Virus record (IMG/VR): IMGVR_UViG_3300036893_000002
Coordinates: 1 to 62,337 of that record
DNA length: 62,337 bases
Origin: a virus
Lineage: Duplodnaviria > Caudoviricetes
Reading direction: 5' to 3' (one strand)
Part shown: piece after piece, positions 1 to 62,337 of the stretch
Position numbering within the stretch: position 1 is the first letter of the stretch
How the letters are laid out: the number at the start of each line of letters is the position of its first letter
Translations under genes and position numbers: made by a program
The notes under the pieces: generated by a model
The model's input: the letters and a program-made list of their open reading frames with translations, nothing else
What the model was told of the DNA's origin: nothing
Database searches by the model: none

Positions 1-10290: not shown

Positions 10291-11262
10291 TTAGGTGTAT
10301 ATATTAGTAGATGGTATAGCTGGATTGTTACTACCTTTTAGTAAACTTCCGACGGTATTAAACGGTTCATAATATGTAGATTGTACAAGAGGATTGAATA
10401 AAGAATTGTCTTTTAGTAGCATTAAAGGCGTAAAATCCGATGCCATATAGCTTATTGTCTGTTCTGAAAGTAGGTCATTGCTGGAATATACCACACCATC
10501 GGTAACAAAGTCAACCCCTAATACTCTTCTCCAGCTGGCATTCCCAAGTTCATCGGCAAATAAAAGAGTCATATTAAAAGGAGGGAGCTGATCTACTTTA
10601 ACATAGTTAGTATCTACAGAAATATCGTGAGCATTAATCTGCTGGCTCATAAGAAAACTATAAAGGATATCTACTGTAAACTGTGTAAGAACCATAGTAC
10701 CAGCGATAGTTCTTCGTCCTCTGGCAAAACCTTTTGGGTTAATATAACCAGCTGCTCTAACTGCTGACTTTTCTCTATGTATTGATATGCTAAAAGTTGT
10801 AGCTTCTACAAGTTGCTTGGTACCTGGATTAGTATTAGAGGTAGTGGTTGCATTAACTAAATCTACTATAATTTTAATATCAGACCCAGTATAGGTTGTA
10901 ATATTAGAATCACTTTCTTGGCTACCATAGACAGCCCCATTAGGATTATAAATCTGTGATCCAGTAGCACTGGTAGGGTTACTAACTAAGTCATTTAAGT
11001 TATAGGAAACATTAATATTCCCAATGGGAACACCTATACTGGCTTGTAATAGTCCAGCATTGGGATTACCAAGGGTACCTAATTGTGTCTGAGCATTCGA
11101 AACAATAGCATTCGCCTGAGCATTCAGAACTATAGGCGAAAGTTCATTTTGATTAGGTTGTTTAGTGGAAAGGGATAGTAACCCACCAGTTAATAATGAT
11201 GTTAAACCGTTGGAACTATCGGGAAATAGCCCACTAGTAACTATACTTAGGTTGGCTGACAT
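10291..11262 (-). CDS. Tail-tube paralogue (possible tube initiator/hub)
   Basis: YTGSDIK..SISIHREKSAV..PKGFARGRRTIAGTMV..DQLPPFNMTL aligns by eye to 11560-12249. Confidence 0.6.
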   Translation of the reverse strand: MSANLSIVTSGLFPDSSNGLTSLLTGGLLSLSTKQPNQNELSPIVLNAQANAIVSNAQTQLGTLGNPNAGLLQASIGVPIGNINVSYNLNDLVSNPTSATGSQIYNPNGAVYGSQESDSNITTYTGSDIKIIVDLVNATTTSNTNPGTKQLVEATTFSISIHREKSAVRAAGYINPKGFARGRRTIAGTMVLTQFTVDILYSFLMSQQINAHDISVDTNYVKVDQLPPFNMTLLFADELGNASWRRVLGVDFVTDGVVYSSNDLLSEQTISYMASDFTPLMLLKDNSLFNPLVQSTYYEPFNTVGSLLKGSNNPAIPSTNIYT

Positions 11263-11270
11263 AAGGGGTT

Positions 11271-11310
11271 AAAAGGAAAAAGGGATGCCAAGCTTGTGCC
11301 AAGGCATCCC
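11271..11310 (-). terminator. Rho-independent terminator
   Basis: Minus strand: GGGATGCC stem with GGCATCCC, followed by TTTTTCCTTTT. Confidence 0.75.
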
Positions 11311-11330
11311 GGTAGGTATAAAGGAAGGAA

Positions 11331-11546
11331 TTAATAACCAGCTACTATATTGCCATTTTGATCTTGTAAGTACCCGTGGGAATTCTTCCACATCTTATCA
11401 ACTGTGTTCCACAGAGCACGTTCTTTATGTCGCTGATACAGACCATAACCTACAGAAGCTCCAAGAATAGATCCAACCGCCAGTGCAGTTTGGTGAGCTT
11501 TAATGAAAGAACCAAAAGCATTCATTGCTTTATTACTATTCAACAA
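11331..11546 (-). CDS. Small Gly-rich hydrophobic-helix protein
   Basis: TTG start with strong AAAGGAGGTG RBS; hydrophobic segment ALAVGSILGASVGYGLY. Confidence 0.55.
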   Translation of the reverse strand: MLNSNKAMNAFGSFIKAHQTALAVGSILGASVGYGLYQRHKERALWNTVDKMWKNSHGYLQDQNGNIVAGY

Positions 11547-11559
11547 AGGTCACCTCCTT

Positions 11560-12249
11560 TTATCCGTTACCAGATATATCTGGGAAGGCTGTCTGAACTG
11601 CCTGCCAAGGTTCTACAAGTCTAGCAACCCAGGTAGCCTGCATTTCAGTAACTGCGTCGTCAATTGAAACACCTGAACCTTCATTCAAGATTTCAACTGC
11701 GAAGATCTTCATAGTAGTAGCTGCACCAATTTCATTGGTACCGGCTAATGTGATATCAAATGGAAGGATCTGATCTGAATACCAAGGAGCAGCTTCAGAC
11801 TTGAATCCAGAGACAGAGTTCAAAGGAACTTCTTGACTGTTTACTGTAGCTGGAAGCGGAATAGCAGCTGTCCTGGTAAGAGTAGAAGTAAAGATTGCTG
11901 TCTGAGAAAGGAACTGTGATGTAGCTGGAGAATAAGCTGGTCTAATATCGTCCACATTAGCAACGAAAACTCCGCTAGTCTGGTAAACAACATCTAATAG
12001 AGCGTGTCTATCAAAGTTGATCCATACTAATGAACCAGCAACACCACGCTTATTACGACTAAAAGCACGGGGATCTGGTGAACCCATTGTATAAACAGGA
12101 GCCTTTTCTCTGGTTACACTGTAGCTAATTGCCTGAATCTCAGCAAAAGGAGTATTACCGATAACCGCACGAATATCTGACCCAGAGAATGAGTTATAAG
12201 ATCGGGCGATCTCGGACTCCATTGAATTACCACCAACATTAATAGCCAT
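11560..12249 (-). CDS. Tail tube protein
   Basis: 229 aa directly downstream of the sheath gene; FSGSDI..ISYSVTREKAPVYTMGS..RNKRGVAGSL..PFDITL..NEGSGVSIDD. Confidence 0.7.
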   Translation of the reverse strand: MAINVGGNSMESEIARSYNSFSGSDIRAVIGNTPFAEIQAISYSVTREKAPVYTMGSPDPRAFSRNKRGVAGSLVWINFDRHALLDVVYQTSGVFVANVDDIRPAYSPATSQFLSQTAIFTSTLTRTAAIPLPATVNSQEVPLNSVSGFKSEAAPWYSDQILPFDITLAGTNEIGAATTMKIFAVEILNEGSGVSIDDAVTEMQATWVARLVEPWQAVQTAFPDISGNG

Positions 12250-12290
12250 ATTATGTGACTCCTGAAAGGAACTTCTAAGGAAGGAATTTT

Positions 12291-12327
12291 AAGAAGAAAG
12301 GAGGGAGTACTTATTAGATACTCCCTC
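12291..12327 (-). terminator. Terminator/attenuator between sheath and tube genes
   Basis: Minus strand: GAGGGAGTA-loop-TACTCCCTC followed by CTTTCTTCTT. Confidence 0.6.
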
Positions 12328-12333
12328 TAGATT

Positions 12334-14547
12334 TTATTGATTTAGATTAATTCCCACAGTTGCATTAAGCTGAACAAGTTCATTAGCAGGAACGAAGCTG
12401 ACCTGAATACTTGCCTGTCCAATCTTTTGCTGTGCAAGCGTAGAAGTAATCGTGAAGTTGTATGAACTTAGATAACCACGCTTCTGTAGATTTAGCAAAT
12501 CGGCATCCAAAGCAGTCTTTAAAGATGTCAATGTTAGACCATCAGTGGTGCTGTTTCCGATATAGTTGTCAGCTTCTTCTAATAGAGTCTGAACAACTAA
12601 GAACTTAATTCTCTGACGTAGAGTAAAGATATAATCAGATACTGCATTTGCAGCGGTCTTATCGTGTAATGTTACAGGTAGACTTCCAACACCCTTGTAG
12701 CGTAACATATTAATATTAGCCTGGGTTAGAGAGTCTAATTGATTCAAAGAGGCACGATATAGTTGCTGAACACCAGCTACCTGTTTATTAGTTAGAGCTT
12801 TCTGCTGATCTAATGAACTGGTTAATCCTGCCATAACACCTGCTATGTTACCTACATAGGTACCAAAGTTATTTGACATTAAGCAGTAATCACCTTGTAC
12901 GGCAATGTATGCTCCAATATCTACCTTATAACCGTTAGCATCTATTTGTGCACCACCATCGTATTCACCACTAATTGTCAGATATAGTCCTGGAGTTCGT
13001 CCAGTACCTGCGTCAGTGCAAGCTGCATTCAAACTTCCAGCAGTTGCTCCGACTAAGAGAGGAATACCAAGTAAACCAGTTCCAGAAGTAGTTGGGGGAC
13101 TTGTAACACCAGTAAGTGCGCTGTAAACTGGTAAGACACCAATCCAAGTTCTGATTGCTGATAGGTTGAAATTGCTCAAGCTAACCGGACCAGAAGTCCC
13201 GATAAACCCGAAGCAACCACCGTGATCTGCCTGAGGAGCTTCAGCAGCTGCTTCACAGAATCTTGCCAACTGATATGGAAAGTGCACTTCATGGAAACCA
13301 TTCTGTTGAACATTACCTGAACCTACTCCAGCTGCTAATCTTGGAGTTGGAGTAGTAAAAGTCTGAGTAGTAGCAGTAACTGGACTTGAATTACCCTGTA
13401 GAGCTAATGAACTATGTGATACTGTATTGTAATCCCAGAACACAGTTTCGGATGCCCACTGGTAGCAAGGATTACCGTAGTAGTCAACACCAGTCCAGAG
13501 CCAATCAAGAGCATTAGCATTGGTAGCTGGATTGTTAGTAGCTGTTGCAGAATTACTGGAAACATAATAAGCTACGTTAGGGTTGTCAGTAATGACATTT
13601 GGAGTATAGACAAAGTCAACTGGGAAACCCTGTAAGATATTCATTGCATTCTGCTGAGCAATATAGAGCTGCCTATTTGTTAATCCAATACCTGTCTGAG
13701 GGGCAACATATACTGGAACAAGATCTTGAGAAGTTGGTGATAATGCTAATAGCTGAGTGATAGTTAGAGCATTAGCAATAGTATCTGGGTTATTAGATAC
13801 AGAGTTATTAATTGGTAAACCACCAACAGCTGTTCCACTAATCGTACAATCACCTGTGTTTACATTATAAGCTGGGTCGTTGGAGTAAACCATACTTCCA
13901 TCCAGCCAGATAGAAAGTAGTCCATCATTATACCAAACCTGGTAACGAGTAAGATCAGCAGTGTCCACCTGACCAAGAACAACTGAATAACCAGCTGCTG
14001 TAGGAACTGCTATTGAACCAGTTCCGAGAACTGATTCGGTAGACACTGTAGACGAAGCTACTTTGATTACACCAGTTGATGTATTAACTGAAGTAATGGC
14101 TGACGATGTGACATTATAACCAGATGGGGTAAAACCAGTAGTAGTTAGAAGAGCACCAACAACGGCATCGTCAGGAAGTGGAGTATTAAATGTAAATGAA
14201 ATTGAACCACTTGAGTAAGTAGCTGCTGTTGCTGAACCCAAGGTTTCAGAACCAGATGTCGTAGCTCCAATTCCAGAAAGAGTTCCCTGTGCTGTTCCAA
14301 TTCTATAAAGATAAACGTTATCGCAATAGGCTCCTACTTCAGACATCGCCCGAGTAAGAGTTCCATTTAAACCGAATACTTGTGCAGCCGTAGCTTGACT
14401 AACTACCTGATAAGGACTATTAGCTGGTCCAATTGCGGAGGTACCAAGAATCAGAACTGATTGATCTGTAGGAGTATTGACTGCGGCAAGGCCACCATCA
14501 ACGGTGACTACCTGAACTCCAGGCAAGTTTTGGTAGGTAAAAGACAT
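12334..14547 (-). CDS. Tail sheath protein
   Basis: 737 aa; N-terminal LPGVQV..ILGTSAIGPANSPYQV..A..VFG and C-terminal YIG..I.VSFVPANELVQL are typical of contractile sheaths. Confidence 0.85.
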   Translation of the reverse strand: MSFTYQNLPGVQVVTVDGGLAAVNTPTDQSVLILGTSAIGPANSPYQVVSQATAAQVFGLNGTLTRAMSEVGAYCDNVYLYRIGTAQGTLSGIGATTSGSETLGSATAATYSSGSISFTFNTPLPDDAVVGALLTTTGFTPSGYNVTSSAITSVNTSTGVIKVASSTVSTESVLGTGSIAVPTAAGYSVVLGQVDTADLTRYQVWYNDGLLSIWLDGSMVYSNDPAYNVNTGDCTISGTAVGGLPINNSVSNNPDTIANALTITQLLALSPTSQDLVPVYVAPQTGIGLTNRQLYIAQQNAMNILQGFPVDFVYTPNVITDNPNVAYYVSSNSATATNNPATNANALDWLWTGVDYYGNPCYQWASETVFWDYNTVSHSSLALQGNSSPVTATTQTFTTPTPRLAAGVGSGNVQQNGFHEVHFPYQLARFCEAAAEAPQADHGGCFGFIGTSGPVSLSNFNLSAIRTWIGVLPVYSALTGVTSPPTTSGTGLLGIPLLVGATAGSLNAACTDAGTGRTPGLYLTISGEYDGGAQIDANGYKVDIGAYIAVQGDYCLMSNNFGTYVGNIAGVMAGLTSSLDQQKALTNKQVAGVQQLYRASLNQLDSLTQANINMLRYKGVGSLPVTLHDKTAANAVSDYIFTLRQRIKFLVVQTLLEEADNYIGNSTTDGLTLTSLKTALDADLLNLQKRGYLSSYNFTITSTLAQQKIGQASIQVSFVPANELVQLNATVGINLNQ

Positions 14548-14574
14548 ATCTATTAACTCCTATGAGATTCTGGT

Positions 14575-15267
14575 TTAAGGCTCAGGTATAATATACCTTT
14601 CAGCCACTTCAAATTCAGTTTGTGGATTTGGAGGTCCACCTATAGTTACTTCTAAAGTCTCAAGGGTCTTAGCCTCGAATGAACTCATTAATTCCAATCT
14701 GACATTGTAAGTCAAAGATCTACTATAAAGTTCCTGTCCATAAGCTCTTTCAAACTTGTCTTCACCACGACTACCAAATCTTAAATCGCTTACTCCTCGA
14801 GCTCTAAAAAAACTAAGATCAAAGATGTAACGCATCATAAACTTATGGAACCAAGCTGTTACTTCATTAGCTCGATCTTGGGATAAACTATAAATCGTAA
14901 AGTTAGCCAGCATATCTTCCCACCAGCCAAACGTTATTAATCTATAACGCTCTTTAGTAGGGTGTGGCTTATTTTCTCTAAGTGTTGGTCCTTTTGGAAC
15001 TCTCTGCTTACCATCAGGACTTGTGGCAGCTCGCTGACTACCACCTATATGAGATATAATTACATCAAAACTGGTCTCAAAATTACCATTGTTTTGCTTA
15101 GGATAATCCCCAGTTAAAATTGGTGCCTTCTGCCCAGGAGGTCCAGACGACTTCAAATGTAATTGAAAAGCTTCCTGAACTGCATCAAAGAATGTATTCC
15201 AATCCACAGCAGGTAAAGGAGTTCGAGTTAAATACAGAGGTTCCCCGATCTCATTAAGCTTTGCCAT
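14575..15267 (-). CDS. Putative tail completion/terminator protein
   Basis: 230 aa immediately upstream of the sheath gene; gene order. Confidence 0.5.
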   Translation of the reverse strand: MAKLNEIGEPLYLTRTPLPAVDWNTFFDAVQEAFQLHLKSSGPPGQKAPILTGDYPKQNNGNFETSFDVIISHIGGSQRAATSPDGKQRVPKGPTLRENKPHPTKERYRLITFGWWEDMLANFTIYSLSQDRANEVTAWFHKFMMRYIFDLSFFRARGVSDLRFGSRGEDKFERAYGQELYSRSLTYNVRLELMSSFEAKTLETLEVTIGGPPNPQTEFEVAERYIIPEP

Positions 15268-15286
15268 AGACGAACTCCATTCGAAA

Positions 15287-15298
15287 CTGGTTAGTATA
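15287..15298 (-). promoter_or_regulatory. Conserved motif TATACTAACCAG (putative late promoter), copy 1
   Basis: Exact 12-mer, intergenic, about 20 bp upstream of the start at 15267. Confidence 0.7.
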
Positions 15299-15313
15299 GT
15301 CTTTTCTCTGCAC

Positions 15314-15940
15314 TTAAACAGATACCTTTTCTAACCCTAACTCAAAGTATTCTACACGTCCATAAATACCTTGATGAGGAGTCGCACTTCTTACCCTCCA
15401 AGATTCAGTTCTGGTAATAGGATAGTAGAGATTACCTTCTGGAGCTACCTTAAGTTCAAAGAGCTTATCTGGAGCTGGACGGGTAGGAATACCGTATCGT
15501 TCATAGTCTGGAATGTCATACCAATACATAAATGCCAAAGCCTTATCCGCATCTACTACACCAAAAGGAGCTAACTGACTCTGCTGAGATATTTGAGTAG
15601 AACTTCCTAATACTGAGCCGAAGTTTTTGGATATATAGACGAGTTTTTGCTGCTCAGTAAAAAGGTACCCTTCCCCATTACAATAAACACAGTTAGGATC
15701 TGGAGAACCTTGATTTGCATCAAAGCACTGACACTTAGTGTTAGATAACTTCCTATAGATAACTGGACGACCTATCCCAGCTTCCTCAAAATCACCCTGC
15801 ATTATACGGTCAAACCACTCCCTAAGGTCTATAGCAGTCATCTCAGGATACATATCTTGAGATGAACCAGTAACTACCTGACCTCCAGTTGGAGGCTGTT
15901 GGTAGTTAGCTGGTCCCTTATATATTATTTTCTGTCCCAT
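15314..15940 (-). CDS. Putative neck/head-closure protein with Cys cluster
   Basis: KCQC..CVYCNGEG motif; position before the tail terminator and sheath genes. Confidence 0.5.
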   Translation of the reverse strand: MGQKIIYKGPANYQQPPTGGQVVTGSSQDMYPEMTAIDLREWFDRIMQGDFEEAGIGRPVIYRKLSNTKCQCFDANQGSPDPNCVYCNGEGYLFTEQQKLVYISKNFGSVLGSSTQISQQSQLAPFGVVDADKALAFMYWYDIPDYERYGIPTRPAPDKLFELKVAPEGNLYYPITRTESWRVRSATPHQGIYGRVEYFELGLEKVSV

Positions 15941-17172
15941 TAGGCTGTAGTCTTGATACCAAATTCAGCTGCGTTTACACCTGATATTGTCCAGGCAGTT
16001 GTAGTATTTGGATCTACTTCAAAGAACCCTTGATAAGGAGTATAAGCATTTTCAGCTAAAGGAAAATCTGTACCATTATCAGCGACGGTCGTGCTACTCT
16101 TAGTAACCGATCTAATAGATCTGGTAGCAGAGTCGTCTTTCTGAGCTCGCATATTAACAGCAACTCCAAAAACTGAAGCTCCAGAAACAGCACCAAATGT
16201 ATATCTATCCTGATCACTTACAGTAGCATCAGATAGATAAGACTGGTTATCATCTGGTAAAGGTTCATTAATAAAGTTATAATTTGAAAGAGGTGCCTTT
16301 TGAATTAATGTCCAAGTAACGTGGTTATCTGTTGTTGTACTTCCCAAAGCACCTGTACTCCAGGTTGGAGGAGAAGAACCAGTTTTATCATCGCCAGTAA
16401 AGTTTGTTACCCTCTGGAGATTACCATTGGAGTCTATAATTTGTTGATCTGTAAACATAACTGTTGAAGCAACCCAAGAGGCAGCATTTTGTGTATAATT
16501 ATTAAGAGTACCATTACCCGTTGGAAAACTAGCTTGAATCTTAACATCACCTAAGTAAGTATTATTTACAGACCCTGATGTGTTCAACAAATACAAATCG
16601 TCGTAATATTCTACCTGTTCGGTACCATTGTTGAAAATTACACCCAACACCAACGCCGAGGCACTAGCATTTGATGTGGCTTTCGTATTCTGACCACTCA
16701 ATTGAATAATGTAGTTTCCATCCACCTTTAACTCAGCCACACCAGCACTACCATCTATTGTTACTTTAACTTCTAAGTAGTGCCATGTAGAAAAACTCAG
16801 AGCGTAGGATGTTTGAGATCCTAATAATGCAGAATAACCAGCTGCAAGACCACCACCACGGAAAAACTGAAAGTTTCCTGTTGAGGTAATTAACAAGCCA
16901 ATCTGACTTGTATTTCCATCCAAAAAACTAATTATAGGTGCCGATGCTACGGGAGAACCAGTCAACTGAAAAGCAAAGCCAGCTATTAAAGTTGTCTGGG
17001 CAGATATATTCTTTTGTAAACCAATGTTACCTCCGAATATCTTCAGAGCTGCAGAACCGTTTCTAACAATAGCCGATTGTATAGAAATCTGTGAGCCTAG
17101 TCCTAAGATAATATCGTATTTATCTAATACATTAAAATAATGATCAAACGAATCAACAAATAAAAGTGACAT
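15940..17172 (-). CDS. Virion lectin-like (ConA/LamG-type) protein with inserted carbohydrate-binding-like module
   Basis: DSFD..WHYLEVKVTID..YYDDLY..W....NAAEFG; full-length paralogue of 17184-18380. Confidence 0.55.
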   Translation of the reverse strand: MSLLFVDSFDHYFNVLDKYDIILGLGSQISIQSAIVRNGSAALKIFGGNIGLQKNISAQTTLIAGFAFQLTGSPVASAPIISFLDGNTSQIGLLITSTGNFQFFRGGGLAAGYSALLGSQTSYALSFSTWHYLEVKVTIDGSAGVAELKVDGNYIIQLSGQNTKATSNASASALVLGVIFNNGTEQVEYYDDLYLLNTSGSVNNTYLGDVKIQASFPTGNGTLNNYTQNAASWVASTVMFTDQQIIDSNGNLQRVTNFTGDDKTGSSPPTWSTGALGSTTTDNHVTWTLIQKAPLSNYNFINEPLPDDNQSYLSDATVSDQDRYTFGAVSGASVFGVAVNMRAQKDDSATRSIRSVTKSSTTVADNGTDFPLAENAYTPYQGFFEVDPNTTTAWTISGVNAAEFGIKTTA

Positions 17173-17183
17173 AATCTCTCCTA

Positions 17184-18380
17184 TTATCCACTTACCTTAA
17201 CGCCAAATTCAGCTGCGTTTAAGTTAGTAAGGCTCCACTGAGCACTTGTATGTGGGTCAGTTTCAAATGTAGCTGAGAAACCCTGGAAGCTGTTTTGAGT
17301 GAGGGTAAAATCTGTACCGTTATCTGTTGTAGTAGCTCCACTTTTTACAGCTGCTCTAATAAGTCTGGTACCGACGTCATCTTTCTCAGCCCTAATCTTA
17401 ACAGTTACTCCCCATACAGAACTACCTGTTGCTGCTGGATATAGGTATCTATCTATATCTCCAATTGAAGCATCACTTAGCCAAGCAGGAGTATCATTCG
17501 GAGTACCACTATTTACGAAGTTATAGTTAGATAACGGACTATCCTGTATACAAGTCCATACAGCACCACCATCATTTGTAGTCAAACCTACTGTAGCATT
17601 CCAGGTTGGGTGGCTACCACTCCCGCTGGTACCGTGAGTAGTACATCTCTGAAGGTTACCATTAGAGTCTACTATATCGGCTCCTAAAGCATAAGAAGTT
17701 GAAGCTGCCCAGCTGGCGGATACCTGAGTAAAGTTATTGGTAGTACCATTAGCATTAGGAAGTACACCCACAACCTTAGTATCTCCTAAGAATGTAGTAT
17801 AAGCTCCACCATTTGTGGGATCCATTACATATAAGTCGTCCATATAACCTGAATTACTAGCACCAGCTAATCCAGTCCATACAAGCTGATTGGCTGTGCT
17901 ATTAGAACTTACTCTGGTATTCTGAGAGCTCAAACTAATCTGCTGAACACCATCTACATAGAGCTGGCAAACTCCAGCTGAAGGATCAATCGTAACTTTG
18001 ACTTCAATGTAGTGCCAAGCATTAAAAGACATCATATAACTAGATAAAGATCCTAAGGCTACAGAACCACCCCTCCAAAATTGGAATTGTCCAACAGAAT
18101 TAATATCCAGTTCAACTTGATTAGTACTGGTATCTTCAAATCTTATTAAAGCTGTTTGGCCAGCACCAGTAAGGTAGAGAGCAAACCCAACTATATATGT
18201 AGCTCTAGAAGCAAATACTAAAGTAGCCCCTGCGAAAACACCTAAAGCTAAACTATATGCTCCATTTCTAGCATGGCTATTAGTAGTATAAGTGGTTACA
18301 GAAGTCCATGGCTGTGCCAGGGTACTATTCTGATTTCCATATAGGTCAAAAGAGTCTGTAAATAAAATTGAACTTGGCAT
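17184..18380 (-). CDS. Virion lectin-like protein, paralogue of 15940-17172
   Basis: Same architecture: WHYIEVKVTID, MDDLY, DSNGNLQRCT, NAAEFG. Confidence 0.55.
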   Translation of the reverse strand: MPSSILFTDSFDLYGNQNSTLAQPWTSVTTYTTNSHARNGAYSLALGVFAGATLVFASRATYIVGFALYLTGAGQTALIRFEDTSTNQVELDINSVGQFQFWRGGSVALGSLSSYMMSFNAWHYIEVKVTIDPSAGVCQLYVDGVQQISLSSQNTRVSSNSTANQLVWTGLAGASNSGYMDDLYVMDPTNGGAYTTFLGDTKVVGVLPNANGTTNNFTQVSASWAASTSYALGADIVDSNGNLQRCTTHGTSGSGSHPTWNATVGLTTNDGGAVWTCIQDSPLSNYNFVNSGTPNDTPAWLSDASIGDIDRYLYPAATGSSVWGVTVKIRAEKDDVGTRLIRAAVKSGATTTDNGTDFTLTQNSFQGFSATFETDPHTSAQWSLTNLNAAEFGVKVSG

Positions 18381-18395
18381 ATGTCCTCACTATCT

Positions 18396-18407
18396 CTGGT
18401 TAGTATA
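18396..18407 (-). promoter_or_regulatory. TATACTAACCAG motif, copy 2
   Basis: Exact 12-mer, intergenic, upstream of the start at 18380. Confidence 0.7.
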
Positions 18408-18412
18408 CTTAA

Positions 18413-19279
18413 TTACTGAACTGCTAATGTCTGTGGGTATAACTGCCCCATAACAGGTACAGAAGGAGTAAAAGCTGTACTCGCTAGATGGGTATTATTC
18501 CCCGTAAGGTTATTATTACCAATGGTTAGAATATGTTGACTTTCTATATAAGTATTGTTACCTGTAAAGTTATTGTTACCTGCTGTATAGGTTAATTGAG
18601 TAGCTGGAGTTACTGTATTATTAGAGATAGACACTAGAATCCCATGAGTGTCTGACCCACCATTGCTACAATTACCAACCATTTGCCAAGTTCCAGTAAA
18701 TGTAGTACTAAAAGTAAATAAAGCAGAGTTAATATTTACAGCGGAGCTATTATTAGCATATACCTGTGTTCCAGTACCAGCTCCAGAAATACCGACAGTC
18801 CAAGTACTAGAAGAGTTAGAAGGATTAAAGCATATCGCAAGAAATAAATCAGTTGAGTTTACAGTTGTAATATAGCCACTATAAAGTGCGTTCGCATAGT
18901 CTACATACCCAGATGCTCCGTCTAAAGCACCACTTGTAGGAGTTCCACTTAGCTCCAGAATATCAAGATTTATTTCCTCACCTATCGTAGATGTAACAGT
19001 AATTGTATTAGCTCCTGCGGCGCAGTTCTGAAAACCCCAAACTGTAACTTGTGAATTGCCTCCACCATTAGTTCCTTCAGGACCCTGAATTATCTGTGAA
19101 TAAGTCTGTGTCTGACTATCAGCTACAGAGAGCACACCAAGAGCGGTTGCCTTATTTACACTGGCAATAGCAACTAACATATTACCAGCAGTATTATTAC
19201 TGGTAAAAGTAGCAGCTGCGGAAGTCATTGAACTACTTGTAGCTGCTGTATTCTTATATTGGACAACAGCTACTGCCAT
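18413..19279 (-). CDS. Ser/Thr/Asn-rich beta-rich virion protein
   Basis: Composition and location in the fibre/decoration cluster. Confidence 0.45.
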   Translation of the reverse strand: MAVAVVQYKNTAATSSSMTSAAATFTSNNTAGNMLVAIASVNKATALGVLSVADSQTQTYSQIIQGPEGTNGGGNSQVTVWGFQNCAAGANTITVTSTIGEEINLDILELSGTPTSGALDGASGYVDYANALYSGYITTVNSTDLFLAICFNPSNSSSTWTVGISGAGTGTQVYANNSSAVNINSALFTFSTTFTGTWQMVGNCSNGGSDTHGILVSISNNTVTPATQLTYTAGNNNFTGNNTYIESQHILTIGNNNLTGNNTHLASTAFTPSVPVMGQLYPQTLAVQ

Positions 19280-20383
19280 TTATTCATACCTCATTAAACA
19301 AGCACCAGACTCTTCTCTTTGATATAAAGAACCTGTATTAGCTAAATATCCTACTTTAGAAGCAATGTAGTTATGATTACTACCGTATATTGAAATGGTC
19401 AGCTGGGCCCCTTCTGCAACATCATATGCACAAGCAGCAGCAAAACCTAACATAGGATTACCTAAATAACCTATTAAAGGAAATACAGGGCAGGCTGCCG
19501 TTGAACCATTAAAATTACCGGTGGTTGGTGATATAGAAGTAGTTACAAAACATAACCAAGCAAACTCTCTAGGAGTAGCCAATCCATTATAATAAGTCTG
19601 TTGAAACCATGTATTATTATTAGTTGGGGAAAAGCCAACTAAAAGAGAGAAATAAGAAGTAGTGTTATTACCACTTGTATCCTTACTACGCTCAACACCA
19701 AAAACGTTACAATAGTTAGTAGCACCTTGCCACATCATAAATCTTATTTCACCAGCATTGCCAGAAGCATAACAAGGTATTAAAGTACCACCATTATTAT
19801 TTTGGTTAGTAGCAGAAGTAGTAATTTGACCACCACTACTATTACCTGTCATTGTACCTGTACCATTAGTAGAAGTACCAGTATTTATATCTATAGCAAC
19901 AGCTGAAGAAGAGTAACCGTAACTCATCTTTATATAGATAGGAGTAGTACTAGCATAAGAATCTGTAGCCTGCCAGATTTCATAGTTAGCAACATAGCTT
20001 GATGATGGCAAAGAGGTAATTTTAGTTACTACTCCAGTTGACCCTGATTCAGCCACAGCAGAGGCATTAACTACAGTAAAGGTAGTTCCTGTAAAAGAGG
20101 TAATAACAAATGTCCCATTATTAGCTGAATGAGTCATACCTGTGATGTTTAAAGCTCGGCCATTGGCGAGAGCCAGCCCAGTAAGAGAGTTATATGTATA
20201 AATTCCATTACTACCTGATACAGATACAGCTGTTAGGTTCATACCAGACCACATAACTTGACCAGTATCATTAGTCTGAACCCATCCAAAAGTCTGAAAT
20301 GCAATGGACATAAATGTAGACCAAGATACATAGTTAGCTAAGGTTGAGTTATCTGCTGGGCAGTTTGCTGTATATGTTGCCAT
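19280..20383 (-). CDS. Virion fibre/decoration protein with inserted small beta module (ANNGTF)
   Basis: Composition; module shared with 27686-28408. Confidence 0.45.
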   Translation of the reverse strand: MATYTANCPADNSTLANYVSWSTFMSIAFQTFGWVQTNDTGQVMWSGMNLTAVSVSGSNGIYTYNSLTGLALANGRALNITGMTHSANNGTFVITSFTGTTFTVVNASAVAESGSTGVVTKITSLPSSSYVANYEIWQATDSYASTTPIYIKMSYGYSSSAVAIDINTGTSTNGTGTMTGNSSGGQITTSATNQNNNGGTLIPCYASGNAGEIRFMMWQGATNYCNVFGVERSKDTSGNNTTSYFSLLVGFSPTNNNTWFQQTYYNGLATPREFAWLCFVTTSISPTTGNFNGSTAACPVFPLIGYLGNPMLGFAAACAYDVAEGAQLTISIYGSNHNYIASKVGYLANTGSLYQREESGACLMRYE

Positions 20384-20392
20384 TTTTTATCC

Positions 20393-21637
20393 TTATAATG
20401 TACGTCTAAACCAATCACAACTTACTAATGAAGGTCCATTACCACTTTCTAAGTCTAATCCAACACCTACTCTAGTTGGACCAGAGGTAAACCAAGCTGT
20501 TCTGCTCTCTTGGTACATTAAAAGAAAATTATGTCCATCATTAGAACAATAGTAATATAAATTAGTACCATCATCTTTGATACTTAAGTAAGCGGGAATA
20601 CTAATATTATAGGTATAACTTGGTTCGCTAGAATAGGATGTCGGACTGTTATAACGAAGTACTCCACAGTTCAGATATCCTGCACCATTTCCCATACTGA
20701 CTATAGCCATTTTTCCAGAGCTATCACTAATAACTAAACCTGAATTGCAATAATTCTGAGCTAAATGCATTGGACACCACTGAATTACGATTTGCCATGG
20801 TGTTCCAGGAGCAGCCTTATAAATATAAGACCAGCTAATACCACTATGGGCTGGAGTTGAAATACATAATAAACTATTAGCTACAGTTGCTGTAGTACTG
20901 CCTTGGTTTACCCAAGTCCAAGAACCAGACAAAGAAGAACCAGAAAATTCATCATCTACAGAACCTGCTGTAATAGGTAGTATATCAGGACTATGATATA
21001 GACTTGGTATAGCTATAGCATTTGGTAGATTATTAGTATCATAAGCCCCAAGTATATATTGATCAGTACTAGGAGTTCCTGTAGCCCCAGTAGGAACGAA
21101 AGTAAAAGTAATTGTTACAGCCTGGGATGTATCTAAGTTAGTAATCTGGTAATATATCATAGTAGATATACTAACATCAGCATTAAACCCAGGAGCTATA
21201 GGGCTCATAACCCAAGTAACTGGGAAAGAACCAGAAGTAACTTGAACATCACAACATAATCCATTCTGTGTATAAGCAGTTGGTAAAGTGCCCCAGGCTC
21301 TGGCAGCATCTGAAGCTTGGAAAGCAGCCGTAGAATAAAGCTCTACTCTTGCTTTGCAGGAGAAAGTTATTTCTAACAGATCAAAAGCATTAGCTATAGA
21401 TACAGATCCAGTAGCAATAGCATTAGTAGCCAGAGTACCTGTCGTAACTGAATTCGTACTTCTACCCGTTACAGATCCTGCGTTATTATCCCACTTACTT
21501 GTAGCAGAGTTATAGACTAATAGTTGCCCATTAGCTGGAGAGGAAATAGCTACGTCTGTAAGTCCAGCTAAAGTACTGGAACCCCCACTACCACCAGCCC
21601 CAACATTTTCAATAGAAGTTCCTGAAGGAGTAAGCAT
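20393..21637 (-). CDS. Fibre protein with C-terminal ConA-like lectin domain
   Basis: LAGLTDVAISSPANGQLLVYNSATSKW fibre motif; DDEFSGSSLSGSWTWVN opens a lectin-like domain. Confidence 0.55.
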   Translation of the reverse strand: MLTPSGTSIENVGAGGSGGSSTLAGLTDVAISSPANGQLLVYNSATSKWDNNAGSVTGRSTNSVTTGTLATNAIATGSVSIANAFDLLEITFSCKARVELYSTAAFQASDAARAWGTLPTAYTQNGLCCDVQVTSGSFPVTWVMSPIAPGFNADVSISTMIYYQITNLDTSQAVTITFTFVPTGATGTPSTDQYILGAYDTNNLPNAIAIPSLYHSPDILPITAGSVDDEFSGSSLSGSWTWVNQGSTTATVANSLLCISTPAHSGISWSYIYKAAPGTPWQIVIQWCPMHLAQNYCNSGLVISDSSGKMAIVSMGNGAGYLNCGVLRYNSPTSYSSEPSYTYNISIPAYLSIKDDGTNLYYYCSNDGHNFLLMYQESRTAWFTSGPTRVGVGLDLESGNGPSLVSCDWFRRTL

Positions 21638-21638
21638 A

Positions 21639-23225
21639 TTATGTTAACTCCGTTACTACAACAGTTCCTGTACTGGCTGAAATAGCATTAATAGCACCCT
21701 TCCACACATCAGTAACAAAACTACCACCAGTTCCATCATTAGCTGAGCTACAAGCTTTAAGAACAACCGCATAAGCTGTTATAGTAGGAGTTTGACCCAA
21801 CCCAAGGAATACAACAGTAGTCCCTGTATTAATAACTATAGCTTCTCGCCGTGCTGTATTTGATGCTAAGATAGAAGCACTACTAGAAGTTACAGATGTA
21901 GCAGCTGGGGAACTACTCGTAACTGAAGTAGGGGTTGTAACTACTAAAGCGGGATCTGTTGCTAAAGCAGAAGTACTGGCTGACTTAATAGTAGCCATAT
22001 TGGATTGTATAGTTGCATCTCGTAAAGCTATACCATTACCAATATAAGTTGTTGCTTCATTGATTGATTCAACAACTCTTACAGTAGCCGTGCCAGTCCA
22101 AGCAGCAGTAGATCTAATTCTAACATTAGTAAATCCAGCTGCGCTTCCTTGCCCTGTAAAGTTATTTGTAAATGAAGATGTTGAGTAGCTAGTCCCTGTT
22201 TGGTGAATTCCTTGTGCAATCCAAGTACTAGAATCAGGAGACCATTCTACAACAAGTGTGCCCGTCCAAGTTCCTGTAACAAGAAAGCGTACAGTATTAT
22301 ATCCAGTAGATAATGCAAAAGCCGCAGTTGACCCAGCTGTTGGAGTTCCTGTAATAAAAACTTGACTATTAGCATAGGTGTTTGTTACAGAATTTGTATC
22401 TTGGGCAGTTATATTTACAGTAGATGGGGAGGTATCATTAATTGTACCTAATCCTATATTCCAAGTTCCTGACTGAGTAACGCCACCAATTGTATTAGAA
22501 CCAGATGGTAGAGCGGGCAAGGTAGCTAAAGATACAGGTTGTGTAACTTGATAAAACGTGCCAGAAACAGGCAATGGATTACTAGCGGAAACACCTACAA
22601 GATTACCACCACTATTAAAACCAGTATATCCAGCATTAGCTGGGACAGCAGAGCCTGTGAGTCCTGCTGCTGTATTACCTGAAATAGAACCAGCAGCAAT
22701 GTTAATCTTTAGATATCCATTAGAGTCTACTTGAATAGCAGCTTGCTGTTGATTAGTAAGAGTTATAGGGGTTGTATTATACTGACCACCTATAAGTAAA
22801 GATTTGGAAGCAACAGTATTTGGAATAACAGGGCCAGAAGCATCAGTTGAAACTGTACCATTAACTGTAGTAAGAGGTGCTGTATCAACTATAACGTGAC
22901 CTATAACATTAGTACCTGAAGGTAATGCTGGTAATGTAGCAATCGTTACAGCTACAGCAGAGTTAGTGATATTAACATTCTGAGTACTTGGGAAGTTAGA
23001 GACAGAAACACTTCCCTGTATGTAACCAGGATGACCAGAGGTTAAAAGTATATTAGTACCGTCTGTAATTTCTACCGAGGCTGGGAAATTACCAACACTT
23101 ACTGTTCCTGTAACAGTAACTGTCCCATCTATAAGATGATGTGGAGTATGAACTCCCGCAGTCTGAGTAGTTATTAGAGTTTGTACTGCGCTATTACTAT
23201 CTAATATAGTTATATTATTTGGCAT
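21639..23225 (-). CDS. Thr/Ser-rich fibre protein
   Basis: Internal repeats VSVGNFPA/VSVSNFPS and ATLPALPSG(T/S)N(V/T)IG twice. Confidence 0.5.
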   Translation of the reverse strand: MPNNITILDSNSAVQTLITTQTAGVHTPHHLIDGTVTVTGTVSVGNFPASVEITDGTNILLTSGHPGYIQGSVSVSNFPSTQNVNITNSAVAVTIATLPALPSGTNVIGHVIVDTAPLTTVNGTVSTDASGPVIPNTVASKSLLIGGQYNTTPITLTNQQQAAIQVDSNGYLKINIAAGSISGNTAAGLTGSAVPANAGYTGFNSGGNLVGVSASNPLPVSGTFYQVTQPVSLATLPALPSGSNTIGGVTQSGTWNIGLGTINDTSPSTVNITAQDTNSVTNTYANSQVFITGTPTAGSTAAFALSTGYNTVRFLVTGTWTGTLVVEWSPDSSTWIAQGIHQTGTSYSTSSFTNNFTGQGSAAGFTNVRIRSTAAWTGTATVRVVESINEATTYIGNGIALRDATIQSNMATIKSASTSALATDPALVVTTPTSVTSSSPAATSVTSSSASILASNTARREAIVINTGTTVVFLGLGQTPTITAYAVVLKACSSANDGTGGSFVTDVWKGAINAISASTGTVVVTELT

Positions 23226-26200
23226 TAGAATCCAAGAGTAACAAGTTCACCACTCTGACAAGGTACATTGAAAGTAAGTCTACCAGTGGCACAAGCATTT
23301 GCTACAGGACCGTTGATGTATAAAGTATCAATATGTCGTCTAGAAACAGTAGCATTATAATAGAATATGTCTATATAATCCCAACCTCCACCACTTGGAG
23401 TGTATGTCAAATAGTATCTACCATCTTGTTTATCAATTATAGATATACTATCGGAACAGGGTGAATTATTCCTATCAAACAAAATAGTATTAGCACTATA
23501 CTCATAACTAAGAGGTGTACCTGGATTAACATTAAAGCTACCTATAGTTAGTCCTGTAACTGGGTTACCACTACTATCTAATATACGGAATGCTATATAC
23601 CTAAGCTTACCGATTGCACCTTCTTCTTTCATGTGGCTATATACAGTTGTAGTAGAACCAACTGAGCCACCCGTTCCTGTTGCAGTTACATTATCAACAG
23701 TACTATTTAAAACTAAACTACCAGTTGTTATACCAGCAGTTCCATAAGAGATAACTGGTTCGGTGCTAAATGTTAAACCAGTACTGCTGACGAATACATC
23801 AACACTAACGGAAGGTGTAACAGATCCTACACTGCTATTAAGTATATTACCTGTAACAGCTATAGTAGCATTGCCACTCGTGGAAACAGAATCTACGGAA
23901 CTGGTAATTACTAAGGAACCGTAAGGATCGTTATTTATAATACCATCAGCAGATATAACAACGGATGCGACCGATGATATTATTGTATTACTAGTAACTT
24001 GGGTAGATTCACCGACATTTACATTACCCATACTACTGGTAATAGCAGATCCAGTAACTGCTATAGAAGCATTACCAGATTCACTTACTGTTTCACAACT
24101 GGAAGTTATTACATTTCCAGTCCCAGCTATAGTACCACTACCAACTTCGGATGGCGAACCAGTAGAAGAGGTAATAGAAGAACCTATTACACCAATAGAG
24201 GCTGTACCGGTCTCAGAGATAGAACCTGTTGCGCTTGTTACATTATTACCAGACGCAGCTATATTAGCCGCACCAGATTCGGTAACAGTCCCAGTAGAAC
24301 TTGTAGTGGTACTACCAGTAACACTTGTAGTAGCAGAACCAGACTCACTAACTGTTCCTACACTACTGGTGGTCGTAGAACCAGTTACAGAGATAGTTGA
24401 AGTACTACTCTCAGTAATAGTTCCCGTTGAGCTGGTAAGGGTGTTTCCAGTAACAGCTATAGAACTACTATCTGATTCAGTAGTTCCCATAACTGAACTA
24501 GTAATAACATTACCAGTAGCAGCGATTGTAGCCGAACCTATTTCAGTACAAGACCCAACACTACTTGTGATAGTGTTAGAAGTTCCAGCTATAGTGGAAG
24601 TACCAGTTTCTGTAGTTGATCCTGTAGAACTGGTAATTGAAACACCAGATACAGATTCAGAGGCATTTCCTTTAGGAGCGACAGATCCAATAGAGCTTGT
24701 TACTATATTACCGGTAGCAGCAATAGTTGCTGTACCGCTTTCACTAACAGAACCAATAGAACTGGTAATCGTGTTACCAGTCACAGCAATAGAAGCAGTT
24801 CCAGTTTCAGTAGTAGTTCCAGTAGATGAGGTAATGGAATTACTAGTAGCAGCTATTGAGGCATTTCCTTTAGCTGTTACTGAACTGACTGAACTAGTTA
24901 AAGTGTTGCTTGTAGCAGCAATACTGGCAGTTCCAGTTTCAGAAATTGTTCCAGTAGAGCTGGTTATTGTATTGCCAGTCTGAGTAGTATTAGCTGCTCC
25001 AGACTCAGTAACATTACCTATACTGCTGGTTAGAGTATTACCTGTTGCAGCTATTGTTACAATGCTACTTGCAGTTACAGTGCCAATAGAACTGGTTATT
25101 ATATTACCAGTAACATTAGTAGTAGCTGTGCTAGTTTCAGATACATTCCCAGTCGAACTGGTTATCGTTGAACCAGTTGCTGCAATTAAACCTGTACCTG
25201 TTTCAGTAGTATTACCAATCGAGCTGGTAATAGAAGAACCAGTGACTGCCTTAGTAGCAGTACCTGTTTCGGTGACAGTTCCTGTACTGGAAGTTATAGT
25301 ATTCGCAGTTACATTTACTGGAGCACTACCTGATACTGTTACAGACCCAATAGTAGAAGTAACAGTATTACCTGTCGCTGCTATATTGGCTGTACCAGTT
25401 TCAGTTGTAGTACCGGTGCTACTTGTAATAGTATTGGCAGTAGCCCCAATACTATCGCTAGCACTATCAGATACAACTCCAGCAGTACTTGTTAATATAC
25501 TTCCAGTGACAGCAATAGTAGCTGTACCAGAATCAGAAACCGTGCCAGTAGAAGAAGTAACCGTTAATCCAGAAACTGCCTCATTAGCAGAACCTTTTGC
25601 AGTAACTGAACTTACAGAAGAGGTTATAGAATTACTTGTTACATTTACAGGAGCTGAGCCCGATTCAGTTATAGTTCCAGTACTGCTGGTAATAGTATTA
25701 CCAGTCTGGGCAATGTTTGCTGTACCAGATTCAGTTGAAATCCCAGTACTGGTAGTAACATTATTTCCAATCTGAGCAATATTTGCTGAGCCAGATTCTG
25801 AAACAGATCCTACTGAGAAAGTTACAGTTGAACCAGTAACCGCTATCGTAGATGAATTACTTACAACTACTGTATCAGTAGAGGAAGTAATAACATTACT
25901 AGTTGCAGCAATAGAAGAAGATACAGCTGCTATAACAGTCCCTACTGAAGAAGTTATAGTGTTGCCAGTAACAGCAACTGATGCTGAACCAACTTCAGTA
26001 GTATTACTAGTAGAAGATGTAACTGTATTACTAGTCTGAGTTATTGTAGCTGACCCAGATTCGGTAACAGTACTAGTACTGGAAGTTATTGTATTAGAAG
26101 TCTGGGAAGTAGAAGCAGAACCAACTTCAGATGGAGTTCCAGTACTACTTGTAATAGTATTGCTTGTAACGGCAATACTACTAGAACCTACTAATGTAAC

Positions 26201-26578
26201 TGATCCAACACTAGAAGTTACATTGTTACCAGTAACTGCTATATTAGCAGTTCCAGTTTCAGTAGTTGACCCAATAGAGGAAGTAATACTAGAACCTGTG
26301 GCAGCTGAAGTAGCTGATCCAGATTCGGTTGTATTACCAATAGAAGAGGTTGCTGTATTACCAGAAACTGATACAATTGCAGTTCCTGTTTCAGTTATAG
26401 ACGCAGCTGAAGAAATAATAGTTAGCTCAGAAGCAATTTGAGCAACTGCAACTGAAGCATCGCCAGTAATAGTTACTGAATATACTGAACTAGTTATAAC
26501 ACACGGAGTAGCATTTACAGTAACGCTTTGTGCATTGCCCCAAACAGCTTCTTGTCCAAGCAACGCTACTGTGGGCAT
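23225..26578 (-). CDS. Repeat protein (about 40 x 22-aa Thr/Ser repeats), probable beta-rich fibre
   Basis: Consensus about SIAVTGNTITSSTGTVTESGTA; C-terminal domain paralogous to the N-terminus of 29782-30393. Confidence 0.65.
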   Translation of the reverse strand: MPTVALLGQEAVWGNAQSVTVNATPCVITSSVYSVTITGDASVAVAQIASELTIISSAASITETGTAIVSVSGNTATSSIGNTTESGSATSAATGSSITSSIGSTTETGTANIAVTGNNVTSSVGSVTLVGSSSIAVTSNTITSSTGTPSEVGSASTSQTSNTITSSTSTVTESGSATITQTSNTVTSSTSNTTEVGSASVAVTGNTITSSVGTVIAAVSSSIAATSNVITSSTDTVVVSNSSTIAVTGSTVTFSVGSVSESGSANIAQIGNNVTTSTGISTESGTANIAQTGNTITSSTGTITESGSAPVNVTSNSITSSVSSVTAKGSANEAVSGLTVTSSTGTVSDSGTATIAVTGSILTSTAGVVSDSASDSIGATANTITSSTGTTTETGTANIAATGNTVTSTIGSVTVSGSAPVNVTANTITSSTGTVTETGTATKAVTGSSITSSIGNTTETGTGLIAATGSTITSSTGNVSETSTATTNVTGNIITSSIGTVTASSIVTIAATGNTLTSSIGNVTESGAANTTQTGNTITSSTGTISETGTASIAATSNTLTSSVSSVTAKGNASIAATSNSITSSTGTTTETGTASIAVTGNTITSSIGSVSESGTATIAATGNIVTSSIGSVAPKGNASESVSGVSITSSTGSTTETGTSTIAGTSNTITSSVGSCTEIGSATIAATGNVITSSVMGTTESDSSSIAVTGNTLTSSTGTITESSTSTISVTGSTTTSSVGTVSESGSATTSVTGSTTTSSTGTVTESGAANIAASGNNVTSATGSISETGTASIGVIGSSITSSTGSPSEVGSGTIAGTGNVITSSCETVSESGNASIAVTGSAITSSMGNVNVGESTQVTSNTIISSVASVVISADGIINNDPYGSLVITSSVDSVSTSGNATIAVTGNILNSSVGSVTPSVSVDVFVSSTGLTFSTEPVISYGTAGITTGSLVLNSTVDNVTATGTGGSVGSTTTVYSHMKEEGAIGKLRYIAFRILDSSGNPVTGLTIGSFNVNPGTPLSYEYSANTILFDRNNSPCSDSISIIDKQDGRYYLTYTPSGGGWDYIDIFYYNATVSRRHIDTLYINGPVANACATGRLTFNVPCQSGELVTLGF
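23690..26500 (-). repeat. Degenerate 66-bp coding tandem repeat
   Basis: The ITSS/VTSS/LTSS anchor recurs every 22 codons; end points approximate. Confidence 0.75.
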
Positions 26579-26627
26579 ACACTTCTCCGTTTAATTATTG
26601 GAATTCTATAATTCTCACTCCTTCAGT

Positions 26628-27335
26628 TTATAGAGGTATTTCTTCCCACATAATACTGCTAGCAACGCTGATAGCCACAGGTGTAGTTGTAGCAAAGAGA
26701 CCTAAAATTGCTCCGGGAGGTACAATAAAACTTCCATCTATATTTTCAACAGCAGTAGATGGGGCTGGAGTTTGGAAACCTACTGCAGTACCAAGTAAAG
26801 CAGTATTATACATAGGTATACTTAAAGCAGAAGCTGCTACTATGTTTCCAGTATTGTTTAATCCAGTCAAAGCTACACCAGGTAACCCTTTAGCCTGAGC
26901 TCCAGATTGTAACATAGTTTTACGGTTAAAAGGCACTACAGCAGTTGTTAAAGCTGATGTTTGACCAGTGTAAGCAACCCATACTAAAGGCCCAGTACCT
27001 GTAGCCTGTAGAGCGGTCATTACCATAGAACAAACAGCTTGTAATACCACAGCATTAACGGTAGATGTGTACGGATTATATATACCACATATAGGGGTGG
27101 AAGTAGCAGCAGTAGCCAAAGTAGCACTGGTAGCATCAGCAGTGGTAAATGTAGCATTGGTTATGGCAGTAACGGTAAGAGGGCTGGAAAAGACTACCCC
27201 ACGATAAGTCGCTTCTTCAAAGCGACTACCAACGTCTTGAGATACTAATCCACCTTTACGAGCTCCTCTTAGTTCGGGATAAGTACCATCCTGAGCTGTG
27301 ATAATACCTGGTTTAACTCTTATAATTTGTGCCAT
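26628..27335 (-). CDS. Virion structural/decoration protein
   Basis: Ala/Thr-rich, ending FIVPPG..SIMWEEIPL; GAGGA RBS. Confidence 0.45.
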   Translation of the reverse strand: MAQIIRVKPGIITAQDGTYPELRGARKGGLVSQDVGSRFEEATYRGVVFSSPLTVTAITNATFTTADATSATLATAATSTPICGIYNPYTSTVNAVVLQAVCSMVMTALQATGTGPLVWVAYTGQTSALTTAVVPFNRKTMLQSGAQAKGLPGVALTGLNNTGNIVAASALSIPMYNTALLGTAVGFQTPAPSTAVENIDGSFIVPPGAILGLFATTTPVAISVASSIMWEEIPL

Positions 27336-27345
27336 TTTTTCCTCT

Positions 27346-27681
27346 TTATGATTCTTCTATATTTTCAGTATCGGGGGAGTCTATTTCAAAGTTTTCTCCT
27401 AGGTCTTGTGTTTCATCTAACGTCCCAGGAACAGCCCCAGCTTCTAATAACATTCTAATTATTTGAATTTCCTTTAAGATAGCTGCCAGAACAGGAACCA
27501 TCCCATCTGTATCTGACTGACCAGATATACTATTCTGAGGGATAACAAATTCACGACTGAGTTGCAGTCCTGTATCTGGATCAATACCTAGCATTTCAGA
27601 ATCAAGTTCTACTGCTGGAGTAACAGGATTCTGATACCCTATGGCAGTTCCTTCACTTAGGAAACTATTATTATCGGGCAT
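27346..27681 (-). CDS. Acidic hypothetical protein
   Basis: 111-aa ORF tightly packed in the operon. Confidence 0.5.
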   Translation of the reverse strand: MPDNNSFLSEGTAIGYQNPVTPAVELDSEMLGIDPDTGLQLSREFVIPQNSISGQSDTDGMVPVLAAILKEIQIIRMLLEAGAVPGTLDETQDLGENFEIDSPDTENIEES

Positions 27682-27685
27682 TGGT

Positions 27686-28408
27686 TTATGCTAACTGGAG
27701 AACTGCGTTACCTGCTGTCTGAGCTGGAAAAGTAATAGTAAAAGTCCCGCTAGTAGAAGAGATAGTGCTACCAAATGCTAGAACTAACACAGAAGGCTGT
27801 CCACCTAATGAAGCATTATAAATCAAAGCACCGGCTGCTGATATAGTAGCTGAAGTCCAAGAAATAGTAGCAAAAGTAGCACAAGCAGTTGATGTGCTAA
27901 GTACTGGAGTAGTGCTAACTAAAGCCATAGCATTACCAACTAAGGTACCACCAGGACCAAGACCACCGGTAACATAAGTACCTGTTGAAGTCTGTTCATT
28001 TGAAGAAGTATAGGCTGTTGTGCTGGCTCCCAAAGAGGCTGAAGCTGTATAAAGAGCAATAGCAAACACATTGCTGGTAGCAAATACTGTACCCATACCT
28101 CCTGAGTTAGCTCCATTTGGGTTGGTTACTGTAACAGTAGTAGCTGTTGAAGCTACACACATAAACGTACCGTTATTAGCAGCTGTACCAAAACCACTAA
28201 AGCAAAGGGTTAAACCAGCATAAGCATTAGCAGTACCATTAGTAAATGTTCCAGTATATACGGTTGTAGCTGTACCATTAGGCCCTAATGAACCTGAAGC
28301 AGCAGCTACAGATGAGACTGTATTGGTACCAGTAAGCACAGTAAAGTTGTGCATACCTTGTAACAGCTGGGTTTTAAATGAGTTACATACTGCCTGTGTA
28401 ATAGCCAT
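27686..28408 (-). CDS. Virion structural protein with inserted ANNGTF beta module
   Basis: MAITQAVCNSFKTQLL..F.IALYT..Y..GG..ISWTSATISAAGALIYN..GTFTITFP resembles a common phage structural family. Confidence 0.55.
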   Translation of the reverse strand: MAITQAVCNSFKTQLLQGMHNFTVLTGTNTVSSVAAASGSLGPNGTATTVYTGTFTNGTANAYAGLTLCFSGFGTAANNGTFMCVASTATTVTVTNPNGANSGGMGTVFATSNVFAIALYTASASLGASTTAYTSSNEQTSTGTYVTGGLGPGGTLVGNAMALVSTTPVLSTSTACATFATISWTSATISAAGALIYNASLGGQPSVLVLAFGSTISSTSGTFTITFPAQTAGNAVLQLA

Positions 28409-28411
28409 TTA

Positions 28412-28582
28412 TTATTCTCCTGTCCTTGAGCCCATCATAGCAGCTTCATCGACTATTACATTTATATCCTTTCGTAATAGTTCATTAGTCTCTGGATGGT
28501 AGTATTCTGTAGTTACTAAATCTCCGGCTGGAATCTTAGCTCGGGTTTCTTTCTTGATTTCATGACCTTGAAGTTCATACAT
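28412..28582 (-). CDS. Small hypothetical protein (56 aa, not in ORF track)
   Basis: MYELQGHEIKKETRAKIPAGDLVTTEYYHPE...GSRTGE fills the gap between two genes; AGGA RBS-like sequence upstream. Confidence 0.6.
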   Translation of the reverse strand: MYELQGHEIKKETRAKIPAGDLVTTEYYHPETNELLRKDINVIVDEAAMMGSRTGE

Positions 28583-28584
28583 AT

Positions 28585-29004
28585 TTAATGTCCTGGTGGT
28601 GGATAATGTATTCCTAAATAAGTTAGCACCGTGCTGATAATAAAAACAATAGTTGCTCCCACTCCGCTAAACCAATTAACCTTGGAGTCTAATTCAGTAT
28701 GCTTCTGTACTAATTCTTTGAAGTCACTTTCATCTACTTTATTATTTACTTTATCTGCCAGTAAAAGATGACTATCATTCAAATACTTCAAAGCACCTGG
28801 TTGGTTATCTTTACCAAATAGGCGCTCATTCATAGTTTCCAGAATAGTCTCTTGTCTTGTAGAGACTTCAGTAAACCTTTGATTAAGTGCTTCTATCTTG
28901 TCAGACAAATCTTGTGATTTTACATCTATTTTATCAGATAGACCTGCTGATTTCGTATCTATCTTATCGGACAAAGCCTTACGCTGACTTTCTGAATCAG
29001 ACAT
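28585..29004 (-). CDS. Coiled-coil protein with C-terminal TM helix (holin/XhlA-like candidate)
   Basis: LSDKID three times; TM segment WFSGVGATIVFIISTVLTYLGI; about 3 kb from the endolysin. Confidence 0.4.
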   Translation of the reverse strand: MSDSESQRKALSDKIDTKSAGLSDKIDVKSQDLSDKIEALNQRFTEVSTRQETILETMNERLFGKDNQPGALKYLNDSHLLLADKVNNKVDESDFKELVQKHTELDSKVNWFSGVGATIVFIISTVLTYLGIHYPPPGH

Positions 29005-29013
29005 ATTAGTCTC

Positions 29014-29781
29014 CTAGTACGAGGGTACCCTTGGCCAGGAAACCATAACGGTAGGTCCAAAGTACCTACCTATACGAGCGCCAGTAACTACAGGGGAATA
29101 GAATTTAACTGTTTTAGATCTACCGCCAGCAGAGCTAACACCCGTCATAGAGTATGTGTTGGCACCTGGGCCAGAATTCAACCACGTACGGCCTGGGGTA
29201 TTGTCAGAATCATCGTAAAGGCCCTTGGCAGCCATTCTGGGCTTCACATGACCCTTATGGCCTATATTGCCTCCACTCTTTACTGCTATCTCCCATTCAT
29301 CCATCTGTGACTTTAAATCTTTTAACTTACCAGGCATTCCTGAATCAGTTGAGAAGTCTTGTCTACCTACGGATAGATTACCTAATGTCCTATTACCTCG
29401 TACACCATTTAAGTCAAACATATTAAGCATTAACTGGTGAGCTGCGTTATAGGTAACCCAAAGCTGTCTTGCCATTAAGAAGTTCCTGAAGTGGACTTCT
29501 TGGAAGTCAGTAAAAGGAGCATAGGAAGGAGGAATCATAGGCAATGAATATGTAATAGCATCTACTTGTTTACTTGCCCAGTAAATCATTCCAGCTATCG
29601 TAAGATCAGAAAGCTTCCTAAGATAGATTCCACCATTTAGTCTTACAAGGTCAGTTGATGAATAATACGGAGACAAACCACTAGCAACCTGAAACTGAAT
29701 AGCTTCAGTTAGAACAGCTCCATTTACCAAGCCGAAACCACTAGGTAATTGAATTGTACAAACTAAGTTAGATTGGCTCAA
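29014..29781 (-). CDS. Putative head-tail adaptor/neck protein
   Basis: Helical N-terminus and RTLGNLSVGR hairpin-like motif; position after the capsid genes. Confidence 0.45.
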   Translation of the reverse strand: MSQSNLVCTIQLPSGFGLVNGAVLTEAIQFQVASGLSPYYSSTDLVRLNGGIYLRKLSDLTIAGMIYWASKQVDAITYSLPMIPPSYAPFTDFQEVHFRNFLMARQLWVTYNAAHQLMLNMFDLNGVRGNRTLGNLSVGRQDFSTDSGMPGKLKDLKSQMDEWEIAVKSGGNIGHKGHVKPRMAAKGLYDDSDNTPGRTWLNSGPGANTYSMTGVSSAGGRSKTVKFYSPVVTGARIGRYFGPTVMVSWPRVPSY

Positions 29782-30393
29782 TTAAGTCACCGATACAAAG
29801 GGATATAGTACAACCGTAATATTTCCATTTACTAATACGATATGAACTGTATTGGGAGTAACTACATTTATAGAATTAACCCAATCACCATTAGTCATAA
29901 CAGGTGTATTACCTAAAGCATTATAAGACTTAGTCTTACCTAAAGTCCAATCACTAGATAGAAATACATATAAAGAGTACAGATTTGGTTTAGGTAATGT
30001 AACTCTATATTGGCCTGGAGATCCATAATCTTGATTTAATACAGCCACATTGCTGGCCGCTGTAGCTGAAGGTGATTCAATATCATCTTCATCAATACGC
30101 CTATAACTCTCAGCAGCTACCCAAATATCTACATAGTCATGCCCCATAGATGAAGGGGTATACATAATTGCATAACGCCCATCTGAGAAATTATGGAAGC
30201 TTATGACATCTGAACAGGGTGCAGAATTTCGCTCAAATATAATAGTATTCTGTGTAGGAGAATACTCGTCGGTTTCTTCAGTACTAGCTGGACTTGGGTT
30301 GATAACAAAGCTACCAAGTGTAATGTTAGTAACAGGAGTGCTACCATTCAATACACGAAAATCAATATACCTGGTTTGGCCTACATAACCCAT
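29782..30393 (-). CDS. Structural protein sharing a domain with the C-terminus of the repeat fibre
   Basis: RYIDFRVL..NTIIFERNSAPCSD..DGRY..YTPS..DYVDI. Confidence 0.55.
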   Translation of the reverse strand: MGYVGQTRYIDFRVLNGSTPVTNITLGSFVINPSPASTEETDEYSPTQNTIIFERNSAPCSDVISFHNFSDGRYAIMYTPSSMGHDYVDIWVAAESYRRIDEDDIESPSATAASNVAVLNQDYGSPGQYRVTLPKPNLYSLYVFLSSDWTLGKTKSYNALGNTPVMTNGDWVNSINVVTPNTVHIVLVNGNITVVLYPFVSVT

Positions 30394-30403
30394 TTTATCT
30401 CTC

Positions 30404-30415
30404 CTGGTTAGTATA
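30404..30415 (-). promoter_or_regulatory. TATACTAACCAG motif, copy 3
   Basis: Exact 12-mer, intergenic, running directly into the AGGAG RBS of 30393. Confidence 0.7.
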
Positions 30416-30422
30416 GATTATG

Positions 30423-31112
30423 TTAGATTGATGAGTCACCAGGGTTAGTAAGAGTATTCCTTTGTGTATTTGTATTGTTACTAACAAGTTGGAAGCTAGC
30501 AAACACATTACCATTAACCCTCTTTAGATATAATACAGGAGGGGTAACAGTTTGGTCGATATTCCACGATCCAAAAGAGCTATCATAAATATCTTGGACA
30601 AGAGCACAGATACTTCCACCGCCTAGTAAACTACCCACAGCTGTATTAGTAGCTAAAGCATTAGTTTTGATTATATTAGCTGTGGCATTAATAGCTTGAA
30701 CCAAAGGATCGTTCTGAGGAGGCACATACGAAGATGCTTGAAGTGTATAGGCTGCCTTAGCAACTGTAGCATCCTTTGCTACGGTAGCATCCTGTGCAAC
30801 CACGCCAGGAATGTAAGAGTCTCCAATCTGTAAAGTAGAGATATACTGGTTTGATATAACCGCTGAAGGCGACGTAGTGGCATAAGTAGTTAATCCTATA
30901 TAGTTCGCTGGGGACGTAAGTGGTACTGTAAATAAATACTTATAAACATAAGAAGTGCCTACTATATAGGTCATAGAAGCTGCTGATACTATAGGGACGG
31001 ATGGATTGGACACATCCAAAATAGTAATACTTGGACCACTTGTGACTAATGTAGATCCTGTATTTGGAATATTCAATATAAAAGTGTAGGTATCCCCTGG
31101 GTGGAAAGACAT
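30423..31112 (-). CDS. Virion structural protein (Ig-like N-terminus, VAKDAT repeats)
   Basis: VAQDATVAKDATVAK; AAGGAG RBS. Confidence 0.45.
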   Translation of the reverse strand: MSFHPGDTYTFILNIPNTGSTLVTSGPSITILDVSNPSVPIVSAASMTYIVGTSYVYKYLFTVPLTSPANYIGLTTYATTSPSAVISNQYISTLQIGDSYIPGVVAQDATVAKDATVAKAAYTLQASSYVPPQNDPLVQAINATANIIKTNALATNTAVGSLLGGGSICALVQDIYDSSFGSWNIDQTVTPPVLYLKRVNGNVFASFQLVSNNTNTQRNTLTNPGDSSI

Positions 31113-31121
31113 AATTACTCC

Positions 31122-31892
31122 TTAATGTATAAGTCCTGTAATAAATCCAGCTACAAAACCAATGCCAAACCATTTGAACTTTCCCTTGGTTGCTTCAGTT
31201 TTAGCTGCGCTAAGTTCATTTTTAGTTAACTGGAGGGTAGCTTGTGAGGCTTCAAGTTTTGCCACTCCAGCAGTATTGTCTGACTCATGAGCCTGTTTCT
31301 CCAACGACAAGGCTTGAACCTCGTTGGAAAGTTGACTCGAAGTATCTTTGAGTTCTTCATTGACATTGGCCAAGTTTGTAGTAAGGACGGGAATGGCCTC
31401 AAGTTGTTGCACCGTAACAAGGGCATCCTCCTGGCTCAGGTTGAACGAGCCGTCTTTAGCAATTGTGATCGGAAGCGGAAGTGCCACAAGAGTTGTCCAA
31501 CGGCTACTGAGTTGAGTAGGCTCCAAACTGGCATCGGTATGTTGTTGCTGGTGAAGCGCAGCATTGTTGGCTGCCACCTGGACGGAAAGATTGCTAATTT
31601 GCTGTTGTAAAGTGGCATTGGTATCTTGTAATTGTTTCAACTGGGCATTAGTCTGCGCCTGGAGTATTTGATTATTGTCGGCCAACTTCTTCGCAGTATT
31701 CTCAGACTCTGCGACCTGTTGTAGGGCAATTGAGGATTTTGCTTCAGCAATCTCTGCCCTCTTAGATTCAAATTCATAAAGACCAAATAACAAGAGACAT
31801 ACTACCAATACTATCAGAACTAGATGCTTACTGTCAAGCCAAACACCTATAGTTGATTCTATTTTAGATATTTCTGTTTGTGCTGTAGCCAT
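31122..31892 (-). CDS. Spanin-like coiled-coil membrane protein
   Basis: N-terminal TM helix, long Gln-rich coiled coil and C-terminal hydrophobic helix; directly after the endolysin. Confidence 0.5.
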   Translation of the reverse strand: MATAQTEISKIESTIGVWLDSKHLVLIVLVVCLLLFGLYEFESKRAEIAEAKSSIALQQVAESENTAKKLADNNQILQAQTNAQLKQLQDTNATLQQQISNLSVQVAANNAALHQQQHTDASLEPTQLSSRWTTLVALPLPITIAKDGSFNLSQEDALVTVQQLEAIPVLTTNLANVNEELKDTSSQLSNEVQALSLEKQAHESDNTAGVAKLEASQATLQLTKNELSAAKTEATKGKFKWFGIGFVAGFITGLIH

Positions 31893-31895
31893 ATA

Positions 31896-32402
31896 TTACT
31901 CGTGGAAAGTAGCTTTAGCTCTATTTATCCAGCCATCAAGATACTTAGCCTTAGCTGGGTTCCTTGCTACTATATCTTGGTAATAAGCAATCTGAGCAGT
32001 CTCTAACTTATATACGAAAGTCTGTGGATCTTGAACATTGATAGCTGCTAATGTAATAGGACCTACAACACCATCTGCTGTTAGTTCCAGACAATGCTGA
32101 ACAAGTATAATAGCTTCTGTTCCATCGTTTACATCAAAGCTAAGAACCTCGGCTGCAACCATATCAGCAGTAATATCATCACCTCTAAACTTATCCCAGT
32201 ATCTTCGCCTATAAGTTACCTTAGCTATAGATAAAGCTGTACAAGAATCGCAGGTATAAAAGTTCTGACTGGCTAATTCAGGGTTCCAAGTATTAAGCAA
32301 TCCAAACCTAGTTATCCCATCAGCATCCTTTGTGACTTCACCTTTCAAAGTGCTATCTTCTAATCGTAATACCCAATCTATACACTTATTATAATCAGCC
32401 AT
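31896..32402 (-). CDS. Endolysin, glycoside hydrolase family 108-like, with peptidoglycan-binding region
   Basis: VLRLE..D..GITRFGL..Y...YW..DGVVGPITLAAIN..YLDGWINR. Confidence 0.8.
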   Translation of the reverse strand: MADYNKCIDWVLRLEDSTLKGEVTKDADGITRFGLLNTWNPELASQNFYTCDSCTALSIAKVTYRRRYWDKFRGDDITADMVAAEVLSFDVNDGTEAIILVQHCLELTADGVVGPITLAAINVQDPQTFVYKLETAQIAYYQDIVARNPAKAKYLDGWINRAKATFHE

Positions 32403-33478
32403 TAGGCTACTCCAGTCAAGGTTACTATGATCTTATTTCCTTGTACTATATAACTTGCTGTAGCACCCATAGGAACCATAACATCAGGATCATTAAGAAT
32501 AGGTGCAATACCTATTAGAAGCTGAGTAGGATCAAAAGTATTAGTATCTATTGCTGCTGGAAATACTAATTCAATCTGCTGGGTTAAATCATTACCGACT
32601 GGGGGTCTTGGAATCACCTGAATCTGATCCGCTGTTAGCATACTAATAGGATTAGATGCTATTGGATTCTGAATTGGTGGAGTCGTAAGATTGAGAGTTC
32701 CAGTTGTGAAAGACCACTGGTACGAAGTGAGGACAGGGTTTCCCGAGACATCTTCGACGTAATTCGTCGCCAGTACCGAATCTTTACCCACAACGAGACA
32801 CGTGTAAATTTGCCCAGGTAATAAGGGGGCTGACGGTGTGAATGTCGCAGTTGTCCTATTACTGTTCGCAATTCCGCCATTGAGCCAGACGACAGGGTTG
32901 AGGGGGCCATAGTTAGTCCAGGTTACTTGGTTATCGAAAGTCGTACCACTCAAAGTCATATTAAAAGTGGGTATCGTAGAACCTGTAGTTCCAGCTACGG
33001 TACACTTCTGTAAGTTACCATTAGGATCCAATATATAGTTACCAAAGCTATAAGTAGTAGTCTGCCAATTTGGTACATCATTATCAGTAGTGCTATTACC
33101 TAATACCGTAGACCAAGTAGGAGCATAAGGAGAAGATGTTCCAGCCTGAGTAACAGTTTGGAGATTACCATTACTATCTACTATAGCATTACCAACTACA
33201 TAAGGATGACCAGCTACCCAAGTACTAAGAGTCACAGTTGAGAAAGCATAAGTACCTAAAATAAAACCCCTGCCAGGAACTGAGTCAGGGGGTTCTTCTA
33301 CTAACTGTTGTGGGGTGACTATGGCAGTTTGACTTGGACCTACTAATGTAAACGTAGCATTATTAAATGAGTCTGTATTGATAGGCTCAGAGAAAGTAAC
33401 AATTATATCAGTCCCTAATACAATATCAGTTGCATTAGGAGCTGGGATCACATTCACTACTGCTGGATTCGTTGGCAT
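32402..33478 (-). CDS. Ig-like (Big_5-type) virion protein with two inserted carbohydrate-binding-like repeats
   Basis: P..NATDI..I.VTFSEPIN..F.L..TFTPSAPL..Y..D.SGN....YQWSFTT, plus two DxNGNLQ repeats. Confidence 0.65.
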   Translation of the reverse strand: MPTNPAVVNVIPAPNATDIVLGTDIIVTFSEPINTDSFNNATFTLVGPSQTAIVTPQQLVEEPPDSVPGRGFILGTYAFSTVTLSTWVAGHPYVVGNAIVDSNGNLQTVTQAGTSSPYAPTWSTVLGNSTTDNDVPNWQTTTYSFGNYILDPNGNLQKCTVAGTTGSTIPTFNMTLSGTTFDNQVTWTNYGPLNPVVWLNGGIANSNRTTATFTPSAPLLPGQIYTCLVVGKDSVLATNYVEDVSGNPVLTSYQWSFTTGTLNLTTPPIQNPIASNPISMLTADQIQVIPRPPVGNDLTQQIELVFPAAIDTNTFDPTQLLIGIAPILNDPDVMVPMGATASYIVQGNKIIVTLTGVA

Positions 33479-33968
33479 TGGGTTCTAGGTCAGTTATTGT
33501 AATAGCACTTAAGTGCGTAGGCATTTGAATCTTCTGCTCTAACTCTGGGAATACACTAAAATCAATCTTACCTGTATCTGCTATCTGTTGACGCAGAGTT
33601 GCTTCCTGTTCTTTATCTTTAGGTGTTATTAGACAGTAGCATTTAACTCCATCTATAATCCTAAAAATAAAGAATGACTCTGGCCTGTCAGTTTCTAACT
33701 CTTTGACAGGATCCAATGCCGCATTCATTGTTTTGATTGCTTCAAGACCTACTTCGATAAGCCGCCCATCTAAGACAGCCTGGTGAAGCATGTCCATCTG
33801 GGCATTGGGAGGGACTAACGATGCAGGCATTCTGGGACCCAGCCAAAACCCACCGCACTGAAACTTCTGAGCACGTTCAGGATTAAGAGCTAAGATTTTA
33901 CCTGCATAGTTAGGTGTTGAAGGGAATTGTATTATGTTAGACATCTTTGGACCTCCATTGGGTCGCAC
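33435..33968 (-). CDS. Hypothetical protein (start may be the Met at 33944)
   Basis: ORF; GGAGG RBS precedes MSNIIQFP. Confidence 0.5.
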   Translation of the reverse strand: MRPNGGPKMSNIIQFPSTPNYAGKILALNPERAQKFQCGGFWLGPRMPASLVPPNAQMDMLHQAVLDGRLIEVGLEAIKTMNAALDPVKELETDRPESFFIFRIIDGVKCYCLITPKDKEQEATLRQQIADTGKIDFSVFPELEQKIQMPTHLSAITITDLEPNANESSSSECDPSS

Positions 33969-33983
33969 AATCTATTATACTAC

Positions 33984-34829
33984 TTATCCTACTGGAACGA
34001 AATTACCATTAGGAGCAAATGCTGTAGCTGAGATAGTGATATTGGCACCATAAGTAGCTAATGTAGAGATAGCTCCTTCATCAGTCCAAGTTATTTCACC
34101 ATCAACAGTTGTGCCACCTGATGTGCTAAACGATGGTGCTGCAGGAACATTCTCCTGATAGGTAGAAGAACTCTTGGCAATTTGCCAACCAGTTGAATGA
34201 GTAACTCCGCCAGCATCTGTGTAAGCAATTGGACCATTAGGACCAATTTCTGAATAAGAAGCATCAGTCTCAACTGTATCAGTTCCCGTTACATTAGGTG
34301 AAGAAATACCTTCGCCACCTCTTGTAGAATATCCAGCTCCTACCCAAGCATATGTTGGTGTACCACTACCAGTTGCTTGGTAAGAATTACCACCAGAATA
34401 AGCTGGCTGATCACCTGCTGGATCAGCATAATTCGGAACTGAACCAGGATAACCAAATGGCTTCTGTGAAGGTGGAATCTGAGCCTGTATCGATGGGTAT
34501 GTTACAGTCTGGATCTGGTGGCCAGTTGTAGCAGTGACTTGTTGAATATGACCATTCTGATCATAGATCTGATCTCCAATTCTGTACTGATGATCAGGCT
34601 GCCACTGTTGACCTTTAGCCTTGACGGTTACAGTTACAACACCGGTATCAGTGGTATCCGTACCTGGAGTAAATAGGCAAGACTGAGTATCCTGAGATGG
34701 AGTTAATACACCAACCCCAGTAGATCCAGAATGGGTAATTGACCAAGTTACGGTTCCACCCACTGCTGGTTGAGGTAGAACCAATGTTACATTTTGAGTA
34801 GATGGAAGTACGTATGTGGGTGCTGACAT
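33984..34829 (-). CDS. Capsid-associated/decoration protein with a split carbohydrate-binding-like module
   Basis: WQPDHQYRIGDQIYDQNGHIQQVT ... PSFSTSGGTTVDGEITWT; follows the major capsid gene. Confidence 0.5.
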   Translation of the reverse strand: MSAPTYVLPSTQNVTLVLPQPAVGGTVTWSITHSGSTGVGVLTPSQDTQSCLFTPGTDTTDTGVVTVTVKAKGQQWQPDHQYRIGDQIYDQNGHIQQVTATTGHQIQTVTYPSIQAQIPPSQKPFGYPGSVPNYADPAGDQPAYSGGNSYQATGSGTPTYAWVGAGYSTRGGEGISSPNVTGTDTVETDASYSEIGPNGPIAYTDAGGVTHSTGWQIAKSSSTYQENVPAAPSFSTSGGTTVDGEITWTDEGAISTLATYGANITISATAFAPNGNFVPVG

Positions 34830-34861
34830 TTTTTATTCCTCTCTGAGTAATCTGTGGACAC

Positions 34862-34920
34862 AAAAAAAGAGTGGCCTTATAAATCGGCCCAGTTCCCCGA
34901 GCCGAGATAGGGCCACTCTC
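34862..34920 (-). terminator. Rho-independent terminator after the major capsid gene
   Basis: Minus strand: GAGAGTGGCCCTAT..CGGCTC..GGGCCG..ATAAGGCCACTCT followed by a T run. Confidence 0.8.
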
Positions 34921-34951
34921 TAGTATTTCTAAGCTACTTTAAGCCACCAAC

Positions 34952-36316
34952 TTAGTCGTTGGATGGTAGATCTGACAAGCTTGATGCTGTTGGGTCGATT
35001 GGACTTCCACCGAAGATAGATACATTTTCGTAAGTCTGGAAGTTTCCTGCGGCCTGCTGAACACCGATGTCCATAATAGAGCGAGCTGGAAGCACGATCT
35101 CGTTTGGACGAAGCTTAATATTCTTTGCCACGCCTATTGCCTGACCTTCATTTAAGATACCAAACCCATAAGACTCTTCGATACCAATGTTACGTAGATC
35201 ATACATTGGATCATCCCACGAGTTAACATGAGGATCCTGGTCTACGATAAGAGCACCAAGGTTCTGGCTATTGAAAAGAAGTGTATTCACGACACGATTG
35301 ATTGGATCGAAATACATGAATGGGCTAACTATAATTCTAAATGGTAGACCAAGGTAATTAGGAAGCGTTGGTCCAGACTTCTGGGTCTGTGGTAGACCTG
35401 CAGTTGTTGCTGTCTGACCTCCAGTTAGTGCTCCCTGTGTATACTGACCAGTCTGACCTTGACCGAATCCGAGGTTTCCATAGTTAAAGAATGGATTGGC
35501 GAACTCGTTTGGCTTACCAGTAAAGTTGGCGAAGAAAGAACCACCACCAGCCTGGATAGCAAATTCTCTAAGGACAGGATCCTTGACCCACTGTAACCAA
35601 GACATTGGGTGAATCAACATTGTATCTGGAATGAAACCCTGCATTAGGACCTGAGCGTACATATCATATACGTCATCAGCGGTCATAGAACCATTAAACT
35701 GTCCCTTGAGGTTTCGACCAGTTGTAATACCCTTGACTGGCTGAACAGCTGCACCTGAAGTACGAGCTGCTGGAGAGTTATCAAAGATAACCGTACCAAG
35801 ACCAGTGATAAAATTGAAGATGTACTCTTCCTTGTGGCGAGCTAGAGCATTACCTGCTAGTCTCATCCAGTACTGAATCCAAGGATAAGTAGACTGTTCA
35901 ACGAAACGTTCGGAGATTCTGAGGGCCAAACCATGACGCTTGACAGTGACGCCAAAGGTCTGTGCTCCACCGACGTTGATGTTGAAGATTGGAAGTGCCA
36001 TACCGTCGCCAACTTCACGAGCAGTCAACACATCAATAGCTGGGAACACAGTCTGCATGCCAGGGACATAATCGACCCGCTGGAGTAGAGAGGTTCCAAT
36101 CAGCATAGGTTCGATACCTTCTTGGACGAAGGTTGTTAGAACCCTAGGGATTAAGAAGGCAGCATTTGGAATGTCCAAAGCGTCCTTCATCGAGATTTTC
36201 TTATTCTCGACTGGGTCAAATCCACTCGTACGGAAGATTACTTCCATACGTGCTAGGTCTGTCTTAACCTGAGCATCGTTCCAGTCGGGCTGTTCGATCT
36301 TTGCATTCTTTGGCAT
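34952..36316 (-). CDS. Major capsid protein (HK97-like)
   Basis: 454 aa; AFLIPRVL..REVGDG..KRHGLALRIS..ALARHKEE..PDTMLIHP..IIVSPF..IEESYGFGILN; AGGAG RBS, downstream terminator and gene order. Confidence 0.85.
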   Translation of the reverse strand: MPKNAKIEQPDWNDAQVKTDLARMEVIFRTSGFDPVENKKISMKDALDIPNAAFLIPRVLTTFVQEGIEPMLIGTSLLQRVDYVPGMQTVFPAIDVLTAREVGDGMALPIFNINVGGAQTFGVTVKRHGLALRISERFVEQSTYPWIQYWMRLAGNALARHKEEYIFNFITGLGTVIFDNSPAARTSGAAVQPVKGITTGRNLKGQFNGSMTADDVYDMYAQVLMQGFIPDTMLIHPMSWLQWVKDPVLREFAIQAGGGSFFANFTGKPNEFANPFFNYGNLGFGQGQTGQYTQGALTGGQTATTAGLPQTQKSGPTLPNYLGLPFRIIVSPFMYFDPINRVVNTLLFNSQNLGALIVDQDPHVNSWDDPMYDLRNIGIEESYGFGILNEGQAIGVAKNIKLRPNEIVLPARSIMDIGVQQAAGNFQTYENVSIFGGSPIDPTASSLSDLPSND

Positions 36317-36355
36317 TTACTATCTCCTAAATCAATTTGGATTACTTTGAATCTC

Positions 36356-36580
36356 TTAAGAATTTTTAGCTAAATCATCCCGAGCTGGAGCCAGCTTAAC
36401 TTCGATCTCCTGATGACAACGTTCGCACCTGAAGTTCCCTGCTATCTGTCCCTGTTCGTTCTTCTTACTTAAAAGCTTGTTACAGATCTTACGTAGATCA
36501 TTAGGTCTTGGAGCGGCACATCTTAAAGAATCGCCCTGAATTACAGCCTTTCCAATAGTAATGTAAGTCAGGAGACGCAT
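36356..36580 (-). CDS. Mu Com-like zinc-ribbon protein
   Basis: LRC..ICNKLL..FRCERCHQ; GAGGA RBS. Confidence 0.55.
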   Translation of the reverse strand: MRLLTYITIGKAVIQGDSLRCAAPRPNDLRKICNKLLSKKNEQGQIAGNFRCERCHQEIEVKLAPARDDLAKNS

Positions 36581-36626
36581 TGGTCCTCTCTATAGTCCTA
36601 AAAAACAAACAACTTCCTAACCCTTA

Positions 36627-38105
36627 TTATCGGGCTAGGAAGTGAATGTAGACGTAAGTTCCGTATTCTGGTCTGATGGTCTTATTCTGATCAGATGCTA
36701 ACCGAAGGATACCATCGTTAGTCAAGTTGATCATATAATCCATACCACGAGTTGCTGAACCACCAAGCTGTCCAATTGAAGGAGTCTTGGTTGTGAAAGG
36801 TCCAACAGCCTCTGTTGCACGTTCAAACTGTGTTCTTACCCTGTTGGCAAAGTCACGAATAGGATACATGCTTTCCACACCAAGGATTCTTCCACAGATT
36901 TCATCAAAGCCATTGACGGCTGAGTTATAAGGAGCAAAGTTACCAGTATCTGCACCAGAACCTGCTCTTGAAGGTACAACTGAAAGACCATTTAGTAAAT
37001 ATGGGTTGCCTGCAGTTCCGCCAGTAAAGTGCACGAAAGAACGGCCGAAGTCAGTCTGGACATAACCAGAGATACCATCAGCAGTTGCAAATGACTGTAG
37101 AGCTGTTGGAGATGCTCCAATCCAAGGCATGCGTAGGACGAAGTGGGTCTGTACAGCAGTTCCCATTTCATGCATGTAGTTATGAACTCTGAACTGTATT
37201 GGAATCATTGATTCTACTGTGTAGAAGATTCCACCAGTTGTAGAGATTAGGTTAACTCCACCTAGGAACTGGAAGACGTTCCTGATACAATAACCGATTG
37301 GTCTTGCAACTCCACTTGGCACTAGGGTACATGCCTGAGCGAAAGTAATATCACCAGAAGCTACAGTGATAACATTACCATCTGGGAATACTATAATATC
37401 GCCTACTGCGGCGTCTCCAGGGGCTGCTAAGACTTCGTATTCACCAGCGGCTGCTACTGGATTACCTGTAGCAGGATTGCGGGCAAACCCGACGTCATTC
37501 TGACCATACTGGACTGCTTGATACTGTCCCTGATAATCTCGGAAAGTACCAGCATTGAGAGTCTTAATTGTAATGTTAGTTAGACCTGTACCGAAAGAAA
37601 TTGAGTTAGAAGTTACAGCTGATAGAACATAACTACCAGAGGCTGCAGCGATTGCGGCATCAGCTCCTGCGTCAGCTAAGCTAGCAAAAGTAACTGTATC
37701 ACCAACTGCTACTCCAGCAGGAACAGCTGAAGGAGTACCAGCATAAGTAAGAGTTGCAACTCCACCAGTAATAACAAGTTGTGCACCAACGGTTGCGATA
37801 CCAGTACCACCAGTATTAGCAAAGTTAGACTTTAGAGTTGAAGTAGCTGTGGTTCCAGACTGCATACCAGCTGGGATTAGAGCTCCAGACTTATCAACGC
37901 CCACCATCTGGTGAGAACTGATAACAACCTGAGCACCTACTGGATGACCTTCATCAAGTCTTCGGCCAGGAAGCCAAGGAGCTGGATAAGGGACAGGAAG
38001 GAATGGGCGCAGTGGTTCTGATGCATCAGCATCAGGAGTGGTGTATCCCAAACGGTCTCTGCCGTATAAGGTACCACGATAATTATTATTAATATCGAGA
38101 GACAT
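36627..38105 (-). CDS. Putative head decoration/minor capsid protein
   Basis: 492 aa, Gly/Ala/Thr-rich, between the protease/scaffold and major capsid genes. Confidence 0.55.
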   Translation of the reverse strand: MSLDINNNYRGTLYGRDRLGYTTPDADASEPLRPFLPVPYPAPWLPGRRLDEGHPVGAQVVISSHQMVGVDKSGALIPAGMQSGTTATSTLKSNFANTGGTGIATVGAQLVITGGVATLTYAGTPSAVPAGVAVGDTVTFASLADAGADAAIAAASGSYVLSAVTSNSISFGTGLTNITIKTLNAGTFRDYQGQYQAVQYGQNDVGFARNPATGNPVAAAGEYEVLAAPGDAAVGDIIVFPDGNVITVASGDITFAQACTLVPSGVARPIGYCIRNVFQFLGGVNLISTTGGIFYTVESMIPIQFRVHNYMHEMGTAVQTHFVLRMPWIGASPTALQSFATADGISGYVQTDFGRSFVHFTGGTAGNPYLLNGLSVVPSRAGSGADTGNFAPYNSAVNGFDEICGRILGVESMYPIRDFANRVRTQFERATEAVGPFTTKTPSIGQLGGSATRGMDYMINLTNDGILRLASDQNKTIRPEYGTYVYIHFLAR

Positions 38106-38108
38106 GTA

Positions 38109-40118
38109 TTACTCCTTTGAGGTCACACCTGAGGTTTTTAGTCTTGCTTCAAATAGCAGGACGCCTCTGGCTGCCTTTGGATCTTTTGGAAGTTTACGTG
38201 CTGGAGGATCAGTTTTACTGTCCTTTACGTCAGTCACGGTTGTAGTTTCAGTTGAGAGCTGGACACCATCTTTTACTTCTTTAGCTCCTGCCTCTGTTGG
38301 GCTCGTTGCAGCTGAACCACCCTGGAAAACAAAGTTGGACAGCTTAGCCAACTCATCACCCAGTGCATCTCTCAAGCTTGCCAGGCTGCGCTGTTCTCTT
38401 TCCTTAACCTTATCTTGAATCTGGGTTTCGGAAAGACCCTGGAAGCCAGCTTCTCCTGTGAGCACTTTAATTGCTACAAGTGTCGTGGCCCTATCTTTCT
38501 TCAGGCTCTTCACAAGGGACGTATTCTGTAACTGTAAAGCTTCGGAATCTGATTTAAGTGCAACAATCTGTGTTTCTAAGCGTTCATGACCTGTCATTAA
38601 GGTATCATGCTCTTCTTTGGAAAGGACGATTGAATCCTTTGGTGCATCAACTACAGGAGCTTTTGGATTCCAATGATCCAGTAATGCGGCTAAGATATTA
38701 ACAATGTGTGGCTTAACTTCTGTATCGGCAGCTGTATAAAGACCGTCAGCTACATTTACAAAACTAATTACCTCAGCTGGAACCTTTGCATCTTCAAACT
38801 TGAATGCTTCTACTGTATGTAGGGTATCAAGAAGAGTCTTTGGAGGTTCAACATTATCAGTAGCTGTCTTAGCTTCCTGTGAAATTTGGAGGCTTTCAAC
38901 ATCGACAGATGGAACTTCCAACTCGAACTGCTTCGCCTCTTCGGTTATGCGAGCTAGGTATACCTTTCTTGCATCTACCGACATATCTTGCAGAGAAGGA
39001 ATTAAAGTCTCAATTCTAGCTTCGACTTGTTCCTTTGTAATCTCTGGCTTAACTGTATCTTCTAAATTGTGCTTCTGAACGTGAGATTTCAGAGTAGTCT
39101 GAACTCTACGAACTAATTCTTTCTCACTATCTTCTTTAGGTTCAAGAGCTTTAATAGCGGTGGTAATAGCAACTGCCCTCTCTTTCGTGAGAGGGGCTTT
39201 ATTCATTTCATCTAGAAAACCTTGGAGCTCAACAAGCATTTTGCTGTCCTTAATTTCGGGTTCTGCAACCTGTATATCTGATTCATAGATCTTAGCTAAT
39301 AAGTTATCAGTCATTTCACAGGCTGTCAGTACTGTCAGTCTACGTTCTGGACGTAGGCCCATAAAGAACATCTTATTCTGCAAGCTATCTTGTAGTAATT
39401 CCTTAGAGATAACCTGAGCAAATGGATCGGCGGGGAAGTTAACGAAACTGCATTCCTTATAGAAGAAGTTACCGGCGATAAGGAACATCTTCTTACCGTC
39501 TACTAATTCTCCTAACTTATGCTCACATCGATCATCAGTTGCCCAATCGGTATGGCATGCGGAACAGATAGCTTGGTCAGTCTGAAAACCAACCGAGACT
39601 GTTAAATACTCACCTGCTAAAACCTTTCGGATAGCATCTGGGCTAGTAATCTTTAATCCTAACTCAATGTATCCTAAACCTCTATAGTCATTTATAGTCT
39701 GTAGTTTATCAAGGACTAAGTTGACTGACTTAAAGAGATCTAAACGCTTTGTAGCTGCATCAGCGTAGAAAAGCATGTCTCCAACTTCTGGGACTTCATT
39801 TCTATACTGGTGAGACAGATCAATATAACGAGCCTTGTGAACCCGTCCTATTGCTTCGCCCTCTTTATCGTGTTCCACTAAGACAGGCTTTAAAGGCATG
39901 TCTTTCTGTGTCCATTGATACACCGAATCTTGCATTCGGTCTGGGCGGTAGAATCTTTGATTACCGTTTACTATACCAGAGTGAGTAGCTTCTACTAATG
40001 TAAGTAGGCTCTTACCAGTTGTCTCTGAACTATCAGAGCAGTCAGCAAGAGTTCTCTTTCCAGGTTCAATTTCCTTAACACGGAAATTGCAGTAATCCCG
40101 CATATAAAGCAAACCCAT
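38109..40118 (-). CDS. Prohead protease-scaffold fusion
   Basis: N-terminal VLVEHD..AIGRV..YLTVSVGF..C.ACH..CEH..ECSFVNFPADPFA; C-terminal acidic coiled coil. The start is probably MGLLY at 40118 rather than 40193. Confidence 0.7.
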   Translation of the reverse strand: MGLLYMRDYCNFRVKEIEPGKRTLADCSDSSETTGKSLLTLVEATHSGIVNGNQRFYRPDRMQDSVYQWTQKDMPLKPVLVEHDKEGEAIGRVHKARYIDLSHQYRNEVPEVGDMLFYADAATKRLDLFKSVNLVLDKLQTINDYRGLGYIELGLKITSPDAIRKVLAGEYLTVSVGFQTDQAICSACHTDWATDDRCEHKLGELVDGKKMFLIAGNFFYKECSFVNFPADPFAQVISKELLQDSLQNKMFFMGLRPERRLTVLTACEMTDNLLAKIYESDIQVAEPEIKDSKMLVELQGFLDEMNKAPLTKERAVAITTAIKALEPKEDSEKELVRRVQTTLKSHVQKHNLEDTVKPEITKEQVEARIETLIPSLQDMSVDARKVYLARITEEAKQFELEVPSVDVESLQISQEAKTATDNVEPPKTLLDTLHTVEAFKFEDAKVPAEVISFVNVADGLYTAADTEVKPHIVNILAALLDHWNPKAPVVDAPKDSIVLSKEEHDTLMTGHERLETQIVALKSDSEALQLQNTSLVKSLKKDRATTLVAIKVLTGEAGFQGLSETQIQDKVKEREQRSLASLRDALGDELAKLSNFVFQGGSAATSPTEAGAKEVKDGVQLSTETTTVTDVKDSKTDPPARKLPKDPKAARGVLLFEARLKTSGVTSKE

Positions 40119-40125
40119 GTTAAAA

Positions 40126-40305
40126 CTACCTCTGTGATTCAGTCGAAGGCTTGAGCTGAAGTTCAAGAACTTTACTAGCTCTCTGTTGAGCATTCATCTT
40201 AGAATGTTGAACCAAGTTACCTAATACTTGAGGAAGAGCACCATTTAATACAGCATTCTTTTGATCTCTAGTCGGTGGAACTTTCGACATCGGTTTCTTC
40301 GGCAT
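40126..40305 (-). CDS. Small basic protein (59 aa, not in ORF track)
   Basis: MPKKPMSKVPPTRDQKNAVLNGALPQVLG...ESQR with GAGGA RBS; overlaps the portal 3' end. Confidence 0.55.
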   Translation of the reverse strand: MPKKPMSKVPPTRDQKNAVLNGALPQVLGNLVQHSKMNAQQRASKVLELQLKPSTESQR

Positions 40306-42421
40306 CTGATTCCTCTATAATTTGATCTGCAGCATTTTCTAACATAATTTGAATCATATCAGGATCAGTCGTCATTCTTACCTTATCTTTGACTGATTGG
40401 GCAAATGACTCTAACATCATTCGATCCTGGTTAGTATAGTAATTCTCAGGTGCTTCACTAATGCAAGTCTCTATATGTTTATCTATTACAGACGCTGAAG
40501 CTTTGGCCCAAGCACCTGTACTTAAGAGGTCCTCATTGGCAAGCTTCTCACGTTCTACTAATAGCTTGTCATATATCAAATTTGGATCCATAGAAGAGCG
40601 TGCCTTATGTGGATCCATATTCTTTCCGTGCTGGTTTGCAGGTCGGTTTTTATTGGAGACAGACTTCTTCCCCTTACTAGCTTTGCTAGGTCCTTTCTTA
40701 CCAGCTGCAACTTCTCCACGTAGAGCAGAGGCTTCAATCATACCCTGATTTCTAAGTGCGAGACCTTGCTGTTGTAGATCAAGAACATGCTTATGATAAT
40801 GAGTATCTTTCTCTTGAGCCTTGCTCATTGGTGAACGCTGTATCTGTCTACGAGCTTCAGCATGATCAATAAGGTGATTATTAAAGAGCTCAGTAGTATG
40901 ATTCTGCCACTTGATATGACCATCTACGTCCACATCAGGGAAGACAAGGTCAACATCAAGGATAGCATTCTGTACGGATAGATTGTCTTTACTCTCTTCA
41001 AAGAGTTCCTTTAAGATGAACATCTTGAACTGCCCACAAAACCAGCTAAGGTCAGATTTAACTCCATCTTTAAGGTTCTGAGAAACATTCTCTGCTGTAG
41101 CTCTATTACCTGTGTCAGTCTCTCCCATATCAATAGGACTGACTCCCAGACCAGTAAATATACGACTCTTATAGTGAGTCATAATAGCTTCGGGGTCTGG
41201 AGCCTCACCATTGATACCAACTACATCTACAGCAACACGCTCATCAGTTACGAACATACCTTCTTTAGGCATATTCTCAAGCTCGGCTTTAATAAGATCT
41301 ACTTCAGTAATACCATCAACCATCATTGCAGCTGGAGCATCTTCATCTCCCACTTTCACGTGGAATAGTGGAAATAGGTGATTGATAAGTAGCATTTCTA
41401 CGTTCTCTTCTAGTCGGCGCAGAGCAAAGATATCATCTCTTACAGCCGCAGTTCTTGGAGTACCATAGACATGCCCTGGCTTTACATCCCACTTAAAATG
41501 GATAACATCTTCTAGCTTATAATCTTTATACTTACGGGCACTACCATAATAACGACGCCACTTTATGATTTCACCCTTTTCATTCACAAAGGGGAATATA
41601 GAATGAGGAGGTATAATCATATAAGCAGCTACTGGTACCTTCTTACCATTCTTTTTATTAGGCACACCACTAGAGGCTTCTTCATCTCTAATCTTCAATA
41701 GGAAGACATTAGATATGCAGAGTAAGTTGTGTAGTATATCTTTAATAAAATTCTCTACAGTCATACCCATCATAGTGCCTATGGTATTTAATCTGTAGTT
41801 AATATACTTAGTAAATCTTTGGTTCTCACCCTTTATTTCAAAGCCCTGTCTGAACATAAGACTATGCTTACGTCTAAGAGCCTGCATAAGATATGATTCT
41901 GTATCAAGCATAGTATATGGTTCATACATTTCATACTCAGGAAGGATAGTACCATAATGACCATAATAGCTATTAAGGTAGTCTTTCTCTCTTTCAATCT
42001 TCTTACGAATCTTCTTTTCTAACTCAGGCATCTCTTCAGTAGAAATAGCATCTACTAATTGTAATGTATTTTTAAATGCCTGTTCTTCCTTACTTCTTGT
42101 ATTCTTGGTAAAACTATCATTTGCTTCTAAAGGAGTAGAGTTCTTGAATAGTTCATAAGCAACCTGAACACGGTCTTTGAATGATAATTCAGTTCTACTA
42201 TGTTTACTACGATCACCCAATCCAAGAAGGACAGGTTCAAATCTCTTTGACTTCTTATTATTGACTACAGCAAAAGAATGACCGTGTGGTTTACCCAGCT
42301 TCTTACGCTCAAGATTCTCATACCTTAACTGATTATTAAGTGCCTTCTGCTCGTCGAGCATAGAAATAGGCTGAACCACTGGTTCAATAACTTTCACTTT
42401 TTTAGTAGTCTTGCGTGGCAT
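40268..42421 (-). CDS. Portal protein
   Basis: 717 aa; DVIHFKW...G.VYGTP..PLFHVKVG..IFTGLGVS...MG...GNRATA; between terminase and protease. Confidence 0.75.
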   Translation of the reverse strand: MPRKTTKKVKVIEPVVQPISMLDEQKALNNQLRYENLERKKLGKPHGHSFAVVNNKKSKRFEPVLLGLGDRSKHSRTELSFKDRVQVAYELFKNSTPLEANDSFTKNTRSKEEQAFKNTLQLVDAISTEEMPELEKKIRKKIEREKDYLNSYYGHYGTILPEYEMYEPYTMLDTESYLMQALRRKHSLMFRQGFEIKGENQRFTKYINYRLNTIGTMMGMTVENFIKDILHNLLCISNVFLLKIRDEEASSGVPNKKNGKKVPVAAYMIIPPHSIFPFVNEKGEIIKWRRYYGSARKYKDYKLEDVIHFKWDVKPGHVYGTPRTAAVRDDIFALRRLEENVEMLLINHLFPLFHVKVGDEDAPAAMMVDGITEVDLIKAELENMPKEGMFVTDERVAVDVVGINGEAPDPEAIMTHYKSRIFTGLGVSPIDMGETDTGNRATAENVSQNLKDGVKSDLSWFCGQFKMFILKELFEESKDNLSVQNAILDVDLVFPDVDVDGHIKWQNHTTELFNNHLIDHAEARRQIQRSPMSKAQEKDTHYHKHVLDLQQQGLALRNQGMIEASALRGEVAAGKKGPSKASKGKKSVSNKNRPANQHGKNMDPHKARSSMDPNLIYDKLLVEREKLANEDLLSTGAWAKASASVIDKHIETCISEAPENYYTNQDRMMLESFAQSVKDKVRMTTDPDMIQIMLENAADQIIEESDAEETDVESSTD
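40427..40438 (-). promoter_or_regulatory. TATACTAACCAG motif, copy 4 (inside portal 3' end)
   Basis: Exact 12-mer positioned to drive the protease-capsid genes. Confidence 0.65.
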
Positions 42422-44044
42422 TTAAACACCTAAGTTAATTGGGATCTGGAGGCTTTGTGTCGTAATTTGATTAACGCCGCCAGCTGCTAATACTGATTGA
42501 ACATTACTTGATGCTGTTGGAATAGTGGGTGGTGTAATAGTTAAGGTGCTGCCATCTAATGAATAAGATGATCCACTCTGCGATGATAATGAATTAATAA
42601 GAGTACCAAAAGACTGCAAACCCTGTACTGGAGTAACTGGGTTTGGGTTCAAACTAGAGATACTACCTACAGGCTGTGGGTTATTATTACTAATACTTAA
42701 TAATGATTGTATTATACCTATAGTAGAACTAATTGACTTTAAACTGGTAAGGAATTCTGTCTGATTTCCTTGGTTAGTTATTCTACGAATACTTAACCTT
42801 TGTAAACATTGCTGTATAAAATTATTCTGCCTAGCATTCTCAGACTGAGCCCAGGATATGTTAGCACCCATTATCTGTAGACCTTCGGGTAATCCAGATA
42901 ATGCAGACTGCTGTGCTGCTGTAGGAGTAGGTGGATTATATCCACCAGCAGCTTGAGCTACAGACCCTGTTAACCCAACATCCAAAATAGAACCTGGATT
43001 AATAGATGCCATTTGAGACATTAGTGATCCTAATGGCCCCTCAAATCCAGATGATGGGGTTACTGCTACTTGATTAACAAAATCTAAGTTACTGGTAAAG
43101 GAGAATACATCACTCAGTAATCTAGGGATAGTAAAATTATCAACACTATCGTGATTCGTCTGTAGCTGGGCCTGCTGCTGAAACGAAACCAGATTCTGCA
43201 TCATTGTTAGTAATCGTGTGAGATCACTCGTTGGCTGAGTAGACAACGTAGCCACGATAGATGGTAATGCCGTTTCAGTTGGATCGGGGGAAGCCAATAC
43301 CTGGTATATCCCCGCATAACTACTTTGCCATTGATCCAATAAGCCATTTAAAGTATCCGTTAAAGTAGAACTAACATCTATGGTAGAACCATTAAGCGCC
43401 CGTGTCGACGTGTCAGAAGGGGCCTGTGACGAAGCAAGTTGTACAGGGCTAAGCTGTGGTACAGATAATATTGGATACGTTTGTAAGGCATTTGATAGTG
43501 AGTTGAAGACAAGTTGATCTCCCATCAAAGAACGCATCAGAATAGGAGATGTCTGATCATAAACACCTGTACTCAACAAAGCATTCTCAAAAGACTTAGT
43601 TACTAATCCTATATTGGCTCTCTGTAAAGGTTGAATCTGAACTGATGAAGTAACAGGAGGATTAAGTAAGTCAAACTGTAAGAAGTTAATATCAGCTTCT
43701 AATAAGGTTGTATACATTGTCATATCCATAGAAGATGGAGGAGACGTTGTATTATATATCTGGGCTAAAGCTCGTCCCAGATCTGGATTAGCAGATAGAT
43801 CAAATGTAACACCCAAGTTCTTAACTAATGATTGTATAACCGATACTAAATACTGAGCAGTAGCTGATAGGTTATTCACTCTTACTACTAATACAGCAGC
43901 ATTACTAGCTGCAGCTGCTGCGCTTCCAAACTCACTAGATGTTGCAGTAGGAACACTAACTATAGTATTCTCTGGAGCCAATACAGACTGGCTTGGTATA
44001 GTAGGAGGAGGAGTATAAAAAAACTTAATAGGTGTAAACGACAC
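42422..44044 (-). CDS. Hypothetical Ser/Gln/Leu-rich protein, probably virion
   Basis: 540 aa, very few charged residues, between terminase and portal. Confidence 0.5.
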   Translation of the reverse strand: MSFTPIKFFYTPPPTIPSQSVLAPENTIVSVPTATSSEFGSAAAAASNAAVLVVRVNNLSATAQYLVSVIQSLVKNLGVTFDLSANPDLGRALAQIYNTTSPPSSMDMTMYTTLLEADINFLQFDLLNPPVTSSVQIQPLQRANIGLVTKSFENALLSTGVYDQTSPILMRSLMGDQLVFNSLSNALQTYPILSVPQLSPVQLASSQAPSDTSTRALNGSTIDVSSTLTDTLNGLLDQWQSSYAGIYQVLASPDPTETALPSIVATLSTQPTSDLTRLLTMMQNLVSFQQQAQLQTNHDSVDNFTIPRLLSDVFSFTSNLDFVNQVAVTPSSGFEGPLGSLMSQMASINPGSILDVGLTGSVAQAAGGYNPPTPTAAQQSALSGLPEGLQIMGANISWAQSENARQNNFIQQCLQRLSIRRITNQGNQTEFLTSLKSISSTIGIIQSLLSISNNNPQPVGSISSLNPNPVTPVQGLQSFGTLINSLSSQSGSSYSLDGSTLTITPPTIPTASSNVQSVLAAGGVNQITTQSLQIPINLGV

Positions 44045-44046
44045 AA

Positions 44047-44457
44047 TTACTCCAAAGACTGAATCGTAGAAGAAAGCTGAGTTGGATTCTGTAATATACT
44101 CTGTGGAGCTACAATTATATTTTGAATACCCACTAATGATAAGATAGATTGCCCTACTTGTCCGAATCCAGGAATCTGTAATAAGGTGGCAAGTATATTA
44201 GGATTGTTAGGAACTATATTTCTAATAACTGACCAAGCTAGTTCTAAAATCCAATGAGTTGCAGAATACATAGTCATCTCATCATTGAAATCCTGCAAAC
44301 CGTGCCAATCTTTATTCATTAGACCCTTCATAGAGTCATATTGAATCTGCTGTCTGCCTGGCCAATCTTGTAGCTTGTTTTGTAAATTCAAGCCAATTGA
44401 AACATGGAATTGATCCAAAACACTGCCTGCTAATTGATTTTGTACGCTCGATGACAT
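44047..44457 (-). CDS. Hypothetical protein
   Basis: 136 aa, start overlaps the terminase stop. Confidence 0.55.
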   Translation of the reverse strand: MSSSVQNQLAGSVLDQFHVSIGLNLQNKLQDWPGRQQIQYDSMKGLMNKDWHGLQDFNDEMTMYSATHWILELAWSVIRNIVPNNPNILATLLQIPGFGQVGQSILSLVGIQNIIVAPQSILQNPTQLSSTIQSLE

Positions 44458-46496
44458 TATCTATTTCCTCGTTCAGGGAATCCGAGTCCTGGAAGTGCCC
44501 CTTTGGAGTTAGCATTCCTTCTCGGTCCCACAGGTCCCAGTGGGTGAGTTCTAGAAGACCCTGCTGGAGTCTGCTGTCTAAAAACAGTGGTCCTGCTGGG
44601 AACCCTTGATACTTTGGTAGCTCTTCCCCTAGGAACAACGATAAAGCTTCGCTGGCCTGGCAAGATGATCTGAGGAGCATTATCATCTGGCTTCTCGGGT
44701 AACTGACGGCTAGGAATTTGAGAGGCGTCCTTAAGACGTTCCCGAATCTCAGCGGCTCTAGTAGCTTCCTGGTATCTATCACTAGGTCCTCCTCCTAGCT
44801 CGGCAACATGTGCAACTTGAGCCACACGCTTAATAGGTGGAGCAAAGAATAAACCATACTGTAATTCGATTCCGAGCAAAGCCAGCATAAGAGCGTCAAG
44901 GTCATGGTCTCCTTCTTTGCCACACTCATAGGTGTTAGCAAAGCCATGTTGAGACCAAGTCTTAACTCTATAAGCTCTAAGTTGAGCGTCTAATAAATCA
45001 TCGTTATCTGCAAAATGTATGAGACCCTGTTCAAATACCATGACAGCACCTTCAACCATAAAGGGCTTAGTCCTTCTCTTTACTTCCTCTTTGTCCAGGT
45101 ATTTAGTGTCTCCACGATTGGGAACCAACTTATTAGTAGTTAACTCAGCACCAAAGTCAATAACTTTAATCTCCATTAATTTCTTATCATCAGGATGGGT
45201 TGCTTTCTTACCTATTAGACGAAGTAATTCATCCTGAACATTGCCAAAGCCTTTATCAATATAGATACCATCACAATGCCAATATCTATTTATATCCCGA
45301 ATTTTATCTAAGCTATCTTGAGTTGATACTTCAGGGCCGTCTACCGTATCAGCAGCTACTATTCTACGCATCTTAGTTTTAGGGTCATATTCTACTACCC
45401 TAATACGAGTACCAGTTCCTTGTCCATTCCAATCAACTCCCATAAAATACTTCATAGTAGGAACATATCTTGTCTGCTTATACTTATAATTTACACGAGC
45501 TTTATCTACGAAGAAGGACTTAAATACTCCAGTAGCCAAATCTCCGAACTCAGCCAAGAACTCATGCCTATATACCTCATCTGTTCTGGCTTCTCTACGG
45601 CATTCCTCTTCTTTCTCTGGCGACCAGTCAGGATGCTGAGTAATAGGAGCATAGAATTCTCTATAAGACTCCAGCTGAGTACACATCTGCCAATACATTG
45701 ACCTGGCACCAGTAGGAGTAGAAGCTCCGTGAAACTCAGATTCTTTATAACGGCGTAAGAGTGGATTTACAGCTTTATAATCTCCTTCATTGAGTAGATC
45801 TTGCTCTTCAAGCCTGACACGCCTAGGTGACTGACTGCGGATAACATCTGCATCCCGACCAGACGATGACCCCGCTGTAAAGATTGAGATTGTGGATCCA
45901 TTGAAAAATTCAATCCTGTAAAATGGCTGCTGTCTCTTATTTTGAATAGTACCAGACAAATCGGGGTCTGTTTCGCATTGCCAGAGAATGTCATCAAACC
46001 ACTTCTGAGCTTGTGCTTTAGCAGGACACAATATAAGGATCTCATAGTTCTTTCTGGTCGTGACTTTATGTAGTTCTTCAATTACACCTAGTAAAGTCTT
46101 ACCCATACCTCTACCCATTCTATCTACCTTACGAGAAGCTGTGCAAGATAAGACACCCTCTTGATAATCACGAGGAATGAATGGCTGAACATCTCCATTC
46201 TCATCTTTAATACGAATATGCTTACCAGCCCAATAGATTGGATCTACTATACCACGAACATCCTCTTCAGTCAAGCCTTCAGCTTGTTTAGACTTAACTA
46301 TTCTTTCTATATCTTTTTGGTCGTAGATACCTTTACATTCTATTCGGAAGGGTTTACCTGGATATTTTTGCTGATAGATTTCATGGCACTTATTGCAGAT
46401 AGGGTTATCCATACGGCGTAAGATATCACCACCTACACCTTTGCCTGTCTTACTGACTTTCTGGATAATGGGGAGAAGAAACTCGTCTTTAGTCAT
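44457..46496 (-). CDS. terL: Terminase large subunit
   Basis: PRDYQ adenine motif, Walker A GRGMGKT, Walker B VRLEE, ASTP coupling motif, EFLAEF, nuclease motifs GVDWN and DHDLDALMLA. Confidence 0.92.
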   Translation of the reverse strand: MTKDEFLLPIIQKVSKTGKGVGGDILRRMDNPICNKCHEIYQQKYPGKPFRIECKGIYDQKDIERIVKSKQAEGLTEEDVRGIVDPIYWAGKHIRIKDENGDVQPFIPRDYQEGVLSCTASRKVDRMGRGMGKTLLGVIEELHKVTTRKNYEILILCPAKAQAQKWFDDILWQCETDPDLSGTIQNKRQQPFYRIEFFNGSTISIFTAGSSSGRDADVIRSQSPRRVRLEEQDLLNEGDYKAVNPLLRRYKESEFHGASTPTGARSMYWQMCTQLESYREFYAPITQHPDWSPEKEEECRREARTDEVYRHEFLAEFGDLATGVFKSFFVDKARVNYKYKQTRYVPTMKYFMGVDWNGQGTGTRIRVVEYDPKTKMRRIVAADTVDGPEVSTQDSLDKIRDINRYWHCDGIYIDKGFGNVQDELLRLIGKKATHPDDKKLMEIKVIDFGAELTTNKLVPNRGDTKYLDKEEVKRRTKPFMVEGAVMVFEQGLIHFADNDDLLDAQLRAYRVKTWSQHGFANTYECGKEGDHDLDALMLALLGIELQYGLFFAPPIKRVAQVAHVAELGGGPSDRYQEATRAAEIRERLKDASQIPSRQLPEKPDDNAPQIILPGQRSFIVVPRGRATKVSRVPSRTTVFRQQTPAGSSRTHPLGPVGPRRNANSKGALPGLGFPERGNR

Positions 46497-46504
46497 TTAA
46501 CTTC

Positions 46505-46816
46505 TTATACAATATGATATGTAAATGTTACACCCACGCTTACACCAGTTGACAACACAATATCAAGGGCTTCACCTTGATTAGTTACACACCAACCATC
46601 TGGATGAAATGGAATGGTTACAGTACCATTAGTTGGTAGATAAATAGTACCTGTTATAGCTTCAGCACTAGTATGAGTCTGTAAATAGACATTTACAGCA
46701 CCTGCTGCACTGACTACCATAGACATAACTTTAATAACTTTATTTTCAACTAGAGGAGCTATTGTATTAGCTCCAGAACTAGAGACGGTAGCGCATCCTT
46801 GTATGATCTCAGACAT
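46505..46816 (-). CDS. Small beta-rich protein (decoration-like)
   Basis: 103 aa with all-beta pattern; AAGGAG RBS. Confidence 0.45.
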   Translation of the reverse strand: MSEIIQGCATVSSSGANTIAPLVENKVIKVMSMVVSAAGAVNVYLQTHTSAEAITGTIYLPTNGTVTIPFHPDGWCVTNQGEALDIVLSTGVSVGVTFTYHIV

Positions 46817-46825
46817 TGAATCTCC

Positions 46826-47605
46826 TTATGCTATTACATATGCCCCAATAGAAATAGTCTTTGCATTTAGGACGCTGGAAACTACGGCCTGTAATTGAAG
46901 ACCCTGTAAATCTTGCTGTGACTGAGGTCCTATAAATAAACCACCGACATTAGCATAGGTTAACCCAGTCCATTGAGCTACCTGAACTGCTCCACCAGTA
47001 GTATTCTTATTAATAGTTAGAGTACAGCCAGCAGTGATGTCTTCAAAGAAGACTAGGATCTGAACTGAACGAGCTCCAACTGAAACCCATGGACCTGTTC
47101 CTCCAGCTGTAGCACCTTCAAGCAGTATGATAGGATCATAGTGATGACCACCATCTATATCAGCCAAGTTCATAGTCATAGGGATACCCATAACTGGACT
47201 TGCTGTGGGGAAAGCAAAAGAAGGGTATAGAACTCCACCACCTAAGTTAATAGAACAGACTATAGATGCTGAGTTAGATAGATAGGCTGTTATACTTCTT
47301 GTATCCGTCCCGCCTTCTGACAGATCTGGTGTATAAGTAACGGTAAAAGACTGGGTAGCTAAAGAAGCAACAGTAACAGGGAAGATACTTGAAGTTGGAA
47401 CAATACTAAAACTATTCTGGTTTACTGACTGAGCTGGGGAAGGTAGTGTAACAAGATCTCCTCCACCTGGAACATACATAACCCCAGTAAAGGTTACTGA
47501 AGATGCTCCATTGTTCTTAACAGTAAAAGTCTTTGTAGACGCAGTCTGCCCAGCTACCGTGGGAGGAAAAGAAACAGCCATATTATTAACGAATAAAGTT
47601 GACAT
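46826..47605 (-). CDS. Ig-like (ASH-type) domain protein
   Basis: VSFPPTVAGQTASTKTFTVKNNG...TV......SFTVTYTP. Confidence 0.5.
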   Translation of the reverse strand: MSTLFVNNMAVSFPPTVAGQTASTKTFTVKNNGASSVTFTGVMYVPGGGDLVTLPSPAQSVNQNSFSIVPTSSIFPVTVASLATQSFTVTYTPDLSEGGTDTRSITAYLSNSASIVCSINLGGGVLYPSFAFPTASPVMGIPMTMNLADIDGGHHYDPIILLEGATAGGTGPWVSVGARSVQILVFFEDITAGCTLTINKNTTGGAVQVAQWTGLTYANVGGLFIGPQSQQDLQGLQLQAVVSSVLNAKTISIGAYVIA

Positions 47606-47608
47606 TTG

Positions 47609-48211
47609 TTACCTCATATAAAGTGCTTCATTCCCAAGCCATCTTCGAGAATAACTTTGGGCTGAGCTCATTTCACTTACTGTACGCATGCGTAGATTAT
47701 AAGCTGTTTCTGTATCTTTATAGTCCCCGCCTAGTTCTATATGACGAAGTCTATAACCCCAATCTTTTACATATCTAACACTGCTGGCTGCCGCTCGTCC
47801 AATACCATAAGCTGGTATTACAGCTAACATACTTGCGGCAACAGCTGTCCCAGCAGTTCCAAATACAGCTGGGAGAAAGAACCGTGTAATAGGATTCATT
47901 ACCGCAGTAAGAGCAGGGAAACTGGCTATTCCAGAACTTGTCCCAACAAAAGTAGGAAGAACTTCTCCTCTACCAACTCTGGCTGAAGAGAAAGCTACTT
48001 GCGATACACCCCATAGATTCTCTGAAGTAGACCATTGTAGCTGATCCCAGTTATTAGAAAATACATCCTTTCTCATTCTACGACTGGTTTTTACATAAGA
48101 GCGACCAGGACCATAAGAAGAAAGGTCATCATTAGGATCTTGATAAGGGTTATTATAACTGATTATAGCAACCCTAACAGCATCATCTGCGAAGGCGATT
48201 AGGTTAGCCAT
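47609..48211 (-). CDS. Hypothetical protein with Gly/Ala hydrophobic segments
   Basis: ORF coupled to its neighbours; FFLPAVFGTAGTAVAASMLAVIPAYGIG. Confidence 0.5.
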   Translation of the reverse strand: MANLIAFADDAVRVAIISYNNPYQDPNDDLSSYGPGRSYVKTSRRMRKDVFSNNWDQLQWSTSENLWGVSQVAFSSARVGRGEVLPTFVGTSSGIASFPALTAVMNPITRFFLPAVFGTAGTAVAASMLAVIPAYGIGRAAASSVRYVKDWGYRLRHIELGGDYKDTETAYNLRMRTVSEMSSAQSYSRRWLGNEALYMR

Positions 48212-48939
48212 TAGTGATTATACCTCATTAATGTCAACTGCCCATTATGATCTTCTACTATAGCAGTTAAACTCTCTACCCAATCACCACAGTTTAAATA
48301 GAGTATATTCTTAACATACTTAAAATCTGGAGTGTGAATGTGGCCACAAATCACACCATCAGTTCCTTCTTGTATGGCTAACTCAACCAACGATTCTTCA
48401 AAGTCACTTACATAAGATACGGCACTCTTGACAGCCTTCTTTATGGAAGCTGAGAAAGACCAATATTCCCATCCAAATAATCTTCGTAACCAATTCAAGG
48501 ACATATTAAGACTTACTAACCAATCATATATAAAAGCGCCTATCTTGGCTAACCACTGGGCATGACCAATTACAGCATCAAAAACATCGCCATGTAATAC
48601 AGTTAGTTTGATACCAGCCGCACTTATAAATATGGCTCGTTCAACTATAGTTACATTACCAAATTCAAATTGTTCCAGCTGTCTAATTTCTGGATCGTGA
48701 TTACCAGGTAATACAATAAGCTTCTGCCCTGCTTTAGCTTTCTTTAATAATTGTTGTATAATAGCTGACGCTTCATTAGGCCAAACTTTACTTCTTCTAA
48801 TAGCCCAAAAGTCTAAGATGTCTCCAATCAAATACCAAGTATTAGCATCATTATTTATTAAGAAGTCCTGTAGGCCAGAGTAATTACAAGGACCTCCCAA
48901 ATGTAGATCTGAAATAAAGATAGTTCGGTAATGTGGCAT
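48211..48939 (-). CDS. Calcineurin-like metallophosphoesterase, LpxH/UDP-2,3-diacylglucosamine hydrolase-like
   Basis: ISDLHLG, IGDILD, GNHD, LHGD, CGHIH and N.GDWVES motifs. Confidence 0.85.
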   Translation of the reverse strand: MPHYRTIFISDLHLGGPCNYSGLQDFLINNDANTWYLIGDILDFWAIRRSKVWPNEASAIIQQLLKKAKAGQKLIVLPGNHDPEIRQLEQFEFGNVTIVERAIFISAAGIKLTVLHGDVFDAVIGHAQWLAKIGAFIYDWLVSLNMSLNWLRRLFGWEYWSFSASIKKAVKSAVSYVSDFEESLVELAIQEGTDGVICGHIHTPDFKYVKNILYLNCGDWVESLTAIVEDHNGQLTLMRYNH

Positions 48940-49694
48940 TATAGTCCATGAGCTCTATTATGAAGACCTAATACAATATCTCCTGATGCATTCATAGCAG
49001 TAACTCTATCTTTCATAGACTCACTTCCAGGTTGATATCCTATTCCCATTGGAGTCATATTACCAACTGCAGTTGCTTCTACTGGGTCATTATTTCCTAA
49101 TATGGCCGATGCCATTACAGGAATTCCCGCAGCTGTTATCAAAGCAGCACTCTTAGCTCCAGGAAAGGCACCTAACTTCTCATATGATTTATAGGTGCTC
49201 ATAATAGGACCACTAAAATAACCTATACCAGCTCCAGCAATAGCACCTTGCATTTTATGACCATCAGGAGCAATTAGAGCACCAGCCCCAGCTCCTAATA
49301 AACCTAACATATGAGGTTTAGATAACATCTGGTAAGCAGCATTAGGAATACCAGTAGGTATATCCTTACCAAACATCTTGAAAGTTTTAAAGCTCTTATC
49401 AGCCGCCCACAAAGATTTAAACTTATTAACTTTCATCTCAGCTGCCTTTCTTAGACCAAAGGCACCACTCTGAGCTACTCTACCACCAGCTCTTATAGCT
49501 GCTGAAGCTCCTAATCCACCTAAACCACCTAAGAAGATACCTTTACCAAACTTAGACTCCATAGACTCATCAGGATCTCCAGCTACCATTTGATAGCCAG
49601 CTCCTAAAGCCATCCCACCCAGAAGTCTACCTCTCCATGGAGTTGCCTCCACACCCTTAGCAACCATAGAGAATAAGTCGTAAATCCCAGCCAT
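48939..49694 (-). CDS. Glycine-zipper-like membrane-active protein
   Basis: Several GxxxG segments (GGLGGLGASA, GLLGAGAGA, GAIAGAGIG). Confidence 0.5.
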   Translation of the reverse strand: MAGIYDLFSMVAKGVEATPWRGRLLGGMALGAGYQMVAGDPDESMESKFGKGIFLGGLGGLGASAAIRAGGRVAQSGAFGLRKAAEMKVNKFKSLWAADKSFKTFKMFGKDIPTGIPNAAYQMLSKPHMLGLLGAGAGALIAPDGHKMQGAIAGAGIGYFSGPIMSTYKSYEKLGAFPGAKSAALITAAGIPVMASAILGNNDPVEATAVGNMTPMGIGYQPGSESMKDRVTAMNASGDIVLGLHNRAHGL

Positions 49695-50092
49695 TAGAAT
49701 AAGCTCTTAACTAAGTTCCTCATCATTCCAGCTTTAGCCGTACCAGCCCTTCTCATAGCATTTGCCATAGGACGTGGATTACGCATCATATTACCAGCAA
49801 GAGTTTTCATCCCTGGCCCATATTTACTGGCTGCAGATGCCCCATATATACCACCGATTGCGGCAGCATTCCATGCTAGCCCAGTTCCCCAAGCTCCTAC
49901 AAGAGAACGCCCTACACCCTTTCCTTCACGCCTATCTTGTCTATAAGTATGAATTTGATGAGCAGTACCTCCAATTGCAAAAGCTGCCGCACCGGCCATG
50001 AGTGCTATATTAGGATCAATTTTACCAGGTAGTGTCTTCATATAATTCATAGCAACACTAGATCTCATTTTTGTAAAGAATGCCATAGTCAC
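49694..50092 (-). CDS. Small basic Gly/Ala-rich protein
   Basis: Two hydrophobic GxxxG segments; GAGGTG RBS. Confidence 0.5.
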   Translation of the reverse strand: MTMAFFTKMRSSVAMNYMKTLPGKIDPNIALMAGAAAFAIGGTAHQIHTYRQDRREGKGVGRSLVGAWGTGLAWNAAAIGGIYGASAASKYGPGMKTLAGNMMRNPRPMANAMRRAGTAKAGMMRNLVKSLF

Positions 50093-50111
50093 ACCTCTAG
50101 TTAATTCAAAT

Positions 50112-50123
50112 CTGGTTAGTATA
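50112..50123 (-). promoter_or_regulatory. TATACTAACCAG motif, copy 5
   Basis: Exact 12-mer, intergenic. Confidence 0.7.
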
Positions 50124-50130
50124 GAATAAG

Positions 50131-51129
50131 TTATAGAGCCGAAGACATTCTTTTTGAACCATGGGCAGGGTTTTTCATACTTCTATTTTGAGTGGAGGTG
50201 TTACTATTACCTTGACCTTTACGCATTATTGATAATCCTATAACACTACCTAAAGCTGCTACAGCAGCCACAGGACCTAAAGTAGCCATTCTAAGCTCGT
50301 TCTCTACACTCATCATCGAAGAAGAAAAACCTTTACGTCCTAGTTTAGAACGTCTCATATTTACTTGTTCTATTAAACTAGCTGAAGCTTGTCTACTTGT
50401 CTTGACTCCAGCAACTTCCGCCCTTTCTAACCATTTAGGATCACCCATGTTTGACCAAGCCAGTCTTTCAGATTCAATAGACAAAGGACCTCGTTTTGGA
50501 CCCATTGCTTTAGCATTTTCATTATATAGATTCAACATATTTTCAGCTACAGGTTTAGAATGTTTCTTATTAAATATTTCTCCTAATGAGGGGGTTTTAG
50601 CTATTTCGGATTTGATAAAAGAATTATCTTTATTAGCATAATGAGCTGCATGAATACGTTCATGAGTTACACCACTAAGATTGAATGGATTACCTCCAAC
50701 CCATCCTATCAACCATCGGTTATAGACTACTGGATCAACACCAGTAAACTTAGCATGAATAATTGCTGGTGAAACTTTACTATATGTTTTGGTTGCTACT
50801 TCTCTTGACATCATATTTGTAGCTTTATTAAAATGTGCTTTTATATGCGATGGTTCTAACTGTTTTTCATGTAACGGACCAAATGATCCTTCACGTTTTG
50901 CATAACGAGATATTCTCTTTAAACTAGATTCAGTTGGTACTGCTCCTTTACTAGCCATATAAAGTATCATCTTTAAAGCACGTGAGTCTTGTACTAATCC
51001 CCCGCCAGCCATATAACCCATTGGTCCAAACATACCAATCATTTCTTTGAAGCCAACTACAGCTTCACCACGAGAGGCTAAGACAGCATCAGATAAGTTT
51101 GGTTTAAAAAAAGGATTTGAATTATTCAT
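50131..51129 (-). CDS. Basic hypothetical protein with HERIH (HExxH) motif and C-terminal hydrophobic helix
   Basis: VTHERIHAAH; LGPVAAVAALGSVIGLSIM. Confidence 0.5.
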   Translation of the reverse strand: MNNSNPFFKPNLSDAVLASRGEAVVGFKEMIGMFGPMGYMAGGGLVQDSRALKMILYMASKGAVPTESSLKRISRYAKREGSFGPLHEKQLEPSHIKAHFNKATNMMSREVATKTYSKVSPAIIHAKFTGVDPVVYNRWLIGWVGGNPFNLSGVTHERIHAAHYANKDNSFIKSEIAKTPSLGEIFNKKHSKPVAENMLNLYNENAKAMGPKRGPLSIESERLAWSNMGDPKWLERAEVAGVKTSRQASASLIEQVNMRRSKLGRKGFSSSMMSVENELRMATLGPVAAVAALGSVIGLSIMRKGQGNSNTSTQNRSMKNPAHGSKRMSSAL

Positions 51130-51134
51130 AAATT

Positions 51135-51158
51135 AGAAAGGGTAGCCTGAGCTACCCT
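51135..51158 (-). terminator. Possible terminator
   Basis: Minus strand AGGGTAGC-TCAG-GCTACCCT then TTCT; a second hairpin CCTGTCC/GGACAGG lies at 51178-51195. Confidence 0.5.
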
Positions 51159-51203
51159 ATTTGAAGGTACAGCTAATCCTGTCCTTTTGGACAGGTGGGG
51201 AAA

Positions 51204-51953
51204 TTATACTTCGATGTCAGCTATTGCATTTCTTACTTGGTCAGCTATAGCAGACTGACGAGTGCTTAGATCGTTACCATTCTTACCTTGATAAGCTTTG
51301 AGTTTTCTTGTCTTGGCTTTTTCAGTCTTTTCCATATCATCAAGTTTCATTCTTCTGGCTGTACGGATTTCCTGAATAATCTCTTGATTGGCATGAACCT
51401 TCTGTTCATAAGATAAAGCCTCACCTGTCTGTAAATCAACTTCTTTTACTGATAGATCAGTCATTGAAGCAGCTTTACCTTCAGCCATAATCAGAGTGCA
51501 TCTACGTTCCTGGACGTCCATAACAACTAGTTCTGCTATATCTGATTTCTCTGTTGCTGTAAGATCTGCTATACCTTTACCAAGATCCTTAGTCCAGTCT
51601 ACGAACTTCTCGGATACATAGTCAGATTCTATAGGACAAATATCACCAATAGGGGCTTTATGCATCTCAAAAAGAGGGCAAGTGCCTGCTACAGGACAAT
51701 GCTCACCAGCACACTTCATAGGAGCTGAAGCAGCGACTCCTAATACATTCTGGGCCTGCTTATAAATATCCATCTTCTGCTGTTCTACTTCTGTTAGCTC
51801 GATTTTCTTATTCTGAAGTAGAAAGTTAAGCAGTTTCTGTGGTGTAGTAACATCTATAACAGCTATATTAGAAACGGGAGGAGCAGGTGCCACTTCGGGG
51901 ATTGAAGTAGCACCTACTGGTTCAGGCGATGAGCTCTTTGGCTTCTTAGGCAT
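51204..51953 (-). CDS. Cys-cluster coiled-coil protein (terminase small subunit candidate)
   Basis: C-x4-C-x5-C...CPIE followed by helical region; upstream of terL. Function is inferred only. Confidence 0.3.
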   Translation of the reverse strand: MPKKPKSSSPEPVGATSIPEVAPAPPVSNIAVIDVTTPQKLLNFLLQNKKIELTEVEQQKMDIYKQAQNVLGVAASAPMKCAGEHCPVAGTCPLFEMHKAPIGDICPIESDYVSEKFVDWTKDLGKGIADLTATEKSDIAELVVMDVQERRCTLIMAEGKAASMTDLSVKEVDLQTGEALSYEQKVHANQEIIQEIRTARRMKLDDMEKTEKAKTRKLKAYQGKNGNDLSTRQSAIADQVRNAIADIEV

Positions 51954-52616
51954 TTAAACCTCTCTATCTTCGGAAGAATCCTTAATTTCAATGGCAGTTA
52001 ATTCTGCCGCTTGTTCTTCCTCTGTAGGGGGCTTAGTAATATGTTTTATAACAGCTGCCTCTAATTCTAAATCTTTAACTATAATCTTCTTAATAAGTAT
52101 ACCATCATTTGTCGATTCTATAATAACCTTACCACCTTTGATAGCGTGAGTACCAGTCTTTTCTTCAAGTAGTTCCAATAATCTTTCTAAATCTGGATCA
52201 GTAACTACAGGGGAATAATTTGCCCACTGATAATTAGGAACATTGACGATAGAAGGAGCAATAGGAACATTCCAAGTACCGCTAACATAAGTAGGGTCTC
52301 CTATATATCCAGAAGTGCCTGTAGTAATAGTACCTGTAGTAATAGCATTGTTATATAACATACCTGAACCCGCAGTATTAACCATTAGATTACCATTTGA
52401 ATCTGTAATTGAAGGTATAGTCCCTGTTGTTATATTACTATCGGCTAAATTAGATGTGCTATGAAAATTAGTCTGTGCAACAGGAACCTGAGCTCCCTGA
52501 AAACTCGTACATACTGTATCGTTTTCTCCTGGCACCCATTTCTCCTCAGTGACGACCGCTTTTTTAATTCTCTGTGCTGCTGTAGTAAAAGACCAAATTG
52601 AATTCTGCCCAGTCAT
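51954..52616 (-). CDS. Hypothetical protein
   Basis: 220-aa ORF with a Thr-rich middle. Confidence 0.5.
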   Translation of the reverse strand: MTGQNSIWSFTTAAQRIKKAVVTEEKWVPGENDTVCTSFQGAQVPVAQTNFHSTSNLADSNITTGTIPSITDSNGNLMVNTAGSGMLYNNAITTGTITTGTSGYIGDPTYVSGTWNVPIAPSIVNVPNYQWANYSPVVTDPDLERLLELLEEKTGTHAIKGGKVIIESTNDGILIKKIIVKDLELEAAVIKHITKPPTEEEQAAELTAIEIKDSSEDREV

Positions 52617-53110
52617 TATACTTCTCCTAATAAAGTAGTCTGTTGATTAATAGATTCACCCAAGAAATCCTTTATTGAGCGAGCCACAATTGGATGAGGG
52701 AATACTTGTGGTCTCTTTAATACTATCTGTTCTACTGCTTGATCCCAAGTACAATGAGTCTTAAACATTAAATAAGCAGCTACTATACTTGTAGACCGAG
52801 AAATTCCAGCGTGGCAATGAACAATGATTTTCTCATTATTCTTTACAGCTGTATCTATACATAAAATACCAAATACAATATTATCAGGATGTATTGGATA
52901 TCCATCCCAAATACTAATTTGATTAATTATAAAATCCTTATCAGAAAGAACAGTATGTATTTCATCCGTACAATTAAGTATATGCTTTATACCTTCTGGG
53001 TTTTTATACGCCAGGGAAGCCGCAGCTCCAAAGGTGCCAATATAAATACAATCGGTAATCTGATCTATTGGATTAGCACCAATACTAATCATACTATAAG
53101 GATTCGTCAT
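52616..53110 (-). CDS. Dual-specificity protein phosphatase
   Basis: IYIG..GIKHILNC..D..VHCHAGISRS (CX5R)..AYLM..KRP. Confidence 0.9.
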   Translation of the reverse strand: MTNPYSMISIGANPIDQITDCIYIGTFGAAASLAYKNPEGIKHILNCTDEIHTVLSDKDFIINQISIWDGYPIHPDNIVFGILCIDTAVKNNEKIIVHCHAGISRSTSIVAAYLMFKTHCTWDQAVEQIVLKRPQVFPHPIVARSIKDFLGESINQQTTLLGEV

Positions 53111-53799
53111 ACTGGAAACTCCATTAGGGACTGTAACATAATATCATGAATCATCTGTCTCTCTTCCATTGACCAATAATCCCAGGCAATAGAAAAGTTA
53201 TAACCTGGTCTTAGAGAATGTAATGTCACTCTAACAGGATTAGTAGGGTCTCCTGATAATACCATAACTAAAGAAGACAATGTCTTAATCCAGGACTGAA
53301 AGATATCTACATCATATACATTAACATTTAGATAAAATCTAGTACTACCTTGTTCCCTTAGCTCTCTTTTTCTGGCCCTGAAATACATATCTGGTAAAAG
53401 ACCCCTTACAAAGGCCATATCTAATCTACCCAATTCCCCATAGACATTCTCACCCGTCCTATAAGGATATAAAACAGAAGCCTCACCTTCTGGCCTATCA
53501 AGAGGATGTCCAGAACAATACTCAGTAGACTTCATCCATATTCTATTATTAACTTCGTGTAATAGACTAATACCAGCCTGATCTATTGTAGACCAGTCTA
53601 TATTTTCTGGCCGCCCAAAAGGGAACTCCGGATCAATACTTACTTCTTGCTGGGCTCCAGGTATTTCTGAAGCAGGAACTCCAACAAATTCGGCCATAGT
53701 CTCCTGCCCTTCGGCATTGTCTCCCAAGTTCTCCATTTTAATCGATACCTCGGCAGCGGCCGGGCCAGAGATGATAGGTAAACCTTTATCATTTGACAC
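53107..53799 (-). CDS. Hypothetical protein
   Basis: 230-aa ORF in the operon. Confidence 0.55.
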   Translation of the reverse strand: MSNDKGLPIISGPAAAEVSIKMENLGDNAEGQETMAEFVGVPASEIPGAQQEVSIDPEFPFGRPENIDWSTIDQAGISLLHEVNNRIWMKSTEYCSGHPLDRPEGEASVLYPYRTGENVYGELGRLDMAFVRGLLPDMYFRARKRELREQGSTRFYLNVNVYDVDIFQSWIKTLSSLVMVLSGDPTNPVRVTLHSLRPGYNFSIAWDYWSMEERQMIHDIMLQSLMEFPV

Positions 53800-53989
53800 T
53801 TATACCTCTCACTGGTCCCCAAGCCATAGGCGGACCTGTTAGGATGGCTAATAAATTTGGCATTAATCTTCGTGGATGTTCATGAATCATATCTCGTACA
53901 CAATCCCACTCAGAAGAATCACTCCAAGTTCTCCAAGACAACCTATATCTCTTAGGAGGTCTATCTTCGTCCTTATATGAATAACTCAT
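53789..53989 (-). CDS. Small hypothetical protein
   Basis: 66 aa, fills a gap, preceded by a promoter-like sequence. Confidence 0.45.
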   Translation of the reverse strand: MSYSYKDEDRPPKRYRLSWRTWSDSSEWDCVRDMIHEHPRRLMPNLLAILTGPPMAWGPVRGISVK

Positions 53990-53995
53990 AAGTTA

Positions 53996-54024
53996 ATAAT
54001 ACCATAAATTGTAAGAAGCACCAA
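53996..54024 (-). promoter_or_regulatory. Sigma70-like promoter with extended -10
   Basis: TTGGTG-17 nt-TATTAT with TGn, 6 nt before the ATG at 53989. Confidence 0.35.
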
Positions 54025-54513
54025 CTATGATAGGTAAGCACTTATATATCGGTTAGGCCAGAAGGTATTTACAGCGGGTTTACAAGCAGCTATAGCAGAC
54101 TTAGTTAACTCTGGTTTACTATTTACAATACAATGAAGGTAGGCTACGAGGGATATATCACTTGGATTAGTATACTTCTCATCTATAGACTTAATAGCTA
54201 ATGCCAGCATATGACCTATAATAAACACCGACACAGCTCTATCTTTCTTACAATACTCAATCAATTCCTGGATCTGGGGAGTCTCATCAAGGATTTTACG
54301 CAGCATATCTATCCCACTTGCTAATCCACAAGTGACGGTAAATTCAATAGATTCAATGTGATCAATACAGGTCCTTAGCATTACCAAAGCCCTGCGGAGA
54401 TCTCCTTCAATGTCCCTTTCTCCATAGATCCCAGAAGCACACGATCCAGAGTATGAGCAAGGTAAGACATCCGCCAAGGTAAAGTTGTGAAGCTTCGTCA
54501 AGTCTGAAGACAT
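54025..54513 (-). CDS. Hypothetical protein
   Basis: 162-aa ORF. Confidence 0.5.
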   Translation of the reverse strand: MSSDLTKLHNFTLADVLPCSYSGSCASGIYGERDIEGDLRRALVMLRTCIDHIESIEFTVTCGLASGIDMLRKILDETPQIQELIEYCKKDRAVSVFIIGHMLALAIKSIDEKYTNPSDISLVAYLHCIVNSKPELTKSAIAACKPAVNTFWPNRYISAYLS

Positions 54514-54516
54514 ACA

Positions 54517-54837
54517 TTATACAAGTCGTTCTTCTGAGTCATCATCTAAGTTAATAGAATCTAGAGTTCTATTATACTTTAAGTTATGACTCTGACAAAC
54601 AAGACCACTACCATACATACCATCCCAGTCATCACTACTTAATTGAACGTGACACTGAAGATGTTCCCTTAACCATTCGAATTCCTGTTCAGTTATATCT
54701 TTATAACACTGATCATTTATATAAGGCAGATCTGTCATTTCATTATATCTATAGACAGCATAGACAGAAGTCGGCTCCAGGAATCCCACCCGCACGCAGA
54801 ACTTCTCTGTCCCATAAATAAATAGAAATACAGGCAT
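54517..54837 (-). CDS. Hypothetical protein
   Basis: 106-aa ORF with GGAG RBS. Confidence 0.5.
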   Translation of the reverse strand: MPVFLFIYGTEKFCVRVGFLEPTSVYAVYRYNEMTDLPYINDQCYKDITEQEFEWLREHLQCHVQLSSDDWDGMYGSGLVCQSHNLKYNRTLDSINLDDDSEERLV

Positions 54838-54922
54838 TTAAAAGCATTCTCCGCCCCGCAATTTTAAAATTCATTTTCCTAAGTCTAAGATAATCAATAA
54901 CTTAGTATGTAATATTTACACA

Positions 54923-55531
54923 CTAAACATCTCTTTCCTCTCCCATAATAGCATCAATTTCGGCTTTAACAGAAGAAGTTTCTAAGAAGATGTTCTTGTC
55001 AGCAGTTGAAAAGACCTCTTTATTGATCCCAGTGACTGGCTTCATAGCCTTAGCATGGGTCTGGCACGCAATAGAAGGGAATATGGGACACGCAAGGTCT
55101 ATCCAAGCCACTATGGGACATTCTCCGTGATCTTTCAGGAAAACGGCCTGGGACTCCAATATACGATGCTTAGAATGAGCTTCATAGTTAGGCTTATGGC
55201 CGTTTTCATACTCTGTTACCCAAGCTCCCACGGTAATGGGTATATGGCCAAGAGTCTTATTACTGGGTATCAATAGATAGAATTCCTCAGGCCCTAACGG
55301 ATCTACATCAAGGGAAGGATTAGAAGCTGAAAGATAACCAATAGGGCCAAGGATAAGATTAGAGTGTGGCATAAGAGCTTTTATTGCTGCGGCAAGAGCC
55401 ATTTGATGATTAGTCAAGCCAAGTCCTTCTGGAATAATTTCGTCAAAGATAACAGTTTGGTGTGTCTTAGGGTCAGTAAATACTGTCTTTCCATTTTCAT
55501 GGATTAGTTTACCTGGTTCCTTTTCTTCCAT
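54923..55531 (-). CDS. Hypothetical protein
   Basis: 202-aa ORF with AGGAG RBS. Confidence 0.55.
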   Translation of the reverse strand: MEEKEPGKLIHENGKTVFTDPKTHQTVIFDEIIPEGLGLTNHQMALAAAIKALMPHSNLILGPIGYLSASNPSLDVDPLGPEEFYLLIPSNKTLGHIPITVGAWVTEYENGHKPNYEAHSKHRILESQAVFLKDHGECPIVAWIDLACPIFPSIACQTHAKAMKPVTGINKEVFSTADKNIFLETSSVKAEIDAIMGEERDV

Positions 55532-55543
55532 TTATTATCTCCT

Positions 55544-56017
55544 CTATATTTCCCTCTCTTCGCTTTCATCATACATATTTACAGCTTCTTCTGTCCTGAA
55601 GAGAATAGGTTCAGGAGAGTGATCAAGTATTGCATTATAGCGTTGGACAACATATCCAGGAGGAACAGCAGGGAAAGACGGATGGGCTAATAGGACACAT
55701 ATACAATATGTGTCATCGTCTTGGAATACCCTTGTAGGAAGAGAATCGGCTGGTATGTCAGGTGGAAGATACAACTGAGTACTACCTGTCATTATACCTA
55801 GTAATTCTGGAATAGGGATTACAAGTATCTTTTCCTGGCGGCCGTTTGCTCCATTGCTGAACAAGAATGCAGAGCTGGGCTGTGAGTTCTCCATTAACTT
55901 GGAAACAACAGCCTTAAGTTTATCTGAAGGACTTGTAAGTGAACTTGCAGGAGGGTAGATAGGCATACCATTCCAAAAGTCTTTGGAATCAGTAGTATCA
56001 CTCATAATTACCTCCAA
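55544..56017 (-). CDS. Hypothetical protein (probable start MSDTT at 56005)
   Basis: GGAGG RBS precedes the internal Met; first gene of the leftward block. Confidence 0.55.
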   Translation of the reverse strand: MEVIMSDTTDSKDFWNGMPIYPPASSLTSPSDKLKAVVSKLMENSQPSSAFLFSNGANGRQEKILVIPIPELLGIMTGSTQLYLPPDIPADSLPTRVFQDDDTYCICVLLAHPSFPAVPPGYVVQRYNAILDHSPEPILFRTEEAVNMYDESEEREI

Positions 56018-56083
56018 GTATATAAAAGGCTTACATGCGAGAGCTAATTTCTTTTCAAGTCGATTCGATTTTATTGTATACGA

Positions 56084-56095
56084 CTGGTTAGTATA
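56084..56095 (-). promoter_or_regulatory. TATACTAACCAG motif, copy 6 (head of leftward block)
   Basis: Exact 12-mer in the divergent intergenic region. Confidence 0.7.
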
Positions 56096-56252
56096 TAGAA
56101 AAGACCCTTGGCTAGTCGGGTTTTTTTAAGCAACATGCGAGGCAGAAAATGCCAAGTGGTTAATAGCCTAGAGAATGAGAGAGTGAGAGGATTGGGATGA
56201 ACGTTTCGAGCCCACCCGGTTCACTCTCAAATTAAACTAAAGGAGAATGACA

Positions 56253-56423
56253 ATGAATACCATCAAGCTGTTGCGTTACTTCTACAGACTGGTCAGGTCA
56301 ATAAGAAGAGAACACAGGTCAACTTGGTATGATGCATTCGTTTACACATTCAACCATTTTGAGTTGGGTTGGGTGGAAGAATGTGATCACTTAGTGTTCA
56401 GATTTACATCTCACATATTGTAA
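56253..56423 (+). CDS. Small early protein (56 aa, not in ORF track)
   Basis: AAGGAG RBS; MNTIKLLRYFYRLVRSIRREH...SHIL. Confidence 0.6.
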   Translation: MNTIKLLRYFYRLVRSIRREHRSTWYDAFVYTFNHFELGWVEECDHLVFRFTSHIL

Positions 56424-56456
56424 AGTTTCCATCTCACTTAACTAGATTATAGTTAA

Positions 56457-56540
56457 GTAATGTATTTCTATAACCTATTCTTTATGAGTAGGTTATAGAA
56501 TGTACATTACACAATGTGTACAGAGTAAAGGAGAATAACA
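56457..56540 (+). repeat. Structured intergenic element, copy A (long hairpin plus RBS)
   Basis: GTAATGTA-[TCTATAACCTATTC/GAGTAGGTTATAGA]-TACATTAC..TGTACAGA..AAGGAGAATA. Confidence 0.7.
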
Positions 56541-56885
56541 ATGACGTTTCAATTCCGTCCGTTTGGTATTGGATTCACAGATCTAACAAAGGAGGACATT
56601 AAGAAAGCAGCTGTTACAACAGCATCAACTGTTGTTGGTTGCGGGATCATTGCTGTGTCCAAGTCTTTGGAATACACAGCTAATGGTCTTGTTGCTGCGG
56701 CGGATGTTGTTACGAGTGTGCATGATGGATTCATTGCTACTTCTCACAGCTATTGTGAGAAGAGCACTCCAGTTGCACAGAAGACTAACCTTTTCCTTCA
56801 TACTTACGCCGAGAAGTGTGCGATGAAGCGTAAGGAGAGGATGGTAAAGTATCATGCTGTTCACATGTCTAAAGTGAACAATTAG
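56541..56885 (+). CDS. Hypothetical early protein
   Basis: 114 aa, AAGGAG RBS. Confidence 0.6.
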   Translation: MTFQFRPFGIGFTDLTKEDIKKAAVTTASTVVGCGIIAVSKSLEYTANGLVAAADVVTSVHDGFIATSHSYCEKSTPVAQKTNLFLHTYAEKCAMKRKERMVKYHAVHMSKVNN

Positions 56886-56965
56886 TAATGTATCTTACCA
56901 GCCTATTCGCAGTAGGCTGGTGAATGTACATTATGTAATATGTACAGATTACAAGGAGAATACCA
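56885..56965 (+). repeat. Structured intergenic element, copy B
   Basis: GTAATGTA-[TTACCAGCCTATT/AGTAGGCTGGTGA]-TACATTAT..TGTACAGA..AAGGAGAATA. Confidence 0.7.
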
Positions 56966-57127
56966 ATGACTGCATCTATGCGTCGGCGTATCTTTGGAAC
57001 AGAGGATATGTACAAGCCTGTTGTGGTTCGGACTGTTCCACCTCCGACCACATTCAAGCTGGGGAGGATTGCTGTTATCACTGTTGACAAGAACTGGAAG
57101 CCTCTTGTCAGAAAGGAGGGCAAGTAA
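56966..57127 (+). CDS. Small basic early protein (53 aa, not in ORF track)
   Basis: AAGGAG RBS; MTASMRRRIFGTEDMYKPV...RKEGK. Confidence 0.6.
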   Translation: MTASMRRRIFGTEDMYKPVVVRTVPPPTTFKLGRIAVITVDKNWKPLVRKEGK

Positions 57128-57128
57128 T

Positions 57129-57251
57129 ATGGATCAGTTCACTCAAGCAGCTGAGAAGTTGGTGTTCATTGCTCCATTATTGCCGTGGATTGGCATGGCA
57201 ATAACGGTAGTGGTAGTGACAGTGTGGTCCCACATCGTGGGGAAGGAGTAG
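57129..57251 (+). CDS. Small single-TM protein (40 aa)
   Basis: AGGAGG RBS; MDQFTQAAEKLVFIAPLLPWIGMAITVVVVTVWSHIVGKE is the 3' part of track ORF 56994-57251. Confidence 0.55.
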   Translation: MDQFTQAAEKLVFIAPLLPWIGMAITVVVVTVWSHIVGKE

Positions 57252-57353
57252 CAAGGATCTTAATGAAGCATTGTCTCATTGAGATCTTGAACTCGTTGTT
57301 AGGCTCACGTTTTACCGTGGTAGATGTAGAAGTATAAGTCTAAGGAGAATAAC

Positions 57354-57587
57354 GTGATGAAAAGCTATTTGGTTGACATTGACCTTGCCGTTACGTCTTA
57401 TCAGTCCTTGCTACCGTATATTCATTTGTTAGGGAGGCGAAAGGGATATTTTGAGGCTAAAACCACGAATAATCAGAGTGCTGTATTTCGTGGTTTTATC
57501 TCCAACCTGTCCGAGCTTGAGAAGATCTGTAAGGACTTGGAACACATCGGTGGGTATTACCACTGTACTGTTCGAGTTATGTTGTAA
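57354..57587 (+). CDS. Hypothetical early protein
   Basis: 77 aa, AAGGAG RBS. Confidence 0.55.
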   Translation: MMKSYLVDIDLAVTSYQSLLPYIHLLGRRKGYFEAKTTNNQSAVFRGFISNLSELEKICKDLEHIGGYYHCTVRVML

Positions 57588-57652
57588 TTGTATTTGCTGT
57601 ATGCATGGCGGGAGCTAGCTCCGGCTAAGTCTAGCACACCAAGAGGTGAGTT

Positions 57653-62337: not shown

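Follow-up and report, generated by a model that had tools for sequence, protein, structure and literature searches.

A conserved 12-bp word as a candidate middle/late promoter in an uncultured jumbo myophage family encoding a two-barrel RNA polymerase

The 12-bp word TATACTAACCAG occurs in six exact copies, all on the minus strand, in a 62,337-bp stretch of DNA (the window), which holds part of the genome of an uncultured jumbo myophage from peat. The word is best explained, at somewhat better than even probability, as a phage-specific middle/late promoter of this jumbo myophage family, probably read by a single-chain polymerase of 984 aa. We infer the start of RNA at the word, the 984-aa polymerase as its reader and the order of expression as follows. 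The rightward block, which lacks the word, would be transcribed first and would supply the polymerase (57653-60607). Working by itself or together with a helper from the phage, the polymerase would recognise the 12-bp word on duplex DNA, and RNA would start at the 3' edge of the word or a few nucleotides away and run leftward. Seven transcription units, nested and each about 3-12 kb long, would result, with the copy inside the portal gene boosting transcription of the capsid-assembly genes. The features concerned are listed in Table 1; the leftward block is syntenic with 108.7-161.4 kb of a complete 215-kb relative (G001; GC content 51%, against 41% in the window), which served as reference.

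Table 1. Positions in the window of the word copies and of the genes discussed
Feature	Position	Strand	Context or evidence
Leftward virion and packaging gene block	1..56005	-	served by motif copies (proposed)
Variant copy TATACTAGCCAG	4370..4381	-	inside ORF 3617-7864, ahead of ORF 1-3519
Tail sheath gene	12334-14547	-	leftward block
Motif copy	15287..15298	-	46-bp gap, 19 nt upstream of ORF 14575-15267 ATG
Motif copy	18396..18407	-	32-bp gap, 15 nt upstream of ORF 17184-18380 ATG
Motif copy	30404..30415	-	29-bp gap, 10 nt upstream of ORF 29782-30393 ATG
Major capsid gene	34952-36316	-	PHROG major head protein, 1.7e-16
Portal gene	40268-42421	-	leftward block
Motif copy inside portal ORF 3' end	40427..40438	-	about 160 nt before portal stop, 233 nt before ORF 38109-40193
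Large terminase gene	44457-46496	-	leftward block
Motif copy	50112..50123	-	38-bp gap, 19-25 nt upstream of ORF 49694-50092 start
Motif copy, head of leftward virion-gene block	56084..56095	-	divergent 241-bp region 56006-56246, 78 nt upstream of ATG at 56005
Single-chain two-barrel RNA polymerase gene (QDE-1/YonO type), 984 aa	57653..60607	+	fold match, Pfam RdRP in family

The initial annotation had located the six copies, each at the correct coordinate, and had judged that far less than one would be expected by chance, in agreement with a mean of 0.02 copies in dinucleotide shuffles (six or more in none of 100) and an expectation of 0.013 from base composition. TATACTAACCAG tops the 12-mer repeat counts in the window, the runners-up being unrelated 12-mers with three copies each. 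Allowing up to two mismatches gave 18 sites, which is not above chance (shuffle mean 10.1; 18 reached in 2 of 100 shuffles), so it is the exact word that carries the signal. Across the 17 copies in the window and G001, information content was limited to the 12 bp with sharp edges, apart from a weak preference on the 5' side for C immediately before the word (11 of 17 copies) and for C or T three bases farther upstream.

Five of the six window copies lay outside ORFs, an arrangement with a binomial probability of 8e-7 (at least five of six) given that 4.2% of the window is non-coding. As initially described, these five were intergenic (four in gaps of 29-46 bp between minus-strand ORFs and one in the divergent region) and the sixth lay in the 3' end of the portal gene. 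All 17 copies, 6 of them from the window and 11 from G001, were oriented with the local genes. The head-of-block copy at 56084 has an ortholog at G001 162119, and no other repeated element was found in the head-of-block region at either site. The copy at 50112, which heads a unit including the large terminase and portal genes, keeps its position at G001 156277, though G001 has no homologue of its upstream neighbour (window 50131-51129). The copy at 15287 precedes a gene for a virion structural protein, with the tail sheath gene next, and its G001 ortholog at 125213 has a similar leader. No counterpart of the 30404 copy was found in G001, from which the gene that follows it is also missing, and the 18396 copy lies within a block (15940-28585) that is mostly missing from G001. 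The portal-internal copy stands ahead of the major capsid gene; of the 'protease-capsid' genes that had been proposed to follow it, the capsid assignment held (Table 1), while no match supported a protease. ORFs 38109-40193 and 36627-38105 had no Pfam match, and in PHROGs the latter had no match and the former matched a single family, of unknown function.

In G001 the exact C-form word was absent from the complete genome, and the one-letter variant TATACTAATCAG, a concerted change, was present in 11 exact copies, all co-oriented with local genes across three strand blocks. Eight of these were not fully within an ORF (P = 3e-7), and a start codon followed 10-31 nt downstream of seven. Orthologous copies in G001 correspond to four of the window copies and to the 4370 variant; at the last of these sites the G001 form is TATACTAGTCAG, with the T at position 9 typical of that lineage, and the same A8G/T9 form occurs at the head-of-block position of another relative (L048). 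On these comparisons TATACTAGCCAG at 4370 is probably a seventh family member, and the family consensus read from the window and its relatives is TATACTA(A/G)(C/T)CAG. One G001 copy ends 8 nt upstream of a tRNA-Gly gene; a role as a translation signal was rejected on this ground, and a copy placed directly upstream of a tRNA gene indicates a signal that acts on transcription or RNA. Because G001 copies precede a primase-helicase gene as well as tRNA genes, the class is called middle/late. Thus, of the initial proposal of a late promoter for a phage or phage-modified polymerase, the promoter part is supported by co-orientation, enrichment in non-coding sequence and the frozen codons described below, and the strictly late timing is not.

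The portal-internal copy was present in all 18 portal loci that reach that point (7 of C form, 10 of T form and 1 ending in ...CCAT). Among 12 distinct sequences, the codons within the word were TAT in 12/12, ACT in 12/12 and CAG in 11/11, while nearby positions in these relatives used mixed codons for the same amino acids. Judged by this codon usage, the word is under selection at the nucleotide level within the portal coding region. Keeping the coding-strand word at the expense of codon choice fits readings at the DNA and the RNA level alike. In seven distinct relatives, a copy or near-variant was found 1.4-2.8 kb upstream of the RNA polymerase gene on the opposite strand; in an eighth (L050), none was found in the 2.9 kb examined upstream of that gene. 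A comparable word was not found in SPbeta or in the first 50 kb of phage 0305phi8-36.

All copies begin with TATACT, which matches the bacterial -10 hexamer TATAAT at five of six positions. The initial description of a -10-like hexamer fused to an invariant AACCAG and lacking a -35 element was borne out: the mean best match to a -35 hexamer, expected 16-18 bp from the -10 in sigma-70-type promoters, was 2.29, against 2.47 in controls, with a score of at least 4 at 1 of 17 sites, and a TGn extension preceded 3 of the 17 copies. Gaps as short as those between the ORFs (29-46 bp) are too small to accommodate upstream elements in non-coding sequence. RNA data were available as assembled metatranscriptome contigs, from one study per site. 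In RNA run X3, two contigs without loose ends each stopped close to a copy, 18 nt and 20 nt downstream; one such contig ended at 56064, near the 56084 copy, which is spanned in DNA run X4. The contig ending at 40409, by the portal copy, had a depth of 60.9, the next listed contig upstream having a depth of 5.5; in RNA run X8, a contig (40114-40454) spanned the portal copy. These contig ends give a weak hint of transcription starts near the word.

The proposed reader, which had initially been put forward as a candidate phage polymerase, proved to be a homologue of two-barrel RNA polymerases, whose single chain carries two double-psi beta-barrels. Its AF2 model (pLDDT 85) matched QDE-1 (Foldseek E 1e-15 over about 950 columns) and RDR2, and among phage proteins P32 gp64 RNAP (5e-8), P74 gp62 (9e-8) and phi14:2 gp66 (4e-4); Pfam RdRP (PF05183) was found in 6 of 25 family members (best 1.5e-10). 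The motifs RQPNAHR and GGGDQDD are invariant in the family alignment, the latter containing three Asp residues (D472, D474 and D475) present in 25/25 sequences. Two-barrel RNA polymerases carry a metal-binding aspartate triad with the signature DxDxD (PMC7824862). The catalytic loop of the family reads DxDD rather than the canonical DxDGD, so we treat the activity of the 984-aa protein as presumptive. Comparison of the family with YonO by hhalign gave E 0.21, with the aligned stretch being the catalytic barrel; phmmer and hmmsearch against PDB chains gave nothing below E 0.5, and tblastn against 50,697 phage records returned no match. The link is one of fold and of Pfam RdRP matches in family members, and not of profile search. 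No word copy was found in the polymerase's rightward strand block, in the window or in G001, and none lies upstream of the gene on its own strand. Pfam scans of the 161 G001 ORFs of at least 130 aa revealed no multisubunit or T7-type RNA polymerase. The polymerases of the family are 40-61% identical, yet the word is almost constant. T7-type polymerase/promoter pairs are usually less constant, and a word that varies so little among diverged polymerases counts in this respect against the preferred reading.

The main rival to a promoter for the phage polymerase is that the host multisubunit RNA polymerase, redirected by a sigma-like or activator protein of the phage, reads the word, with TATACT as -10 and RNA starting immediately beyond the word, on the model of T4-type late promoters, which need no -35 element. 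This is a live alternative, if a distinctly less probable one, because the word opens with a near-consensus -10 hexamer and relatives encode a sigma region-4 protein. In sigma-70 geometry transcription starts about 7 nt downstream of the -10 hexamer, which here would place the start just after the word; the six invariant bases beyond the hexamer are, however, atypical of sigma-read promoters. The candidate factor in G001 (60152-61288, about 378 aa) matches Pfam Sigma70_r4 (1.2e-6; 28.4 bits, cut-off 24.1) and the PHROG 'RNA polymerase sigma factor' (8.6e-4), and its C-terminal part can be superposed on domain 4 of SigD (3vfz) with VIA Z 7.8 and an rmsd of 1.9 A for 60 residues. Sigma region 4, though, is the part that binds -35 boxes, of which none was found at the 17 sites, and sigma region 2, which binds the core enzyme and reads the -10, had no Pfam match in the protein even at E 10. 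Aligned over the whole chain, sigma-70, sigma-S and sigma-28 gave VIA Z 7.5-7.8; whole-chain matches to sigma factors as a group lay at VIA Z 7.4-7.8 with rmsd 13-18 A and at Foldseek E 0.02-0.3, and these Z values are in a range that the tool calls common. The sigma-like protein is 59-72% identical among the large contigs of the family, compared with 51-61% for the RNA polymerase, and constancy of the word despite diverged polymerases suits a more conserved reader. Its gene in G001, however, lies 10 kb downstream of a same-strand copy and has another copy in its own last codons; from this position among word copies it looks like a product of the promoter class and not its reader. No sigma-like gene was found in the 62-kb fragment represented by the window (best tblastn E 2.7).

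Two further explanations fare less well than either reader of a promoter. That the word acts in RNA, as the target of a sequence-specific endoribonuclease or a stabilising 5' element that splits long polycistronic transcripts, is improbable: strand specificity, intergenic placement, the tRNA-adjacent site and the step in RNA depth at 40427 would fit processing too, but a promoter has to exist at the head of the whole leftward block, where the 56084 copy (162119 in G001) stands, the opening six letters are a classic TATA-type hexamer for DNA melting, and an invariant single-stranded RNA site of 12 nt without structure would be unusual. A DNA site with a role other than in starting transcription (an operator, a signal for packaging or replication, a Chi-like recombination site or the target of a homing endonuclease) might equally be an exact repeated word conserved in relatives, and an operator or packaging signal had been named at the outset as the fallback for a word at which no transcription starts; we regard a site of this kind as very improbable. 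The word is not palindromic, is spread unclustered at intervals of 3-12 kb, follows gene direction without exception through three strand switches in G001 and mostly precedes gene starts by 10-31 nt, and is therefore unlike pac or cos sites, origins or operators, while a Chi-like site would not be restricted to non-coding sequence, which makes up 4-8% of the total.

Read as a promoter for the phage polymerase, the word can be set beside several known systems. T7-type late promoters are likewise near-identical, phage-specific copies without a -35 element that stand before late units and whose conserved part may extend to or past the start; the T7 enzyme, however, is an unrelated polymerase of the right-hand, Pol I-like type, and the promoter it uses spans about 23 bp, compared with a conserved 12 bp here. 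The T4 late promoter, TATAAATA, is also a -10-like, AT-rich word lacking a -35 element ahead of virion genes, but it has 8 bp and is read by the host core enzyme with gp55 and gp33, whereas the present word adds six invariant letters after the hexamer and the phage encodes a polymerase. Jumbo phages of the phiKZ/AR9 type resemble the present family, as far as the cited accounts describe them, in combining two-barrel polymerases of their own with short late-promoter motifs without a -35 element, but their non-virion polymerases are multisubunit, with split beta/beta' homologues, none of which was found among the 161 G001 ORFs scanned (PMC7598289, PMC12809450).

The closer parallels are single-chain enzymes. 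Thermus phage P23-45 encodes two two-barrel polymerases, virion gp96 and non-virion gp64, each tied to its own conserved motif (AT-rich and GC-rich, respectively), and in that account these enzymes serve pre-early and early/middle genes with host polymerase transcribing late genes, in contrast to the virion genes that the word precedes here (PMC10770324). The P23-45 motifs, which lie upstream of mapped starts (PMC10770324), are, as far as described, unrelated to the word, whose starts are putative. The P32 gp64 and P74 gp62 structures among the fold matches of the window polymerase belong to homologues of the P23-45 enzymes; its fold is much closer to QDE-1/RDR (E 1e-15) than to that of gp64. 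Upstream of yonK, no significant match to the word was found, and the DNDGD of YonO contrasts with DQDD in the family of the window polymerase. YonO serves one operon from one start, with the promoter sequence left open (PMC5467207). In the same source, YonO transcribes the SPbeta late operon of structural and lysis genes, and resembles the 984-aa protein in being a single-chain RNA polymerase of about 100 kDa that is related to cellular RNA polymerases in the two barrels only and whose gene lies beside the late operon (PMC5467207).

The 12-bp word TATACTAACCAG occurred as six exact copies in the 62,337-bp window, all on the minus strand and at exactly the positions reported in the initial annotation (see table), and was the most frequent 12-mer there (the next unrelated 12-mers occurred three times). 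Dinucleotide-preserving shuffles produced a mean of 0.02 copies, with none of 100 reaching six, and base composition gave an expectation of 0.013, which bears out the earlier estimate of far less than one chance occurrence. When up to two mismatches were allowed, the 18 matches were not above chance (mean 10.1; 2 of 100 shuffles reached 18), so that the special feature is the exact word. Five copies were intergenic as had been described, four of them in short gaps and one in a divergent region, and the sixth lay within the portal 3' end. In the four gaps the word followed the upstream stop codon by 5-15 nt and the start codon came 10-25 nt further on; the first leftward gene, behind the copy at the head of the virion-gene block, has its ATG at 56005 and a GGAGG box. 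With a non-coding share of 4.2% in our ORF map, finding at least five of six copies outside ORFs has P = 8e-7. Two near-copies were rejected: one at 25092 belongs, with 24960 and 25026 (66-nt spacing), to coding tandem repeats in ORF 23225-26578, and one at 35440 is antisense in the capsid gene, on the plus strand, with first letters that vary among relatives.

Copies of the word, the probable further member and the predicted polymerase gene in the window
Position	Strand	Feature	Setting	Orthologous copy in G001
4370	minus	probable seventh member, TATACTAGCCAG	within ORF 3617-7864, ahead of ORF 1-3519	
15287	minus	exact copy	gap of 29-46 bp between minus-strand ORFs	125213
18396	minus	exact copy	gap of 29-46 bp between minus-strand ORFs	
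30404	minus	exact copy	gap of 29-46 bp between minus-strand ORFs	
40427	minus	exact copy	within portal ORF, ~160 nt ahead of its stop and 233 nt ahead of next start	140746
50112	minus	exact copy	gap of 29-46 bp between minus-strand ORFs	156277
56084	minus	exact copy, head of block	241-bp divergent region between first leftward gene and small rightward ORF at 56247	162119
57653-60607	plus	predicted 984-aa RNA polymerase		

No near relative of the window was found among 50,697 phage records. The virion and packaging genes lie on its minus strand (1-56005) and encode a tail sheath, major head protein, portal and large terminase. The terminase shares only 26-30% identity with its counterparts in jumbo myophages such as Bacillus phage 0305phi8-36. 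Portal relatives were found in 19 viral contigs, including G001 (215,395 bp, rated complete), with which the window is syntenic at 108.7-166.8 kb (protein identities 30% to 92%), and the runs containing window sequence were labelled as peat and rhizosphere metagenomes. The virion genes, terminase kinship, synteny and run labels together identify the window as a fragment of an uncultured jumbo myophage. Rates of divergence from G001 were very uneven, the major capsid protein (34952-36316) being 92% identical and the polymerase 41%, and GC content was 51% in G001 versus 41% in the window.

The strongest evidence on the word came from the comparison with G001, which holds eleven exact copies of TATACTAATCAG; none of its exact matches to TATACTAAYCAG has C at position 9. 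The same letter was thus replaced in every copy, as is expected where many sites answer to one reader. Gene direction in G001 is rightward up to about 74 kb, leftward between 77 and 162 kb and rightward beyond, and all 11 copies were co-oriented with the genes (five plus copies in plus blocks, six minus copies in the minus block). Eight of the 11 were not wholly within a called ORF (non-coding share 8.4%; P = 3e-7), and seven lay 10-31 nt ahead of a start codon. Another copy ended 8 nt ahead of the 5' end of tRNA-Gly(gcc), which rules out a purely translational signal. This tRNA gene belongs to one rightward array at 63.6-73.5 kb of G001 (locus L036, 3610-13483) with 25 predicted tRNA genes and a tmRNA gene encoding the tag AEFEELPLAA; the window has no tRNA or tmRNA genes. 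The orthologous site pair 50112/156277 was kept though the flanking window gene (50131-51129) has no homologue in G001, and the copies at 18396 and 30404 adjoin genes absent from G001. The window copy statistics and this comparison exclude chance or a coding artefact as the origin of the word. A primase-helicase gene, and not virion genes alone, is found behind the copies in G001, so that middle/late describes the class better than strictly late; of the 'late promoter' initially proposed, the promoter part gained support and the restriction to late genes did not hold. The copy at 18396 is part of a block of ~12 kb (15940-28585) that is largely absent from G001 and contains a pair of phrog_2448 paralogues and a 1,117-aa ORF rich in repeats, with coding units of 66 nt; this block is probably a variable module for host recognition or decoration.

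Within the portal gene the word could be compared across loci, as 18 of the 19 portal loci reach the site (7 with the C form, 10 with the T form and 1 with TATACTAACCAT). Codons were compared in 13 of these 18 loci plus the window, which gave 12 distinct sequences; L002, L004, L006, L008 and L015, with the same flanks as L001, were left out. At the word, TAT and ACT were used in 12 of 12 sequences each, followed by AAC or AAT, and CAG encoded 11 of 11 glutamines, against mixed codons at nearby conserved residues (Tyr TAC 6/TAT 5; Thr ACT 3/ACA 4/ACG 5; Gln CAG 5/CAA 6). In locus L019 the word was exact despite a portal only 50% identical and flanks different throughout. The frozen codons and the L019 site indicate that selection acts on the DNA word as such, in addition to the protein.

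Natural variants extend the family. The window site TATACTAGCCAG is probably a seventh member, its orthologous site in G001 being TATACTAGTCAG, with the T at position 9 typical of that lineage. The A8G/T9 form was also found at the head-of-block position of the relative L048, and at the same position L056 has TATACTAACCAC, giving the family consensus TATACTA(A/G)(C/T)CA(G/C/T). The pattern TATACTARYCAG had seven matches in the window (0.06 expected). The ORF that contains the seventh site (3617-7864, 1,415 aa) carries a REase_MTES_1575/DUF559 endonuclease domain at residues 577-670, and its best G001 match covers residues 686-1415 only; the domain may be an inserted endonuclease module.

The anatomy of the word was derived from the 17 exact sites (6 in the window and 11 in G001). 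Eleven positions carried 2 bits of information and position 9 carried 1.06 bits, with both flanks at background except for a weak C just before the word (11/17); the base after it was a purine in 11 of 17 sites and not conserved. A -35 hexamer at 16-18 bp was no better matched than at random positions (mean best match 2.29 versus 2.47; four or more matches at 1 of 17 sites), upholding the earlier remark that no -35 is shared, and a TGn extension preceded only 3 of the 17 copies. At several copies the word runs straight into the ribosome-binding site, as in CAG-gagagataaa-ATG (30404) and, in G001, CAG-aggaggtag-ATG. The RNA would more likely begin inside the invariant AACCAG, since a start after the word would put the ribosome-binding site at the very 5' end. 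Terminator scans found nothing adjoining the copies.

Six metatranscriptomes, available as contigs only, were among the runs, and three RNA runs and one DNA run were mapped to 37101-57100. In RNA run X3, a 6,489-nt contig (mean word depth 60.9) covering 37101-40409 ended 18 nt downstream of where the portal copy finishes, while upstream the nearest contig listed (40568-41009) had a depth of 5.5, and a contig at 54961-56064 (depth 13.6) ended 20 nt downstream of the head-of-block copy; no loose ends were present at either X3 contig end. Depth in DNA run X4 was similar on either side of 40427 (3.3 and 5.3), and its contig 55167-56141 bridged the copy at 56084. Against a start, an X8 contig (40114-40454) crossed the portal copy and the nearest contig of X9 ended at 40323. 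These ends, from one study per place, agree weakly with initiation at the 3' edge of the word or close to it and count only as a hint, since contigs cannot show starts. The three RNA runs had no contig over 56444-57100 and thin coverage over 40436-42436, and such contig gaps carry no evidence; at about 33921, the calculated other end of the 6,489-nt contig, no terminator-like site was found.

The proposed reader, the 984-aa protein, had no significant match in Pfam (Myosin_N at E 0.00059, below the cut-off), PHROGs or PDB sequences (phmmer), nor in phage records by tblastn. Forty-eight metagenome relatives of about 950-1,000 aa were found, a few of them pre-annotated as Pfam RdRP, and PF05183 matched 6 of 25 members (best 1.5e-10). 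The cluster to which the window's polymerase belongs was seen on a 105-kb contig as well. In the alignment of 25 members RQPNAHR and GGGDQDD were invariant or nearly so, and we take these to resemble the RxPxxH and metal-loop motifs of cellular RNA polymerase large subunits. An AlphaFold model (mean pLDDT 85, pTM 0.79) matched Neurospora QDE-1 in Foldseek at E 1e-15 over about 950 columns, as well as plant RDR2, the phage RNA polymerases P32 gp64 (5e-8) and P74 gp62 (9e-8) and crAss-like phi14:2 gp66 (4e-4), with bacterial beta' chains next. The fold matches, the Pfam RdRP hits and the conserved motifs place the protein, as modelled, in the QDE-1/YonO branch, as an RNA polymerase with two barrels in one chain. 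Compared by profile with YonO itself it gave no significant score (E 0.21), though the aligned stretch was the catalytic barrel, and the family profile found nothing among PDB sequences. In the metal-binding loop (GGGDQDD, residues 469-476) D472, D474 and D475 were invariant in 25 of 25 members; as the acidic spacing is DxDD rather than the DxDGD of YonO (DNDGD), activity is inferred from conservation. In L046 (regions 16775-20200 and 1700-1980), a 136-kb contig with a 23% polymerase relative, no copy of the word was found and AACCCAAAAC, ahead of every gene, was rejected as a different phenomenon: ahead of six consecutive genes it is followed by a CAGGAGGT-like ribosome-binding box, the two together forming an extended ribosome-binding leader. 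The same contig has ACCCTTTAGG five times within 300 bp on both strands, in an iteron-like manner.

The polymerase gene and the head-of-block copy are 1.6 kb apart and on opposite strands, and the same arrangement was found in seven distinct relatives (G001, L048, L049, L052, L053, L056 and L057), in which a copy or near-variant precedes the polymerase gene by 1.4-2.8 kb. L050 had no copy in the 2.9 kb upstream; this locus, filled nearly to its end by plus-strand ORFs, probably stops short of the head of the late block. No copy was present in the rightward block of the polymerase in either the window or G001, which fits an order of expression in which the polymerase would be made first and would then switch on the middle/late class headed by the word. 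A Pfam scan of 161 of the 291 called G001 ORFs (those of at least 130 aa; 8 crossing piece boundaries and 122 shorter ones left out) found DNA polymerase, primase, RecA, clamp-loader-like and nucleotide-metabolism genes and no multisubunit or T7-type RNA polymerase. The flanks of the head-of-block copy (window 56006-56246 and 55980-56083; L044 8169, L052 6239, L057 6829, L053 7159) were kept within lineages: G001, L052 and L057 have a ACCTACTCGCCGAT-like box 12-30 nt upstream of the copy and a common leader, GGACTT..CACAACGACGCAAAGACCCAAGGGGTCTGG, with a small hairpin, and the window and L053 have CTCGCRTGTAAGC instead. This conserved flank may be a leader RNA or a regulatory site.

Orientation, placement, conservation and the fold of the polymerase support the initial suggestion of a promoter for a phage RNA polymerase or a phage-modified enzyme, and with good confidence the word is a promoter of some kind. 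That it is read by the phage two-barrel polymerase is somewhat favoured, in view of the position of the polymerase gene, the lack of copies in its own block, the lack of a multisubunit or T7-type enzyme among the scanned G001 ORFs and the phage precedents given below. As the word starts with TATACT, reading by the host core polymerase with a phage sigma-like protein is a real alternative, to which we give a minor but appreciable chance. A candidate is encoded in G001 (60152-61288, 378 aa), with a Pfam sigma region 4 match above the cut-off (1.2e-6), a PHROG 'RNA polymerase sigma factor' match (8.6e-4) and a model (pLDDT 76) in which residues 295-365 superpose on sigma domain 4 (Z 7.8, rmsd 1.9 A); its gene is not in the window. 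However, whole-chain matches to sigma factors were weak and no region-2 domain, the -10 reader, was demonstrated, region 4 would lack a -35 box to bind, the invariance of the six bases that follow the hexamer finds no explanation, and the gene itself lies downstream of word copies in G001, one of them in its last codons. Conservation was rejected as a test of the reader: the sigma-like protein, which is conserved in the family and has 45 relatives, is 72% and 59% identical on the same large contigs on which the polymerase is 61% and 51% identical, values too similar to decide. The protein also has a central MarR-like winged helix (137-216) ahead of its C-terminal sigma region 4 (L036, 152-1288), and the copy in the last codons of its gene is a putative driver of the next gene.

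An RNA-processing site would fit the strand and placement of the copies, but would not explain the head-of-block copy, where a promoter is needed, and is improbable. Least probable is a DNA site with no role in transcription, with which the orientation rule and the spacing ahead of start codons do not agree. Returning to the two-barrel polymerase as reader, its recognition of the 12-bp duplex word alone, with neither sigma nor any other factor and with a start inside AACCAG, is a tentative proposal that we consider possible and rather doubtful. If it is true, all middle and late RNAs of the family begin with the same letters, the word is the first promoter to be defined for any DNA-dependent RNA polymerase of the QDE-1/YonO type, and the enzyme is a minimal, self-sufficient, promoter-specific relative of cellular RNA polymerases.

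The locus offers a testable promoter/polymerase pair for a poorly understood class, the minimal single-chain relatives of cellular RNA polymerases, whose way of locating promoters is for the most part unsettled: on one side a sharply bounded 12-bp word with natural variants (C/T at 9, A/G at 8, G/C/T at 12), on the other dozens of diverged polymerases of one family. Such a pair could reveal whether promoter specificity is possible for a two-barrel enzyme that has no sigma factor and could yield a compact orthogonal expression system, and in annotation the word marks operon boundaries in this family of uncultured jumbo phages from peat.

In a search of the literature (main texts) neither the word nor any of its variants came up as an element of a phage, and a definition of a YonO-type promoter was not found in the literature searched, as far as the text of those sources was available. 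In one study YonO transcribes the late operon of SPbeta, its promoter is left undetermined and its start is said to precede an unannotated non-coding RNA (PMC5467207). A scan of SPbeta (NC_001884, 40001-90000) gave no link, with 84 matches at up to three mismatches versus 101 expected, and ahead of yonK the gap held two weak matches, at chance level. Phage 0305phi8-36, the closest cultured terminase relative (26% identity), is reported to encode an enzyme resembling YonO (PMC7824862). Over the first 50 kb of the phage genome (218,948 bp) no 12-mer occurred more than three times, the top word was coding, and the intergenic gaps had hairpins and no common word. A term search of a 2026 jumbo-phage review gave no mention of enzymes of the YonO type (PMC13282480). 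Phage P23-45 has two single-chain two-barrel polymerases, and for each of them a separate promoter motif has been mapped (PMC10770324). The word is not a strict sigma-70 promoter, since neither the -35 nor the TG feature was found, and not a T7-type promoter, since the polymerase is of an unrelated family. In its behaviour it resembles the invariant promoters of phage-encoded polymerases, and the closest studied enzymes are YonO, which serves late genes, and P23-45 gp64/gp96, whose promoters have been mapped but serve early genes.
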